The notes beneath the pieces are model-generated. The model had not been told where the DNA came from and did no database searches. It worked only from the letters and a program-made list of their open reading frames with translations. 64,000 nt of DNA from Octopus sinensis (lineage: Eukaryota). The position numbers and the translations under genes were made by a program. Shown in pieces: positions 1-64,000 of the stretch; the stretch's first letter is position 1; each line of letters opens with the position of its first letter. The DNA lies in the NCBI RefSeq assembly GCF_006345805.1, contig NC_043007.1:32426001-32490000 (forward strand), read 5' to 3'.

Positions 1-309
1 ATTGTTGGAAGGGAGACTAATCAACACAGCTTTACTGAAGGTCGTTAATTTCTAGGTGATGCCCAAAATATAAAAGGACCATTTAGCGCAGACATGTCAG
101 TGATTCCAATCCTGAATTGAAACAGCCGTTGAAGTTAAAGGTGGATTCATAGAATAAATATTCTTATAAGGAAGCATATCAAGAACATGTGCGCAAATTT
201 TTAGTAAAATACAGTTGGCTTTTCCAAGTTTGGAATTGTTTTTATTAAATTACCAAATATGTCCTGAAGTAACACTTGCATCCTGCATATTACAAGCATG
301 TATATATTT

Positions 310-690
310 GAGGCGCAATGGCCCAGTGGTTAGGGCAGTGGACTTGCGGTCGTAGGATTGCGGTTTCGATTCCCAGACCTGGCGTTGTGAGGGTTTATTG
401 AGTGAAAACACCTAAAGCTCCACGAGGCTCCGGCAGGGGGGAGGGGTGAACCCTGTTGTACTCTTTCACCACAACTTTCTCTCACTCTTTCTTCCTGTTT
501 CTGTTGCACCTGTATTTCAAAGGACCAGCCTTGTCACTCTCTGTGTCACGCTGAATCTCCCCCGAGTACTTCATTAAGGCTACACGTGTGACTGTGGAGT
601 GCTCAGCCACTTGCACATTAATTTCACGAGCAGGCTGTTCCGTTGATTGGATCAACTGGAACCCTCGTCGTCGTAACCGACGGAGTGCCA
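310..690 (+). mobile_element. tRNA-derived SINE, full length
   Basis: gaggcgcaatggcccagtggttagg (A box)...gtttcgattccc (B box); 3' ggaaccctcgtcgtcgtaaccgacggagtgc; closely matches 61793-62168. Confidence 0.85.
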
Positions 691-1631
691 ACATATGCCA
701 ACGGTGGTGAGCAGATTGAATTCAAATATATATTGATTCAAACTGGGTTAGCTGGCACCAAGAAACTGTTAACTAATAAGTAAATCAACTTTACAGAAGG
801 AATAGGCAACAGAGAACAGCTACCAACCAAGTCATCAAGCTGTCAGCTCATTCATACAACAGGGGTCAACTGTTCATATGTAATAATTACTATTACATAG
901 TGTCCCTAACACACCTGTCATTCTCTATGTAAATAGAGGGGGAATTTCAACTCATGGCTGTTGCAGTGGGGCAAAGGTATTTAACTTAAACACTTACAAA
1001 AGTAAGCATAAAATAATATAAAATTTGCAGCTTCTACCTAGGGAGACGAATGTCTCCCAATCAACAAACCCTGTGCAAGCAAGGATAATTTGTATATAGC
1101 TAACTTACAATATAGAGTACTTCATACATGCAGCTGGAAGACATAAAAATTTTCTCCTGAGGCTATTTCCACAGTGAAATGTCTAATCATGTCAGAATAC
1201 ACTCAAATGTGTTAAATATGATTTAACACAATCAAAGCAATTTATGTGGAAAATAGTTTTTTAAATTAAGTTTGTTCAAGAATTCCACCCCAATACTTCA
1301 GGCACATCACACTCCAGACAAATACCAAATTTGGTTGTATGTACAATGAATGACAAATTATTAAATTAGAATAATATGGAAATGCCAACAAAATTCTTAC
1401 TAGTTACTACATACAATTTTCTTTTATTTAGCTAATGTTCATTTTAGTTACTGCTGAATGCCACCTCCACCTAATTATGATTGCATAACTCTAACATGGA
1501 AAACAGGTGACGTATATAAAGCTTTCAATAATAAACTTTTGGTAAATATGACCACATCTCTCCAAGACATCGTTTTAAGTAATAAGTCATTTTTGAATAG
1601 AATTTAAAATAAAGTACATTTACAACATTAA

Positions 1632-1847
1632 CCCTTTAGTGTTTAGATTACTCTGCCAAATGTAATACTTATTTATTCACATTGTTTTGAATTAATTGTG
1701 CCATATCTCATAGCTTTGAGATTTCGATGATGTGATTGCTTATTTGTAGAATGACATTGCAGGGTAGGTGTGAGAGGCTGCATCTCATAAGTTTGAACAT
1801 AAAGGATAATATTCTGGCCAGATATGGCCGGTTTAAACACTAAAGGG
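1632..1847. mobile_element. TTAA-type (piggyBac-like) MITE
   Basis: 14-bp terminal inverted repeats ccctttagtgttta / taaacactaaaggg; ttaa left flank. Related copies near 16200-16382, 24944-25162, 38300-38500, 52560-53148 and 63635-63850. Confidence 0.75.
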
Positions 1848-1920
1848 TAAAACTTTAAACTGGAATATTACACAAATTTACAAAATTATAAGGAAGTAAT
1901 GTTAAGAAATATAAACCTAC

Positions 1921-2018
1921 TTTAAATTTGTCGTTCCACCGGACCTTTGAATCAATTTCATTAACTTTCATATCAATTAGGCTATCAATTGTCTGCAAGG
2001 CTTTCAGAAAAAATTGGT
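1921..2018 (-). CDS. QSER1-like: Coding exon (phase 1-0), DUF4211-like: DQFFLKALQTIDSLIDMKVNEIDSKVRWNDKFK
   Basis: ctctcttttcag acceptor, gtaggt donor, 98 nt, inside ORF 1855-2238. Confidence 0.9.
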
Positions 2019-3483
2019 CTGAAAAGAGAGAAAAACAAAAGAGCAATGTTATTGTAAATAGAGACAAAAGAGGTGAGAAAAAGCTCCAAGTTATATTGTG
2101 TATATGAGGATATTTTATTTTCATAATATTTTTAAAATGAAATTTTCTGACAGTTAAAGTTTTTAACAAGGGATTAAAAATAACCATGTGAAGCAAAAAA
2201 TTTGCTTCCCATGAAAAATAATTTGAAAACAATGACACCGTGGAAGTGTTTTAGTAATAGGAAATGCTTATATGAATGACCCACAACTTTAGATACTGGA
2301 TATACCAAGGTTTCACTGACATGGTGTAGCTACGTGGGACATGGTGTACAGTCACAAATGCACTAAGCTTGTCAAAGTTGGATTGAATTTTATTTAGAAT
2401 TTAGGTATGCCTGTCTGTCTGAAGAGATCTAGTTTGGCACCACATGGAAAATACTAGCATCAATGAAAGACACATAGCCTTAAGAGAGAAACGGGTCTAT
2501 ATACCACAGCACTAAAAATTGCCTTTCATCTAAAAGCATACGTTTGCTAGATTTGCATCAATATATCATGACCAGTTATTATTTAGTGTGCAAGATCTGT
2601 ACATTGTGACAATTAGCACAACAGTTAAATTACATACATCACATTATAATCCTTATCGTTTACATTTGCAAATCGCTACCATTTATAGTTATCTCTGCAA
2701 CTCCTCCCAAGCATTCTCATCTTTTCTTCTAAGGATGAATAGCCATGTTGTTCCTCTGCAACAAGAACCTGTTTGCTCCTTCTCGTATTTTAACCCCTTA
2801 TCTCCTAGTATAAAGGTGCCCCTGCTTTGGGTTTCATAGGCTTATAAGCTGCATGGTTGTTGCTGTTGTTAAGCAACAAGACGGGTAAGGGTGATTAGGT
2901 GATGGTCTAGGGCTTAGGGGCAGGAGACCCCAGACCTTGGGAAAAAAAAAACTTTGGTTGTAGTCGAGGGGTCCTCATTGACGCCCGACATCACTGGGAG
3001 GTGTCCCTCGAAGTTGCTGGAAATGGAGATCTCCAGGTTCAAATTCTTGAATGGCTAAGCTGCATGGTGACCTCACTGGTGCCAGTCAAATGGAAAAAAA
3101 AATTCTTCAGTACAGTCTGTAAAGTGGCTGGTGTTAGGAAGGGCATCCAGTTGTGGAAACCATATCAAAGCAGACACTGGAGGACAGTGCAGTCATTAGA
3201 CCAAACAGATTCTGTCCAACCCATGCCAGGAACGGGGACATTAAATGCTGTTGCTACTGGTGACGAAAAGGACACTTAACATACAGGATCTTAGCAGCAT
3301 AGAAAAGACCACCGATATGGTCAATCCATATCTAAACCTCATCCTGAAAAAGCATCATCGCATATAAAGAAGACATATCAAGGATAACATAAAGTAAATT
3401 TTACAAGACTAGTGATGTAGTCCTTTTATTATTATTATTATAATAAGGAAGAGAGAGAGAGAGAGAGGAGAGAGAGATCTTAC

Positions 3484-3599
3484 CATTAGTAGCAATGATG
3501 ATGCTTAAGAAGTTAGATTCCAAAGCCTGGCTCAAGAATATTCGCATGTATATGTTGAAAGACTCTACTAAAGGGTCATCTTCATATTGTCTCTCCAGA
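3484..3599 (-). CDS. QSER1-like: Coding exon (phase 2-1), DUF4211-like start: LERQYEDDPLVESFNIYMRIFLSQALESNFLSIIIATN
   Basis: ttccttttcag acceptor, gtaaga donor, 116 nt, inside ORF 3401-3709. Confidence 0.9.
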
Positions 3600-4882
3600 C
3601 TGAAAAGGAATTTTAGGAGGAAATACTTATAAAGAGAATCGTTTTTACCACAGAAAATGTCTGCTGTTGACAAACATGGAAAATATTTATAGATGAAGGT
3701 AAAAATCATAATGAAAAGTGGAAAGTCAATTTGCAGTCGACTAAATTATAATTCTAAATAACTCTGAAAGTAATTAAATGAGCTATGAAATGCACAGAAT
3801 CTTCTGGAAAAGGAGAAATAAATTAAATAAATGTATAAAGTAATTTGAAAGCTGAGGAAATTTGGCCAATTTCAAATGTTAATAAATACTGACTTGAATA
3901 TTATTGTCTCTGTCAAAAGAAACCCAATCTTTATGATAATAACTTGGTTTATGATATATTTTTTAGCTTTGTGCTATTTATGAAGGCATGTATGTTCATG
4001 GACAGGGTGTTGGCCTCACGATCACAAAATCTTGGGTTCAATTCCTGGAGCTGAAAGGGCAGTGTGTCTCTGACGAGCAAGGCACTACATTTCACATTGA
4101 TCCACTCTGCCCAGCTTAAAATGAATCCCAGCTGACTCTCCCTCCGGCTGTCACACCCTTCATGCTTTGCTGGATCAATAAGCAGGAGACCCAAGAAGAT
4201 AGCAATACCTACTTGCAACTACATAACCAACTGCAACTATTAGTGAAAGTGTACTACATGCTACCAGGTCACACAGTTAAGCACCAGCCAAGCTTTTGTT
4301 ACGAGTAATGGATTAAATTCAAAGCATGTTTCTTGAGCTGTGTAGTTAGTGTCTGTGTGCTGACACGGAAAGAAACCATGTTCTCATGTTCCACTGATGG
4401 ATGATTTAAAGGTCTCTGTTTGTAGAGAATATTTGGTTGCTGTCAGATTTGATAATTATAAAAATTAAGTAAAAAATTTTCAAATTTGGCTGACTGACAC
4501 TCCGTCACTTATGACAAGGGTTCCAATTGATTCAATCAACAGAACAGCCTGCTTGTGAAATTAATGAGCAAGTGGCCGAGACACGTGTACCTTTCACGTA
4601 GTTCTCAGGGAGATTCAGCACAACACTGAATGTGACATGGCTGGCCTCTTCGTATAACAGGTACCACTCATTTTTACCAGCTGAGTGGAAGTAAAGTGTC
4701 TTGCTGAAGGACACAATGTGCTACTGGGAATAGGTATCACCTTACGATCATGAGCCAAATACACTAACCATTAAGCTGCGTGCCTTCAGTTAATATATTG
4801 AAGTAACTTTTCAGGCTGAATCTGAATTTGGGATTTGTTTATTCTAGAATAAAAATTTAGAATTAGACACAGTTAATCCTAC

Positions 4883-5013
4883 CTGCCATCATTAGGAGGT
4901 TTGGGCCGGAATGGTTCTTCAACTTCAACTATTTCTTTGTTGAAACCTTGAGATATTAATTTCGCTCTAATTGGTTTGAACTGTTGACGAAGGGTTGGCA
5001 TCCAACTGGAGTA
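4883..5013 (-). CDS. QSER1-like: Coding exon B2 (phase 0-2): YSSWMPTLRQQFKPIRAKLISQGFNKEIVEVEEPFRPKPPNDG
   Basis: cttccatttcag acceptor, gtagga donor, 131 nt. Confidence 0.9.
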
Positions 5014-6139
5014 CTGAAATGGAAGATTAGGAAACACTGAAACAGATTCATTCATCATTACAAATTATTTTGTGAGCATGGGAACTGCTTGGTACCTTGG
5101 GTGAATACCTTCTACTATGGCCCCAAGCTGTCCAAAGCCTTATGAAAGAGTTTGGACAACAGAAACTAAAAAGGAGCCCATCATGCATATGTACATGTGC
5201 ATGAGTGAGTGTTTGCACATGTTTGGGAGTGTTTGTATCTCCTTGTCTTGATACTGGAGGCTAGTTGTAAAAGAAATGTTACCATCATGCCAGAGATACC
5301 ATTTGTTTGCAATCTTTCATGAAAATATGCCTGGCCATTGGGTTGTTAGTGTATGACAGACCAGAGATATATCAAATGACTTGGAAACAGGCGAAGGTTA
5401 ATGACAGGAAGAGCATCTGGTCATAGTAAACCTGTCTCAATGAATTCATCAGAGCCATGCAAATGCGGAAAAATAGGCATTAAAAACAAACTTGACGATG
5501 ATTTCCATATATAAATGCATTTGATTTGTCACTGAAAGTAAATTAGCAAGTTTTTGTGATTTTCCATTTACTGTTAGGTTGGAAGGAAAATCCTGTGACA
5601 TTTTTGACATGATCACTTCAAGACTACTTTTTCAATTCTAATGGTAAGGAAGCATAAATTTCTACATTCTAATTTTTCCCCCCATTTTTTTGCATATTAC
5701 TTTATACAAAAACTTATACTGGCTGCCCCCTTTTTAAAATTAGTTTAGATTAGATCCATACCAGACACTGCATACTGTATGAATTTAAAAGGGCTAACTC
5801 AATATCTCTATTTGTTAATGCTGGAAGGAATCACAGGAAGTTAGTGATGTCTAACAAGATTGGAAGAATGACACCATATTCAAGATAGGGGATAGAAACC
5901 AATGCAAGACCTATTGATAGATTTCTTGATATATATATATATATACAGCTGGGATGATCCTCAAAGAAATGCTGCTCAATAGTCTGAGAAAGTTTACAGT
6001 AATTCCAGCATAAACTGACAAATAAAGAAGTGAAACAGAACTGGTGCATGTGTTGATTATTGGCATAATGACCCTACCACAATACAAAATAAAAAGCACA
6101 TTGAAAACTGTAAATGAAACATCACTAACATGATTACAT

Positions 6140-6520
6140 CATCATCATCGTTTAACATCCATTTTCCATGCTAGAATGGGTTGGATGGTTCGACTGGGGT
6201 CTAGGAAACCAGGAGGCTGCACCAGGCTCCAGTCTGATCTGCTGGATGCCCTTCCTAACGCCAACCACTCCGTGAGTGTAGTGGGTGTTTTTTACGTGCC
6301 ACTGGCACAGGGGCCAGAGGAGGCTGGCAAACAGCCACGATCGGTTGGTGCATTTTACGAGCCACCAGTACGGAAGCCAGTCAAGGCGGCGCTGGCATCA
6401 GCCACGTTCGAACGGTGCTTTTAACGTGTCACCGGCACAGGTGTCTTAACTACAATTTCCATTTGATTTTCATTCTGATGTTGTTGTTAATGTACTTGAC
6501 TCAATAGGTCTCCTCAAGAA
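6140..6520 (-). mobile_element. RTE-tailed short retroelement
   Basis: catcatcatcgtttaacatcc...ctggatgcccttcctaacgccaaccac family sequence. Confidence 0.8.
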
Positions 6521-6623
6521 CAGCAGGTCACTCTACAATCCAAGATTACCGATAGAGAAAAAATTTTTTATAATTCATAATAAATACAGAAGACATTTTA
6601 TTGTAAAATGAAGAAGTGCTTAC

Positions 6624-6764
6624 TGTAGGAACAGCTCGGTGTCGAATCTTCCCATCTTCTATGATTAATTCATATTTGTGTAACATCTTTCCATTTTCAA
6701 TTTTCCATATGGGGTAACTTTCATAGTTTGAAAGGTCCTTAACTTCAATAATAAACTTTCCGGG
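6624..6764 (-). CDS. QSER1-like: Coding exon A2 (phase 0-0): PGKFIIEVKDLSNYESYPIWKIENGKMLHKYELIIEDGKIRHRAVPT
   Basis: tgttcacag acceptor, gtaagc donor, 141 nt, inside ORF 6546-6896. Confidence 0.9.
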
Positions 6765-8619
6765 CTGTGAACAATTCAGAAAAAGAAACACAAACATGAG
6801 TTGAAATTCTTTCATTTTCATCATAAAACCTTTTAAAGAATTAACTAATTTAAATAGCCTAAATTTATCAAAACAGTTACAACAGAACTTGTACATGTAG
6901 AAAGGATAACAAACTTAAAGAAATTACAAATTAATTAATTAATTATGAAAGTAACGAAGAATATATTTTAGCAGATCTATCAAATCACAACAAAATATGG
7001 TGGCACACTTTTGTGAACAAACATATTAACATTTTGACGAATGTTTTTAGTAATTAATATAAATAACCCATAATGATTTTAATTTATTTTATTGCTAAAT
7101 AAACTTCTAAACTGGTAAAAATTGATAATATTATCTGGAGAAGAAATGTTTATATGACAGCTAATACTTTCTAAATATAGTAACACTACTAACTGGTTGA
7201 AATTAGCTTAAAAACTAGGATATATTAAAGGACCGTTAAAATACAAGTTGCAGGTTTTAAAACTAGTTAATCACATATGTTTAGGGTAGAGGAATTATAA
7301 TAAAGCTACAAAACGGTCTGTGCATTTTCATAAATAATACTACTACTATAAACAGCCAAATATCATAAATGATTGCACAGGTGTTTAAATTTATAAAAGT
7401 GTATTTATTCCTAAAACATATTAAGTTTGAAGTGTGTGCATGTGTATATGTACATGTGTATATACATGTGTAATAATATACTTCTAAATTACCCCATATA
7501 CATACAAATTATTTCTAGGAGAAAAACAACAACAAACAATGAAACTGCTTCCGAAATTCACATGTACATGTGCATTTGAATTTGTGCGCACACATACCAG
7601 TGCGTGGGAGAGCACATGTATGCACACGGTTGATATTCTGAAGCAATTTTAAGAATAACAACCAAACATTTAATGACGGGGGACTCAACACCAGTAAAAT
7701 TTGTTTTCACTTGACGGCTAATTCAATCAGTGGCTGAATTAGCCATCAAGTGACACTTGGAATTCAAGTTCAAAATTAATTTTATATCTGTGTATCTACA
7801 TATATGTAGATACACACAGATATGTCTGCGTATCTACATACACACTCATACACATATATGTATACAAACACACACATATACATGTATGTATGTATATAAA
7901 TAAATATAAATATATCTATATATGTATATCATCGTTTAACATCTGCCTTCCATGCTAGCATGGGTGGGACTATGTATATATATATATACACACACACACA
8001 CATATACACATTCACACATATATAGACATGCTTATACACATATATATACACACACACACACTCATACACAAACATATATGTCAATACACACACAAATTAT
8101 GTGGATGGCAACATCTTAATATCTTATCGAGTGTGACCCCCATTATGCTAAAATCTACCGATGCGGTGCCAACTTGTTGTGGGTCCCAATGATAATGCTG
8201 ATGAAGACATACGAGAGCCTGTTTAAGACCAAGGTGCCACTACACACTGGCAGCACTTCAACCAACCTATGAGCCAGAGAAGCATGCAAGTAGAGATCAT
8301 ATCGTCGTCAAAGAAACATCTAACATCTCAACTGCCAATACAAATCTACAGCCGTTTCAGGTTCCGAAAAGCTTGAGTCCTATTTTGTGTCAGGGGAAAA
8401 ATGAAAATGGCACAAAATGTAACCAACACATGAAATTTTATGGTGACAAATGCTTGTGCAACACATCTGCTGTTCTCTAAATGTTTGAAGCCATTAAAAC
8501 AGCAACAAGAAAAACAGGAATGATACCACCAAAAGCTATAAACACTGAAATTTTCTAGTGAGAGAGTCTGTCTGTCCTGTGGATTTACATGGGAGAATAT
8601 AAATGCATATATACATATC

Positions 8620-8870
8620 ATCATCATTGTTTAACGTCTGTTTTCCATGCTGGCATGGGTTAGAAGGTTTGACTGGGGACTGGTAAGTCAGTAGGTTGCA
8701 TCAGGCTCCAATCTAATCTGGCAAGGTTTCTACAGCTGGATGCCTTTCCCAATGCCAACCACTCTGAGAGTGTAGTGGGTCCTTTTTACGTGCCACCAGC
8801 ACAGGAACCAGCCGGTGGGGGACGGGCATCGACCATGTTCGGATGGTTCACTTTTACGTGCCACCGGCAC
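8620..8870 (-). mobile_element. RTE-tailed short retroelement
   Basis: Same family sequence as 6140-6520. Confidence 0.75.
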
Positions 8871-8927
8871 AATATATATATATAAAATATATATATATAT
8901 ATATATAAAATATATATAAAAATATAT

Positions 8928-8959
<32 letters not shown>

Positions 8960-9045
8960 GTTAATCCAAACATGAAAATACAACAACACGAGGATGTGGA
9001 ACAAGTATAGTGTTATTGGATGCTCAGGAAAGGAAAGAAAGGAGG

Positions 9046-9080
9046 ATTTAACGTTTCAAGCAGAGCTCTTCGTCAGAAAA
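9046..9080 (-). ncRNA. Minimal hammerhead-like motif in a Penelope-type terminal repeat (about 8960-9150)
   Basis: Minus strand reads UUUU-CUGACGA-AGAGC-UCU-GCUU-GAAACGUU-AAAU; the repeat is flanked by (TA)n on both sides. Confidence 0.65.
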
Positions 9081-9153
9081 ATAGGAAAAGGAAAGATCCA
9101 AGGAAGGGAAGACAGGGGAAAGAAAATCGCCAACGATACACACGCGGTCATAT

Positions 9154-9187
<34 letters not shown>

Positions 9188-9839
9188 CATACATGTAACA
9201 AATCTATATATACATACACACACATATATATATATCATCACTATTTAACGTCCATCCATTTCTATGTTGGTTTGGGTTGGACAGTTTGACAGGAGCTGGC
9301 AGCCAGAGGACTGCACCTAGCTCCACTGTCTGCTTTGGCATGGTTTCTATGGCTGGATACCCTTCCTAACACCAACCACTTTACAAAGTGGATTGGGTGC
9401 TGGCCATTGACTCTTTGACAGGTTATGTTTTCTTATCCTGTAGGGTACCCCAAATCACCCTCCTAAACAAGTAAACTTGTTGGGGGTCGGAGTCACTAAC
9501 AATCCAGTCATACACAAGATGCAGATCTTTAGTTCCACAGACGTTTAACCATACATGAACACAGGCATTCATACACCCACACAGACTTAGAACTAGTTTA
9601 TACAATACAAAGTACCTTTCCTTAAGTCTTACTAAAAATAACAGCGTTACAGATTGCACAAATGTTAAAATATTAAAAATGTATTTATTCAGAACATGTA
9701 AAGAGCGTGTGTGAATGTGTGTGCCTATGTGAGAAGTATAATTCTTTACACACACAAATTATCAAAAAAAAAAAACAGGAAAACAAATGACAAAGCTCAA
9801 TCTAAATCCAATACATACAAACACACACCAATATATATT

Positions 9840-10260
9840 TCTATATATATAAAATTATATATATAAGTTATAGATATATATAAAATTATAAAATTTCATA
9901 TATATATAATCATAAAATTATATATATAAAATCATAAAATTATATATATATATATAATCATAAAATTATATATATATATCATAAAATTATATATATAAAT
10001 CATAAAATTATATATATAAAATCATAAAATTATTATATATAAAATCATAAAATTATATATATAAAATCATAAAATTATATATATAAAATCATAAAATTAT
10101 ATATATAAAATCATAAAATTATATATATATAATCATAAAATTATATATATATAATCATAAAATTATATATATAAAATCATAAAATTATATATATAAAATC
10201 ATAAAATTATATATATATAATCATAAAATTATATATATAAAATCATAAAATATATATATA
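9840..10260. repeat. Minisatellite, 22-24 bp unit atcataaaattatatatataaa
   Basis: Direct tandem repetition with a variable (TA) count. Confidence 0.9.
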
Positions 10261-10403
10261 TATACACACACCAGAGTAAGCACATGAATGTGAAACAAGG
10301 TGGAAAAAAGAGTACTCAAATACCAGACGTAGAGTAATATGCTTTATTTAAAAGCAGCAGAAATATAACAAAAGCTGTTACTCGGAGTTTCATGTTTTTT
10401 TAA

Positions 10404-10446
10404 CAAAACTGTCCGACGAACGTGAAACTCCGAGTAACAGCTTTTG
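10404..10446 (+). ncRNA. Hammerhead-like motif with collapsed stem II, inside a 60-bp-arm inverted repeat (10337-10478)
   Basis: CAAAACUGU-CCGACGA-ACGU-GAAACUCCGAGUA-ACAGCUUUUG; stems I and III pair. Confidence 0.55.
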
Positions 10447-11292
10447 TTATATTTCTGCTGTTTTTAAATAAAGCATATATACATATATTCTTTTACTCGT
10501 TTTAGCCATGCACCTGTAGTTGTGCTGGAGCACAACTCTTTTACTTACTTCGAGGCATTTCCCACCACCACTACTGTGTGTGCTTTTGGCCCAACTGTTG
10601 GCCCACACACAAAATCACACAACACAGCATACACACACACACATATTCACAACTAGTTTATCATATAAAATCTGAAGTAAAGGAATTACAATACAAATAA
10701 GGAACAAATCAAAGACTACATTTTAAGTTTTACTAAAAATAAACATTATACAAAATATATTCTTAAAAGATGTTAAGCATGTGTGTATAATATAATTGTT
10801 CTTTTCTACTCTAGGCACAAGGCCCGAAATTTTGGGGCAAGGGGGAACTGGGCAGTTGATTAGATCGACCCCAGCATGCAACTGGTACTTAATTTATCGA
10901 CCCCGAAAGGATGAAGGGCAAAGTCGACCTTGGCGGAATTTGAACTCAGAACGTGTGTACATTTGTGATTAAATTTATAATTACTCTGCAAACACAGAGT
11001 TAATTTTAAGGACATAAAACTAGAACAAGGTTCATCAAGGGTCTGTGTGTGCAAGAGAGAGGAACAGAGAGACATGTATTTATGTACGATATATAGGTTT
11101 TTAATGAAAACGAAGCTAAAACTTTTGTCTCGTGACTCAAATTTCATGCTACAGCAATCTTCAGGCATGATCATCACCTGAAGATCAGTGATGTGAAACC
11201 AATGTCATAAGACTAACTCCAGCTTCATTTTCAATTAAAAAAAAAACATATCTTCTACATGCATTGAGTACTCCTTTGTCATTCGTTCAACA

Positions 11293-11325
<33 letters not shown>

Positions 11326-11482
11326 GAATTTTTTGTGTAATGAGATAAAAAAAACCATGGCTGTATAGATAATATAGCATTTATAGATAGAAGGTCTTAC
11401 AGCTGTTTCTAGGATATTAATTAATAATAATATCCCTTCATCACATCGAAACTAACTATGACTTAACTTTTCCTCTCACACC

Positions 11483-11537
11483 GTCTCCGATGAAGGGATA
11501 TTATTATTAATTAATATTCTAGAAACAGCTGTAAGAC
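11483..11537 (+). ncRNA. Hammerhead-like motif inside a large inverted repeat (about 11322-11592)
   Basis: GUCU-CCGAUGA-AGGGAUAUUA...UAAUAUUCUA-GAAAC-AGCU-GUA-AGAC; palindromic ACAGCUGU stem III; U4C core variant. Confidence 0.6.
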
Positions 11538-13220
11538 CCTCTATCTATAAATGCCTTGGTTTTTTTATCTCTATACACAAAAAATCCATATATACACATG
11601 CTGACATAGAACCAACGTTGAACCCTTTATTCGCAATAATACCGAATCTGGAACTTAACTATGGTCTGTCTATAGCACTTATTCAGCATTACCTGACACC
11701 TTTGGGTCTCAATGACACCTATATCTATATCATATATATATACACACACATACCAATATGCATGCATACAACTGAGATGTATGCAGATATGCACATAAGT
11801 CCACAAACACATACATGAATATATGTGCATGCACACACACAGTATGAATTTATTTTTACTTCTATTTTCTTATTGATTTCAGTCACTGGACTGTAGCCAT
11901 GCTTATCCTAGTATGCATAACCATACTTTATGGGTACTTATTTTAGTAACCTTATAAGGATGAAAAACAATTTTGGAAGGTTAAGAGATGATATTAAATA
12001 TTTATGGAATAAAGTAATTTTCATCACACCCAACTGATCTCGTATACAATTGAAATCATACAAACAACAAAAAAATTTGCAGTATGTCTCCATCACTATT
12101 TGCCCAGCCCCTAAAGGGAAATAATTAACCTTATGTATTTATCTCCCTTGATTAATATATACTAACAACGTATCAAGCATGATTTGAAAAATGTATCAAC
12201 CATGATTGGGAAGTTTTGTCACAGTTGGTAAGCAATAGTTAATAGTTAAACAGTAGCAGCGATATTAATAATGTACATTAGAGATATAGAGATGAGAAAT
12301 TTGCTACATTTCATTTACTTTTTAATTTAATAAACATGTTCATTTTGAAAAGGAATATTCATATCATGAATAAGTCGTTCATCACAAAATATGAAAAAAA
12401 AAGGGGGGTAAAATTATTGTAGCTGTATAAACATTACCTGATATTGTCAAAGTAGCAGAAAAACAGACCTAACATTATCTGTCATGATGAATTATTCCTG
12501 TGTTTACATGTACACATAAACACACACATACATATATATACACACACATTCATATATACACAAATATACATACATGTATACACACACACACATATATTTT
12601 ATATCATACAAGATGAGATTTAAGATATTTATTTGACTTAATTTTGTTGAGCTATATATTACTGGTTTAATTCCTGTATAACATACATCAATATATTTTA
12701 CACACTTCTATCATTACAATATACATTAACAGTGTGTGTGAGTGTGTGTGTGTGTGTGTGTATGAGTTTGTATAATTGTGTATAGATAAATATATTAGTC
12801 AATGACATCTCAACATAGTCTGAATTTCAAGTTTTATTTTTCTGTGTTTTACAATTTTACAATATTATATATATTATATTATAATATATTATAAAAGTAC
12901 TTTTATGTTTTCAGCAATCTTCAGGGTTATGCAGTTTATGTAAAATTGTTAAACATTCGAAAATCAAACACGAAACTTAGGCCTATGTTGAAATTTCATT
13001 GACATATGTGTGTATACTATATATATATATATATATAAAAATTACAAATCAGAACGAAGTGCATAAGGATGCAGAAAAGCATCAACCAGATAGCAATAAG
13101 AGCTAAAGTCGTAATTAAACCACCATAAAGCACCAAGATAACAGAGAAATAACAGAAGGCGAGGAAACAGAAAGAATTAATACATTCAAAAGCACAACTA
13201 TGAAAGACTATGCAGTTTAG

Positions 13221-13286
13221 GACATCCTCATACCCGGGTTTCGGCTTTTGGAAATTTAATCCTTGAGCCTCTTCAGCGTAGATGAC
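13221..13286 (-). ncRNA. Type I hammerhead-ribozyme-like motif (Penelope-type, palindromic stem III)
   Basis: Minus strand reads GUCAUCUACG-CUGAAGA-GGCU(19 nt)AGCC-GAAAC-CCGG-GUA-UGAGGAUGUC. The core is intact and 8 of 10 stem I positions pair. Confidence 0.8.
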
Positions 13287-13376
13287 CTAGTAAAAATTCA
13301 AGGCCATTACATTAAACTCCACTAGTGTACTGGTTTTATTTTACGCCAAAAACACAGCACATGGTGGAGAAATATT

Positions 13377-13488
13377 TATAAACAAAACATTCAAACTTTA
13401 AGATTTGAAATAAGATGTCACTAGTGTTAATATTAACAATAGTGACATCTTATTTCAAATATTAGCGCTTGAATGTTTTGGTTATATA
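13377..13488. repeat. Palindrome/hairpin with perfect 21-bp core arms
   Basis: 13403-13423 is the reverse complement of 13440-13460; inner tgttaatattaaca palindrome; imperfect outer arms. Confidence 0.85.
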
Positions 13489-13662
13489 TATATATATATA
13501 TATATATTTAAGTAGGTGAATGAATTATCCTATGTTTATCGTCAGCATGGAAAATTCCTTTGGAATGAAAATATGCTGTCTTTGAAACATGTGTCGAGAG
13601 TAAAGGAATTTTGTTAACATCTTCGTTCGACTCCATTCTTTCATTTATTTATATATATATAT

Positions 13663-13712
<50 letters not shown>

Positions 13713-14547
13713 GATTTATGTCCTCTTAGTGAGTGTGTTGTTTAAAATACTCAGTCAACGAAATGTACTCATGGTACATTGAGGTTTTGCAAAGACATTC
13801 AATAAACTTGGTTATGGGACAATATGCTAAAGCATTTGCGACAGTTCGCCGTCTTTTCATTCTTGTTCCTAATAATTCCTGTTAGGTTAAGAACTACGAC
13901 TATTATTGGATGAGGATGATTATAAATGAGGCTGTTTTTAGTTTTAAGCAAAGCATATGAACAGGACGACAATATACACAACAATCTCTCAAATCAGTGA
14001 TGACCTTTAAACTTAAAACTCATAGAAATTAGAAAAGAATCAGAAAAGTTTACACATAGTATATTTAAGCATAGAGTTTGTGAATTCCAGCACTGAAATT
14101 ACTAGTGAAGTTCAAAAACTACAACCTTTTAACTGTAAAGCTTTTTGATTTAGATACACCTTCCAGCATGCCAGTCCAGTCAAACTGTCCAACCCATCCC
14201 AGCATGGACAACAGATGTTAAATAATGATGATGATGATGATGATGATGATGATAACACAGGGTCAGCAATTTTTGAGGGCAAGATGTTGATCAATTACCT
14301 ATTCTTTAATTTTGATTTATATCTATGTTCTATTTTTTTACATTTTTTTGAGTCATTCGACTGTGGCCATGCTGAAGCACCACCTTGAGGGGGTTTTAGT
14401 CATGGGAGAAAAAAAAACCCAGGACTTTTTTTTAAAGCCCAGTACTTATTCTATCAGTCTCTTTTGCTGAACTGCTAGGCTATGGGGACATAAACACCGA
14501 CACCAGTTGTCAAGCATGATGGGAGGACAAACACAGACAAAAAGACA

Positions 14548-14616
<69 letters not shown>

Positions 14617-16505
14617 AAGTATATTAGGGGTTGTGGATCAAACCCTCTAAGGAATAATACTTATCCAATATACTGTTGGTATACTACCCAAATTATTAAT
14701 ACACAAGTGTTTTTAATTGCAATGCAAAAAACTCACTTATTGTATTAAATGGGTGAAGGTAAAGAAAAATTTTACCATTAATTTATGTTGCAAATAAGAA
14801 AATGGAGAAACACATTAGTTGGTTTAAAAGCTTTAGGATATTATAACAGATAGGCTTCTTTCAGTTTTTGTCTGCCAAACCCACTGTTGAGGCCATAGTG
14901 GAAAACCTTGCCCAAGCTGCCATGCATGTAGTTGGGAAACAAACTTCTTACTGCACAGTCATGAATATAGCACACACACACAGACACTAGGTTTTTACTA
15001 ATGGTGGGGTAAAATGAGTAATAACATTACAAGAGTACTAACAGTAGCTGTTGTAAAGAAGTGTGAGTTATTTTTCGAAGTAGGCATTGCAATATACATC
15101 GAGAGGAATGGAGATGGTGGTTGGAGATAATTCCTAGGAGCAATGGCAAAGTGAACGAAATAATAATGGTGATTTCTAGCATAGGAATACATGGCTACAC
15201 AGAGAATTGCCGACCAGACCAGCTTGGCCAATAGTTATCTTATTAACTGTGGAGGAAGGAACAGCTGAGTCAATACAAATATGATTCCAACTCAGAAATG
15301 CAAGGTGATTCAACTGAAATAGAGCAAAAATAATGTACGGCATTCTGTTGATACCATGACCTACTAACCTCCCAAGATGAATATAAATAATAGTAATAAT
15401 GATAATTTCAAATTTTGGCACAAGGCCAGCAATTTCAAGTTGATTACATCAACCCCAGTGCTCAGTTGGGATGTAGTTTATTGACCCTAAAAGGATGAAA
15501 AGCAAAGTCGATCCCAGTGGGATTTGAACTCAGAATGTAAAGATGGACAAAGTGCTGTTCAACATTTTTGTCCAGCATGTTAATGATTCTGCCAGTTTGC
15601 CACTCTATATTTTAAGAATTTGTGACGTTAATGTGCATTTTACCAATGAGGGTGAAGTGGTTCGAAATGAGAAATGAAACAAAAGCCAGAATAACAGGAA
15701 CATCAATCACACTGCTTAGTTCATTTTTTTAAAAAATGCCACGAAACATCTGGTCCCACACCAAATTATCAGACCCCCCCCCCCCGAAAAAAAAAAACAA
15801 CAGTGAAATCCAGCCGTACAACAGAAATGGTCATTACTAACGAAACAAGAAATATTTCAGAGTTTAGCAACACTCCAGAATACATTTTGATATCATTAAT
15901 TCTGATTATTGACAAAAGACAGATGCAAAATGACTGCAAATATTTGCAGTAGATATCTTCCTAAGCTGACAAAACAGTCTCTGAACATAGCTGTGGTCCT
16001 TCGGTATATATACAACTAGTAACCACCACCAACAACAACAATAATAATAATATAGATAGATGAGTCATACAGCACAATAATTCACAAAAGGTTGCAAGTA
16101 CAGACTACTAACACCTTTCCTATTTTCACAACTTGTTTGTCTTTTGCTTAATTCTAATGACAAATATATATTTTAGTAACTTCATTAATAAAACATACTT
16201 AACTCATTAGCATTTAAACTGGTGATATTTGGCCTCTCACACATACCCTACAATGTCGTTTTAAAATTAAGCTGACACATAACCAAAACCTCAAAGCTAT
16301 GAGATAAGCCATGACTGACCCAAAACAATGTGAATAAATAAGCAATACATTTGAGAGAGTAATTCAAATGCTAAAGAATTAAACATTTATGTGTGTAGTT
16401 GAAAAGTCAGAAGCTGTGGCTTTCATCCAGGGGAAAAACCCCTTTGTAGACAGTAAACACAATACTGGAGTCAATTCTGGGACGATATCATTTTGCCCAG
16501 CGAAA

Positions 16506-16718
16506 GGCGGCGAGCTGGCAGAACTGTTAGCACACTGGACGAAATGCGTAGCCGTATTTCGTCTGCCGTTACGTTCTGAGTTCAAATTCCGCTGAGGTCG
16601 ACTTTGCCTTTCATCCTTTCGGGGTTGATAAATTAAGTACCAGTTACATACTGGGGTCGATGTAATCGACTTAATCCATTTGTCCCCTCTATGTTTAGCC
16701 CCTTGTGGGCAATAAAGA
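16506..16718 (+). mobile_element. tRNA-derived SINE, second family (ggcggcgagctggcag...gttcaaattcc...gactttgcctttcatcc)
   Basis: A/B-box-like head. Other copies, all minus: about 10795-10953, 15405-15605, 36675-36850 and 44060-44180. Confidence 0.8.
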
Positions 16719-17781
16719 AACAGATATCATTTTGCTCAGCTCTGAAGTAGTGTTTTATTAACACAATACATCCAGAAATGGAGTTTTCCTTGAGTAAAAC
16801 CACAGCCTCTGGTTTTTTGCAACTACACACAATATATTATATTAAATATGTTATGTTGATAAAGTTTTCATTACAGAACTGCTTCTATTGCGTAATACAA
16901 ATAGAGTTCAGACTAAATGACAACAACAACAACCTATTTCACTAGTAATATAAACATTGTTAGAGAGAACTAAATAGAATATCACCAATGGTTACAGGCA
17001 GCAACATTAGCAGCAGTAATATTAGTCTACAAAGAAATGTTGCAGCTTATAAATAAAGAGAGTAGTATATGGGGAAGAAAAGCAGAGGTTAGTTGGCACT
17101 TTGTGGAAGACTTGACCTGATGTTGTTGGCTTTAGTTCCAAACAACACAGAGATAATGAAAAAAACCCACTCTATTGATTTAAGAAATTAATTAAAAAAA
17201 CAAGCATTTTTAATTTTGTACTTTTATAGAACACAAGCACCCTCAACGCTCACAAATTTCAAGAGTAATCAAAGAGTTGTTTACAATCTGATGACAAAAA
17301 CCTAACGAAGTAATGTTAATATATATGACCTCGATACTGTAATGGTTAAAGGAGATTTACTTAAGAACAATACAATCGTGTGTATGCATGGGTGTTAAGA
17401 GAGTGTGTGTGTGTAAGTGTGTGTGTGTACAGAGGTTAAACAGAACAAGTCTATAATATAAATTCAATCTTGAAATGAACTAGAAATGACTAATATTTAT
17501 CAGAAAAACCTAATCACTTCCAAAGCACCACATAAGGTGTGTGATAAACAATTAAAGACACCTTTTACTTGAAACTTTAAAAGGGAGCTGAGAAAGCTAG
17601 CATTATCATTTTAAATGCAATACAAAATATCAGGTTTATGAAATTGAAGATCACAAATTTAATAGCCGTATATATATATACATATATAAAAAATAGCTTT
17701 AGAGATTTATAAATTCATACTGAGATTTAAAAAAATATAATCATTCATATATATATATATATATAAATATATATATATATG

Positions 17782-17814
<33 letters not shown>

Positions 17815-17979
17815 GTATGTTTTTATGTTTAGTTATAATAGAAACAATTTTACATTAACCTGAAGGGTTACTTTAGTAGAGTACTAACCTATTAAGAACT
17901 TTACTGACAGTGACTGCAAAGCTTCAACCAGTTGAGCCATCATCAAAAGCTATAATAGTCTTGTTTAAGAATAACAAAC

Positions 17980-17984
<5 letters not shown>

Positions 17985-18010
<26 letters not shown>

Positions 18011-18016
18011 TACATA

Positions 18017-18057
<41 letters not shown>

Positions 18058-18248
18058 ATTATATACATACATATATACATACATATACATACATATATAT
18101 ACATACATACATATATATATATACATATATAAATATATATATATATGCATACATACATATATAAATAAATATAAATATATATATATGCATACATACACAC
18201 ACACACACATATAAATAAATATAAATATATATATATATATGCATACAT

Positions 18249-18312
<64 letters not shown>
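17985..18312. repeat. Compound (TA)/(TACA) microsatellite
   Basis: Direct reading. Confidence 0.95.
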
Positions 18313-18315
<3 letters not shown>

Positions 18316-18514
18316 GTTTGTAAAATACTATTATATCAAGACAGAACTAGTTTTTCATTTATGTCGCTTAAATAAAGAATTCTAGAGTTAGTATTGAATT
18401 TCCTATTTACTTAATGCAACAGTTAGAACATTATTCCACATGATTTTCAAGAATTAAATTTATAGATTATTTGGGGGGAATATCAAGAGCAAAAGATCAT
18501 GATGCTGTAAGATG

Positions 18515-18571
<57 letters not shown>

Positions 18572-19175
18572 CCAAAGTTTCCCAGTTTAGGCTGTACAAA
18601 TTGACTGACAAAATACTAGGTTGACTTGGAAAATATAGCTACTACATTAATAAGGATACAGCTGTAATGATTTACAGATTTTTTTTTCAAACTCTTAATA
18701 CAAAAGGAAGAAAAAAAAACACGTACTATGGTAAGAAAAATTGAACTGATATAATGATATTTGCAATTAATTAAAAAAAAAAATAAATAAACAGGAAAAT
18801 GTCAGATTCCTTATAATTTTGTTATATCAATAAAATATGAACTGAAGTAAATTTAGTAAAAAATATACTTACAGCATTACTGTGGGTAAAGTATAGAGCG
18901 AATTTGGCCTGATTATCTTTCTAAAACGGTCAGAGTGACTGATTGCTAGAACTTTTGTTTTTTGTTGTTGTAATTTTTTTTTGTTTTTGTAAATTTTTTT
19001 TTCATTTTCTGTTTTCACTCTCTCACTCTCTCTTTCGTTTTTTTTTTGTATAAGAAGGTTGTTGATGAGAAGTCAAGTTGTTTTGTTTTTGTTATTTTTA
19101 AATTTTTTTTTGAAAGTGTTCTCTCTAATGGAATATCCAACACAGGCTTTTTTTTTTTGATATACTGATATGATG

Positions 19176-19214
<39 letters not shown>

Positions 19215-21094
19215 TGTTTAAATTAAAACAGAAAACTGTAGTGATGAGCCCAAACAAATAAGAGATGGCTTCCTTCCTTCAAAGGTAAGTCTGGCAACTG
19301 TCAGCGTTTTCAACCCACAACGTAGGATGCTCATAATGGATACAGCAAGGAAGCTTTTACATCAGGTCATCCATTGTAATTTTTATCCAGACTGTGTATG
19401 TATGTGTATATATATGTGTGTGTATATATTATATTATATATATTATATATCATATATATATATATCATATATCATATATATATATATTATATATCATATA
19501 TATATATTATATATCATATATATATATATAATATATATATATATATCATATATATATTATATATATATTATTTGTGTGTATATAGAAGCAATGCAACCAT
19601 CTTTTCTCTTTCCTACATGTTTTTTTTTTCCTTTTTAATATTTTTTTTAAAAGCTTTGTCATTTTCTTTGGCTAATGACTGAAAATTATATATACATATA
19701 TAAATACATACATACATATATGTGTATATATGCATGTATATATGTATCTATGTATGTGTGTGTATGTATGAATGTATGTATATATGTATATGCATGTCCT
19801 GAGCCAAGCAACAATTTAAGACTTTGTATACAGACACCAACAAAACCAGAACAAATCAGTACCAGAAAAGACAAGCAAAGTGAAAAATTATGTTTTTTTT
19901 AAAAAAAAAAAACCAAAGAAAGGAAAGAAAGAAAAAGACAAAAAAGACCAGAAGCCATAGAAATATATGTAGTAACACTAAAATATAAAATAGATTCTTT
20001 GTATTTTTGACGATTTAAAGAAAGAGTGCAAAACCGCTTCCGCATGGAACTGGTTGATCCTGTAGTAGTTTTGGAAAGTCCATACTTGCATTTAGAATAT
20101 TGTTAATGAATAGAAGAGGAACGGAAAATAATAAATTCTTTTTTTTGAATACTCTTTTATGTCAATTTTCTTACAAGAGTTCCAACAAAAATCTTCCATT
20201 GTTTGATTGTCAAATTTCTTATTTTTAAAAAAAAGAACTTAGCATATATATATTTATACTTGTTTTTTTTTGTTTTTTTGGTATTTTAATATGAAGCCAA
20301 GATTACACAACCCCAAAAGAAATAGGAAAAAAAAAAAGGAAAAATTTCAACAAACCTGGGCAAAGCTTGACCCCTGCATGAGGATATGTTATTAAAAGTT
20401 ATTATACACTTAGAATATTATTTTTTTTGAGGGCTTGACTTTCTGGTACTTGTTGGTGTAGTTGTTGTCTTTTGGATGTGTTTTCAGCCAAACAGAATAG
20501 AAACTATTTCTTATAGATGTTCTATTCCCTTTTTGAAAGACCGTATGGCTAAGTGGTACTTTTTCTTTCTTTCTTTTTAATGCCGATGCAATGACAGAAA
20601 CAGATCAAAGCAATCCATGCAATAGAAACTATTTTAATTAAGTCAAAATGGCTAGATTTACATGCCCGAAGTCAATAGTAACATCAACAGAGATCAAACT
20701 TCACACACATTGATTTCAAAGTTAGTCACACATTGAAAATGCTTCCTCTCTTTCTTTCTTTGAGAGCAATAGGAGTTATGTAGCATTATTAAAATGAGGA
20801 TTTACAGCTAGTAAAGATTAGCGAGATCTTGTAATGAGTATATATGTGTCACAATTCAAAATTAAGCACATAGACAACAAAAAATTTAATCAACCCTGTT
20901 TCAGCTAAAAATATTTAGAAATATGTGAGAATAAATCTATGAATCAAATACAGCTTAAATAGATCCATGTTACTAATGAAAAAAAAAATCTTTAAGCAAC
21001 TTGGCAGGCACAAGACATGTAGCCAAGCCATAAGAATATAATATACTCAACAGGGTACATCATTAATGTTTCTTTTAATTATATTGTGTTGCGT

Positions 21095-21126
<32 letters not shown>

Positions 21127-22787
21127 TTTGAGAGAAGAAACAAAAGGTTGCTAAGAATTTGATGACTTATTAAAAAACATTTTTTTTCTCTTTTTTTTTT
21201 GGAAAAATTAAAGTCAATAAGTGTTTGTGCTGGCTATAAAGTTGAATAATACAAATTTAGAAAATAGAATGGCAAGAAATTAAGCTAGAGAAAGAGAGAG
21301 AGAGGGGGGGAGAAAGAGAGAGAGGGGGGGGGAGAAAGAGAGGGAGTGGGAGAGGCTTAAATTATACAACATACACACACACATGCACTTATGTACATAA
21401 GTATATGTGTGTTTGTAAATATATATATATTTATATATATATATATGCATATAAATATATGAGTTTATACACATACACATTCATATACACATTTATATAT
21501 AGGGGCAATAGCTTTCTTTTAAACACATATTGAAAACACATTGTGTCCTAGATTTTGTCTTTTACATCATTTTTTCCCTTCATATTCTCACAAGAGTTTC
21601 TTGCAATTTGCTTAGAAGAGTAAGACTCCCCGATCCAGTAATGTTTCTAGACCTTCACAGTCTCATCCTCAGGATGGAGTGATGTTGGCATGGTATGGTT
21701 ACCACTTTACAGTAGGCAGAATCCATAAGATTTGTTTTGCAGATACAAAAACCAGAAACTGAATTTCTGACCATTGAGGTTTATACATCACCAGTAAGGG
21801 CTTCATCGTTGATTATGGCTAGTGTAAACAACAAGGAGCAATTTAAATGCACTACGTCACACAACGCAAACGAAACTAGGTAAGAAAAATATTAGTAAAC
21901 AACAGATGTATTCTACATGAAATCCCTCACAGAACAATTCATGATGGAAGCAAAACTCACTGCACAGCACAATGCTAAAATACACACACATAAGATACAT
22001 TAATCACAAACAATTAGAAACACTTGACTTATGACAGATAAATCTACTAACAAGTCAAACAGTCAAATTCTAGCAGCAAAACATGCCAGTATCACTTCAT
22101 TCTGAAGGTGAGACCATGATGGTCCAGAGACAAGGATGGATTTGGGGACTTTACGGTTCCAAACAAACTGTAAGCAACTTAATACAAAAGTATTAAAAAA
22201 ACACACTTGATAAAAAAAAAAAAGTTAATACTACAACACAACCATGTTTTCAATAAAACACACATGCATGCACACACATACAAACACGTCAGTTCACAAA
22301 TGTGTAAATAAGAAGTACTCAATATAGAAGTAGAGTGTAAATATTTAATGTAGTGTTACAATTACTCTCTCTTACTACTCAAGAGTTTCATGAATGCTGC
22401 TGATCATGTAACTGATCTAAGACGTATGAGATACAATGTTTACAATATAAAATATTTATGAGTGGCCAGTCTTAATATATACATGTATATATTCTTGCGG
22501 CCATGCTGGAGCACCACCTTGATATAGATATATAGACACACACACATATATATACATAGAAAGAGAGATAGATACATACACACCATTTTGTATTATTTTT
22601 ATGAGATTTTTCAACTGACACATTTTTTTATCCAATGACTTGTCCATTCATAAATACTTTGATTTAAACATCGTGTGTCACATGACATAGATCAATTATG
22701 TGATTTGTGACAGTTGCAAAACTGAGTAATAACAGAGACTAAAACTTCAGATTCCAGCACACACACATACGTATGCATGTATATGTA

Positions 22788-22833
<46 letters not shown>

Positions 22834-24079
22834 TACACACACACATGAAGAATAGAAAGTTTTTTTAGAATCTTAAATTATTTTGGAACATCATCAGAGA
22901 AAAAGAATTTTTTCTTTTCTTTTTTTTTCTTCTTTTGGACATTGTTTTAAATTAATAGCAAGATGACGTAAGCCAAATTAGAAAGGTAAAAACAGATGTG
23001 AAGCAAAATGATATGATGTAATGAATGTAACAGTGGTGTGGTGGTGTTGATTAGCACATCAGTAAGAAATAAAACTGAATATTGATTTCAAAGTAATGTC
23101 CAAAACAGTATCAGAATTATAATAATTGAAAAATTCTAAACAACAATTAAGCACAAACAAAACCAATGTGTGATTCCTGATGCCATTCATAAATGTTTAC
23201 TCAATCTTACTGAAGCATTCATCATATTCTCAGAATATAACCGGCTATATTAATTTTTTTTTTTTTTTTTTTTTTTTAATTATCAATCAAATACAGACTA
23301 TTATTTCTTAATTAACACATAATTTCAGAGAACAACAGACCAGATTGAAGGAAACAACTATGATGAAAATAATAATAATAATAATAATATATTCATAGAA
23401 TTAGTAATTAATTAATGATCGAACACTTAAAAATGATTTGGTTTAATATATCAAAATATCAAAATAAAATAACACATTCTGTTTGAATATCTAATGAGCC
23501 AAAATATTGGACACCGTCAGTAAATTGATAATTTCTTGTTGGCAAATTTATAAAAGAAAATAAATTCAAAGCTTACATCTCAACAACATAAACTGGAGGC
23601 AATCAGTTACACAACACAAGAATAAAATCTAAAATATGTAGAATTTTAAATCAAAGAAACCTCGTACATACACTCAACACAAATGAAATGAAGTACAAAA
23701 ACATAGGCAACAGCTAGATTAAGCTTTGTCTGGTAGACATATAAAAGAATTTTTTAAAAAATCAATAAGCAGATATATATCAATTTAGATCAGTTTAAAT
23801 AACGATAATTAATTGCCAAACAATATTCAGTTAGTACTTCTAATGTAATTGCTTCATTAACAATTTTAAACGAAACATTTCAATGAAATTACTGAGGACT
23901 GAAATAAGAGTTTCAAGGAATACCTATCTGGTTCCAAGTTACCATTAAATCTATTTATTACCATAAAAGGAAAATAACATTCAACTTGCAAGTTACAGAA
24001 ATGAGGCTTTTCTTGAAATTCAGATATTTGTTGTTTTTGTTTTTGTTCCCCCTTTTCAGTTCTTTTTTTTTAAAGTGTT

Positions 24080-24300
24080 GCAGCTTACTTGGTGACCATC
24101 ACATGCGTTGATGGCATGCAAAAAGCACCCAGTGCACACTGTAATGATGGTTGGCATAAGGAAGGGCACCCAGCTGTAGAGAACATGCCAAAACTGGCAC
24201 TGGGGCTTGGCGCAGCCCTGCAGCTTGCTGGATCTTGTCAAACCGTCCAACCCATGCCAGCACGGAAACTGGACGTTGAGTGGTGATGATGGTGATGATA
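24080..24300 (+). mobile_element. RTE-tailed short retroelement
   Basis: ggaagggcacccagctgtag...ccgtccaacccatgccagcacgg...tgatgatg. Confidence 0.7.
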
Positions 24301-26388
24301 ATTGAATCAATGTTTAAATCGTTGTTAATATTATTATCACCATCATCATCACTATCATCAACGTCCCTTTTAATGTTAATTAAATGATGATTCAAAAAAA
24401 CTAATTACATTGTATCTGAATTTTGAAAAAAAAGAAAAGAAGAAAAAAACCCACTTCTGCAAAATATAAAGTGAAATTAGAAAAGTTAATTGTAATTAGT
24501 AAATAAGACACCAAGAAAATACAAAAGTTGACAGAATTAGTCTATATTCAATGTAGAACAATTTCAGATCAGGTACAGAATCAAAACATTGTTGATAACA
24601 CATTCACAAGAAAGTCGTCTACGTCTATAATTATTTCAATGAAGTGCCTTGTTTAAAAAGACAATCTTACCCTATGGAAATTAATATTCTCCTAGAGTAT
24701 TCGATGATAAGTGAAAAATACTAAATTAAATATGAAATTATCAAACAGCTTTATAACTATGCTATATCTGCTTATTTCTGGTTTAGATAATTATAGCAAA
24801 ATAAATAATATGTAATTTAAGCATTTCTAATAAATTATGTTTAATGACCTGTAACTGAAATTTTAAATTTATAAACGGTAATTTTAAGGTAAAGAACTGA
24901 ATGAGAAAATGTCTGGAATTAATTTTCATTGATAGCAGATTCCTTAACTTTTAGTAATTAAACTAGACATATCCAACCCAAATATTCTACCTGTTTTGTG
25001 TTCAAACCAGCTAGATCGGGCCTCTCACACCTACCCTACAATATCATTATAAAAGTATACAATCACATCATTGAAATCTCAGAGCTACGAGATAATGCAT
25101 GATTAATTCAAAAACAATATGAATAAATAAGCATTTCATTTGACGGAATACTAAAGGGTTAAAGACTAAATCAAAATATAGAACATGAGAAATATGGCAT
25201 CCAGGTTATTCTTTTGAACCAATTGAAAATGAAGAAGTAATCTCTACAAAGTAACTGCCAACATTAGCTACAATGCAAATTAAAACGCAACATTTCATGT
25301 CAACCTTGCACTAAATTATAAACAGATAAATAGATATGAAGATAGATCTGTTTAATATAAGAGAAAGAAATTTAAATTATGGAGCAAAAGAATCTAATTC
25401 TGTATTTAAGTTTTGTTTTTATCTTTCGATAGATTTGGTGTTTTTGTAAAAGAAAGCTTGTTCTTGCTTTTCTTCGAAAATTACAAAGCTCATAATTAAA
25501 ATCCTGTATGTTGGAACCAAAGATATTAATAACGTAGAAATTAAATGCAATGTGATTTTAAATAAGTATGAACTCTAGAAATTTAAAATAAGATATCATT
25601 AAATATCTACGTGTGCTTAAGTGTGATTTGTGGACAGGTGAGGTTAGAATGGAAATATGAAAATACTTGAACAAAGCAACCAATGTGGAATAATAAATAT
25701 CTATAACTTCAGAAACTGCAAATATAAGACACAGCCTTAAATTTCAACAATTGATAAATTCTTTTCACAGCTTTATGAAAAAGAGATTAAATTTTTCTTT
25801 GAATATTCAACTTTCATTTAAAAAATTTTTTTTTCTTTTTGTTTCCTTCAAAATAATTTGAAGAATAAAGTACTCTTATTTTGGAACATGACAGAGGGAT
25901 TTTGTTAAGTTATGGTAAAAATATTTTTGAAACAATAATCTTTAAGCTAGATAAAACTAGCTGTATGAACAATCTCATACCATCAACATAATAGGACTGA
26001 ATTTCTTGGTTCTTCTTTAGGATACTGCAAGAAATTCGAACACAACCTCAACTATTTTTACTGTTCCAGAAATCTAACCATAACTTTTATATCAATTATC
26101 ACAACTACGCATGTTTTAAACCCAAGGGGAAATGCGATGAAAGCTTGAAATGTTGAGTTTGGAGATACTTGTACGAGCTAATTTTTAAAATGGAAAAGTG
26201 GAACATGTACAGACGTCGATATAAAATGCCCTAATTTATGGAATTAGAATGAGCAGTTAAATAAAAATTACGTATCTGAACTTGGTTTAAAGAAAATCGC
26301 TCCTTATATATATATACATATATATAAAATATGTGCATATGTATACATGTGTGTGTATATATGTATGTATGCATACATATATATATAT

Positions 26389-26616
26389 TTCTTTACTACC
26401 CACAAGGGGCTAAACACAGAGGGGACAAATAAGGACAGACAAACGGATTAAGTCGATTACGTCGATCCCAGTGCGCAACTGGTACTAAATTTATCAACCC
26501 CAAAAGGATGAAAGGCAAAGTCGACCTCGGCGGGATTTGAACTGAGAATGTAACGGCAGACGAAATACGGCTATGCATTTCGTCCGGCGTGCTAACGTTT
26601 CTGCCAGTTCGCCGCC
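26389..26616 (-). mobile_element. tRNA-derived SINE, second family
   Basis: Reverse complement of 16506-16718. Confidence 0.8.
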
Positions 26617-26625
26617 TTCATATGC

Positions 26626-26656
<31 letters not shown>

Positions 26657-27409
26657 CGCACACACATACACATGTATGTACAGACACACACATATATATA
26701 TATATACATACATTCCCTTAAATTAAGTACTAAATGAACTATTAAATAACAGACCTTATGCTACATTTTGTTTAAATAAACATCCTTTACATAACTTGTG
26801 CTATATAATAACCAAGAAATACACCAAAAATAGCCAAACATTACAGAGTCACAAACTCAACTTTTTTCAAGTTCTTATTTTTTGTTTATATATTTTGTAT
26901 TGTTTTTTTTTATATATATTTTATTATTATTATTATTAATCTTTTGTGATCAAATGGTAATAAGTGCAACTGATTTACAGAAGGAAATTACATGAAAACA
27001 AAAAAAAAAAAAAAAAACTTCAAACTTCAAAAAAAAAAAAAAAAAAAAAACCATAACAGTGCACCCCCTTATTCCAATTTGGCACACAACCAACTCGGTG
27101 GTCGTGTTTCGGTAGTGGCAATAACCAGTGAGTAGATATTTACAAGTGATCATTAAAACATACATGTGGAGAAGAAACGGAACATCTACAGCTATATGGA
27201 GTAGTAGTAGTAGTAATAGAAGAACAAAAACTTCAATATTTAAAATCAAAGTATTCGAAGACAGAAAAAAAAAAAAAGAAGAAAATCATAGATAAACTTT
27301 TAGGTCAGTCATCTGGCAAACCTGTCTGCTAGATTAATGAAGATTAACAGATTATATTACAACTAGAGCAAATAATATTTTAACTTTCTGTTATGTCGTA
27401 TTTTTACTT

Positions 27410-27514
27410 TTCATACACACAACACACAGGCATATATATATGTATATATATTATATACTATATATAATATATATATATATACACACACATATATATACAT
27501 ATATATGTACATAC

Positions 27515-27548
<34 letters not shown>

Positions 27549-27662
27549 TATATATGAATATACTATATATATATGTATACATACATATGTATATACTATA
27601 TATATATATGCATATACTATATATATATATGCATATACTATATATATATATGCATATATATA

Positions 27663-27700
<38 letters not shown>

Positions 27701-27702
27701 TA

Positions 27703-27741
<39 letters not shown>

Positions 27742-27752
27742 TATGTATATAC

Positions 27753-27785
<33 letters not shown>

Positions 27786-28105
27786 CATATACTATATATA
27801 TATATATACATACATATATATGTATATATATATATATATGTATATACTATATATACATATATATATGTACATAATATATATATATATATATATGTACATA
27901 ATATATATATATATATATGTACATAATATATATATATAATATGTACATAATATATATATATATATGTACATAATATATATATATATATAATATGTACATA
28001 ATATATATATATATATATATATATGTACATAATATATATATATATATATATATATATTATTTATATATCATATATAGATATAAATATATACACACACATA
28101 TATAA
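27410..28105. repeat. Compound (TA)n minisatellite with gcatatactat and gtacataat subunits
   Basis: Direct reading; source of the YIYI ORFs. Confidence 0.95.
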
Positions 28106-29536
28106 ATGCCCATCCAAATATATACAAATTCATAAACATACACATACATAGGTGTAATATGTACACACACACACACGCACAAATATACAATACCAATGTT
28201 CTTAGTCACGAGGCTAAGGTGTCTCTGAATCATAAAAAAAAGGACTCAATACATTTAATGGCAAACTTGTTAATATCTGTATTTCAATCCTTGCTGACAT
28301 CTTCCAAAATGTTTCATCGGATGAACAACAAAACCATCTCCGGATGGAACATCTTGCAAGTTGCTAGTAAGTCTTGAAATAAAACTATAAATACATCATA
28401 TATATTTATACATACAAACCCAAACACACATACACATATATATGGAAATACATAAACACACACACACACGCATACTGAAGGATGATCTAAGGATGCGGAA
28501 CTTCACAAGAAAGATGGTAAAGGACTGCAAGAATATTGTGCTGAAATGCAAGAGGAGCGCCAGCCAGGAGATGTAAGCATGGATAAAAGACACGAGATGT
28601 TGATAAAGATGACATACACACACATATATACATACATCTTTCGGTGCAGCTATGCCAAGTAGATAATATGTTTATGGAGTGAATTCAGGTTACCAGGTTC
28701 AGTCTGATTGGGCAACGCATTTGTGCAAATTGACCCAATGACTTCTGAGCAGAATTTTGTAGGGGAAAACATTTCCAAAGCCAGTTGTATGTGAGTGAGG
28801 TGAAGTGTGTGTGTATGTGCGCCTGCCTATATCCATGTATGTGTCTGAGACAAAAGCCAGTGGCTATATAAAATAATTCATCTAAAAATCCATAATAGGG
28901 GATGTAAATCAGCAGCATGAACTAATAAGAAGACAAAGAGTACACACACATTACATTATTATGCCAGGGTACATACACACACAAATTTATTTTTTTGATT
29001 AAAACAATTTATGTGTCAAAAAAATATACAAACACACATATACACACACACATTATACTATTTGTTTGTCAATAGTTTCAGCAGTTGAAAGCCCTCAATA
29101 TATTTGAGAGTCGAGAATGTTTTCATTATGCAGCAACTCAAGTTTCATGTTCAAGCGAAGTTATTTGACTTTGTTGTGAGTAAAATCGGTTTCATTACTC
29201 TCAAGCTGCCTTGATTCATGTCACAAGTGGTATGAACCATTTACATTACTGTATATAAACACACACACACAAACACATGGAAATATATTTATGTATTAAT
29301 GACAAGATTTCAGAGTTAAAATTCTGTTTCAAATCCTATGGTTTTCTTAAATCTTAAGACGTTAAGAAGACCGCTAAGGAGGAAACAGGGTTGTGACTTT
29401 GTAATCTAGTCATTGATAAACAAATATATTCCATTTCTTGAAGTCTTGAGTACTTTATTTAGCTTATGAAAACCTCGTTCATACAAATAAGGACAGAATA
29501 ATATAGAAAGAAGTGTGAGAGAGAGCATGTGTGTAT

Positions 29537-29572
<36 letters not shown>

Positions 29573-29861
29573 ATGCACACATGTTTGTTTATATGCGTAG
29601 GAAATTCTTTAGATCAAAGATCATGGAAACCAGAAACCCAAAAGTGAGACCATACGAATCAAATGAATCTGTAGAGGAAATAGTTTTATATTACATGTTT
29701 AATGTTTTAGTAGAAAAATAAAATCTCTGGTTCCACTAATCCGAACACAGCTTGTCTGAAACAAGGAGCAATGGATTAGCAAATGTGGAGATTTTTTGTG
29801 ATTGCACTGTGGAAGACATGTCAGCCATTCAGAAAAAAAAAAGACTGTCGACTTCATTTTA

Positions 29862-30082
29862 CCCTTTCGTTACCAACCCAGCTGAAACCGGCTGTGGCTC
29901 TTTAGTATAAATGTCTTGTTTTCATAAGTTTTGAATTCAAATCTTCCACCAAATTTTAGTCACAATTTATGTTCCTAACACTAGCTCAATGATAACTAAG
30001 TTATTTTACTAAATTCTTTGTTATATTTTAAATAATCGGAAGAAACACAGAGCACCTCAAAATAAATACAGTAACGAAAGGG
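29862..30082. mobile_element. TTAA-type MITE, second family
   Basis: 12-bp terminal inverted repeats ccctttcgttac / gtaacgaaaggg; flanks ttta and ttaa. Confidence 0.75.
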
Positions 30083-30680
30083 TTAAACATTTAAATGAAG
30101 TAGATGGATATTCTGCTTCTGAATCGATTACTTGTGTCTTCTACACTGCAATTGCTTTAGTTTCGGCACCGGCACCCAGTCTCAGATCAAAACATTTGCA
30201 ATGCAAGTACATCGCCAAAGATTTTTTTGCTAAAAACATTAAATGTGTAAAATAAACTATTTTGTGTGCGTGTATGTGTATAAAGTCTATAAGGCTGCTG
30301 GCACAGCCATGTGGCTAAAATGTCTGCTTTGTAACCATGTCTCAAAGTTCAATCCTACTACATGGTACCTTAGGCAAGAGAGGGGGGGGGGCTTTTCTCA
30401 CAGTTTTGGGTTGTGCTGAGCCTTCTAGAAACTGGGGCAGGCCAGGAAAACTGTGGAAGCCTTCCGGGCACTCTGCACATTGTAGTCCAAAAGACAACCT
30501 TGGTACACACTGATTCTGCATGAAGACATCAATTAGAGAGAGACAAATGTCGGCGGCATACCGAGCCACCTGCATTTACTCTGTAATTCAATGAGTATGG
30601 AGTTGAGTTGATCGAATGGCTGGAATACTTATCATCCAATATGACGGGAACCATTTACCTTTTGGGATATATGTATGCAA

Positions 30681-30717
<37 letters not shown>

Positions 30718-30787
30718 TGACATCTTCATCATTACCATCATTACTTCATGTCCATTTTTCTATGCTTGCACGGGTTGGTGTACGAAC

Positions 30788-30818
<31 letters not shown>

Positions 30819-30837
30819 CATACATACATATACACAT

Positions 30838-30888
<51 letters not shown>

Positions 30889-31152
30889 CATATATATATA
30901 TGTAAATTAAATAAGTAAAAAGGAATTCCATAGGTACTGATATGAATAAGTTACTAAATAGTAAAAACAAATTTTAAAAAACCTGTTTTGTTGCCATCTC
31001 CCTACTACCCATTATTAGCTTAAAGTGCCCCCAGCAGTAGAATGGCAGATGACAACTACTTCATTGTTGACGCCATGAACAGTTAAAGAGTTATTTCCAC
31101 TTGCCAACTGTGACAAAATAAATGTGTTCATAGGTTGCGCTACGATTCACAC

Positions 31153-31369
31153 CTCAAAATTATGTACAGGAGCATCTTCTATGTCGGATTCAGATTCACT
31201 TTCAGAAGACTCGGAATTCCTCTTCTCATCATCGTCGTCGTCATCTACTTCGTCGTCTTCTTCTTCACTTTCACTGTCGGACCTTTCTTTGGCCACCAAG
31301 GGTGATGGAGCGAGATCGGGCTGTTGGGCAGAAAGCTCTTTCATTTGAGGACTGGGTTCTGATATTTCA
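31153..31369 (-). CDS. QSER1-like: Coding exon (phase 2-0), module 2 acidic linker: EISEPSPQMKELS...EEEDDEVDDDDDDEKRNSESSESESESDIEDAPVHNFE
   Basis: tttcatttcag acceptor, gtgtga donor, 217 nt; matches supplied ORF 31147-31344. Confidence 0.85.
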
Positions 31370-32034
31370 CTGAAATGAAACAGTTAGGATTGGAAAAATT
31401 GTATATTTCATATCTTAAAATATACAAAATGAAAGCAACACATCATAGTCTAAAAGCCAGAAAGAAAGGGACAACAGGTGATAAAATTAGGGCTTATACA
31501 AAAGTAAACGAAACAGTTCATTTTATTCTCTAATTCGTTTCAGTCATTTGATTGTGGCCATGCTGGAGCACTGCCTTTTGGTCAAACAAATCGACCCTCG
31601 GGATTTATTCTCTGTAAGCTTGGTACTTATTCTATTGGCCTCTTTCACTGAACCGCTAAATTACGGGGGCGTAAACACACTGACATCGGTTGTCAAGAGA
31701 TTGGGGATGGGGAGACTAACACACACATATCGGTGTCACGTAAAAAGCACCAACTGATCGTGGTCATTGCCAGCCGCTCCTGGCACCTGTGCCGGTGGCA
31801 TGTAAAAAGCACACACTACACTCATGGAGTGGTTGGCGTTAGGAAGGGCATCCAGCTGTAGAAACAATGCCAGATCAGACAGGAGCCTGGCTTCCCAGAT
31901 CCCGGTCAAACCGTCAAACCCGTGCTAGCACGGAAAATGGGCGTTAAACGATGATGATGATGATGATAGATTGTTCAAATTGCATGTTGGTAGAATAGCT
32001 CTTTCTCTAGGGTAACCCTTCTTTTTGTTCTTTA

Positions 32035-33026
32035 ATGCAGGCAAATAGTGGTTTGCAAGTAGAAGAAATGTGCAGGCTGTCCAACATCTGCAGAATGCTA
32101 CAGATTATTTACAGCAATGAAACCACTGACAAGAGGCATGTGTCCAGATGGATGAACAAGTATGAAGGGGAAATTAGTATTGAAGGCAAACCATGCAGTG
32201 AGAAGCCATCAACTGTAACCACCGGTACAACGGCCGGTGAAGAGGCAAATCAATTCACATGGAGGCTTGCTGGAGAAACTGGACTGGGACCACAATACAT
32301 CACAGATGGTGGGAGACTTTGGGTTTAAGAAAGGGTGTGCAAATTGGGTATCTCCGTAGTTGACACTCAATTTGAGAGAGGGGTGGAAGTGTCTGAAACC
32401 AATAAAAACACAAGAAAGGCGGGGCAGAGGAGTGTCTCTTGGTCTGGGTAACACAGGATGAAACCTGGCCATATCTTTAGGATCCAAAAATAAAGGGCTC
32501 AATCCACAAACTGGCATTACAACTCTTCTCCAAGATCTAAAACATTCAAGAGCGAGCGATCAGCATAGAAAGTTATGGTGGCCCTTTTTTTTGAGAGAAT
32601 ACAAGGGCATCAATCTCCTTTTGTTTTCTGGAATGTGGCTGTATTATCAACAACAACTGACATATTAAAACACTTAAATAGTCTAAGGGGGCCATTAGGA
32701 GGAAAAGACCGAACAAGAATCTGAAAAAGTATCCACATTCACCATGATAATGCATGACCACACACATCTTTGGTAACAAATGAGGCAATCGCCTAACTGG
32801 GTTTGTCAGTGGTCCTCCATCCAGCATACAGCCAGATCTGGTGCTGTCCATCATTGGACCTGTTTGGTCCAATGATGGGACAGCCATCAGGGAAAATGAT
32901 CTGATGACACAGAAGAGGGGAAAGTGGCCATGAAGAAGTAAGGACAACAGCACACACTCAAATATTTTCAATGAAGATTCAACAATGATATAAATGCATT
33001 GCTTATGGTGGAAACCATGTTGAGTA
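32035..33026 (+). pseudogene. Decayed mariner (Tc1/mariner) transposase
   Basis: Fragments across stops and frameshifts: HTH-like RHVSRWMNKYEGEISIEGKPCSEKPST, KKGCANWVSP (WVPxxL-like), TQDETW, HHDNA*PHTS, HPAYS.DL and C-terminal YKCIAYGGNHVE*. Confidence 0.85.
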
Positions 33027-33183
33027 GGATTTTCTAAAGAGAAAGAATTACTCTACCAACATGTACAACTTGACTGATCCATAGTAGTTTATAACCACCA
33101 CACCTGATGACAATAATAAAACAGTAGTAGTAGTAGTAGTAGTAGCAGCAGCAGCAGCAGCAAGAAGAAAAAGAAGCAGCAAT

Positions 33184-33215
<32 letters not shown>

Positions 33216-33261
33216 CCAAAAATACTTAAAAATTAGTTGAGAAGCAAACACTGTCCCTTAC

Positions 33262-33392
33262 CTGTTTTTATATGAGGGTCTTGGAAAAAATTCATCTTCT
33301 ACTTCTACAATTTCTGAATTAAACCCTTGAGAAATTAATTTGGTTTTAATAGGACTGAACTGTTTTCTCCAGGCTGCAGTCCAAGTTCTATA
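33262..33392 (-). CDS. QSER1-like: Coding exon B1 (phase 0-2): YRTWTAAWRKQFSPIKTKLISQGFNSEIVEVEDEFFPRPSYKN
   Basis: ctttctttaacag acceptor, gtaagg donor, 131 nt; paralogous to exon 4883-5013. Confidence 0.9.
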
Positions 33393-34561
33393 CTGTTAAA
33401 GAAAGAGATCAAAGGAAAATATTATCACAGAAATTCAATGACAAAGAAAACTACAGTAATTAACTCAGTTTAATAAAACCAATAGAAGATTTTGTAATTA
33501 TATTCAGTGTTGACCAACATAATGCTTTAAGAAAATTTACATATGACAAAATGACAAAATGGAGTACAAGAATGAATTTTTTACAGGAGAAGACATCTCA
33601 GACCTGTTGCTTTGAGGGTTACATACCCCCTGATACTGTTTTAGAGTAAAACTAGAAGTACTATTTTCTTATACAGAATTAATTGTTTCCATGATGTTCC
33701 ACATAATTTTCCTGAAACACCTATCATTAAATATATGAGTTTATATTTGACACAACTGACATAGCTAAGTTAAAACCACTTTCCTTCTCCAAAAACACCC
33801 GACAAATATGAAAGGAGACTGGAATCAACAGAATCTTAGCTGATGCTGGATCGAACTTATAATCTGGAGAGAAGTTTTTACAGATATGTCAGTAGAAAGC
33901 AGAGTCGTGAAGTGTAAGAGAGAGAAAAAGACAAAGAGAGAATGCTATTTTGCAGTGAATTAAAATTAGTTTTCTGTAGTCGAAATCTTCAACAAAAAAA
34001 GAATCCTAAAATCCACATTTTGATGAAAAAAAAAAAAAAAAAAAAAATTTTTTTTTAAAATTCAGAAACAAAATTAGTTGTTGCAAGAAAAAAATTATTA
34101 AAAAGCTGAATCACAAATCTGCTGAGAGCTGTGAGCACACTGAAAGTAACTTTAAATATAAAAGTACCGTTAGATATAAATGTATAAATATAAACAGACA
34201 GAAAGTTCCATGACTGAGTAAGCGATGACAATTCCAAAGATTAAGGACTGTTCCAAAGACAGCCTTAACTTCGTATTATAAAGTATTTTAAAAGTAAAGG
34301 ATGCACATGAAAGAATGATAAACTGACTTAGGTTAGTATATAAGAAAACCTTCTGTTGTGATGTTATTAATATCTCAAAGACCATTCAGGCATCAATACT
34401 CACATGTACACAATTTTATAAAATGGATATGTTCACAGCAGAGGCGAAGGACTAAATAATGGTAGTTGCAGAATGTCCAAGGCTGGAAGGTGATGAAAGA
34501 TGCTTTTAAGAACTTAGTATTCTTGTTGGAAAGTAAAGGTTTTCAATTCCTGAATTTATAC

Positions 34562-35110
34562 TGCCGGTGGCATGTAAAAAGCACCAACCGATCGTGGGCG
34601 TTGCCAGCCTCCCCTGGCATCTGTGCCGGTGGCACGTAAAAAGCACCAACCAATCGTGGGCGTTGCCAGCCTCCCCTGGCATCTGTGCCGGTGGCACGTA
34701 AAAAGCACCAACCGATCATGGGCGTTGCCATCCTCCCCTGGCATCTGTGCCGGCGGCACGTAAAAAGCACCAACCGATCGTGGGCGTTGCCAGCCTCCCC
34801 TGGCATCTGTGCCGGTGGCACGTAAAAAGCACCATCCGTACATGGTCGATGCCAGCGCCACCTTGACTGGCTTCCGTGCCGGTGGCATGTAAAATGCACC
34901 AACCAATTGTGGCCACTGCCAGCCTCCCCTGGCACGTAAAAAGCACCCACTACACTCACAGAGTGGTTGGTGTTAGGAAGGGCATCCAGCTGTAGAAACA
35001 CTGCCAGATCAGATTGGAGCCTGGTGCAGCCTCCTGGCTTCCCAGACCCCGGTCGAACCGTCCAACCCATGCTAGCATGGAAAACGGACATTAAATGATG
35101 ATGATGATGA
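34562..35110 (+). mobile_element. RTE-tailed short retroelement with internal 62-bp tandem array
   Basis: Unit starts at 34562, 34624, 34686, 34748, 34810 (period 62); ends aacccatgctagcatggaaaacggacattaaatgatgatgatg. Confidence 0.85.
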
Positions 35111-35577
35111 TATGAGACATGTGTGAAAGTCATAACATGATATTCATATAGAAATTGCAGAGGATCTACAGTAATTTAAAAGAAACAACTTTAGTCTGAT
35201 TCCCTGAGATGTGATATTGTTAACTTATGAGAAAGACTGGATATGAAACAAGGAAGAGCAATAAGCAGGAGAGGTATTGATTGATGCCTAGAAACCAAAC
35301 CAAAGCACTGATATGGACAAGTAAATGGATGATGGATTCTGGCTCAACAAAAACCAGGAGTTGGAGATTCACAGAGATCAAGGAAGAAGATGAATGATGA
35401 GGTAAGTTTAGGTCTGAAAACGATGCAAATAGATGCTCTCAGAATAATGATGCTGGTGCTGATATAGAGGTGGCAATGGCTAATGATTACAGCAGTTAAA
35501 ATCTATGGCTTAGAAAATGGTATGATAACCATTCTGTTACACCATTTTAAAATTTCAATTTCGGGTTTTTATCTATA

Positions 35578-35966
35578 TCTATATAAAGCTGAAGTTGTCT
35601 GTGTATGGCAGGTTTGGTAGCCTTCAACTAACACTATCTCCTCCGAGACCCTGCGGCGCAAGTTGACCAAAATTGAGAGTATGTATGATAGAAGAAGGCT
35701 TGCTCTTCCTTCCATAGAAGAAAAAATTCAAATCGGACCGTGTTAAGACCAAAAATTATTTACATAAAAAAGGTGCTTTTTTTCTATGAAAATCCATTTT
35801 TTATGATTTTTTTAACTGCTGTGTCGCCATTTTTCGGTGTATTTTAATCAGAAAAATGTTCACTTAAAGAGAATAACAAGCTACATAATGCAAAATTTTT
35901 ACTTTTCAAAAATTCTAATTCTAAAGGGCCGAAACAAACCCGAGCAACACTGGGCGATACTGCTAG
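35578..35966 (+). mobile_element. Non-autonomous Helitron-type element
   Basis: 5' TC(tatataaagc); 3' subterminal hairpin cccgagcaacactggg then CTAG; inserted between A and T. Confidence 0.75.
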
Positions 35967-36916
35967 TTTAGTTATAAGGTTATTTTTCACATATCATTTA
36001 TGTGAAGGATTATAATGAATTTCAAGACCAAGCTTTTATAAAACTTGGGAGATGTTTATAACCGATACCAAAAGAAAACCTACTGGTTTAGAAAGAATAT
36101 GGTAATGATCAAACATTGCTGAAATGAATGGGGTTTGGCTTATCACAGAAAGAAAACTGAGTAGTGCTTAGTACAAACAGTAATTGCAAATTGCATTCCC
36201 TAATTCCATTCAAATAATAAATTCAGCTGGTAGTTTGGTATGGATGGTAGCAGAACAAATGATGGTATACAAGCTAAAATATCAAGAAATGATAAAGAAA
36301 ACAGCAGAGATAGAGGACTGTCCATGAATTCGATTATCTCTACTAGCTTATAATGTAGCAATTAGCATTTATTATTGTCTAAAAAAAAACAATAAAATTA
36401 GAACAAAGGAAGAGAAGAAGATCAGTGAAAATTCCAAAGTGTAATCAAGGTTTCCTTAAAAACTTGAAGATGGTGTGAAAAACCCTATAAAAAAGATTGC
36501 AGATTATGTAAACAAATAAATTTAAGGTAAATAATATTTTGCGTTTTCTTGAACCCCTAGGACTCATAAAGCTGATTGCTCAGTTTCCAAGTGATCAAAA
36601 TCACATCATCCCCCCACTGAAATGAGCCATCAGTCTGTTGCAGGGTCCAGCACCAGGCACTCTGAGGGGTGGGCGGGTGAGTGGGGTGGCAAGTCGATTA
36701 CATCAACCCCTGTACTTGTCTGCTACTTTATTTTATCAATCCTGAAGGGATGAAAGGTAAAGCCGACCTCAGTGGAATTTGAACTCATGACGTAAAGAGC
36801 CGGAAAAAATGCTGCTGAGCATTTTGTCCGATGTGCGAACAATGCTGCAAGTCAAGAACAACTTTTTGCACTTCAATTCAAAAAGAGACATTTAGAAAGT
36901 ATTCTAAATTACTTAC

Positions 36917-37054
36917 TGTTGGCACAGCTCTGTGTCTAATTTTCCCATCTTCATTTACTAGTTCATATTTTTGAAGTCTTCCCGCTTCAATTTTCCAAAC
37001 AGGAAATTTATCATAATTTTCCATATCTTTCTTTTCTATAATAAATTGATGTTC
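36917..37054 (-). CDS. QSER1-like: Coding exon A1 (phase 0-0): EHQFIIEKKDMENYDKFPVWKIEAGRLQKYELVNEDGKIRHRAVPT
   Basis: aatcttttag acceptor, gtaagt donor, 138 nt; paralogous to exon 6624-6764. Confidence 0.9.
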
Positions 37055-38739
37055 CTAAAAGATTAAATAAGACAACTTGAATTAAGGCTAACTGCATAAT
37101 GTCAGTATAAACGTAATTGATAAAATATTTCCTTCGCTTGTCTTATTCAATGGGTAAATAAGTCTCAATTTACCGTTGCAAATAAACCAGTAACTTACAA
37201 TTCCATTAACTCCATCCAATGCTACGTAATTACTGCTACATTTGTATTTACTAGATAATAAACGCATACCAAGTCTACTATTTTAGCCCACCCCTTTCAC
37301 CAACCTTACCTCCTTCCATCACTTCTATCCTGTTTTGATCATTAGACTCAGCACATTCTTTCATCCTGAAATCTACATCTCTCTGCAACTACCTCACCGT
37401 GGGAGTTTCCCCCCACACAAAAAAAAAAGACCATTATAAAAATAAAAATAAAAACAGAAGGAAAAAAAATAAAGCAACATCAAAAAGTACATTAGACATA
37501 TGAATCTGACTCAGCTGTTCATATCCTCAGCCTAGGACTGCCTAGAAAAGTTATGGATATTACTAGTTCTCATCAGATTGAATTAATGGAACAAAAAGTT
37601 TTTGGAACAATTAAACCTTGTATTCCATTCCTTGTACATCAATCTCTATTATGTATACACTTGGACGTCAAGGATCAATTAGTATTTTTGATCTGAGATT
37701 TGGTAATAATGAATGGTTACATTTTAAATGAAGAATGTATCAATAAATGAAAAATAATCATAAGCTAAAACAAATGTATTTTACTTGTTAACTGTTTCCG
37801 AAACAATCGGGCTATATTATTCCTAGAAGGATATTTCCATTTCAGTAAAGGATTACGTTGAGTAGAAAGCAGAAGAAGAAAAAAGAAGGAAGAAAGAAAA
37901 AAAACTATTTATCTAGCTTGATCATATCACAAGTTTTAGCCTATGTCAACCACTGCAGTGCTTGCATTTCAAAATGATCAAAAGTCTATTGTACAGTTAA
38001 GAAAAATGAAAAGAAAAGTGTGAAGAAAAATGAAAATGGCAGAAAGCATAATTTGTATCTATTTAAAAAAAGTTTATTCTATTTAAATATTAATATCTTT
38101 TTGTTGTCTAGGATCTGTCACAGCACTTATAATATCTGCTATACTACTGAGTTATATTACAAGTAATTCACAGAAACACATTACAAAAGGCCATTAACAT
38201 ACATACATACAAAAACCTGTGTGTTGTGTGTAAGAGTCAAATAATATAACCATTATATGAGATAGTCATTACTCAACAATCTAAATAGTAGAAATACTTT
38301 AACCTTTTAACTTTCGAGCCAGCCATACTTGGCCTAAATATTCTGCCTGATCTATGATAAAACTAACCAGATCTGACCTCTTGCACTTACCCTGCAAATA
38401 TTTGATCACATCATTGAGATTATGCATGATATTAGTTCAAAACAATGTGAATTGAATAAATAAGCATTGCATTTGACACAGAAATCTGAATGCTAAAGAG
38501 CCAACGACTGCACGTGTGTATTCTTTGCAGTGCCTGATGAAGTAGCCAGATGGTTGAGTAGCAAAAGAGATACAACAGTTGCATATATCTGTTGTCACTC
38601 AAGAGAAACACTGAATGAATCAGAAAAGACCCCTTCATATATTTCTTAGCGTTACTACATTAAACACTCCACCACCCAATCACTCCTTGCAACAAACTAT
38701 ATACATACATATATACAAATATATATTTATATATATATC

Positions 38740-39310
38740 ATCATCTTCATTTAATGGCCATTGTCCATGCTGGCATGGGTTGGACAGTTTGACCAGGGAT
38801 GGCAAGCTGGAGAGCTGCACCAGGCTCCAGTCTGATTTGGCAGGGTTTCTACAGCTACTCCAAACGCCAATCACTTTACAAGTAAACGGGTGCTTTTATG
38901 TGGCCCCAGCACACAAAATACATACACACAGACACACACATCTACTAGACTTACAGAACTACAGCCTTATAAATAAATGTGACCACCTGGACAACCTTTT
39001 AAGAGAGCAGTGACCATCTAAAAACTAAATACTATACACTTTTTTTTTATATATACCCATCATCATTTAACGTCCGCTTTCCATGCTAGCATAGGTTGGA
39101 CAATTTTGACTGGGGGCTGGTGAACCAGGCCCCAATCTTGATCTGGCAGAGTTTCTACAGCTGGATGCCCTTCCTAACGCCAACTACTCTGAGAGTGTAG
39201 TGGGTGCTTTTCATGTGCCACCGGCACAGGACCAGTCAGGCAGTACTAGCAATGATCTCACTCGAATCTTTTTACACATGCCACCAGCACAGGTGCCAGT
39301 AAGGTGACAA
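38740..39310 (-). mobile_element. Two RTE-tailed short retroelements (about 38740-38910 and 39060-39310)
   Basis: Family sequence appears twice in the same orientation. Confidence 0.75.
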
Positions 39311-40669
39311 GGTTATTCTCCTTGTCCAACAGTTAATATGTTGTTTACCTATCTCTTGCATTTTTGCTTGCACTCATTTGACCTCTTTTATAGTTGGTCT
39401 GAAGACAAAAGCTTAAAGGAACCTTGTACCCAACATATTATTCCTATTGTGACACCCGGGAACACACAAAAAATTTGTTTCAGAAGGGTATCTTAAGGAC
39501 ACAAGCTGTGCTTTGGTATTTCTATGACACAAACAAACTCCTTTACTATAATTATTACAACAACAACAACAAATATAAAAACAAAGGACCCAAACAAGAT
39601 GATATGTTCATGACAAAGTGTTGGATTAGGGATCAGGTTAAATTAGTAATTAAATGAGGGTTTGTTTATTTGGTTTTGAGGCCTACCAAAGTTTTGATTC
39701 CACCAAAAGTGATAAGTAGCAATAACTAGTTATCTCTATAGAATAAATCTGCTTATTGGAGATATTCAGCATCAACTAAGTCATTCTTTGAACCACAGCA
39801 GCAGCAACAACAACAACAATAATAATTTTTCAGTTATGACAAATTCATAAGACAGAACTTAAATTAAAATAAAATGATAAGCAAATAAAATCCAGCTAAA
39901 CAACAGCAACAAATATTTTTTAAAAAATCAACTGAAATTTAATTTACATTTCAAAGAAGGTTTTACTATCTATTCTAGAGACAACAAAAAAAGAAGAAAA
40001 AATTTTTTTTTTTTAAATACAAAAATAAATGAAGCCTGAGATATTAGTTATGAACTAAACATAAATGGATTAATTTGAAATAATAATAAAATAAATGTTA
40101 ATTATAAACATAATCATTAGCATGTTCACCTAATCACCACTGTGTGGTTCAACTGCTATCAGAAGGTATTGAATTCTTTCACAAAGTACATCTTTTCCAG
40201 ATGTAGATTAGTTTTAATATTAATTTACAATAGCTACTGACCCTGGAGAGATAAAAAGTGTTAAAATTAGGTTCAAAGTTTACCAACATTTCCTCATATA
40301 CCATTCATGTACTTATATTCTGGCACATTCCTTACGACTACAAATTTCCCCCTTTTCTCTTGCTACCATGAATCAGTTTTCGTTACATCAACCCATTGAG
40401 GACAGTTCTCTAACTGCCCCGTTCCATATCTCCTTTGATTCACTTCAACACTGGCTTACACTTTACCAATCGTTACTAGAAGCAAAACAACATTCTTTGG
40501 TAGTTAACCAAAGAGAAGCATTATGTTTACGAGTGCACACTACTTAAATTCAGCAAAATCAATAAACGTCTAATTACAATTGTATTAAAATAATTATCTT
40601 CTCAATTAAAACGAGAACAAAACTATTCTACATTAATTAGGATCAAGTAATGTTACATCAAGGATTTAC

Positions 40670-40772
40670 CTCAAAGTTTTTAGTACCATTTTCACCTTCT
40701 TCTGGTACTTCAGTTAACAGAGGTTCTAACATATTCAAAGCAAAATTTTTCCGTCCTCTGCCTCTTGATCGG
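40670..40772 (-). CDS. QSER1-like: Coding exon (phase 2-0), module 1 linker: RSRGRGRKNFALNMLEPLLTEVPEEGENGTKNFE
   Basis: tttatttaatag acceptor, gtaaat donor, 103 nt; ends in NFE like exon 31153-31369. Confidence 0.8.
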
Positions 40773-41573
40773 CTATTAAATAAACAAAAATTAAAAGATA
40801 AAATCTGTGAACATTTTAGAACAAATTTTAGCATTTGATTCAGGTAAGCTCTGAAGTGTTTTAAAAGTAAGATTCACAGCCATTAAGTACAGATGTTATC
40901 AAGTTATTTTGTTAAGCATCACAAAATATTCAGAGACACACAAAAAGTTTAGCAGTCGATAAATTTAATTTTACTTTAGAAAGCAATTAACATTTAAGTG
41001 TATATGACTGTAATTATAGGCAACTCAATCAAACCTTTATTAGTTTTCCAAAATAATACATCATTTGAATAAACCAGTTCCATACAGACACAGAGCTGTT
41101 TTTAATGGAGTAAAAAATAGAAGTGGTGATATTCAGGTCTTTCGTGAGTGTATGAATAATGTAGGTGAAGTAAAACCGTTTTCCAAAAGAGGAATTGAAA
41201 CAAAATTGTGGGCTCATTCACTGAAAATTTATAATTGCCTTGACATGTCCACTGCAAGCATATTGAAATGTGGTACCCATAGTAAGCACCAAAATAATAA
41301 ATTATAAAGTAATTAAATAAAATGAATGATGGCTTTTCTAGTAATTCTACTGATAATTCATGAACGATGGTTTTCTGAAATATATGATGTACCAATTTGA
41401 TTCTCATTTTCTCTGGAACATATGATAGAAAACAGACCTAGTCTAAATTATGTATGGTTCTAGTTAAAAACTCTGGTTCTTAGCCTAGAACATGCAAAGC
41501 AAATTTTACCTTTTACCCTCCAGGGTCAATTAAATAAACTCTAGTAAAATACTGATACTAATGAAACCAATCT

Positions 41574-41947
41574 ACATTATTTACATTTGACGGTTATTTG
41601 TCCTCATCTTGTTTGTTGTTAACACAACCTTTCGGCTGATATATCCTCCAGCCTTCATCAGGTGTCTTGGGGAAATTTCGAACCTGGGTTTTCATTCCTA
41701 AGATATTTTTCAATGTTATTATTATTTTTATTATTCATGTCACTGCCTGGAATCGAACTCGGAATCTTGGGGTTAGTAGCCCGCGCTCTTAACCAATAAT
41801 AATAATAATAGCATTGAAAAATACCTTATGAATAAGAACCCAGGTTCAAAATTTCCCCAAGACCCCTGATGAAGGCTGAATGGTATATCAACCGAAACGT
41901 GTTAACAAACAAGATGAGGTCAAATATCTGTCTAATGTAAATAATGT
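41574..41947. mobile_element. Inverted-repeat Penelope-type terminal element with hammerhead-like core and central tRNA-derived segment
   Basis: Arms at about 41574-41720 and 41805-41947. CTGATGA at 41866 and GAAAC at 41894. Segment 41739-41795 reads TGGTTAAG...GTTCGATTCC (A/B-box-like) on the minus strand. Confidence 0.7.
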
Positions 41948-42259
41948 ATATAATTCCTCATCTCTTAAATATAGAACTGAAATCAATCTATATACCATAT
42001 GTGAGCAAGAGAGGTAGACACCTTTCTATATTTTCTCAAGATGTTTGAAGAACATCAGACAAAATGTTTGGTAAGTATTCAGTTTTGTTTCTCCAGTTCC
42101 AAGTTCCAATTCTGCCATGGTCAAGTTGGCACTCATGTTGTGGGATTGATTCTGTGGATTGAAGTTCTTCCTTTCATTTAAAAGAAATCCATGACATGCT
42201 TTGTCAATTGGTAGATATATACTTCATGGCATACAGTGAGAAATATTGTGAGCTAAGCA

Positions 42260-42568
42260 GTAGTGCAGACTTGTTCAACTTAATGCCGTAAGGTCGTAAG
42301 TTCAATTCCTGTTGACGTGTTGCGTCCTTGAGCGAGACATTTTATTTCACATTGCCCCAGTCCACTCAGCTGGCAAAAACGAGTAGTATCTGTATTTCAA
42401 AGGGCTAGTCTTGACACATTCTGTGTAATGCTGAATCTTCCTGAGAACTACGTTAAGGGTACACGTGTCTGCGGAGTGCTCAGCCACTTGCACGTTAATT
42501 TCACAAACAAGCTGTTCTGTTGATCACATCAGCTGGGACCCTCGTTGTCGTAACCGACGGAGCGCTCC
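42260..42568 (+). mobile_element. tRNA-derived SINE sharing the 3' body of 310-690
   Basis: Different head, same gctgaatc...ggagtgctcagccacttgcacg...taaccgacggag tail. Related copies lie near 4510-4790 (minus) and 50312-50530. Confidence 0.7.
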
Positions 42569-43498
42569 TTTAATGCCGCTAGTATGGACGATGGATGTAG
42601 AATCAATGCTGCAGACACAGGCATGAGGTTAAAGCACTTTCAGACTTATTCAACAGTACGGAAAACAGATATAGATATAGAGATGTCGCAGATGTCATTA
42701 GTAATAATTTGAACCAACGAGGGAGCCTCTGTGTCACTCATCAACCAGCTATGGATAGTAACCAAATCTTTCTCATCCTACAGTCTGAAATAAAGAAAGA
42801 ATGCATGAGAGAATTTAACCCTACAGACTCCTAAAAAAAGATGGGCTAGCCATAGATTTTGAATTGTAGGTTTGCCTCATCGGAGTTGATCTGGTTTTAA
42901 GTGCATGTGTATGTGTGTATGTCATAGTTATTATCCAATATCCGCAGTGCAGTCATCATCATCATCATCATTTTCATCCTCATTTAACATCTGTTCTCCA
43001 TTTTGGTATGTGTCGGATGCTTTGATAGGAATTGGTAAACCAGAGGACTGCATCAAGTTCCAATAGCTACTTTGGCATGGTTTCTCTTGGCGCCAACTAT
43101 TTTTAAGAGTATGATGTTTTATGTGGTACTGGCACTAGTGAGGCTGTGTATGCACATATTCAAGCACACACCAGATATTTGAGAATATAAAGTTTATTTC
43201 AAATCGGTACCAGAAATGCTATCTCTTCAGAATCAACCTTATGAGCAGTCAAAAGAAAGAATTAATTTTGACAAAAGGGCAATGAATTGTAGAACCAGTA
43301 GAGTGTAAGACAAAATGCATAGCAATATTTATTTACTTCAGTTTATATTCTGAGTTCAAATCCTAATGAGGGCAGCTTTTATAATTTCATCTTTCTGGGG
43401 CCAATAAAAGCAGAGGGTTAACTATTGGGATGGATATATTCAACTACACTCTCCTTGTACCTGTGTTAGAATGCAGACCACCTTTAATATATATATGT

Positions 43499-43705
43499 GG
43501 AAGTGCAATGGCCCAGTGGTTAGGGCAGCGGACTCGTGGTTTCGATTCCCAGACCGGGCGTTGTGAGTGTTTATTGAGCGAAAACATCTAAAGCTCCACG
43601 AGGCTCTGGTAGGGGGCGGTGTCATTTGAAGACTAAAACAATGCAAAGCGCATTGTGACCAGCGATGTGTAGCAACATCTGATAGCCTGGTTGGTCATGG
43701 TGATA
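43499..43705 (+). mobile_element. tRNA-derived SINE, shorter variant
   Basis: Same head as 310-690, with gtgaccagcgatgtgtagcaac 3' end. Confidence 0.75.
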
Positions 43706-44220
43706 TATATATGAATGGTTTTCTAATTGGAATAACTAATTAACTCCAAGCATCTCAGATATGTAATGCAAGAAAGTTGACAAAAACATAGGAGTCAAAC
43801 CTGTAATATAGTATTACACTGAAGGAGAGAGAGAGGATAAAATATATTACTGATTTTTAGGTACCAAAATTAAAAGTTGTATTATATTTGGTATCACGTT
43901 ATACAGGAGTAAATATGTAAATCTAACTTTATGACATACTAACTCTGGAAGCTATAAGGTGTAAAAACCAATTCTGGCTGAATTTGAAAATAAAACACAA
44001 AAGAGACAAAACTAAATACAATATACAAAAAAAAAAAAAGGTGGTGGGGGTAGGTACCCTGAAAGGATGAACAGCAATGCTCACTTCCATGGGATTTGAA
44101 CTCAGATTGCAAAGAACTGGAAAAAAATACTGCCAGGCATTTGATTTGATGCTCTAAAAATTCCGCCAACTCACCACCTTAATTATAGCAACACATGTTG
44201 GTATTGTTATATAGACCTGC

Positions 44221-44385
44221 ACCAATAGCACAGCCCCTACCCACTTCTGCCCCACCTGTGGGAGAGGCTTTCTTGCCCGGATAGGCCTCACCAGCCACCT
44301 CCGGTCTCAAAGCAGCAATTCCACCAAATGATGTCAATAGTCATCTTCGAACCCGAAGGACGAACATTATTATTATTATTATTAT
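44221..44385 (+). mobile_element. RTE-clade LINE 3' end fragment
   Basis: Encodes HFCPTCGRGFLARIGLTSHLRS...* (C-terminal zinc-finger-like motif), then gatgtcaatagtcatcttcgaacccgaaggacgaac and an (att)n tail. Confidence 0.8.
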
Positions 44386-45044
44386 AGACTTGAAAGGATA
44401 AGCAACAATACAATGAAAGCCGTGTTGCAAGAAAATATATTTTTATATAATAGTAAAACAAAATTGCCAGTGAAAACTCTTATTGGCTCATGTGATTTTG
44501 TTATATTAAATGTCCACCTTTGAATACAACTGTACTGTAAGGGAGAATCTGTGTGATCACTGGACCTGTTAGAAATAGCAGGCAAATCTCTCTCAGATCA
44601 CAACAATTAATTTTTTAAAAACAAAAGGGCAGGGCATCTTGATAATGTAGTCCTAGATAAACTATGCCTGGAGATTAAAGAAAAAGGGGTGGGGGATGAT
44701 CATGGCAGGAACAGCTTTGAACAGATGCTAGCTTAACCAGATCTGAACTGGGGTTAGACAACAACAACAACAAAAAACACAGCAGCAACGACAACAACAA
44801 CTACCTCAAAATTTTTGCTTTCTATAAAGGAACAGCATAAAATAAATACGATATCAAAATACTGATTTCTTGAGGAGGTTTATAATTGATATGATGTCCC
44901 TAATATTTAATGTCCCTTATTATTAATTAAGAGAAGTGGGGTTCAACCCCTCAACGACATAGCAAACAAGATACCATAAAGCATTTAAATTAGCTCCTTG
45001 CTCCCTTTAATAAATCCACTGCTAGTGATGTTGTTAATAATAAT

Positions 45045-45480
45045 AATAATTCTTTCTACTATAGGCACAAGGCCTGAAATTTTGGGGGAGGGGGGCTTAG
45101 TCAATTACACTGGCCCCCAATGCTCAACTGGTATTTAATAAGGATGAAAGGCAAATTCAACTTTAATGGAATTTGAACTTAGAACATAATGATAAGCGAA
45201 ATACCATTTAGCATTTTGTCCAGCATGCTTACAATTCTGCCATCTCATTGCCTTAATAATAATAATCCTTTCTACTGTAGGCACAAGGCCTGAAATGTGG
45301 GGGAAGGGGACTAGTCGATTACATCACCCCCAGTGTTTCACTGGTACTCAATTTATCGACCTCGAAAGGATGAAAGGCAAAGTGAACCTCGATGGAATTT
45401 GAACTCAGAACATAAGGAGTGATTAAATGCTGCTAAGCATTTTGCTTGGCATCCTAATGGTTCCTCCAGCTCACCACCTT
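45045..45480 (-). mobile_element. Head-to-tail dimer of second-family SINE
   Basis: Two copies separated by (aat)n. Confidence 0.75.
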
Positions 45481-45688
45481 TATTAATAATAATAATAGAT
45501 CTCAATAATTCTTTTCTATGTGTGTATATATATAATCAGGAAAGCAATAAATTAACGCAATGATAATTTTGTTCAGTTAGTAAAATATATCACAATGAGG
45601 TTAACACCTTAGACATATATATCTGTTAATAGGAAATAGGTGGTAACTGAAAATTACATTACTGACTAAAACACTATATATGTGTGTG

Positions 45689-45935
45689 GGAGGCGCAATG
45701 GCCCAGTGGTTAGGGCAGCGGACTCGCAGTTGTAGGATCTCGGTCTCGATTCCCAGACCTAAAGCTCCACAAGGCTCCAGCAGGAGGGGGGGGGGCGATC
45801 CCTGCCGTACTCTTTCGCCACAACTTTCTCTCACTCTTCCTTCTGTTGGCCTGCTCGCTTAGCCAGCGGGGTGGCGCCATTGTGACCAGCGATGTGTAGC
45901 AACACCCAAGAGCCTGGTCGGTCACGGTGATATAT
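45689..45935 (+). mobile_element. tRNA-derived SINE, shorter variant
   Basis: Same head and 3' end as 43499-43705. Confidence 0.75.
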
Positions 45936-46319
45936 ATATGTATAAAACCAATAATAATATCTAAAAATCTTATCAATTATATTTTAATCTATGAAATCTG
46001 ACTGTCGTAACAACAGTGTGGTGTTGTATGTCTTTCCATTTTCAAAATGAAAAGACATGTATGGTAGCAGAGACTTCATGTCGCTGTGATGTTTATAAAG
46101 TCCCATGAGGCTTTGGGGTTTTTTAAAGGTAAAAACTACTTTGGTATTTAATTGTTGTAAATCCCATTCTTCATGTTGTCCTGGGTTACATGGCTGTATA
46201 AATCCTCTTCAAAAACAATGATGCCAGAAGGGAAATCTGATCCTAATGCAAACCAACTTTAAACTAAGAATGGTAACAATCTGTCAGTTAGGTTGGCTGG
46301 AGACAGTAAATAATTAGTT

Positions 46320-46510
46320 TGTCCGTCATCATCAACAATGACCAAAGACATCGGATGGGAGAAGGGGCAGAGTGTGTCCGATTGTGACCAACCAGTCGAG
46401 TGTGTGCTCAGAAGGCTTTGCCGCAGGCTGGGCACTGGTGATCTGCAACTGAAGGGCAAGGAGTTGGCTCTGGACTTCCACAGTTCACGGTTTCTCTGTG
46501 TGCCTGTGTA
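46320..46510 (-). mobile_element. RTE-clade LINE 3' end fragment (decayed)
   Basis: Minus frame gives HQCPACGKAF*AHTRLVGHNRTH, followed by gatgtctttggtcattgttgatgatgacggac, similar to the 44221 copy. Confidence 0.7.
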
Positions 46511-48503
46511 TATGATTAGCATGGTTGTCTTCCAAGCAGTTAATCCTGGTTCAACTTCGGATGGATCCGGATATGAGTTCTTAATGAAATACAATGGCCA
46601 TGAGATGAAGAGGTTTTTAACTTCTGATCAAAAGATCCCAAGTTTCTTATTATCTACAGCTTTTGTTTGTGCTTCATATGCAAGGTATATTAGTCTTCTA
46701 GCTGGAAACTAGAGGCAAATATTAGTAAATTTTTGATATCAAAGATATCATGGGGAAAATACTTGTAAACTAATATGAAAATGAAATTGGAAAAAGAGGC
46801 TTTTGTATGATCTCTGGACAAAGAGCCTCAGCTTCCCTAATCACTGAGCCACCGTGCCCACCTGCAAAATATTTTCACAGATCTTTCCAAACCATCAACA
46901 TTTTCAGAAATTTATAATATTCAATTGCTGCACTGGAAATATTAATTATTTTAATAAAAATCAATGCCTCTCAAGAGACTGACTACCCACAATCAATTTA
47001 ATATATCAAAATGCTTTGATCTGTTGACTGGTGATATAGGTTCTCGCTACGTTAGATTAAAATTGACTTTTCATAGATGAAAACCCTTTGAAACTCCTGC
47101 ATCAAATGTTACTAAACCGGTTAAACCCTATTGATTTGTAACTAACACTGAGCTGTCTTTTTTTTTATGTTTAAGGTAACATTCTATCAATCTGTCCAAT
47201 CTTTTAACAACAAAAGCTTTTACAAAAAAATTTTTTTTTAAAAAAAAAAGCAAAACAAATAAATCATCCACAATAATAAAATTTATTGGCCAGTAAATAT
47301 AATTTGTACAGTTTTTTAAATATTTTTTCCATCAAACTACTTTTCTACAAAACAAAGGTTTGTAAAACAGAAAATACTGAATCTTAAGTTAGTATGATAA
47401 GAATGTGTTTGTGTGATAATTTGTATATAAATAATATCGTTTATATATATTACTTATATATATATATTAAAAAAAAAAAAAAAAATGCAAAATGCAGAGT
47501 CCATAGAGAAGTGAAATAATAATTATCTCACTAATTTTTTTTTTTTAAGTGTGGATTTGAAACATGCTTCTACCAATATATGTATGTACTGCAAAACATT
47601 GGCATCACATGAATAGTAAAAGAGAAGAGAGAAAGAGTGGATTGTACAATGTAGAAGAAATAAATTACAGATCATTGATGTTGGATAGTGATGAAAAAAG
47701 TGATGTCTGTTGATTTAGTAGAGGTGTGTTTGGTTAGTGACCAAAATGCTAGGCCGAGATAAAAAAAAAAAAACTGCCTGCAAAAATTACAACAATTGCG
47801 GAAGAATGATTTCAAGGGTATTTTAAAAACTCTGGGGTAAATTTGGAATGTAAAATCATTATGCTGAGAGAAAGAGGAAAAGAAGAAGAAAAAAAACTGT
47901 CCAAGATGTTTTGAATTATTTCAGCAGAATCCATCTGGATTAGAACCAGCAGAAAACACAGAATGCGTATTCTGGGAAACCAGACACACACACACAGATG
48001 CACATACACGCACGCAGAAGTATGAGAGTGTTCAGGGCTTTGAAAGAGATGTAAGAAAGTAAGGGACGTTTGTCAAGAAAAAACAATAGGAAAAAAGAAT
48101 AATGAAAAGATATTATATGTTGAGGGATGTAAATTACTTGCAGATTGCAAACAATCTCTTTTGTATGTAACTTCAAAACAAAGTTTGCTCAATGAGAAAG
48201 CTTAACAAAAAAAAAAAAAGGTTTAGGTTTTTTTAAAATGACATTAATCTGATCTCTCTCAAGGGACTTAGATTCACATTCTACCACAGAGTAAAAATAC
48301 CACCTTCTTCTATTTACCTCAGTAAATCTAGTCGGTCTGAATTTTTTTATAGTTTTTCTTTTTTGAAAAAAAAACAAACTGGCTTAGAAATCTCACCCAA
48401 CCATTAAAGACACCTCAACCAAGAATGTAAACTCGTAAATGTATCCATCCAATGCTAGAATGGAAAATATGAAACAGGTAGGGGCAAAAAAAAAAAGTCC
48501 TAC

Positions 48504-48613
48504 CGACTGTTTAGTCTATTGGTAATTCTGCCCCTAGCTCGTCCACGACTCCGAGCCCGTTTTGGTTTGTTCTCAGGAAACTCAGTTTCATCAAATGTGG
48601 CTGGTTTTTTTTC
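48504..48613 (-). CDS. QSER1-like: Coding exon (phase 0-2): EKKPATFDETEFPENKPKRARSRGRARGRITNRLNS
   Basis: tgtattttag acceptor, gtagga donor, 110 nt open; its phases bridge the neighbouring exons exactly. Not in the ORF track. Confidence 0.8.
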
Positions 48614-48939
48614 CTAAAATACAAAGCAGATATTTAAAAAAAAAATTTTTTTAATGTATGATAACATTTATAAAATTAAAAGCAAAGTGTTGTACGAATA
48701 TTTTCCCCCCCTTTCTAACAATCATTAGCATTATCTATACTTAAAGCCAACAAAGTTTCTTTCATTGAAATAGAGATGCCCAAGTCCTAAACCAAAGAAA
48801 ACCTGGTTTACTGTGTGTAGGGGAAAACACTGGATGGAAATTTTTTTTTTTAAGAGAGAAAAGAGAATGATTAACTTTCTACTGAAACATGGTTTACTTT
48901 TGACAAACTTTACAGTTTTTTAGTTAAAATTACTATCAT

Positions 48940-49290
48940 CGTCATTTAACATTCGCTTTGCATGCTGGCATGGGTTGGACGGTTTGACTGAGGACTGGCA
49001 AGCCTGAAGGCTGCACCAAGCTCCAATCTGATCTGGCAAAGTTTCTACAGCTGGATACCCTTCCTAACGCCAACCACTCCGAAAGTGTAGTGGGTGCTCT
49101 TACGTGCCACCAGCATAGGAGATAGTCAGGTGGTAGTGGCAATGAGCATGCTCAAAAGGTGTTTTTTATGTGCCACCTGCACGGGAGCCAGTCCGGCGGC
49201 ACTGGCAAAGACCACACTCATTTGAAAGGTGCTTTTTACGTTCCACGGGCATGGGAGCCAGTCAGCAGCCCTAGCAACGGCTGGTGCGAT
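48940..49290 (-). mobile_element. RTE-tailed short retroelement
   Basis: Family sequence, inverted relative to 49960-50295. Confidence 0.8.
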
Positions 49291-49559
49291 ATTTTCAAGA
49301 AATCTTCTAATACTTTGAATGATTCAGAAAAGGAAGGGCTGTGCTTGTGGGACTGTTTAAAACTTCTATGAGTATCTGAAGGAAATTATCCTCAAACCAG
49401 GCCTAGTCTGATTTCTTGTAACAAGAATGGACTTAACTAAAGGGACCACAATGGCCTGTGCTTCAGAGAGTCGGCTGATTTTGTGCCAGGTAGGCTCATG
49501 ACTTAGAAGTTAGAGTATTTGGCTCCCAATCACGAGGCTGTGAATTTGGTTTCTGAAGA

Positions 49560-50295
49560 AGCATTGCATCTGGTGTGCAAGAGATGTTTGTGCTGGTATG
49601 GAAAATGCACTATGGATGGATGAGGAGAGCTGTGTGAAGAAGTGCCACTCCCAAACAGTTGAAGGAATTCGGGGTAGAGGTAGATACAGGAAGACATGGG
49701 ACGAGGTGGTCAAGCATCACTTTCAAATGTTGGGCCTCGGAGAGGCAATGACAAAAGACCGAGACTTCTGGAGATATGCTGTGACTGTGAAGACCCGGCA
49801 AATAAAGTGAGTTAATGGCTGTATCCTACACCAGCTTCGCATAACCAGCCCCAGCCCATTCAAAAGCACCTTGAGTTGTAGCGTAAACTGCTGTGCTTGA
49901 GGAGACCTATTGTGTCGAGTACATCAACATCAAAATGAAAATCAAATGGAAATTGTAGTTGTGATATCTGTGCAGGTGGCACGTAAAAAGCACCAACCGA
50001 ATGTGGCCGATGCCAGCACTGCCTTGATTGGCTTCCGTGCCAGTGGCACGTAAAAAGCACAAACCGATCGTGGCCATTGCCAGCCTCCTCTGGCCCCCGT
50101 GCTGGTGGCACATAAAAAGCACCCACAACACTCATAGAGTGGTTGGCATTAGGAATGACATCCAGCTGTAGAAACACTGCCAGATCAGACTGGAGCCTGG
50201 TGCAGCCGCCTGGCTTCCCAGGCCCCCCAGTCGAACCATCCAACCCATGCTAGCATGGAAAACGGACATTAAAAAATGCTGCTGCTGATGATGAT
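49560..50295 (+). mobile_element. RTE-type LINE ORF2 C-terminal fragment plus 3' UTR with (gat)n-type tail
   Basis: ...MDEESCVKKCHSQTVEGIRGRGRYRKTWDEVVKHHFQMLGLGEAMTKDRDFWRYAV resembles the RTE C-terminus; the 3' UTR is shared with many nearby short elements. Confidence 0.8.
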
Positions 50296-51150
50296 GTAGA
50301 GTGTTGTGTCCTTAAGCAAGACGCTTATATTTCACATAGCTCTGATTCACGCAGATGGGAAAAAATGAGTAGTATCTGCATTTCAAAGGGCCAACCACGA
50401 TACATACTGTATCACACTGAATCTCCCTCAGAACTATGTTTAGGGTATGCGTGTCAGTACAGTGCTCAGCCACATGCATGTTAACTCCACGAACAGGCTG
50501 GAGCCCTTGTCGTCGTACCAGATGGAATGCCCGTTGGTTTTGTGCCACCTACACTCAAACCCACCTGATTATCTTGTCTGTCCTTCTCTCGTCATTACAC
50601 CCCTTTGCTCAGGCTTGCTCTCTTATAATATCAGCCCTCTAGGATTCCCTCTCTATTCATGTTTTCCATCCAGCTGCCAACTTGCAGTGGCATCAATAGA
50701 ACATTAAAAATGTTGATTTCATTGGTTTAAAAACGGGAAAAATCCATAAATATAAATAATTATTCTGAAGAGAGGGAGGGGGACCATTTCTAATTTCTAT
50801 TCACAATTTCTATATTGAATATGATTCATTTCTTGGACTTCATATACATTATAATAAACCATGACAATGGTGATGATAACAACAACAACAATAACGATTA
50901 TCATAATTTATGCAGGTGGTGGAAGCAACAGTCCAAAAAGTTTTTAATAACAATTTAAATACCTTGGTGAACGAAAGAAGTGAACGAATGTGGAAAGTAA
51001 TTTTCTTTTTTGTGCAAAACTTAACTTTTAAAGAAATCACAATGGTAATAGTCAACAGGAGGAGGGGAGGAAGGAGGAGGAGGAGGAGAGGAAGAAGCAG
51101 CAGCGCTCATTATGTCTTATTGTCTGAGCCAACAACAAAAGAAATCTTAC

Positions 51151-51281
51151 CATGGCAAATGGAGTCCAAGCAGGGTCTTTATCAGAATCATAGTTCTCAG
51201 CACTGTCTGCACTATCACTCTTGAGGCCAAAAAGCATACCAGCAACGTGGTCTGTGTCACTTCCAGAATCAGAGCCGAGTT
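51151..51281 (-). CDS. QSER1-like: Coding exon (phase 1-0): LGSDSGSDTDHVAGMLFGLKSDSADSAENYDSDKDPAWTPFAM
   Basis: Polypyrimidine tract then catcag acceptor; gtaaga donor; 131 nt; acidic/Ser-rich with a DSDKDPAWTP motif. Confidence 0.8.
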
Positions 51282-51384
51282 CTGATGAAGATAGAGAAAA
51301 AGAGGGAAAACCCTGTATAAAACTAGCAAAATATTTGTTTATTTGGTGAGGTAAACACTATTACAGGCTGAAATAAAAATTAAA

Positions 51385-51716
51385 GCAAGGGCACTCAGAG
51401 AGCGCAAACCTCTGCCAAGGCAACACCAACGTCCTCTCAACGATTAGTCAGAGGTGATTTTCAAAATGAGATTTATCTGAAATAAATACTAAAAATGAAC
51501 CCAACTGCTCTCAAAAATTAAGTTTAAAAAACCTGGAAAAAATAATCCAGAATCCTTGCCCGGTACCAGATCGATCCCCAAATCTAATCAGTTTGTGCCA
51601 GTCACGAGGCCAAACATTCCCGAAAGTTTCATCCAAATCCATCCAGTGGTTCTTGAGATATCTTGTCCATGGATGAACAAGCAAATGTGACTGAAAGGTG
51701 GAGGTAATAATGGTCC
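51385..51716. mobile_element. Possible Helentron-associated (HINE/DINE-like) non-autonomous element
   Basis: gcaaacctctgccaaggc near the start, tttcatccaaatccatccagtggttcttgagata internally and ggtggaggtaa at the end; recalled resemblance only. Confidence 0.4.
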
Positions 51717-52059
51717 ATAACAGACTGAAAATACCAGCAAACAGAATAGTAAAGATATAGTCTTGATAATGGATATTACTGGTTTTGTAGTTTATACGCT
51801 TACAGTGATTGGTAGCAACAACTAGGGGTAGTTTCAGTTGAAGTGGTATCAACAGGGTTAAAGTGATTTGTAGAATTTTACCAAGTCAACCAAGTCTATT
51901 TACATTTTGTAAGGATCTCAATAAATATATATAATAAAGTTTGATGCTGGAATTCCAAGTGTACGTTAATTAATTCAAGAGTATCTTTGGTGGTTCCTTG
52001 CAGTCATTTTCTTGAATGCTGAATACAAGAATGGTATCACGACGTGGATTTAATGGTAT

Positions 52060-52460
52060 TATTCTTTTATTCTTTTACATGTGTTGTAGATTATTTGACT
52101 GTGGCCATGCTGGGGCACCACCTTTAGTCAAGCAAATCAACCCCTGGACATATTCTTTGTAAGCCTAGTGCTTATTATATCGGTCTCCTTTGATGAACTG
52201 CTAAGTTACGGGGACGTAAACACACCTGCATCGGTTGTCAAGCGATGTTGAGGGAACAAACAGACACACAAACACATACATGCATATATAAATACGACGG
52301 GCTTCTTTCGGTTTCCGGCTACCAAATCCACTTGCATGGCTTTGGTCAACCTGAGGCTACAGTAGAGGACACTTACCCAAGGTGGTACACAGTGGGACTG
52401 AACCTAGAGCCATGTGGTTGGTAAGCAAGCTACTTACTACACAGCCACTCCTACGCCAGT
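52060..52460 (-). mobile_element. tRNA-derived SINE, third family (ggagtggctgtgt...caccttgggtaagtgtc...)
   Basis: Full copy. Fragments near 5060-5500, 14350-14550, 14830-14970, 30300-30600, 31540-31730 and 62880-63130. Confidence 0.7.
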
Positions 52461-54084
52461 ATTGTTGCTAAATATACACACACACACACACACACACACA
52501 AAAGCTGTTTTTTGGGAGAATTTTCTGAACTGATAATTAAACACAGGCCTTAAGTCTCCAAAACCATGATTTCCCATTAACCTTTTTAACATTGAGAATA
52601 CTCTGTCAAATGAAATGCTTATTTATTCATATTTTATTGAATTAACCATGCACTATCTCATGGCTTTCAGATTTTGATCGTGTGGTTGTCTATCTTTATT
52701 GTAAGGCAAGTGTGAGAGACCAGAGCTGGCTAGTTTAAATTCTATTGGGTTAATACTTAGGAGCAGTGGGACTGAACCCAGAACCATGTGGTTGGGAAGC
52801 AAGCTTCTTACCACACAGCCATACCTGCATCATGAATTTTTTTTCTTTTATATAAAATCTAAAGCTTTATAAAATCCAAACTAATACTTAAGAATCTATA
52901 AAGACATGTTATTAACAAATTTTGTGAAACACAAATACGATTGATGACCCTTTAGTATTCAGATCACTCTATCAAATGTAATTCAGACTGTATCAAATTT
53001 ATCATACATTATCCTGTATATGATATGATTGTTTATTTTTATGACATTGTAGGCTAGGTGCGAGAAGTAGGACCTGACCAGTTTGAACATAAAACAGGCA
53101 GAATATTTAGGCCAGCTATGGCCTAAATATACCTGCTAAAGGGTTAACAATTTAAATAATAGCTCCCTATTATAGTGTTCTAAATTTCTAACTTGACAAC
53201 TAGAAAAGGGTTATTTTTTTTTTTTTTGTTTAATATCCAAAATAAAAAAAATACTGTAGTAAAGAGTATGGAACTTGTCATATAGAGTCCACTGAGGATC
53301 ACTGGTATCCATATGAAACCTAGATAGGAATTTACTTGTGTAATTATGTAATTATCTTGCATTCATAACTGAATCAAAGAAACGTTTGATTAAAATATAT
53401 TTCTAAAAATTCACTGCAACACCATGGCAGACAGGCTTTCCACCATCCACAACATTCAGCAGAGTAATTCTTTAAATATGATGGTTTTATTATTAGAAAG
53501 CATGGAAGTCTCACAGATTTTTGATAGGCATGCAAAGCTAACCAAATACTCTTGATACTCTCTCTCTACTAGCTGAAGCAGAATTTGAAGTCCAAACAGC
53601 CTTCAGTTGTTGCCATGACAACAATGTCAACTAAGCAGTAACATAATTATCGGTATTAGAGTTTGAAATTGATTTCACTCCCAATTTCATTCTTCCAAGC
53701 TATTAAACTGCAATTATGTTGATACTGTGATTTTGACTTGGTGCGCTGCCTATTTCTAGCGTCATAAAAGGCCTTGTCGTAGCCAACTACTCAACAAACA
53801 TGCCGTCATTTTAGCTACCTTACAAACACGGCAGCAATTGGAAAATGTTGCTATAGGTAAAGTTGAGAGGATGCAACTTAGCAATCGTAGTTTCACGATA
53901 ACCACCAACGACAGAAACTAGCCAAGGTTGTGGGCAAAGGAAAATAACACAACACACGAAGGATAAATGTTCAGTGTGTGTGTGTGTGTGTGTGTGAATG
54001 CTTGTCACATACCCAGACCCACAATTTAAACACTTCTGTCGTTTATCAGTTAGATAAATTCTTATTTCAAATATCTAACCAATA

Positions 54085-54085
<1 letters not shown>

Positions 54086-54172
<87 letters not shown>

Positions 54173-54577
54173 TAGAGAGAATTTCTCTTTATAAACAGTC
54201 AAATATCACTTTTGATTTGAAATGGAAAGAAATGATTTGATTTTTATTAAACTAATAATATTAAATCAAATTTTTTCTTTTTGACTTTCATTATATAAAC
54301 AAAAGCTCAAAAAATTATTATTATTATCATCATTATTATTATATTATTGATGATAATGATGATGATATAATAACAATAATAATAATAATATAATAATGAT
54401 GATGATAATAATAATAATAATATAATAATGATGATGATAATAATAATAATAATATAATAATGATGATGATAATAATAATAATAGTAATATTTAATAATAA
54501 TAATAATAATAGTAATATTTAATAATAATAATAATAATAATAGTAATATTTAATAATAATAATAATAATAGTAATAT

Positions 54578-54616
<39 letters not shown>

Positions 54617-54620
54617 TTTA
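54086..54620. repeat. (GT)n tract followed by compound (AAT)n/(GAT)n minisatellite with agtaatattt-anchored units
   Basis: Direct reading. Confidence 0.9.
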
Positions 54621-56753
54621 ATAAGTGTGGCTAGAGCCTCATCTAAGAAGCCAGAAAGCAAGACTTCCACAATCTCGATACCAGCAAGCCAACAAAACCC
54701 GCCACCCACTCCTAACACTATTGCATGCAATCCAGCAGCAGCAGCAGCTATCTTTTTATTCTGTTGTGTGGTAGTTCTAGAATCAATCTTGGATCTAGAG
54801 ATTGTTCCGAAGCAGACAACAAGCACACAACATGCAGAACTGGAAAAACTTCAACAGCACAGGTTGTTTACCAGAAAACAAAGAACTGGTATTAGGAATA
54901 AACGGTAACTGCAAGAGCAGTGGTGGTGTTGTTGTTATATAGTGTTGTGTGTAGTACACAGAAGCGGTAACTTTGTTGATTGAATGAATGAATAAATCAT
55001 TATGATTGATGATTGTAGTTAATTTAAGTCAAATTCTGAAATTCACAGAATGACACCAAGTGTGCGCATTTCATACTTAGAACAAAAAATATATATATCT
55101 GCAATAGACAGGCAGAAGGGAAGAACATAGACAGACAATAAGAATACCTACTTGGGTAGAGTAGCATTGATAAAAGAGAGAGAGAGAGAGAACTACTAAA
55201 TTGTTAAAACAAAGCTGCCTAAAACTAGCTTGGAATGAAAATAAAACTAATGAAAATAAAACTAATTAACTCATATGATTAAATATCTAAAAAGAAAAAA
55301 AATCTACTAACAAAATATATGACACAGCTAATGGGTATATCTGATAATGTTATTTAATTATTATTTAGCAGTATTTTTTTTTTCCATTTGTAGATAATTT
55401 TGTATTTCTGTTATCACTATGTTAATGTAAATATTAGCAAGTTTTTTTTTTTTTAATTGATGTCTTTTATTAAAAAAAAAAATTTAATCATAGTAAATTT
55501 ATTAGCATTAAAAAAAAATTAGAGGAAGAATCATTTCAATTTTTATTTTCATTTAGTGATGGGTCTTAACCAAATTGTGGATGTTAACTTCATTCAGTGT
55601 AGAATTTTCAATGAATTTGAGGGGATGAAACGATGATGAAAATATTTAATTATTCATAAAGAAAAAAAGTAAAGAATTTCGAACTGTGAACCTTGTTTGA
55701 GGCCCAACTGATTAGTAAATGGAAGCCAGTTTGAAGCAGCCAGCAATCAATAATAACTAAAGCAATACCAAGGAGGTAGCTATTGCCAAGTGGAAATTGT
55801 GAGGCCCCACCCCAGGCCCCACCCCACTAAGTCAAGTAGCCAAGCTACTTGCAAATTTTAGTCAATAATAATTCAAACGAAATAGTCAGAGCTAACTGTT
55901 AATTGTCTTCTAGTAAATGGGTGTCGATGTGTGTGCAAACGCTTGCTCAAACACACACACACACACACACACACACAGATATATGCATGCCCGCACACAC
56001 ACACACACACACACACACAGATATATGCATGCCCGCACACACACACAATATTATTTATAGACAGAGGAAATTAGTGATAGAAGCTGCATTTAATAAATTA
56101 GAAACAAGAAATTCACTTTTATTTTACCGAAACTGCTACTGATACAACAACAGATTTTGACTATAAAAATTCCAAGTAGTGAAAGCAGAGAAAGAATTAT
56201 TCTATCCAATTTCATTAATTAAAAAGGGGAAAAAAAAAAAAAAAAAAAAAAGAAAGAAAGTTGATTTTAAAAGAATATTAAAAATTGGAAAACTGTAATC
56301 AACAGGAGTGGAATCTACCTGTCTGTAATTTATACATTGAAGTAATATATCTGTTTAATGAGAATTTTAAATATTGCACACCTTTAATTGAATGAAACTG
56401 TAAAAACACAAAATTCAATTAGGAGATATTGAATTGAATTGAAGATATCTATATACTAGCAGTACCAAGACTTCCAAGGTGGAAGAAAGGTAGTCCTCTC
56501 TGCCACAGAAAAGTGTAGTTTGTTTATTTATTGGCTTAGGAAGAAGACAATGTTGCTATGTTCTTGCAAGTCTGAATTGTTTGTTGCAAATTTATGCAAC
56601 AAACCTATGAAGAAGATTAATAATAGCGAGGAAGCAACTAGCTCAAGTTTTGAACAACATTTCATCTACAGAATTGATTATCTCTAACAAGATATAAATA
56701 TATTCTCCAACCAAACGACTGTGTTATAAACACTAAACAAAAAAAAGAAAGAC

Positions 56754-56792
<39 letters not shown>

Positions 56793-57507
56793 CAGTTTAA
56801 AAACCCAAACTTGTCAAAATTCCTACAGCTCAAATAAATCAGTATCCCTTAGGTTATTAGATAAAATGACCAATAAAAACGTGTTATATAAGAACTGTTA
56901 TCCTCCTTATCAAATAAGGTCATCTTTTATAGCCACAGGTAAAACAAGTGACGTTTACAAAACAGGATTGTCGCAAGTTCTGTCACTCAAAATAATTACT
57001 ACTGTGTTGATCTAATTGTTAGGATATAAATATCTGTTGTTTTTTATTACAACTTTAATAACTGATAAATTAATGAAATACAGGGAAATATTTATTAGAT
57101 ATTCACAACAGTGAAATTCCTGGCAAAAATTTCATTCTAGTGTACATGCACTTACTGAGAATATTTGTGGTGAAAAGGGACAAAAATTCAAATTATTCCT
57201 AATTAACATTACATGTAAATTTATCTCTGACAGAACAAACTAAAAATAATTTATACAGAACAATTTTAAAAAAAGTAATAATAAAATAGATTTATATTCC
57301 CCAGCATACAATTAAAACGAAAAGTAGAAAATGTTACAGCAACTGTATGTACTTTATTTAAATCCAATTAAATATACTACCAAAATGCTAAATTATTTCA
57401 ATAAAATTTTATAGATTTGAATTATCTGAAATAATTAAGGTAATTAAATAATAGATAGACAGGTAGGTGTTTGTCTCTGTATGTGTGCTGAGAACTTTAT
57501 CAGAATG

Positions 57508-57544
<37 letters not shown>

Positions 57545-58909
57545 CTGTTCTCAACATGGGAAAAGACTATGATAGCAGTGAAAACCTCTAGCTGAAGAAC
57601 ACTTCAATGTACGGTGTTATTCCCAGAAATGATTAAATGTGTATTTCTCTCTCCACCCATGCCCTCACCTCCTAATCCATGTATCTGCCTTCATCAAAGT
57701 AAATAGACACACAGTTTATCCACAATTCTATTTTCTAATATGTCAATACTCACACGTGCATGCACACGCATGCTTTGATTACGTTTCTCACCTAAAAACA
57801 GGCCTCAAACAGGATGAATAATAATAATAATAATAATAATAATATTTTTATTTTTTTATTATTATTAGTAGTAGTAGTAGTAGTATTAGTATTATTATTA
57901 TTATTATTATTGTTATTATTATTCATAAAGCAAAAGTCAAACATAGAATAATAATAATAAAAAATAATAATACTAATAATACTACTACTACTACTAATAA
58001 TAATAATAATAAAAATGAAAAGAATGATTTTGATTGTCAGAGGGAAAATTGTAGGTCAGCCAGTGATGTGTTGGTTTTTTGATCAGCAAACTTAGGCATT
58101 TCTCTCACTACAGGGAAGGGAGGAATAGTAGTACAGAGCCCCTCCCACTTCTAGAATGAGTGAGAAAAAAAGAAAAAAAAAAGAACCACCAACATCTTCC
58201 TATTCAGGTCAGTATGTGCCCAATAAGGAGGAGTCTCTGTTCTGAAAAGTATGATGTTTGAAACATCTCAATGGAAGGCAGCAGATGAAGTAGAGAAGTT
58301 CAAAGAGAGCCACTAAGCTGTTGTAACGAGGTACCATCGTTAACTAATATGGAAGAGGAGCAGAAGAAAAACATTCAGAAGAAAGTAAGAAACTGACATG
58401 GTCTTGTTCTGCTAGCAGACTATATACCGTTCTTTGATAGAGGGTGCGAGTACGGCAACGGCAAGGCAAGAATTTTGCTATGTGCAAAATAGAACAGGTT
58501 CTCAGTGTTGAAGAATCGTTCAAGACTGCTTGTCGCTAAGAACTTTGCTGAGTGTGCTGACTTGACAACACAAGCATGAAAGAATATGGTTTCAGACTTC
58601 TCCAAATGATCTGGGTTGGATTACATAAGCATTTTAGAAGGGAAAATTGTACTCTATGCCACTGTACACCAATCAACAAGTGGTGAGGCAAAACGGGGAT
58701 CTAGGGATTATTATTTTGGGGGACAAATTCATTTCCTCAATATCAGAATATCACTGAACACATTTTAGTTGTGAAACAAACTCAGGCTGACCAAAGCCAA
58801 ATTCAAAGAATCAAAGTGAAATTTGTTCAACATATTTTAAAATAATAATAATGATAATAATGATTATTGTTATATTTAGGGATGGTTGTTTTTCTTTCTC
58901 TTGCCAAAA

Positions 58910-58966
<57 letters not shown>

Positions 58967-58971
<5 letters not shown>

Positions 58972-59125
58972 TAAGCAATAAGGGTTTAGCAACGAATTGC
59001 CTTACCACATACCGAATTTAGAAATAGCAGTCAAAGGGAGAAGAAATAGCTATAACCTTTGACTGCTATTTCTAAATTCGGTATGTGGTAAGGCAATCGT
59101 TGCTAAACCCTTATTGCTTAGTATA
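58967..59125. repeat. Near-perfect inverted repeat of about 70 bp per arm with an 18-nt spacer, next to (TA)n
   Basis: 58967-59037 is the reverse complement of 59056-59125 except for a one-base indel. Confidence 0.9.
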
Positions 59126-59318
59126 CTTAAATTTTCCTCGAATGAGGCTTTTACATGCCGAAGACTACTTGGTGTATTGATAATTTTTTCCAATTAATTA
59201 ATTTCACCCTTCATTATTACGGATATATATATATATATATATATATTCATTCTTCATTTGGTTAGTATTCTTATTTTATCATATACTTATTGTCTGGAAA
59301 TCTTCTTTTTTTTTTTTT

Positions 59319-59435
59319 ATCACACACCTGTGACCTCTTCAGTGACCCTCCATCTCATGTCCAGCCAGAAGGACTAAACAGAATAGGAGGGGATGTGGGA
59401 TGGAAAAGTCACTGAAGTGGTCACAGGTGTGTGAT
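59319..59435 (-). other. Long hairpin, 28-bp arms with 1 mismatch, extendable by G-U pairs on the minus strand
   Basis: atcacacacctgtgacctcttcagtgac versus gtcactgaagtggtcacaggtgtgtgat. Confidence 0.8.
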
Positions 59436-60679
59436 GAAAGATTTCCTGACAATGGACAGAGAATAAAATAAGAACAATTATAAACAAGTGAAGAATGAAT
59501 ATATATATATATTGTGTTTATTTGGCAAGAAAGAAAAGAAAAATGGCCACCCTGAAATATAACAATATCTGTTTCAACACAAGATTTCACATCAGAAATC
59601 TTGCAAAACAAATTCCTAACAGGAAAAAAAATAATAACAAACTTATTGTATACAGCGCACAGGAGCACTAAAACTCACCAGGAAAAGTTAGCCAAAAGTG
59701 CATGAACAGTACAGAGAATAATGCAGTGGAGGTGGGCAGGGAAGGAGTCATTTGAAAAGAAAAATGCATACTAAATTAGAAATTGTAGAGGATACAATTA
59801 CATATCTCAGTAAACAGTAGATGTGAAAGAAGGCAAATGAATTATTAAGTACAAAGGACATGTCTTGTTAAATGTGATATGAGTTTTAAGTATCATACTT
59901 CATTATTCTATTGGAGTATGGTAATGTCTACAACTTTTGACATACCACAGTGTCTATATACATCATTACTTTATACACTCAAAACACAAGCATATGGGGG
60001 GAAAAAAGAGGGTATTAAATGACTTTATTAAATAGTTGTCATAAATACTTATTGCTTATCCCTGACTGAGAAAACCAATGACAAAAGCACAACAGTTACG
60101 ACCATCTTTTCATTTTTCAGGGACTATATTATCCAGTGTCCTTCCTTTTTTAGACAAGGTGTAATTTAAAGATTTGTCTGCTATTTTTATTCAAGCCCAA
60201 CAAACATGCAGAGCCACTCTTGTTAGCTTCGTGAGTAAAAAAGACTATGGAAGTCCGAAGTTTACAAACTGGAATATCATAACATAGAGTCAATTTTTGC
60301 TTGACTATCAAACAGAATTTTTTTTCTCTCACACAACAAAACATTTCCCAGTAAAAAAATGTATAAAGTCTGTCTCAAGAAATGATTATTTGATTTTCAT
60401 ACACCTTGGTTGAAGCATCTGCTTTTCATACATCGTGATTTCCGTTACTAAAATTACTAAAAAGGAATTATATTTGGAAAATAAATTCATCAGTCTTCTT
60501 TGTGGCATTAGGATAATTATGGTTCAGATAGACAAAATATTGCGTCAATATTGTGTGCCCATTTATTAGCAACACTGAATACGATGCTGTTTATGTTTTC
60601 TGGATAAGTTTGCAACATACTTTCCATAATTTGATAACTAGACAATTCAGAATATTGAAAAGGAAAAAAGACAAGGATG

Positions 60680-61600
60680 GTAATAGTTTCAAATTTTGGT
60701 ACGACGCCAGCCAAATTTGGAGGAGAGGGTAAGTTGATTACATCAACCCCAGCTGGTACTTACTTAATCGACCCCGAAAGGATGAAGGGCAAAGATGATC
60801 TGACTGATATTTGAACTCAGAACGTGAAGACAGACGAAATGCCGCTTAGCATTCTGCCTGGCATGCTAACAATTCTGCCAGCTCACTGCCTCAAGAAAAA
60901 CAATAATAATAATAAAAATAATGGTTTCAAATTTTGGCACAAGGCCAGCAATTTGGGGGTGGGGATAAGTCGATTACATCGACCTCAGTATTTAACAGGT
61001 ACTTATGTTATCTACCCCAGAAAGATGAAAGGCAAAGTCAGCCTTGGTGCAATTTGAACTCAGAACATAAAGACAAACTAAATGCCATTAAGCATTTTGC
61101 CAGGCATGCTAATGATTCTGCCAGCTCACCACCTTATTATAATAATAATAATCCTTTCTACTATAGGCACAAGAGCTGAAATTTCATGGGGTTGATTACA
61201 TTGACCCCAGTGCATAACTGGTACTTATTTCATCGACTCCGAAAGAATGAAAAGAAAAGTTGACCTCAGCGGAATTTGAACCCAGAACATAAAGACATAC
61301 GAAATGCTGCTACGCATTTTGTCCGGTGTGATAATGATTCTGCCTGCTCAACACCTTTTTAATAATAATAATAATTATTATTTCTACTATAGGCACAAGG
61401 CCTGAAATGTGGAGGGAGGGGGCAGTAGATAACATCCACCCCCACCCCCGTGAATCGCTGGTACTTAATTTATTGACCCCAAGAGAATGAAAGGTAAAAA
61501 TCGACCTTGGCAGTATTTGAACTCAGAATGTAGCAACAGGTGAAATACTGCTAAGCATGTCATCCAGCGTGCTAACGATTCTGCCAGCTCGATGCCTTTT
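60680..61600 (-). mobile_element. Head-to-tail array of four second-family SINEs
   Basis: Four diverged copies (about 60680, 60925, 61150, 61375), each separated by (aat)n. Confidence 0.8.
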
Positions 61601-61792
61601 TAATAACAATGATAAAATCTTTTATATGACTGTATAACTTTTCAAAGTTAAACTCCATACCAGATTCAGAATTTATGATGTGAAAGGCGGAGGGTTATTA
61701 CACTGAATCGCACTACAGAAAGTTTAGCAGAAACAGAATAATATTCATTCTTTTCTCTAACATTTAAAAATCTATATATTATCTCTATATGT

Positions 61793-62168
61793 GGAGGCGC
61801 AATGGCCCAGTGGTTAGTGCAGCGGACTCGCGGTCGTAGGATCGCGGTTTCGATTCCCAGACCGGGCGTTTTGAGTGTTTATTGAGCGAAAACACCTAAA
61901 GCTCCACGAGGCTCCGGCAGGGATGGTGGTGATCCCTGCTGTACTCTTTCACCACAACGTTCTTTCACTCTTACTTCCTGTTTCTGTTGTACCTGTATTT
62001 CAAAGGGCCGGCCTTGTCACTCTCTGTTTCACGCTGAATATCCCCGAGAACTACGTTATGGGTACACGTGTCTGTGGAGTGCTCAGCCACTTACACGTTA
62101 ATTTCACGAGCAGGCTGTTCCGTTGATCAGATCAACCGGAACCCTCGTCGTCGTAACCGACGGAGTGC
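61793..62168 (+). mobile_element. tRNA-derived SINE, full length
   Basis: Same family as 310-690. Confidence 0.85.
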
Positions 62169-63304
62169 TTCCATTTCATCTCTATATACATTTAGTGACA
62201 GTATCATGTGTGGTGTTTTAAACTGCCGCCACCCCCTTTATTACTGCTGCAGAGCATTTAGTTTCAGTCTTTACCCACCTGAAACAAATCCAATAACGCT
62301 GGCCTTCTTTATCATGCTACCAAAGTAATGATATGATTTGAAAGAAATTCAACTGACGGAGGTGTTTTCAGACAGTTTGTTGTTATGTCACACCTCAGGT
62401 TTCTGACACCTCAATGAAATAAACATGAGAAGTTTTACAGACCACGTTTTGTCACAAACTTGTAATGACAAAAGGACAGGGACACACATATTGAGAGACA
62501 TGACAATAAGAATGAAAATTTTAATTTGATGACCACCTCTACGGAATTAGAATATTTATGGGAAATAACCAAATTTACAACAAACGATTCATACTCATTG
62601 AAACAAATATAGACGCCTTGTGAAAAGTGGGGAAACTGTTAAGAATTTAGACAAACAAATCTTCAAAAATATCGCAAGACTATCTTTGATTACTAAATAG
62701 ATAAATCCTACTTTAATGTCCAACTTTCCCTTCTCCGTCTTTGAGAATGGAGAAAGATTTAATATTCAGAATCATTCAAAAATATTCAGATGAAATAATC
62801 AATAGAGACAGAATTGTCACACACACACACACAATATTCACACAAGTCTAAGCTGAGTATATATAATCTATCTTTCCCAACCATGTAGTTTTAAGTTCAA
62901 TCCCACTGTACAGCACATTGGGTAAGAGTCTTCACTAAAACCCAAAGCAAACCAAAGGTTTACAAGTGGAATTGGTAGCCAGGAATCGAGAGAAGACCCT
63001 GTGTGTGTGTGTGTGTGTGTATGTGTCCATGCACATGTTGCTCATTTTGAAAAAAGTGAAGTACAGGCCATGCTGTTGAGTGAACAAATCATCAGCTTGC
63101 GTCAATCTTTCAAAGTTGCATGAAATAAGAGATCTCTTACTTGAAAAAAAAACAACAAACAAATGAATGAAAAACAAAAACCAGGTATAGATTAGCAACA
63201 AGAAGAACATTTAGCTGTAAAACAATGCCTTCATAATGTATTCATCTAACCTTTTTCAAGAAGCAGCTGTATGACTAAAAAAAATTCAAAGCAATTTTTT
63301 ATTC

Positions 63305-63445
63305 GATCATCATCGTTTAACGTCCGTTTTCCGCGCTAGCATGGGTTGGACGGTTCGACCGGGGTCTGGGAAGCCAGGGGCTGCTCCAGGCTCCAGTCTG
63401 ATCTGGCAGAGTTTCTACGGCTGGATGCCCTTCCTAACGCCAATG
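63305..63445 (-). mobile_element. RTE-tailed short retroelement, truncated
   Basis: catcatcgtttaacgtccgttttccgcgctagcatggg...cctaacgcc. Confidence 0.75.
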
Positions 63446-64000
63446 TCGATATGTCATTCAAAAAGTCCCACAGGTCAGACGGTTGCCTATGGCCAATCTG
63501 ACCCATACAGGCATAGAAAAATGGACATAAAAATCAATGAAAAAGAACATGTTTCCGAGTTACCAAATCAAAGAGGAAGTATTTTGGTTTTGCACAACGA
63601 ATAAAAGCTTCCAGTTTTTAGATATCCAAGGATAACCCTTTAGCATTTGGATTCCTCTGTCAAAATCTAATACGGATTCACATTGTTTTGAATTAATCCT
63701 GCATTATCTGGAGCCAAGAGATTTCAATGATGTGACATTTATTTTTAGAATAACGTTGTACGGTAAGTATGAGGTTGGATCTCGCTGGTTTGACCATAAA
63801 AGAAGTAGAATATTAAGGTCGGATATGACTGGTTTGAATGCTTAACAGTTAAAGACTTTCTGTCAGTTGTTTTCTACTTAATTTAAGCAGAATACACACA
63901 TCTGCATCTTATGATAGTTCTATAAAAGATGGGAAGCCATAAGAAGTGTCCTTTTCTGAACACTGCTATAACAGTTCTGATGGAATATGATGCACAAAGC

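What the first reader, a model, noticed from the sequence alone, without database searches (positions are those of the whole stretch)
4883..40772. Tandem duplication of a three-exon module in a QSER1/PRR12-like gene
Seen in sequence: module 1 (40670-40772, 36917-37054, 33262-33392) and module 2 (31153-31369, 6624-6764, 4883-5013) share the phase pattern 2-0/0-0/0-2. Both linker exons end in NFE. By hand alignment A1/A2 are 31/47 identical, including a perfect EDGKIRHRAVPT, and B1/B2 are both 131 nt and 24/43 identical. Both copies are open, with canonical splice sites and many synonymous differences, which suggests purifying selection. Established knowledge: vertebrate QSER1 is a chromatin factor that cooperates with TET1 to protect regions from de novo DNA methylation. 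Inference: as I recall the family has one copy of this WxIE-type domain before DUF4211, so a doubled domain could be a lineage-specific chromatin-factor architecture.
Basis: partly seen in the sequence, partly recalled or inferred. Interest (0 to 1): 0.8.

Follow-up and report, generated by a model that had tools for sequence, protein, structure and literature searches.

The report
Doubled domain in octopus QSER1/PRR12-like gene
The octopus version of the QSER1/PRR12 chromatin-factor gene carries an old, in-frame tandem duplication of three exons. The protein therefore has two copies of a small, uncatalogued beta-rich domain where nearly all other animals sampled have one; this is real but only modestly surprising.

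Summary
All six exons lie on the minus strand with AG/GT splice sites.

The window is Octopus sinensis LOC115217116. The 286-aa peptide is an exact substring of RefSeq isoforms X1 and X2. The full protein carries Pfam DUF4211 (63.9 bits against a cut-off of 27) directly after copy 2, so the gene is QSER1/PRR12-like.

The repeated unit is about 85 aa and has no Pfam model. AlphaFold2 folds it confidently as an autonomous beta-rich domain, and Foldseek finds no convincing PDB match.

The unit occurs once in about 26 named gastropod and bivalve species, two annelids, a brachiopod, a nemertean, an insect and a fish PRR12. It occurs twice in three Octopus species and in two transcript contigs from a deeply diverged, unidentified species that groups with Octopus.

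A tree places the duplication on the cephalopod lineage, before those two lineages split. Both copies are under purifying selection (omega about 0.1). Copy 1 evolves roughly tenfold faster but keeps every family-invariant residue.

Three caveats apply:
- Doubling is not unique. Short bivalve paralogs and a hemipteran protein also carry two units.
- A predicted isoform (X3) skips exon A1.
- The function of the unit is unknown.

The parts
51151..51281 (-). Upstream exon Ea (...ELGSDSGSDTDH...YDSDKDPAWTPFAM), first exon of this gene inside the window
   Evidence: Boundaries were found by requiring AG/GT sites and an exact match to XP_029642576.1. The DPAWTPF motif is conserved in Haliotis.
48504..48613 (-). 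Exon Eb (EKKPATFDETEFPENKPKRARSRGRARGRITNRLNS), a basic RGR-rich segment
40670..40772 (-). Linker exon L1 (RSRGRGRKNF...GTKNFE), module 1, phase 2 to 0. Its terminal NFE is the first conserved motif of the unit.
   Evidence: NFE aligns with the family-wide [DN]F[QE] motif. The same intron position exists in Lottia.
36917..37054 (-). Exon A1, first half of unit copy 1 (138 nt, phase 0-0). It is skipped in predicted isoform X3.
   Evidence: (E=7e-14)
33262..33392 (-). Exon B1, second half of unit copy 1 (131 nt, phase 0-2)
   Evidence: E=7e-8
31153..31369 (-). Linker exon L2, module 2 (217 nt). It encodes a 72-aa acidic Ser/Glu/Asp-rich segment that ends in NFE and is predicted to be disordered.
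   Evidence: pLDDT is below 50 for model residues 101-172.
6624..6764 (-). Exon A2, first half of unit copy 2 (141 nt, phase 0-0)
4883..5013 (-). Exon B2, second half of unit copy 2 (131 nt, phase 0-2)
3484..3599 (-). Exon D1, start of the DUF4211 region (SLERQYEDDPLVESFNIY...)
   Evidence: Pfam DUF4211 covers residues 373-438 of the window peptide.
1921..2018 (-). Exon D2, second DUF4211 exon. The rest of DUF4211 lies beyond the window's left end (seen in L005).

Best explanation
**Shown**
- The window holds the 3' part of Octopus sinensis LOC115217116, the single octopus member of the QSER1/PRR12 (DUF4211) family.
- In the ancestral molluscan gene, three consecutive exons encode an ~85-residue beta-rich unit that sits directly before the DUF4211 region. 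These are a linker exon ending in [DN]F[QE], exon A and exon B. The same intron positions are present in the limpet Lottia.
- The three-exon block starts and ends in phase 2, and its length is a multiple of three (372 nt in module 1, 489 nt in module 2).
- The duplicates form one clade. They arose after the lineage split from gastropods and bivalves, and before Octopus diverged from a second lineage whose synonymous sites are saturated against Octopus.
- Both units are spliced into the same mRNA.
- Both units are under purifying selection.
- Copy 2, next to DUF4211, is almost frozen.
- Copy 1 evolved about tenfold faster. It fixed lineage-shared changes (TYSSWxPxM became TYRTWTAAW, plus a one-residue deletion) but kept all eight family-invariant residues, and it is then conserved.
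- Each unit is predicted to fold on its own as a compact domain of about seven strands.
- The two units are joined by a disordered, acidic Ser/Asp/Glu-rich tether of about 70 residues.

**Inferred**
- One tandem segmental duplication (unequal crossing-over) of the block inserted a second unit in frame.
- The unit is an interaction module of a nuclear scaffold protein. The cephalopod protein therefore presents two tethered binding modules.
- The conserved copy 2 probably keeps the ancestral role coupled to DUF4211. Copy 1 probably has a modified ligand preference or adds avidity.
- Skipping of the 138-nt phase-0 exon A1 (predicted isoform X3) may switch the second module off.
For:
- **Family.** DUF4211 scores 63.9 bits against a cut-off of 27, directly after copy 2.
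- **One locus.** Only this locus in the genome encodes the unit.
- **Copy counts by HMM.** There are two units in O. sinensis, O. bimaculoides and the transcript contigs P0100/P0142. The O. vulgaris model has copy 2 plus only the B half of copy 1. There is one unit in all other long orthologs.
- **Tree.** Cephalopod c1+c2 form a clade with support 99/96. Support is 100/100 for c1 and 97/82 for c2. Branch lengths are 0.39 + 0.19-0.23 for c1 against 0.077 + 0.01-0.02 for c2.
- **Intron positions.** L|A, A|B and B|D1 are shared with Lottia.
- **Selection between copies.** omega = 0.11 with pS = 0.73.
- **Selection between lineages.** For copy 1, pN = 0.18 and omega is at most 0.125. For copy 2, pN = 0.03. 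Overall pS is 0.70.
- **No recent gene conversion.** The identical EDGKIRHRAVPT stretch differs at 6 synonymous sites.
- **Transcripts.** Two independent assembled transcript contigs carry both units in one ORF.
- **Invariant residues.** D, W, K, E, H, T, V and P are all kept in copy 1.
- **Structure.** AlphaFold2 gives pLDDT of about 90 for both units and below 50 for the tether. Copy 1 alone gives mean pLDDT 86 and pTM 0.77.
Against: - **No functional data.** Nothing is known about the function of the unit in any species. There is no Pfam model, no PDB sequence match and no convincing Foldseek match (best E about 0.5, TM at most 0.28). The 'binding module' reading is therefore inference.
- **Thin cephalopod sampling.** The only lineages are Octopus spp. 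and one unlabelled lineage. 'Cephalopod stem' cannot be told apart from 'coleoid' or 'octopodiform'.
- **Exon A1 skipping.** Predicted isoform X3 and the O. vulgaris model CAI9730706.1 lack exon A1, so the second unit may not always be made.
- **Uncertain domain arrangement.** AF2 inter-domain geometry is uncertain (pTM 0.60), and no contact or PAE data were available.
Confidence: 0.8

Rival explanations
1. Copy 1 is a dispensable or decaying relic. It is transcribed in some isoforms but does nothing, and only copy 2 plus DUF4211 works.
For: - Copy 1 evolves about tenfold faster than copy 2.
- Predicted isoform X3 and an O. vulgaris model skip exon A1, leaving a half-unit that could not fold.
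- The near-invariant Gly at the start of the unit is His in Octopus copy 1.
Against: - The frame stays open across a divergence with saturated synonymous sites, and omega is at most 0.125 for copy 1 between lineages.
- All eight family-invariant residues are retained.
- Copy-1-specific substitutions are shared and then conserved between the two lineages.
- The fold is predicted with confidence.
- Copy 1 is present in both independent transcript contigs.
Confidence: 0.1
2. The two modules are mutually exclusive alternative cassettes, as is common after tandem exon duplication. Any one protein would then carry only one unit.
For: Each module is a multiple of 3 nt (372 and 489) and is phase 2-2, so either one could be skipped in frame.
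Against: - RefSeq isoforms X1 and X2 contain both modules.
- Two de novo transcript contigs from separate sequencing runs contain both modules in one continuous ORF.
- The two O. bimaculoides RefSeq models examined contain both units, and the O. vulgaris model contains copy 2 and the B half of copy 1.
- No model that lacks a whole module was seen.
Confidence: 0.04
3. The doubled architecture is ancestral to molluscs or protostomes and was lost repeatedly. The two-unit short paralogs in bivalves would be survivors of the same event.
For: Short paralogs in Sinanodonta, Mactra and Mya have unit-unit-DUF4211. A hemipteran protein also has two units.
Against: - The two cephalopod copies are each other's closest relatives (99/96) and are nested among molluscan single-copy sequences. 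The bivalve short-paralog units fall elsewhere in the tree.
- Both cephalopod copies share the cephalopod-only motif KLISQGFN.
- About 26 named gastropod and bivalve long orthologs have one unit.
Confidence: 0.04
4. The duplication is an assembly or annotation artefact, such as a falsely duplicated haplotype or a chimeric gene model.
For: None found.
Against: - The copies are only 66% identical at the DNA level, and their introns differ in size.
- The same architecture is annotated in O. bimaculoides and in O. sinensis. The O. vulgaris model shows it with exon A1 missing. It also appears in assembled transcripts of another species.
Confidence: 0.01

Closest known systems
[quoted passage not shown]
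   Same: - Both are long, Ser/Pro/Gln-rich, low-complexity proteins with basic RGR/AT-hook-like patches and a C-terminal DUF4211.
[quoted passage not shown]
- A unit of the same family lies upstream of DUF4211 in a vertebrate-like 1681-aa protein of unconfirmed identity (P0130).
   Different: - Octopus has two units separated by an acidic tether. Vertebrate-type proteins show one, and it is only weakly similar (18-19 bits to the molluscan profile).
- Cooperation with TET1 and protection of methylation valleys is known only for human cells (PMC12648955, PMC13174265, both citing Dixon et al. 2021). It is untested in molluscs.
Vertebrate PRR12 (proline-rich protein 12)
   Same: It is the paralog of QSER1 and shares DUF4211 (PMC11050278, PMC12648955). 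A fish PRR12 (P0131) is a distant hit and carries one unit.
   Different: - PRR12 is much longer and proline-rich, with defined AT-hooks.
- The unit lies about 340 residues before DUF4211 in that fish model.
- The octopus gene is probably a pro-ortholog of both vertebrate paralogs. This is inference and no tree was made.
Short two-unit DUF4211 paralogs of bivalves (Sinanodonta KAL3842094.1, Mactra KAL4225547.1, Mya WAR02848.1)
   Same: They have the same unit-unit-DUF4211 architecture. The Sinanodonta protein aligns over 97% of the octopus two-unit region.
   Different: - They are 570-680 aa proteins that lack the long N-terminal region.
- They are separate genes that sit beside the long single-unit ortholog (adjacent locus tags in Sinanodonta).
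- Their first unit is very divergent (branch length 4.2).
- They arose independently of the cephalopod duplication.
Internal domain duplication by tandem duplication of a symmetric exon block (general mechanism of exon shuffling or duplication)
   Same: The duplicated exons are contiguous, in the same order and with the same phases, and the block is phase-symmetric so the frame is kept.
   Different: The duplicates are co-included here, not used as mutually exclusive alternatives.

Membership tests
QSER1/PRR12 family (Pfam PF13926, DUF4211-containing proteins) | C-terminal DUF4211 domain scoring above Pfam's gathering threshold | tested here: met
   - The full O. sinensis protein XP_029642576.1 scores 63.9 bits against a cut-off of 27, at residues 1468-1580.
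- The O. bimaculoides protein scores 63.1 bits.
- The window's own 438 aa score 24.3 bits, because only the first two DUF4211 exons are inside the window.
- A six-frame exon-by-exon genome search with the Pfam model found nothing, which is uninformative.
QSER1/PRR12 family (Pfam PF13926, DUF4211-containing proteins) | Conserved ~85-aa unit (PIW[KR][IL]E ... H ... T[YF]S.W) N-terminal to DUF4211, single copy | tested here: not met
   - The unit is present and directly precedes DUF4211, but in two copies in Octopus.
- It is single in all other long orthologs and in a fish PRR12.
- The departure is in copy number only. Sequence membership of both copies is clear.
QSER1/PRR12 family (Pfam PF13926, DUF4211-containing proteins) | Long low-complexity Ser/Pro/Gln-rich N-terminal region with basic RGR/AT-hook-like motifs | tested here: met
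   The first 1100 residues are 14.5% Ser, 10% Pro and 7.7% Gln. KRGRGRKKK, RRGRGGRG, RGRARGR and RGRGRK motifs start at residues 528, 1022, 1161 and 1178.
QSER1/PRR12 family (Pfam PF13926, DUF4211-containing proteins) | Orthology to QSER1 as opposed to PRR12 | not tested
   Only naming by NCBI of the Haliotis ortholog and a weak hit to a fish PRR12 are available. No tree with vertebrate paralogs was built.
QSER1/PRR12 family (Pfam PF13926, DUF4211-containing proteins) | Chromatin association, cooperation with TET1, and protection from de novo DNA methylation | not testable with these tools
   This is known for human QSER1 only (PMC12648955 and PMC13174265, citing Dixon et al. 2021).
Mutually exclusive exon clusters derived from tandem exon duplication | Only one of the duplicated exons or modules is included in any one transcript | tested here: not met
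   Both modules are present in RefSeq X1/X2 and in two assembled transcript contigs.

The most novel reading that the evidence does not exclude
The ~85-residue unit may be an unrecognised, autonomous protein domain family. It has no Pfam model and no PDB relative by sequence or by Foldseek. It would act as the ligand-binding module of QSER1/PRR12-type chromatin factors. It is modular enough to have multiplied independently in cephalopods (x2), bivalve paralogs (x2), a hemipteran (x2) and unidentified proteins from ENA assemblies (x2-6). In cephalopods, the second copy would have acquired a new specificity, with inclusion controlled by skipping of exon A1.
Probability: 0.3. Interest if true: 0.55.

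Novelty: new variant of a known kind. Interest (0 to 1): 0.35.

Why it matters
QSER1 and PRR12 are disease-linked human nuclear proteins. Their only named domain is a 'domain of unknown function', and nothing is known about how their conserved C-terminus works.

This analysis shows that the conserved region before DUF4211 is a separate unit that folds on its own. Evolution has copied it independently in several lineages. That gives a natural definition of the domain's boundaries and a set of natural variants (one, two and up to six units) for biochemical study.

For cephalopod biology it is one more lineage-specific change in a putative chromatin or DNA-methylation regulator. It is an old, selectively maintained domain gain and not a new kind of system.

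Tried and rejected
- **Pfam on the repeat.** Scans of the 286-aa peptide and of 32 unit sequences found no family.
- **DUF4211 in the genome.** A six-frame search of the whole genome with the Pfam DUF4211 model found nothing. The domain is split by introns and the controls are bacterial, so this is uninformative.
- It was rerun with copy 2 alone.
- **Locating downstream exons.** Genome stretches fetched from G000 are not available as files in Python. Reading the ORF list of L005 by eye was inefficient. Exons were mapped from the RefSeq protein instead.
- **Fold identification.** Foldseek of the 473-residue model and of copy 1 alone against the PDB gave no match better than E about 0.5, so the fold stays unidentified. 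A profile search of PDB sequences gave nothing.
- **More cephalopods.** Two further protein searches at other length ranges found none.
- **Source of the transcripts.** The organism behind runs SRR24189500 and SRR24189503 could not be identified.
- **Alignment design.** Alignment A2 put the homologs onto copy 1 instead of copy 2 and was discarded in favour of A3.
- **Literature.** The Dixon et al. 2021 paper is not held.
- **Readings rejected.** The artefact, mutually-exclusive-exon and ancestral-doubling readings were rejected (see rivals).

Full report
**Observation**

I read the six claimed exons on the minus strand. Each is preceded by AG and followed by GT. Their lengths are 103/138/131 nt and 217/141/131 nt. 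Joined in one frame, they give an uninterrupted 286-aa peptide.

Both linker exons end in NFE, and EDGKIRHRAVPT is identical in the two copies. That is 55/90 residues overall, with 66% nucleotide identity.

The similarity is far beyond chance. In a six-frame search of the whole 2.72-Gb genome with copy 2, the only matches apart from copy 2 itself are A1 (E=7e-14) and B1 (E=7e-8). The same result shows that no other locus in this genome encodes the unit.

**What gene this is**

- The window is G000:C11:32426001-32490000, on a contig of 77,502,973 bases in a genome of 13,516 contigs.
- The 286-aa peptide is an exact substring of its RefSeq isoforms X1 (XP_029642576.1, 1668 aa) and X2 (1649 aa).
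- Using that protein, I fixed all exons inside the window: Ea 51151-51281, Eb 48504-48613, L1, A1, B1, L2, A2, B2, D1 3484-3599 and D2 1921-2018.
- Pfam finds nothing in the repeat region.
- Pfam does find DUF4211 directly after copy 2. The full protein scores 63.9 bits against a cut-off of 27. The window's 438 aa score 24.3 bits, because the domain continues beyond the window's left end.
- The N-terminal 1100 residues are Ser/Pro/Gln-rich with RGR-type basic motifs.
[quoted passage not shown] A fish PRR12 is a distant hit.

It is already annotated, though only as an 'uncharacterized protein'.

**How many copies other animals have**

An exhaustive HMMER search of 1.84 billion representative proteins with copy 2 returned 99 hits. 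I counted units with HMMs built from the two copies and from a 32-sequence alignment.

- **Two units:** O. sinensis, O. bimaculoides, and two transcript contigs assembled from runs SRR24189500 and SRR24189503 (P0100 and P0142). The O. vulgaris model has copy 2 plus only the B half of copy 1.
- **One unit, always just before DUF4211:** every other long ortholog.
  - About 14 named gastropod species and 12 named bivalve species.
  - The annelids Owenia and Capitella, the brachiopod Lingula, the nemertean Lineus and the stick insect Timema.
- **Vertebrate-type proteins:** a fish PRR12 and a 1681-aa vertebrate-like protein each show one weakly similar unit upstream of DUF4211.

Doubling is not unique, however. 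Short bivalve paralogs (Sinanodonta, Mactra, Mya) have unit-unit-DUF4211. A hemipteran protein has two units. Proteins from unidentified ENA assemblies have two to six units, and those checked lack DUF4211.

**When and how the duplication arose**

A maximum-likelihood tree of unit sequences gives three results:
- All cephalopod copies form one clade (99/96).
- Copy 1 of Octopus groups with copy 1 of the other lineage (100/100), and copy 2 groups with copy 2 (97/82).
- The bivalve short-paralog units fall elsewhere.

The event is therefore specific to the lineage leading to Octopus, and it predates the split from the P0100 lineage. That split is deep. The two proteins are 71% identical overall, and synonymous sites are saturated (pS 0.70). 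I could not identify the species, and two more searches found no further cephalopods. 'Cephalopod stem' therefore cannot be separated from 'coleoid' or 'octopodiform'.

In the limpet Lottia, the single unit is split by introns at exactly the same places...CFQ|VGRF......EYT|YTRW... and ...PSDG|SLEN.... The ancestral gene therefore already had the L-A-B exon block. The terminal NFE of both octopus linker exons is homologous to the family-wide [DN]F[QE] motif.

The block is phase 2 to phase 2. Modules 1 and 2 are 372 and 489 nt, both multiples of three. A single tandem segmental duplication of the block therefore keeps the frame. This mechanism is inferred from the anatomy.

**Selection**

- Between the two copies, Nei-Gojobori omega is 0.11 with saturated pS.
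- 25 of the 55 identical residues use different codons.
- The identical 12-residue stretch differs at 6 synonymous positions. Its identity therefore reflects selection and not recent gene conversion.
- Between Octopus and the second lineage, copy 2 is almost frozen (pN 0.03).
- Copy 1 changes more (pN 0.18) but is still constrained (omega at most 0.125).
- Copy 1's branch is roughly tenfold longer.
- Copy 1 still keeps all eight residues that are invariant across the family.
- Its own substitutions are shared by both lineages: TYRTWTAAW in place of TYSSWxPxM, and a one-residue deletion.

This is the pattern of a duplicate that changed early and was then conserved.

**Expression evidence**

Two independently assembled transcript contigs carry both modules in one ORF. 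RefSeq X1 and X2 do too. This argues against mutually exclusive use of the modules.

Predicted isoform X3 (XP_029642579.1) and the O. vulgaris model CAI9730706.1 skip the 138-nt phase-0 exon A1. That leaves only half of copy 1. I could not check read support for this form.

**Structure**

- AlphaFold2 was run on the two-unit C-terminal 473 residues of the O. bimaculoides protein with 24 aligned homologs. It gave mean pLDDT 80.8.
- Both units score about 90 and have the same topology: about seven strands, including two long hairpins, and two short helices.
- The 70-residue acidic linker is disordered.
- The DUF4211 region is a confident helical-plus-hairpin domain.
- Copy 1 alone, with a 32-sequence alignment, folds with mean pLDDT 86 and pTM 0.77. 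The unit is therefore predicted to be an autonomous domain.
- Foldseek against the PDB found nothing convincing for either model (best E about 0.5, TM at most 0.28).
- A profile search of PDB sequences found nothing.
- No Pfam family matched any of the 32 unit sequences consistently.

The fold and ligand remain unknown.

**Interpretation**

The best-supported account is an ancient, selectively maintained, in-frame tandem duplication of a three-exon block. It gives the octopus QSER1/PRR12-like protein two tethered copies of an uncatalogued beta-rich domain.

By inference, the unit is an interaction module. Copy 2 would keep the ancestral role next to DUF4211, and copy 1 would add avidity or a changed specificity. 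A1 skipping is a possible off-switch.

Vertebrate QSER1 cooperates with TET1 against de novo methylation (PMC12648955 and PMC13174265, citing Dixon et al. 2021). Whether that applies in molluscs is untested. I found no paper describing this duplication or the unit.

I rate the finding a new variant of a known kind. It is of modest interest because the models are already public and similar doublings arose elsewhere.

Noticed in passing
window 36917-37054 (exon A1): RefSeq isoform X3 (XP_029642579.1, 1622 aa) and the O. vulgaris model CAI9730706.1 (1603 aa) join L1 directly to B1 (...GTKNFE|YRTWTAAW...). This skips A1 and leaves half a unit. A1 may be a cassette exon.
   Followed up: partly
window 45984-46208 (-), in the intron between Eb and L1: The older O. 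bimaculoides model XP_014781450.1 contains an exon 'WQHEEWDLQKLNARVVLTLKKTPKLH' in place of the conserved ...SDKDPAWTPFAM and Eb sequence. The matching O. sinensis ORF lies in this intron. The exon is absent from the O. sinensis RefSeq models and has no counterpart in the Haliotis ortholog, so it may be a mis-called exon in the old model.
   Followed up: partly
window 48504-48613 and 40670-40772: The end of exon Eb (RSRGRARGR) and the start of L1 (RSRGRGRK) carry near-identical Arg-Gly motifs. Copy 1 is therefore preceded by a basic patch, whereas copy 2 is preceded by a 72-aa acidic Ser/Glu/Asp tract (L2).
   Followed up: no
window 6134-6424, 8673-8885, 24056-24404, 31652-31924, 34506-35175, 38615-39307, 49126-49371, 49860-50249, 63275-63604; also L005 2322-2772: An interspersed repeat family recurs on both strands and gives similar ORFs (...GAFYVPPAQ...PGEAGN.HD.LVLFTCHRH..., ...CTRLQSDLA.FLQLDALPNANHS.SVVGAFYV...). 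It is arrayed in tandem at 34543-35175. This is probably a SINE or transposon relic in the introns.
   Followed up: no
window 17880-18375, 27341-28067, 30587-30973 and many others: Long TA/CA-type microsatellite tracts give 'YIYIYI' and 'HTHTHT' ORFs. The window is 34% G+C, and intron sizes run up to 24.4 kb (L2 to A2).
   Followed up: no
P0013 / P0007 (Sinanodonta woodiana locus tags ACJMK2_020157 / 020156); P0019 / P0123 (Bulinus Btru_072076 / 072078): Several molluscs have a second, shorter DUF4211 gene next to, or two locus tags away from, the long ortholog. In bivalves this short paralog carries two units. Octopus has only the one locus.
   Followed up: partly
P0002 (1367 aa, 6 units), P0003 (763 aa, 4 units), P0020 (805 aa, 3 units), P0067 (727 aa, 2 units), all from ENA assemblies: These proteins of unidentified origin consist largely of repeats of the same unit (about 30% identity) and have no DUF4211 hit. 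The unit therefore also occurs outside the QSER1/PRR12 context.
   Followed up: partly
DUF4211 region, residues 359-452 of the 473-residue model (O. bimaculoides P0001 C-terminus): Cys359, His416, His420, Cys429 and Cys452 are invariant across 24 molluscan and annelid sequences. This could be a metal-binding site. The second Cys of CQAC is Ser in heterobranch gastropods.
   Followed up: no
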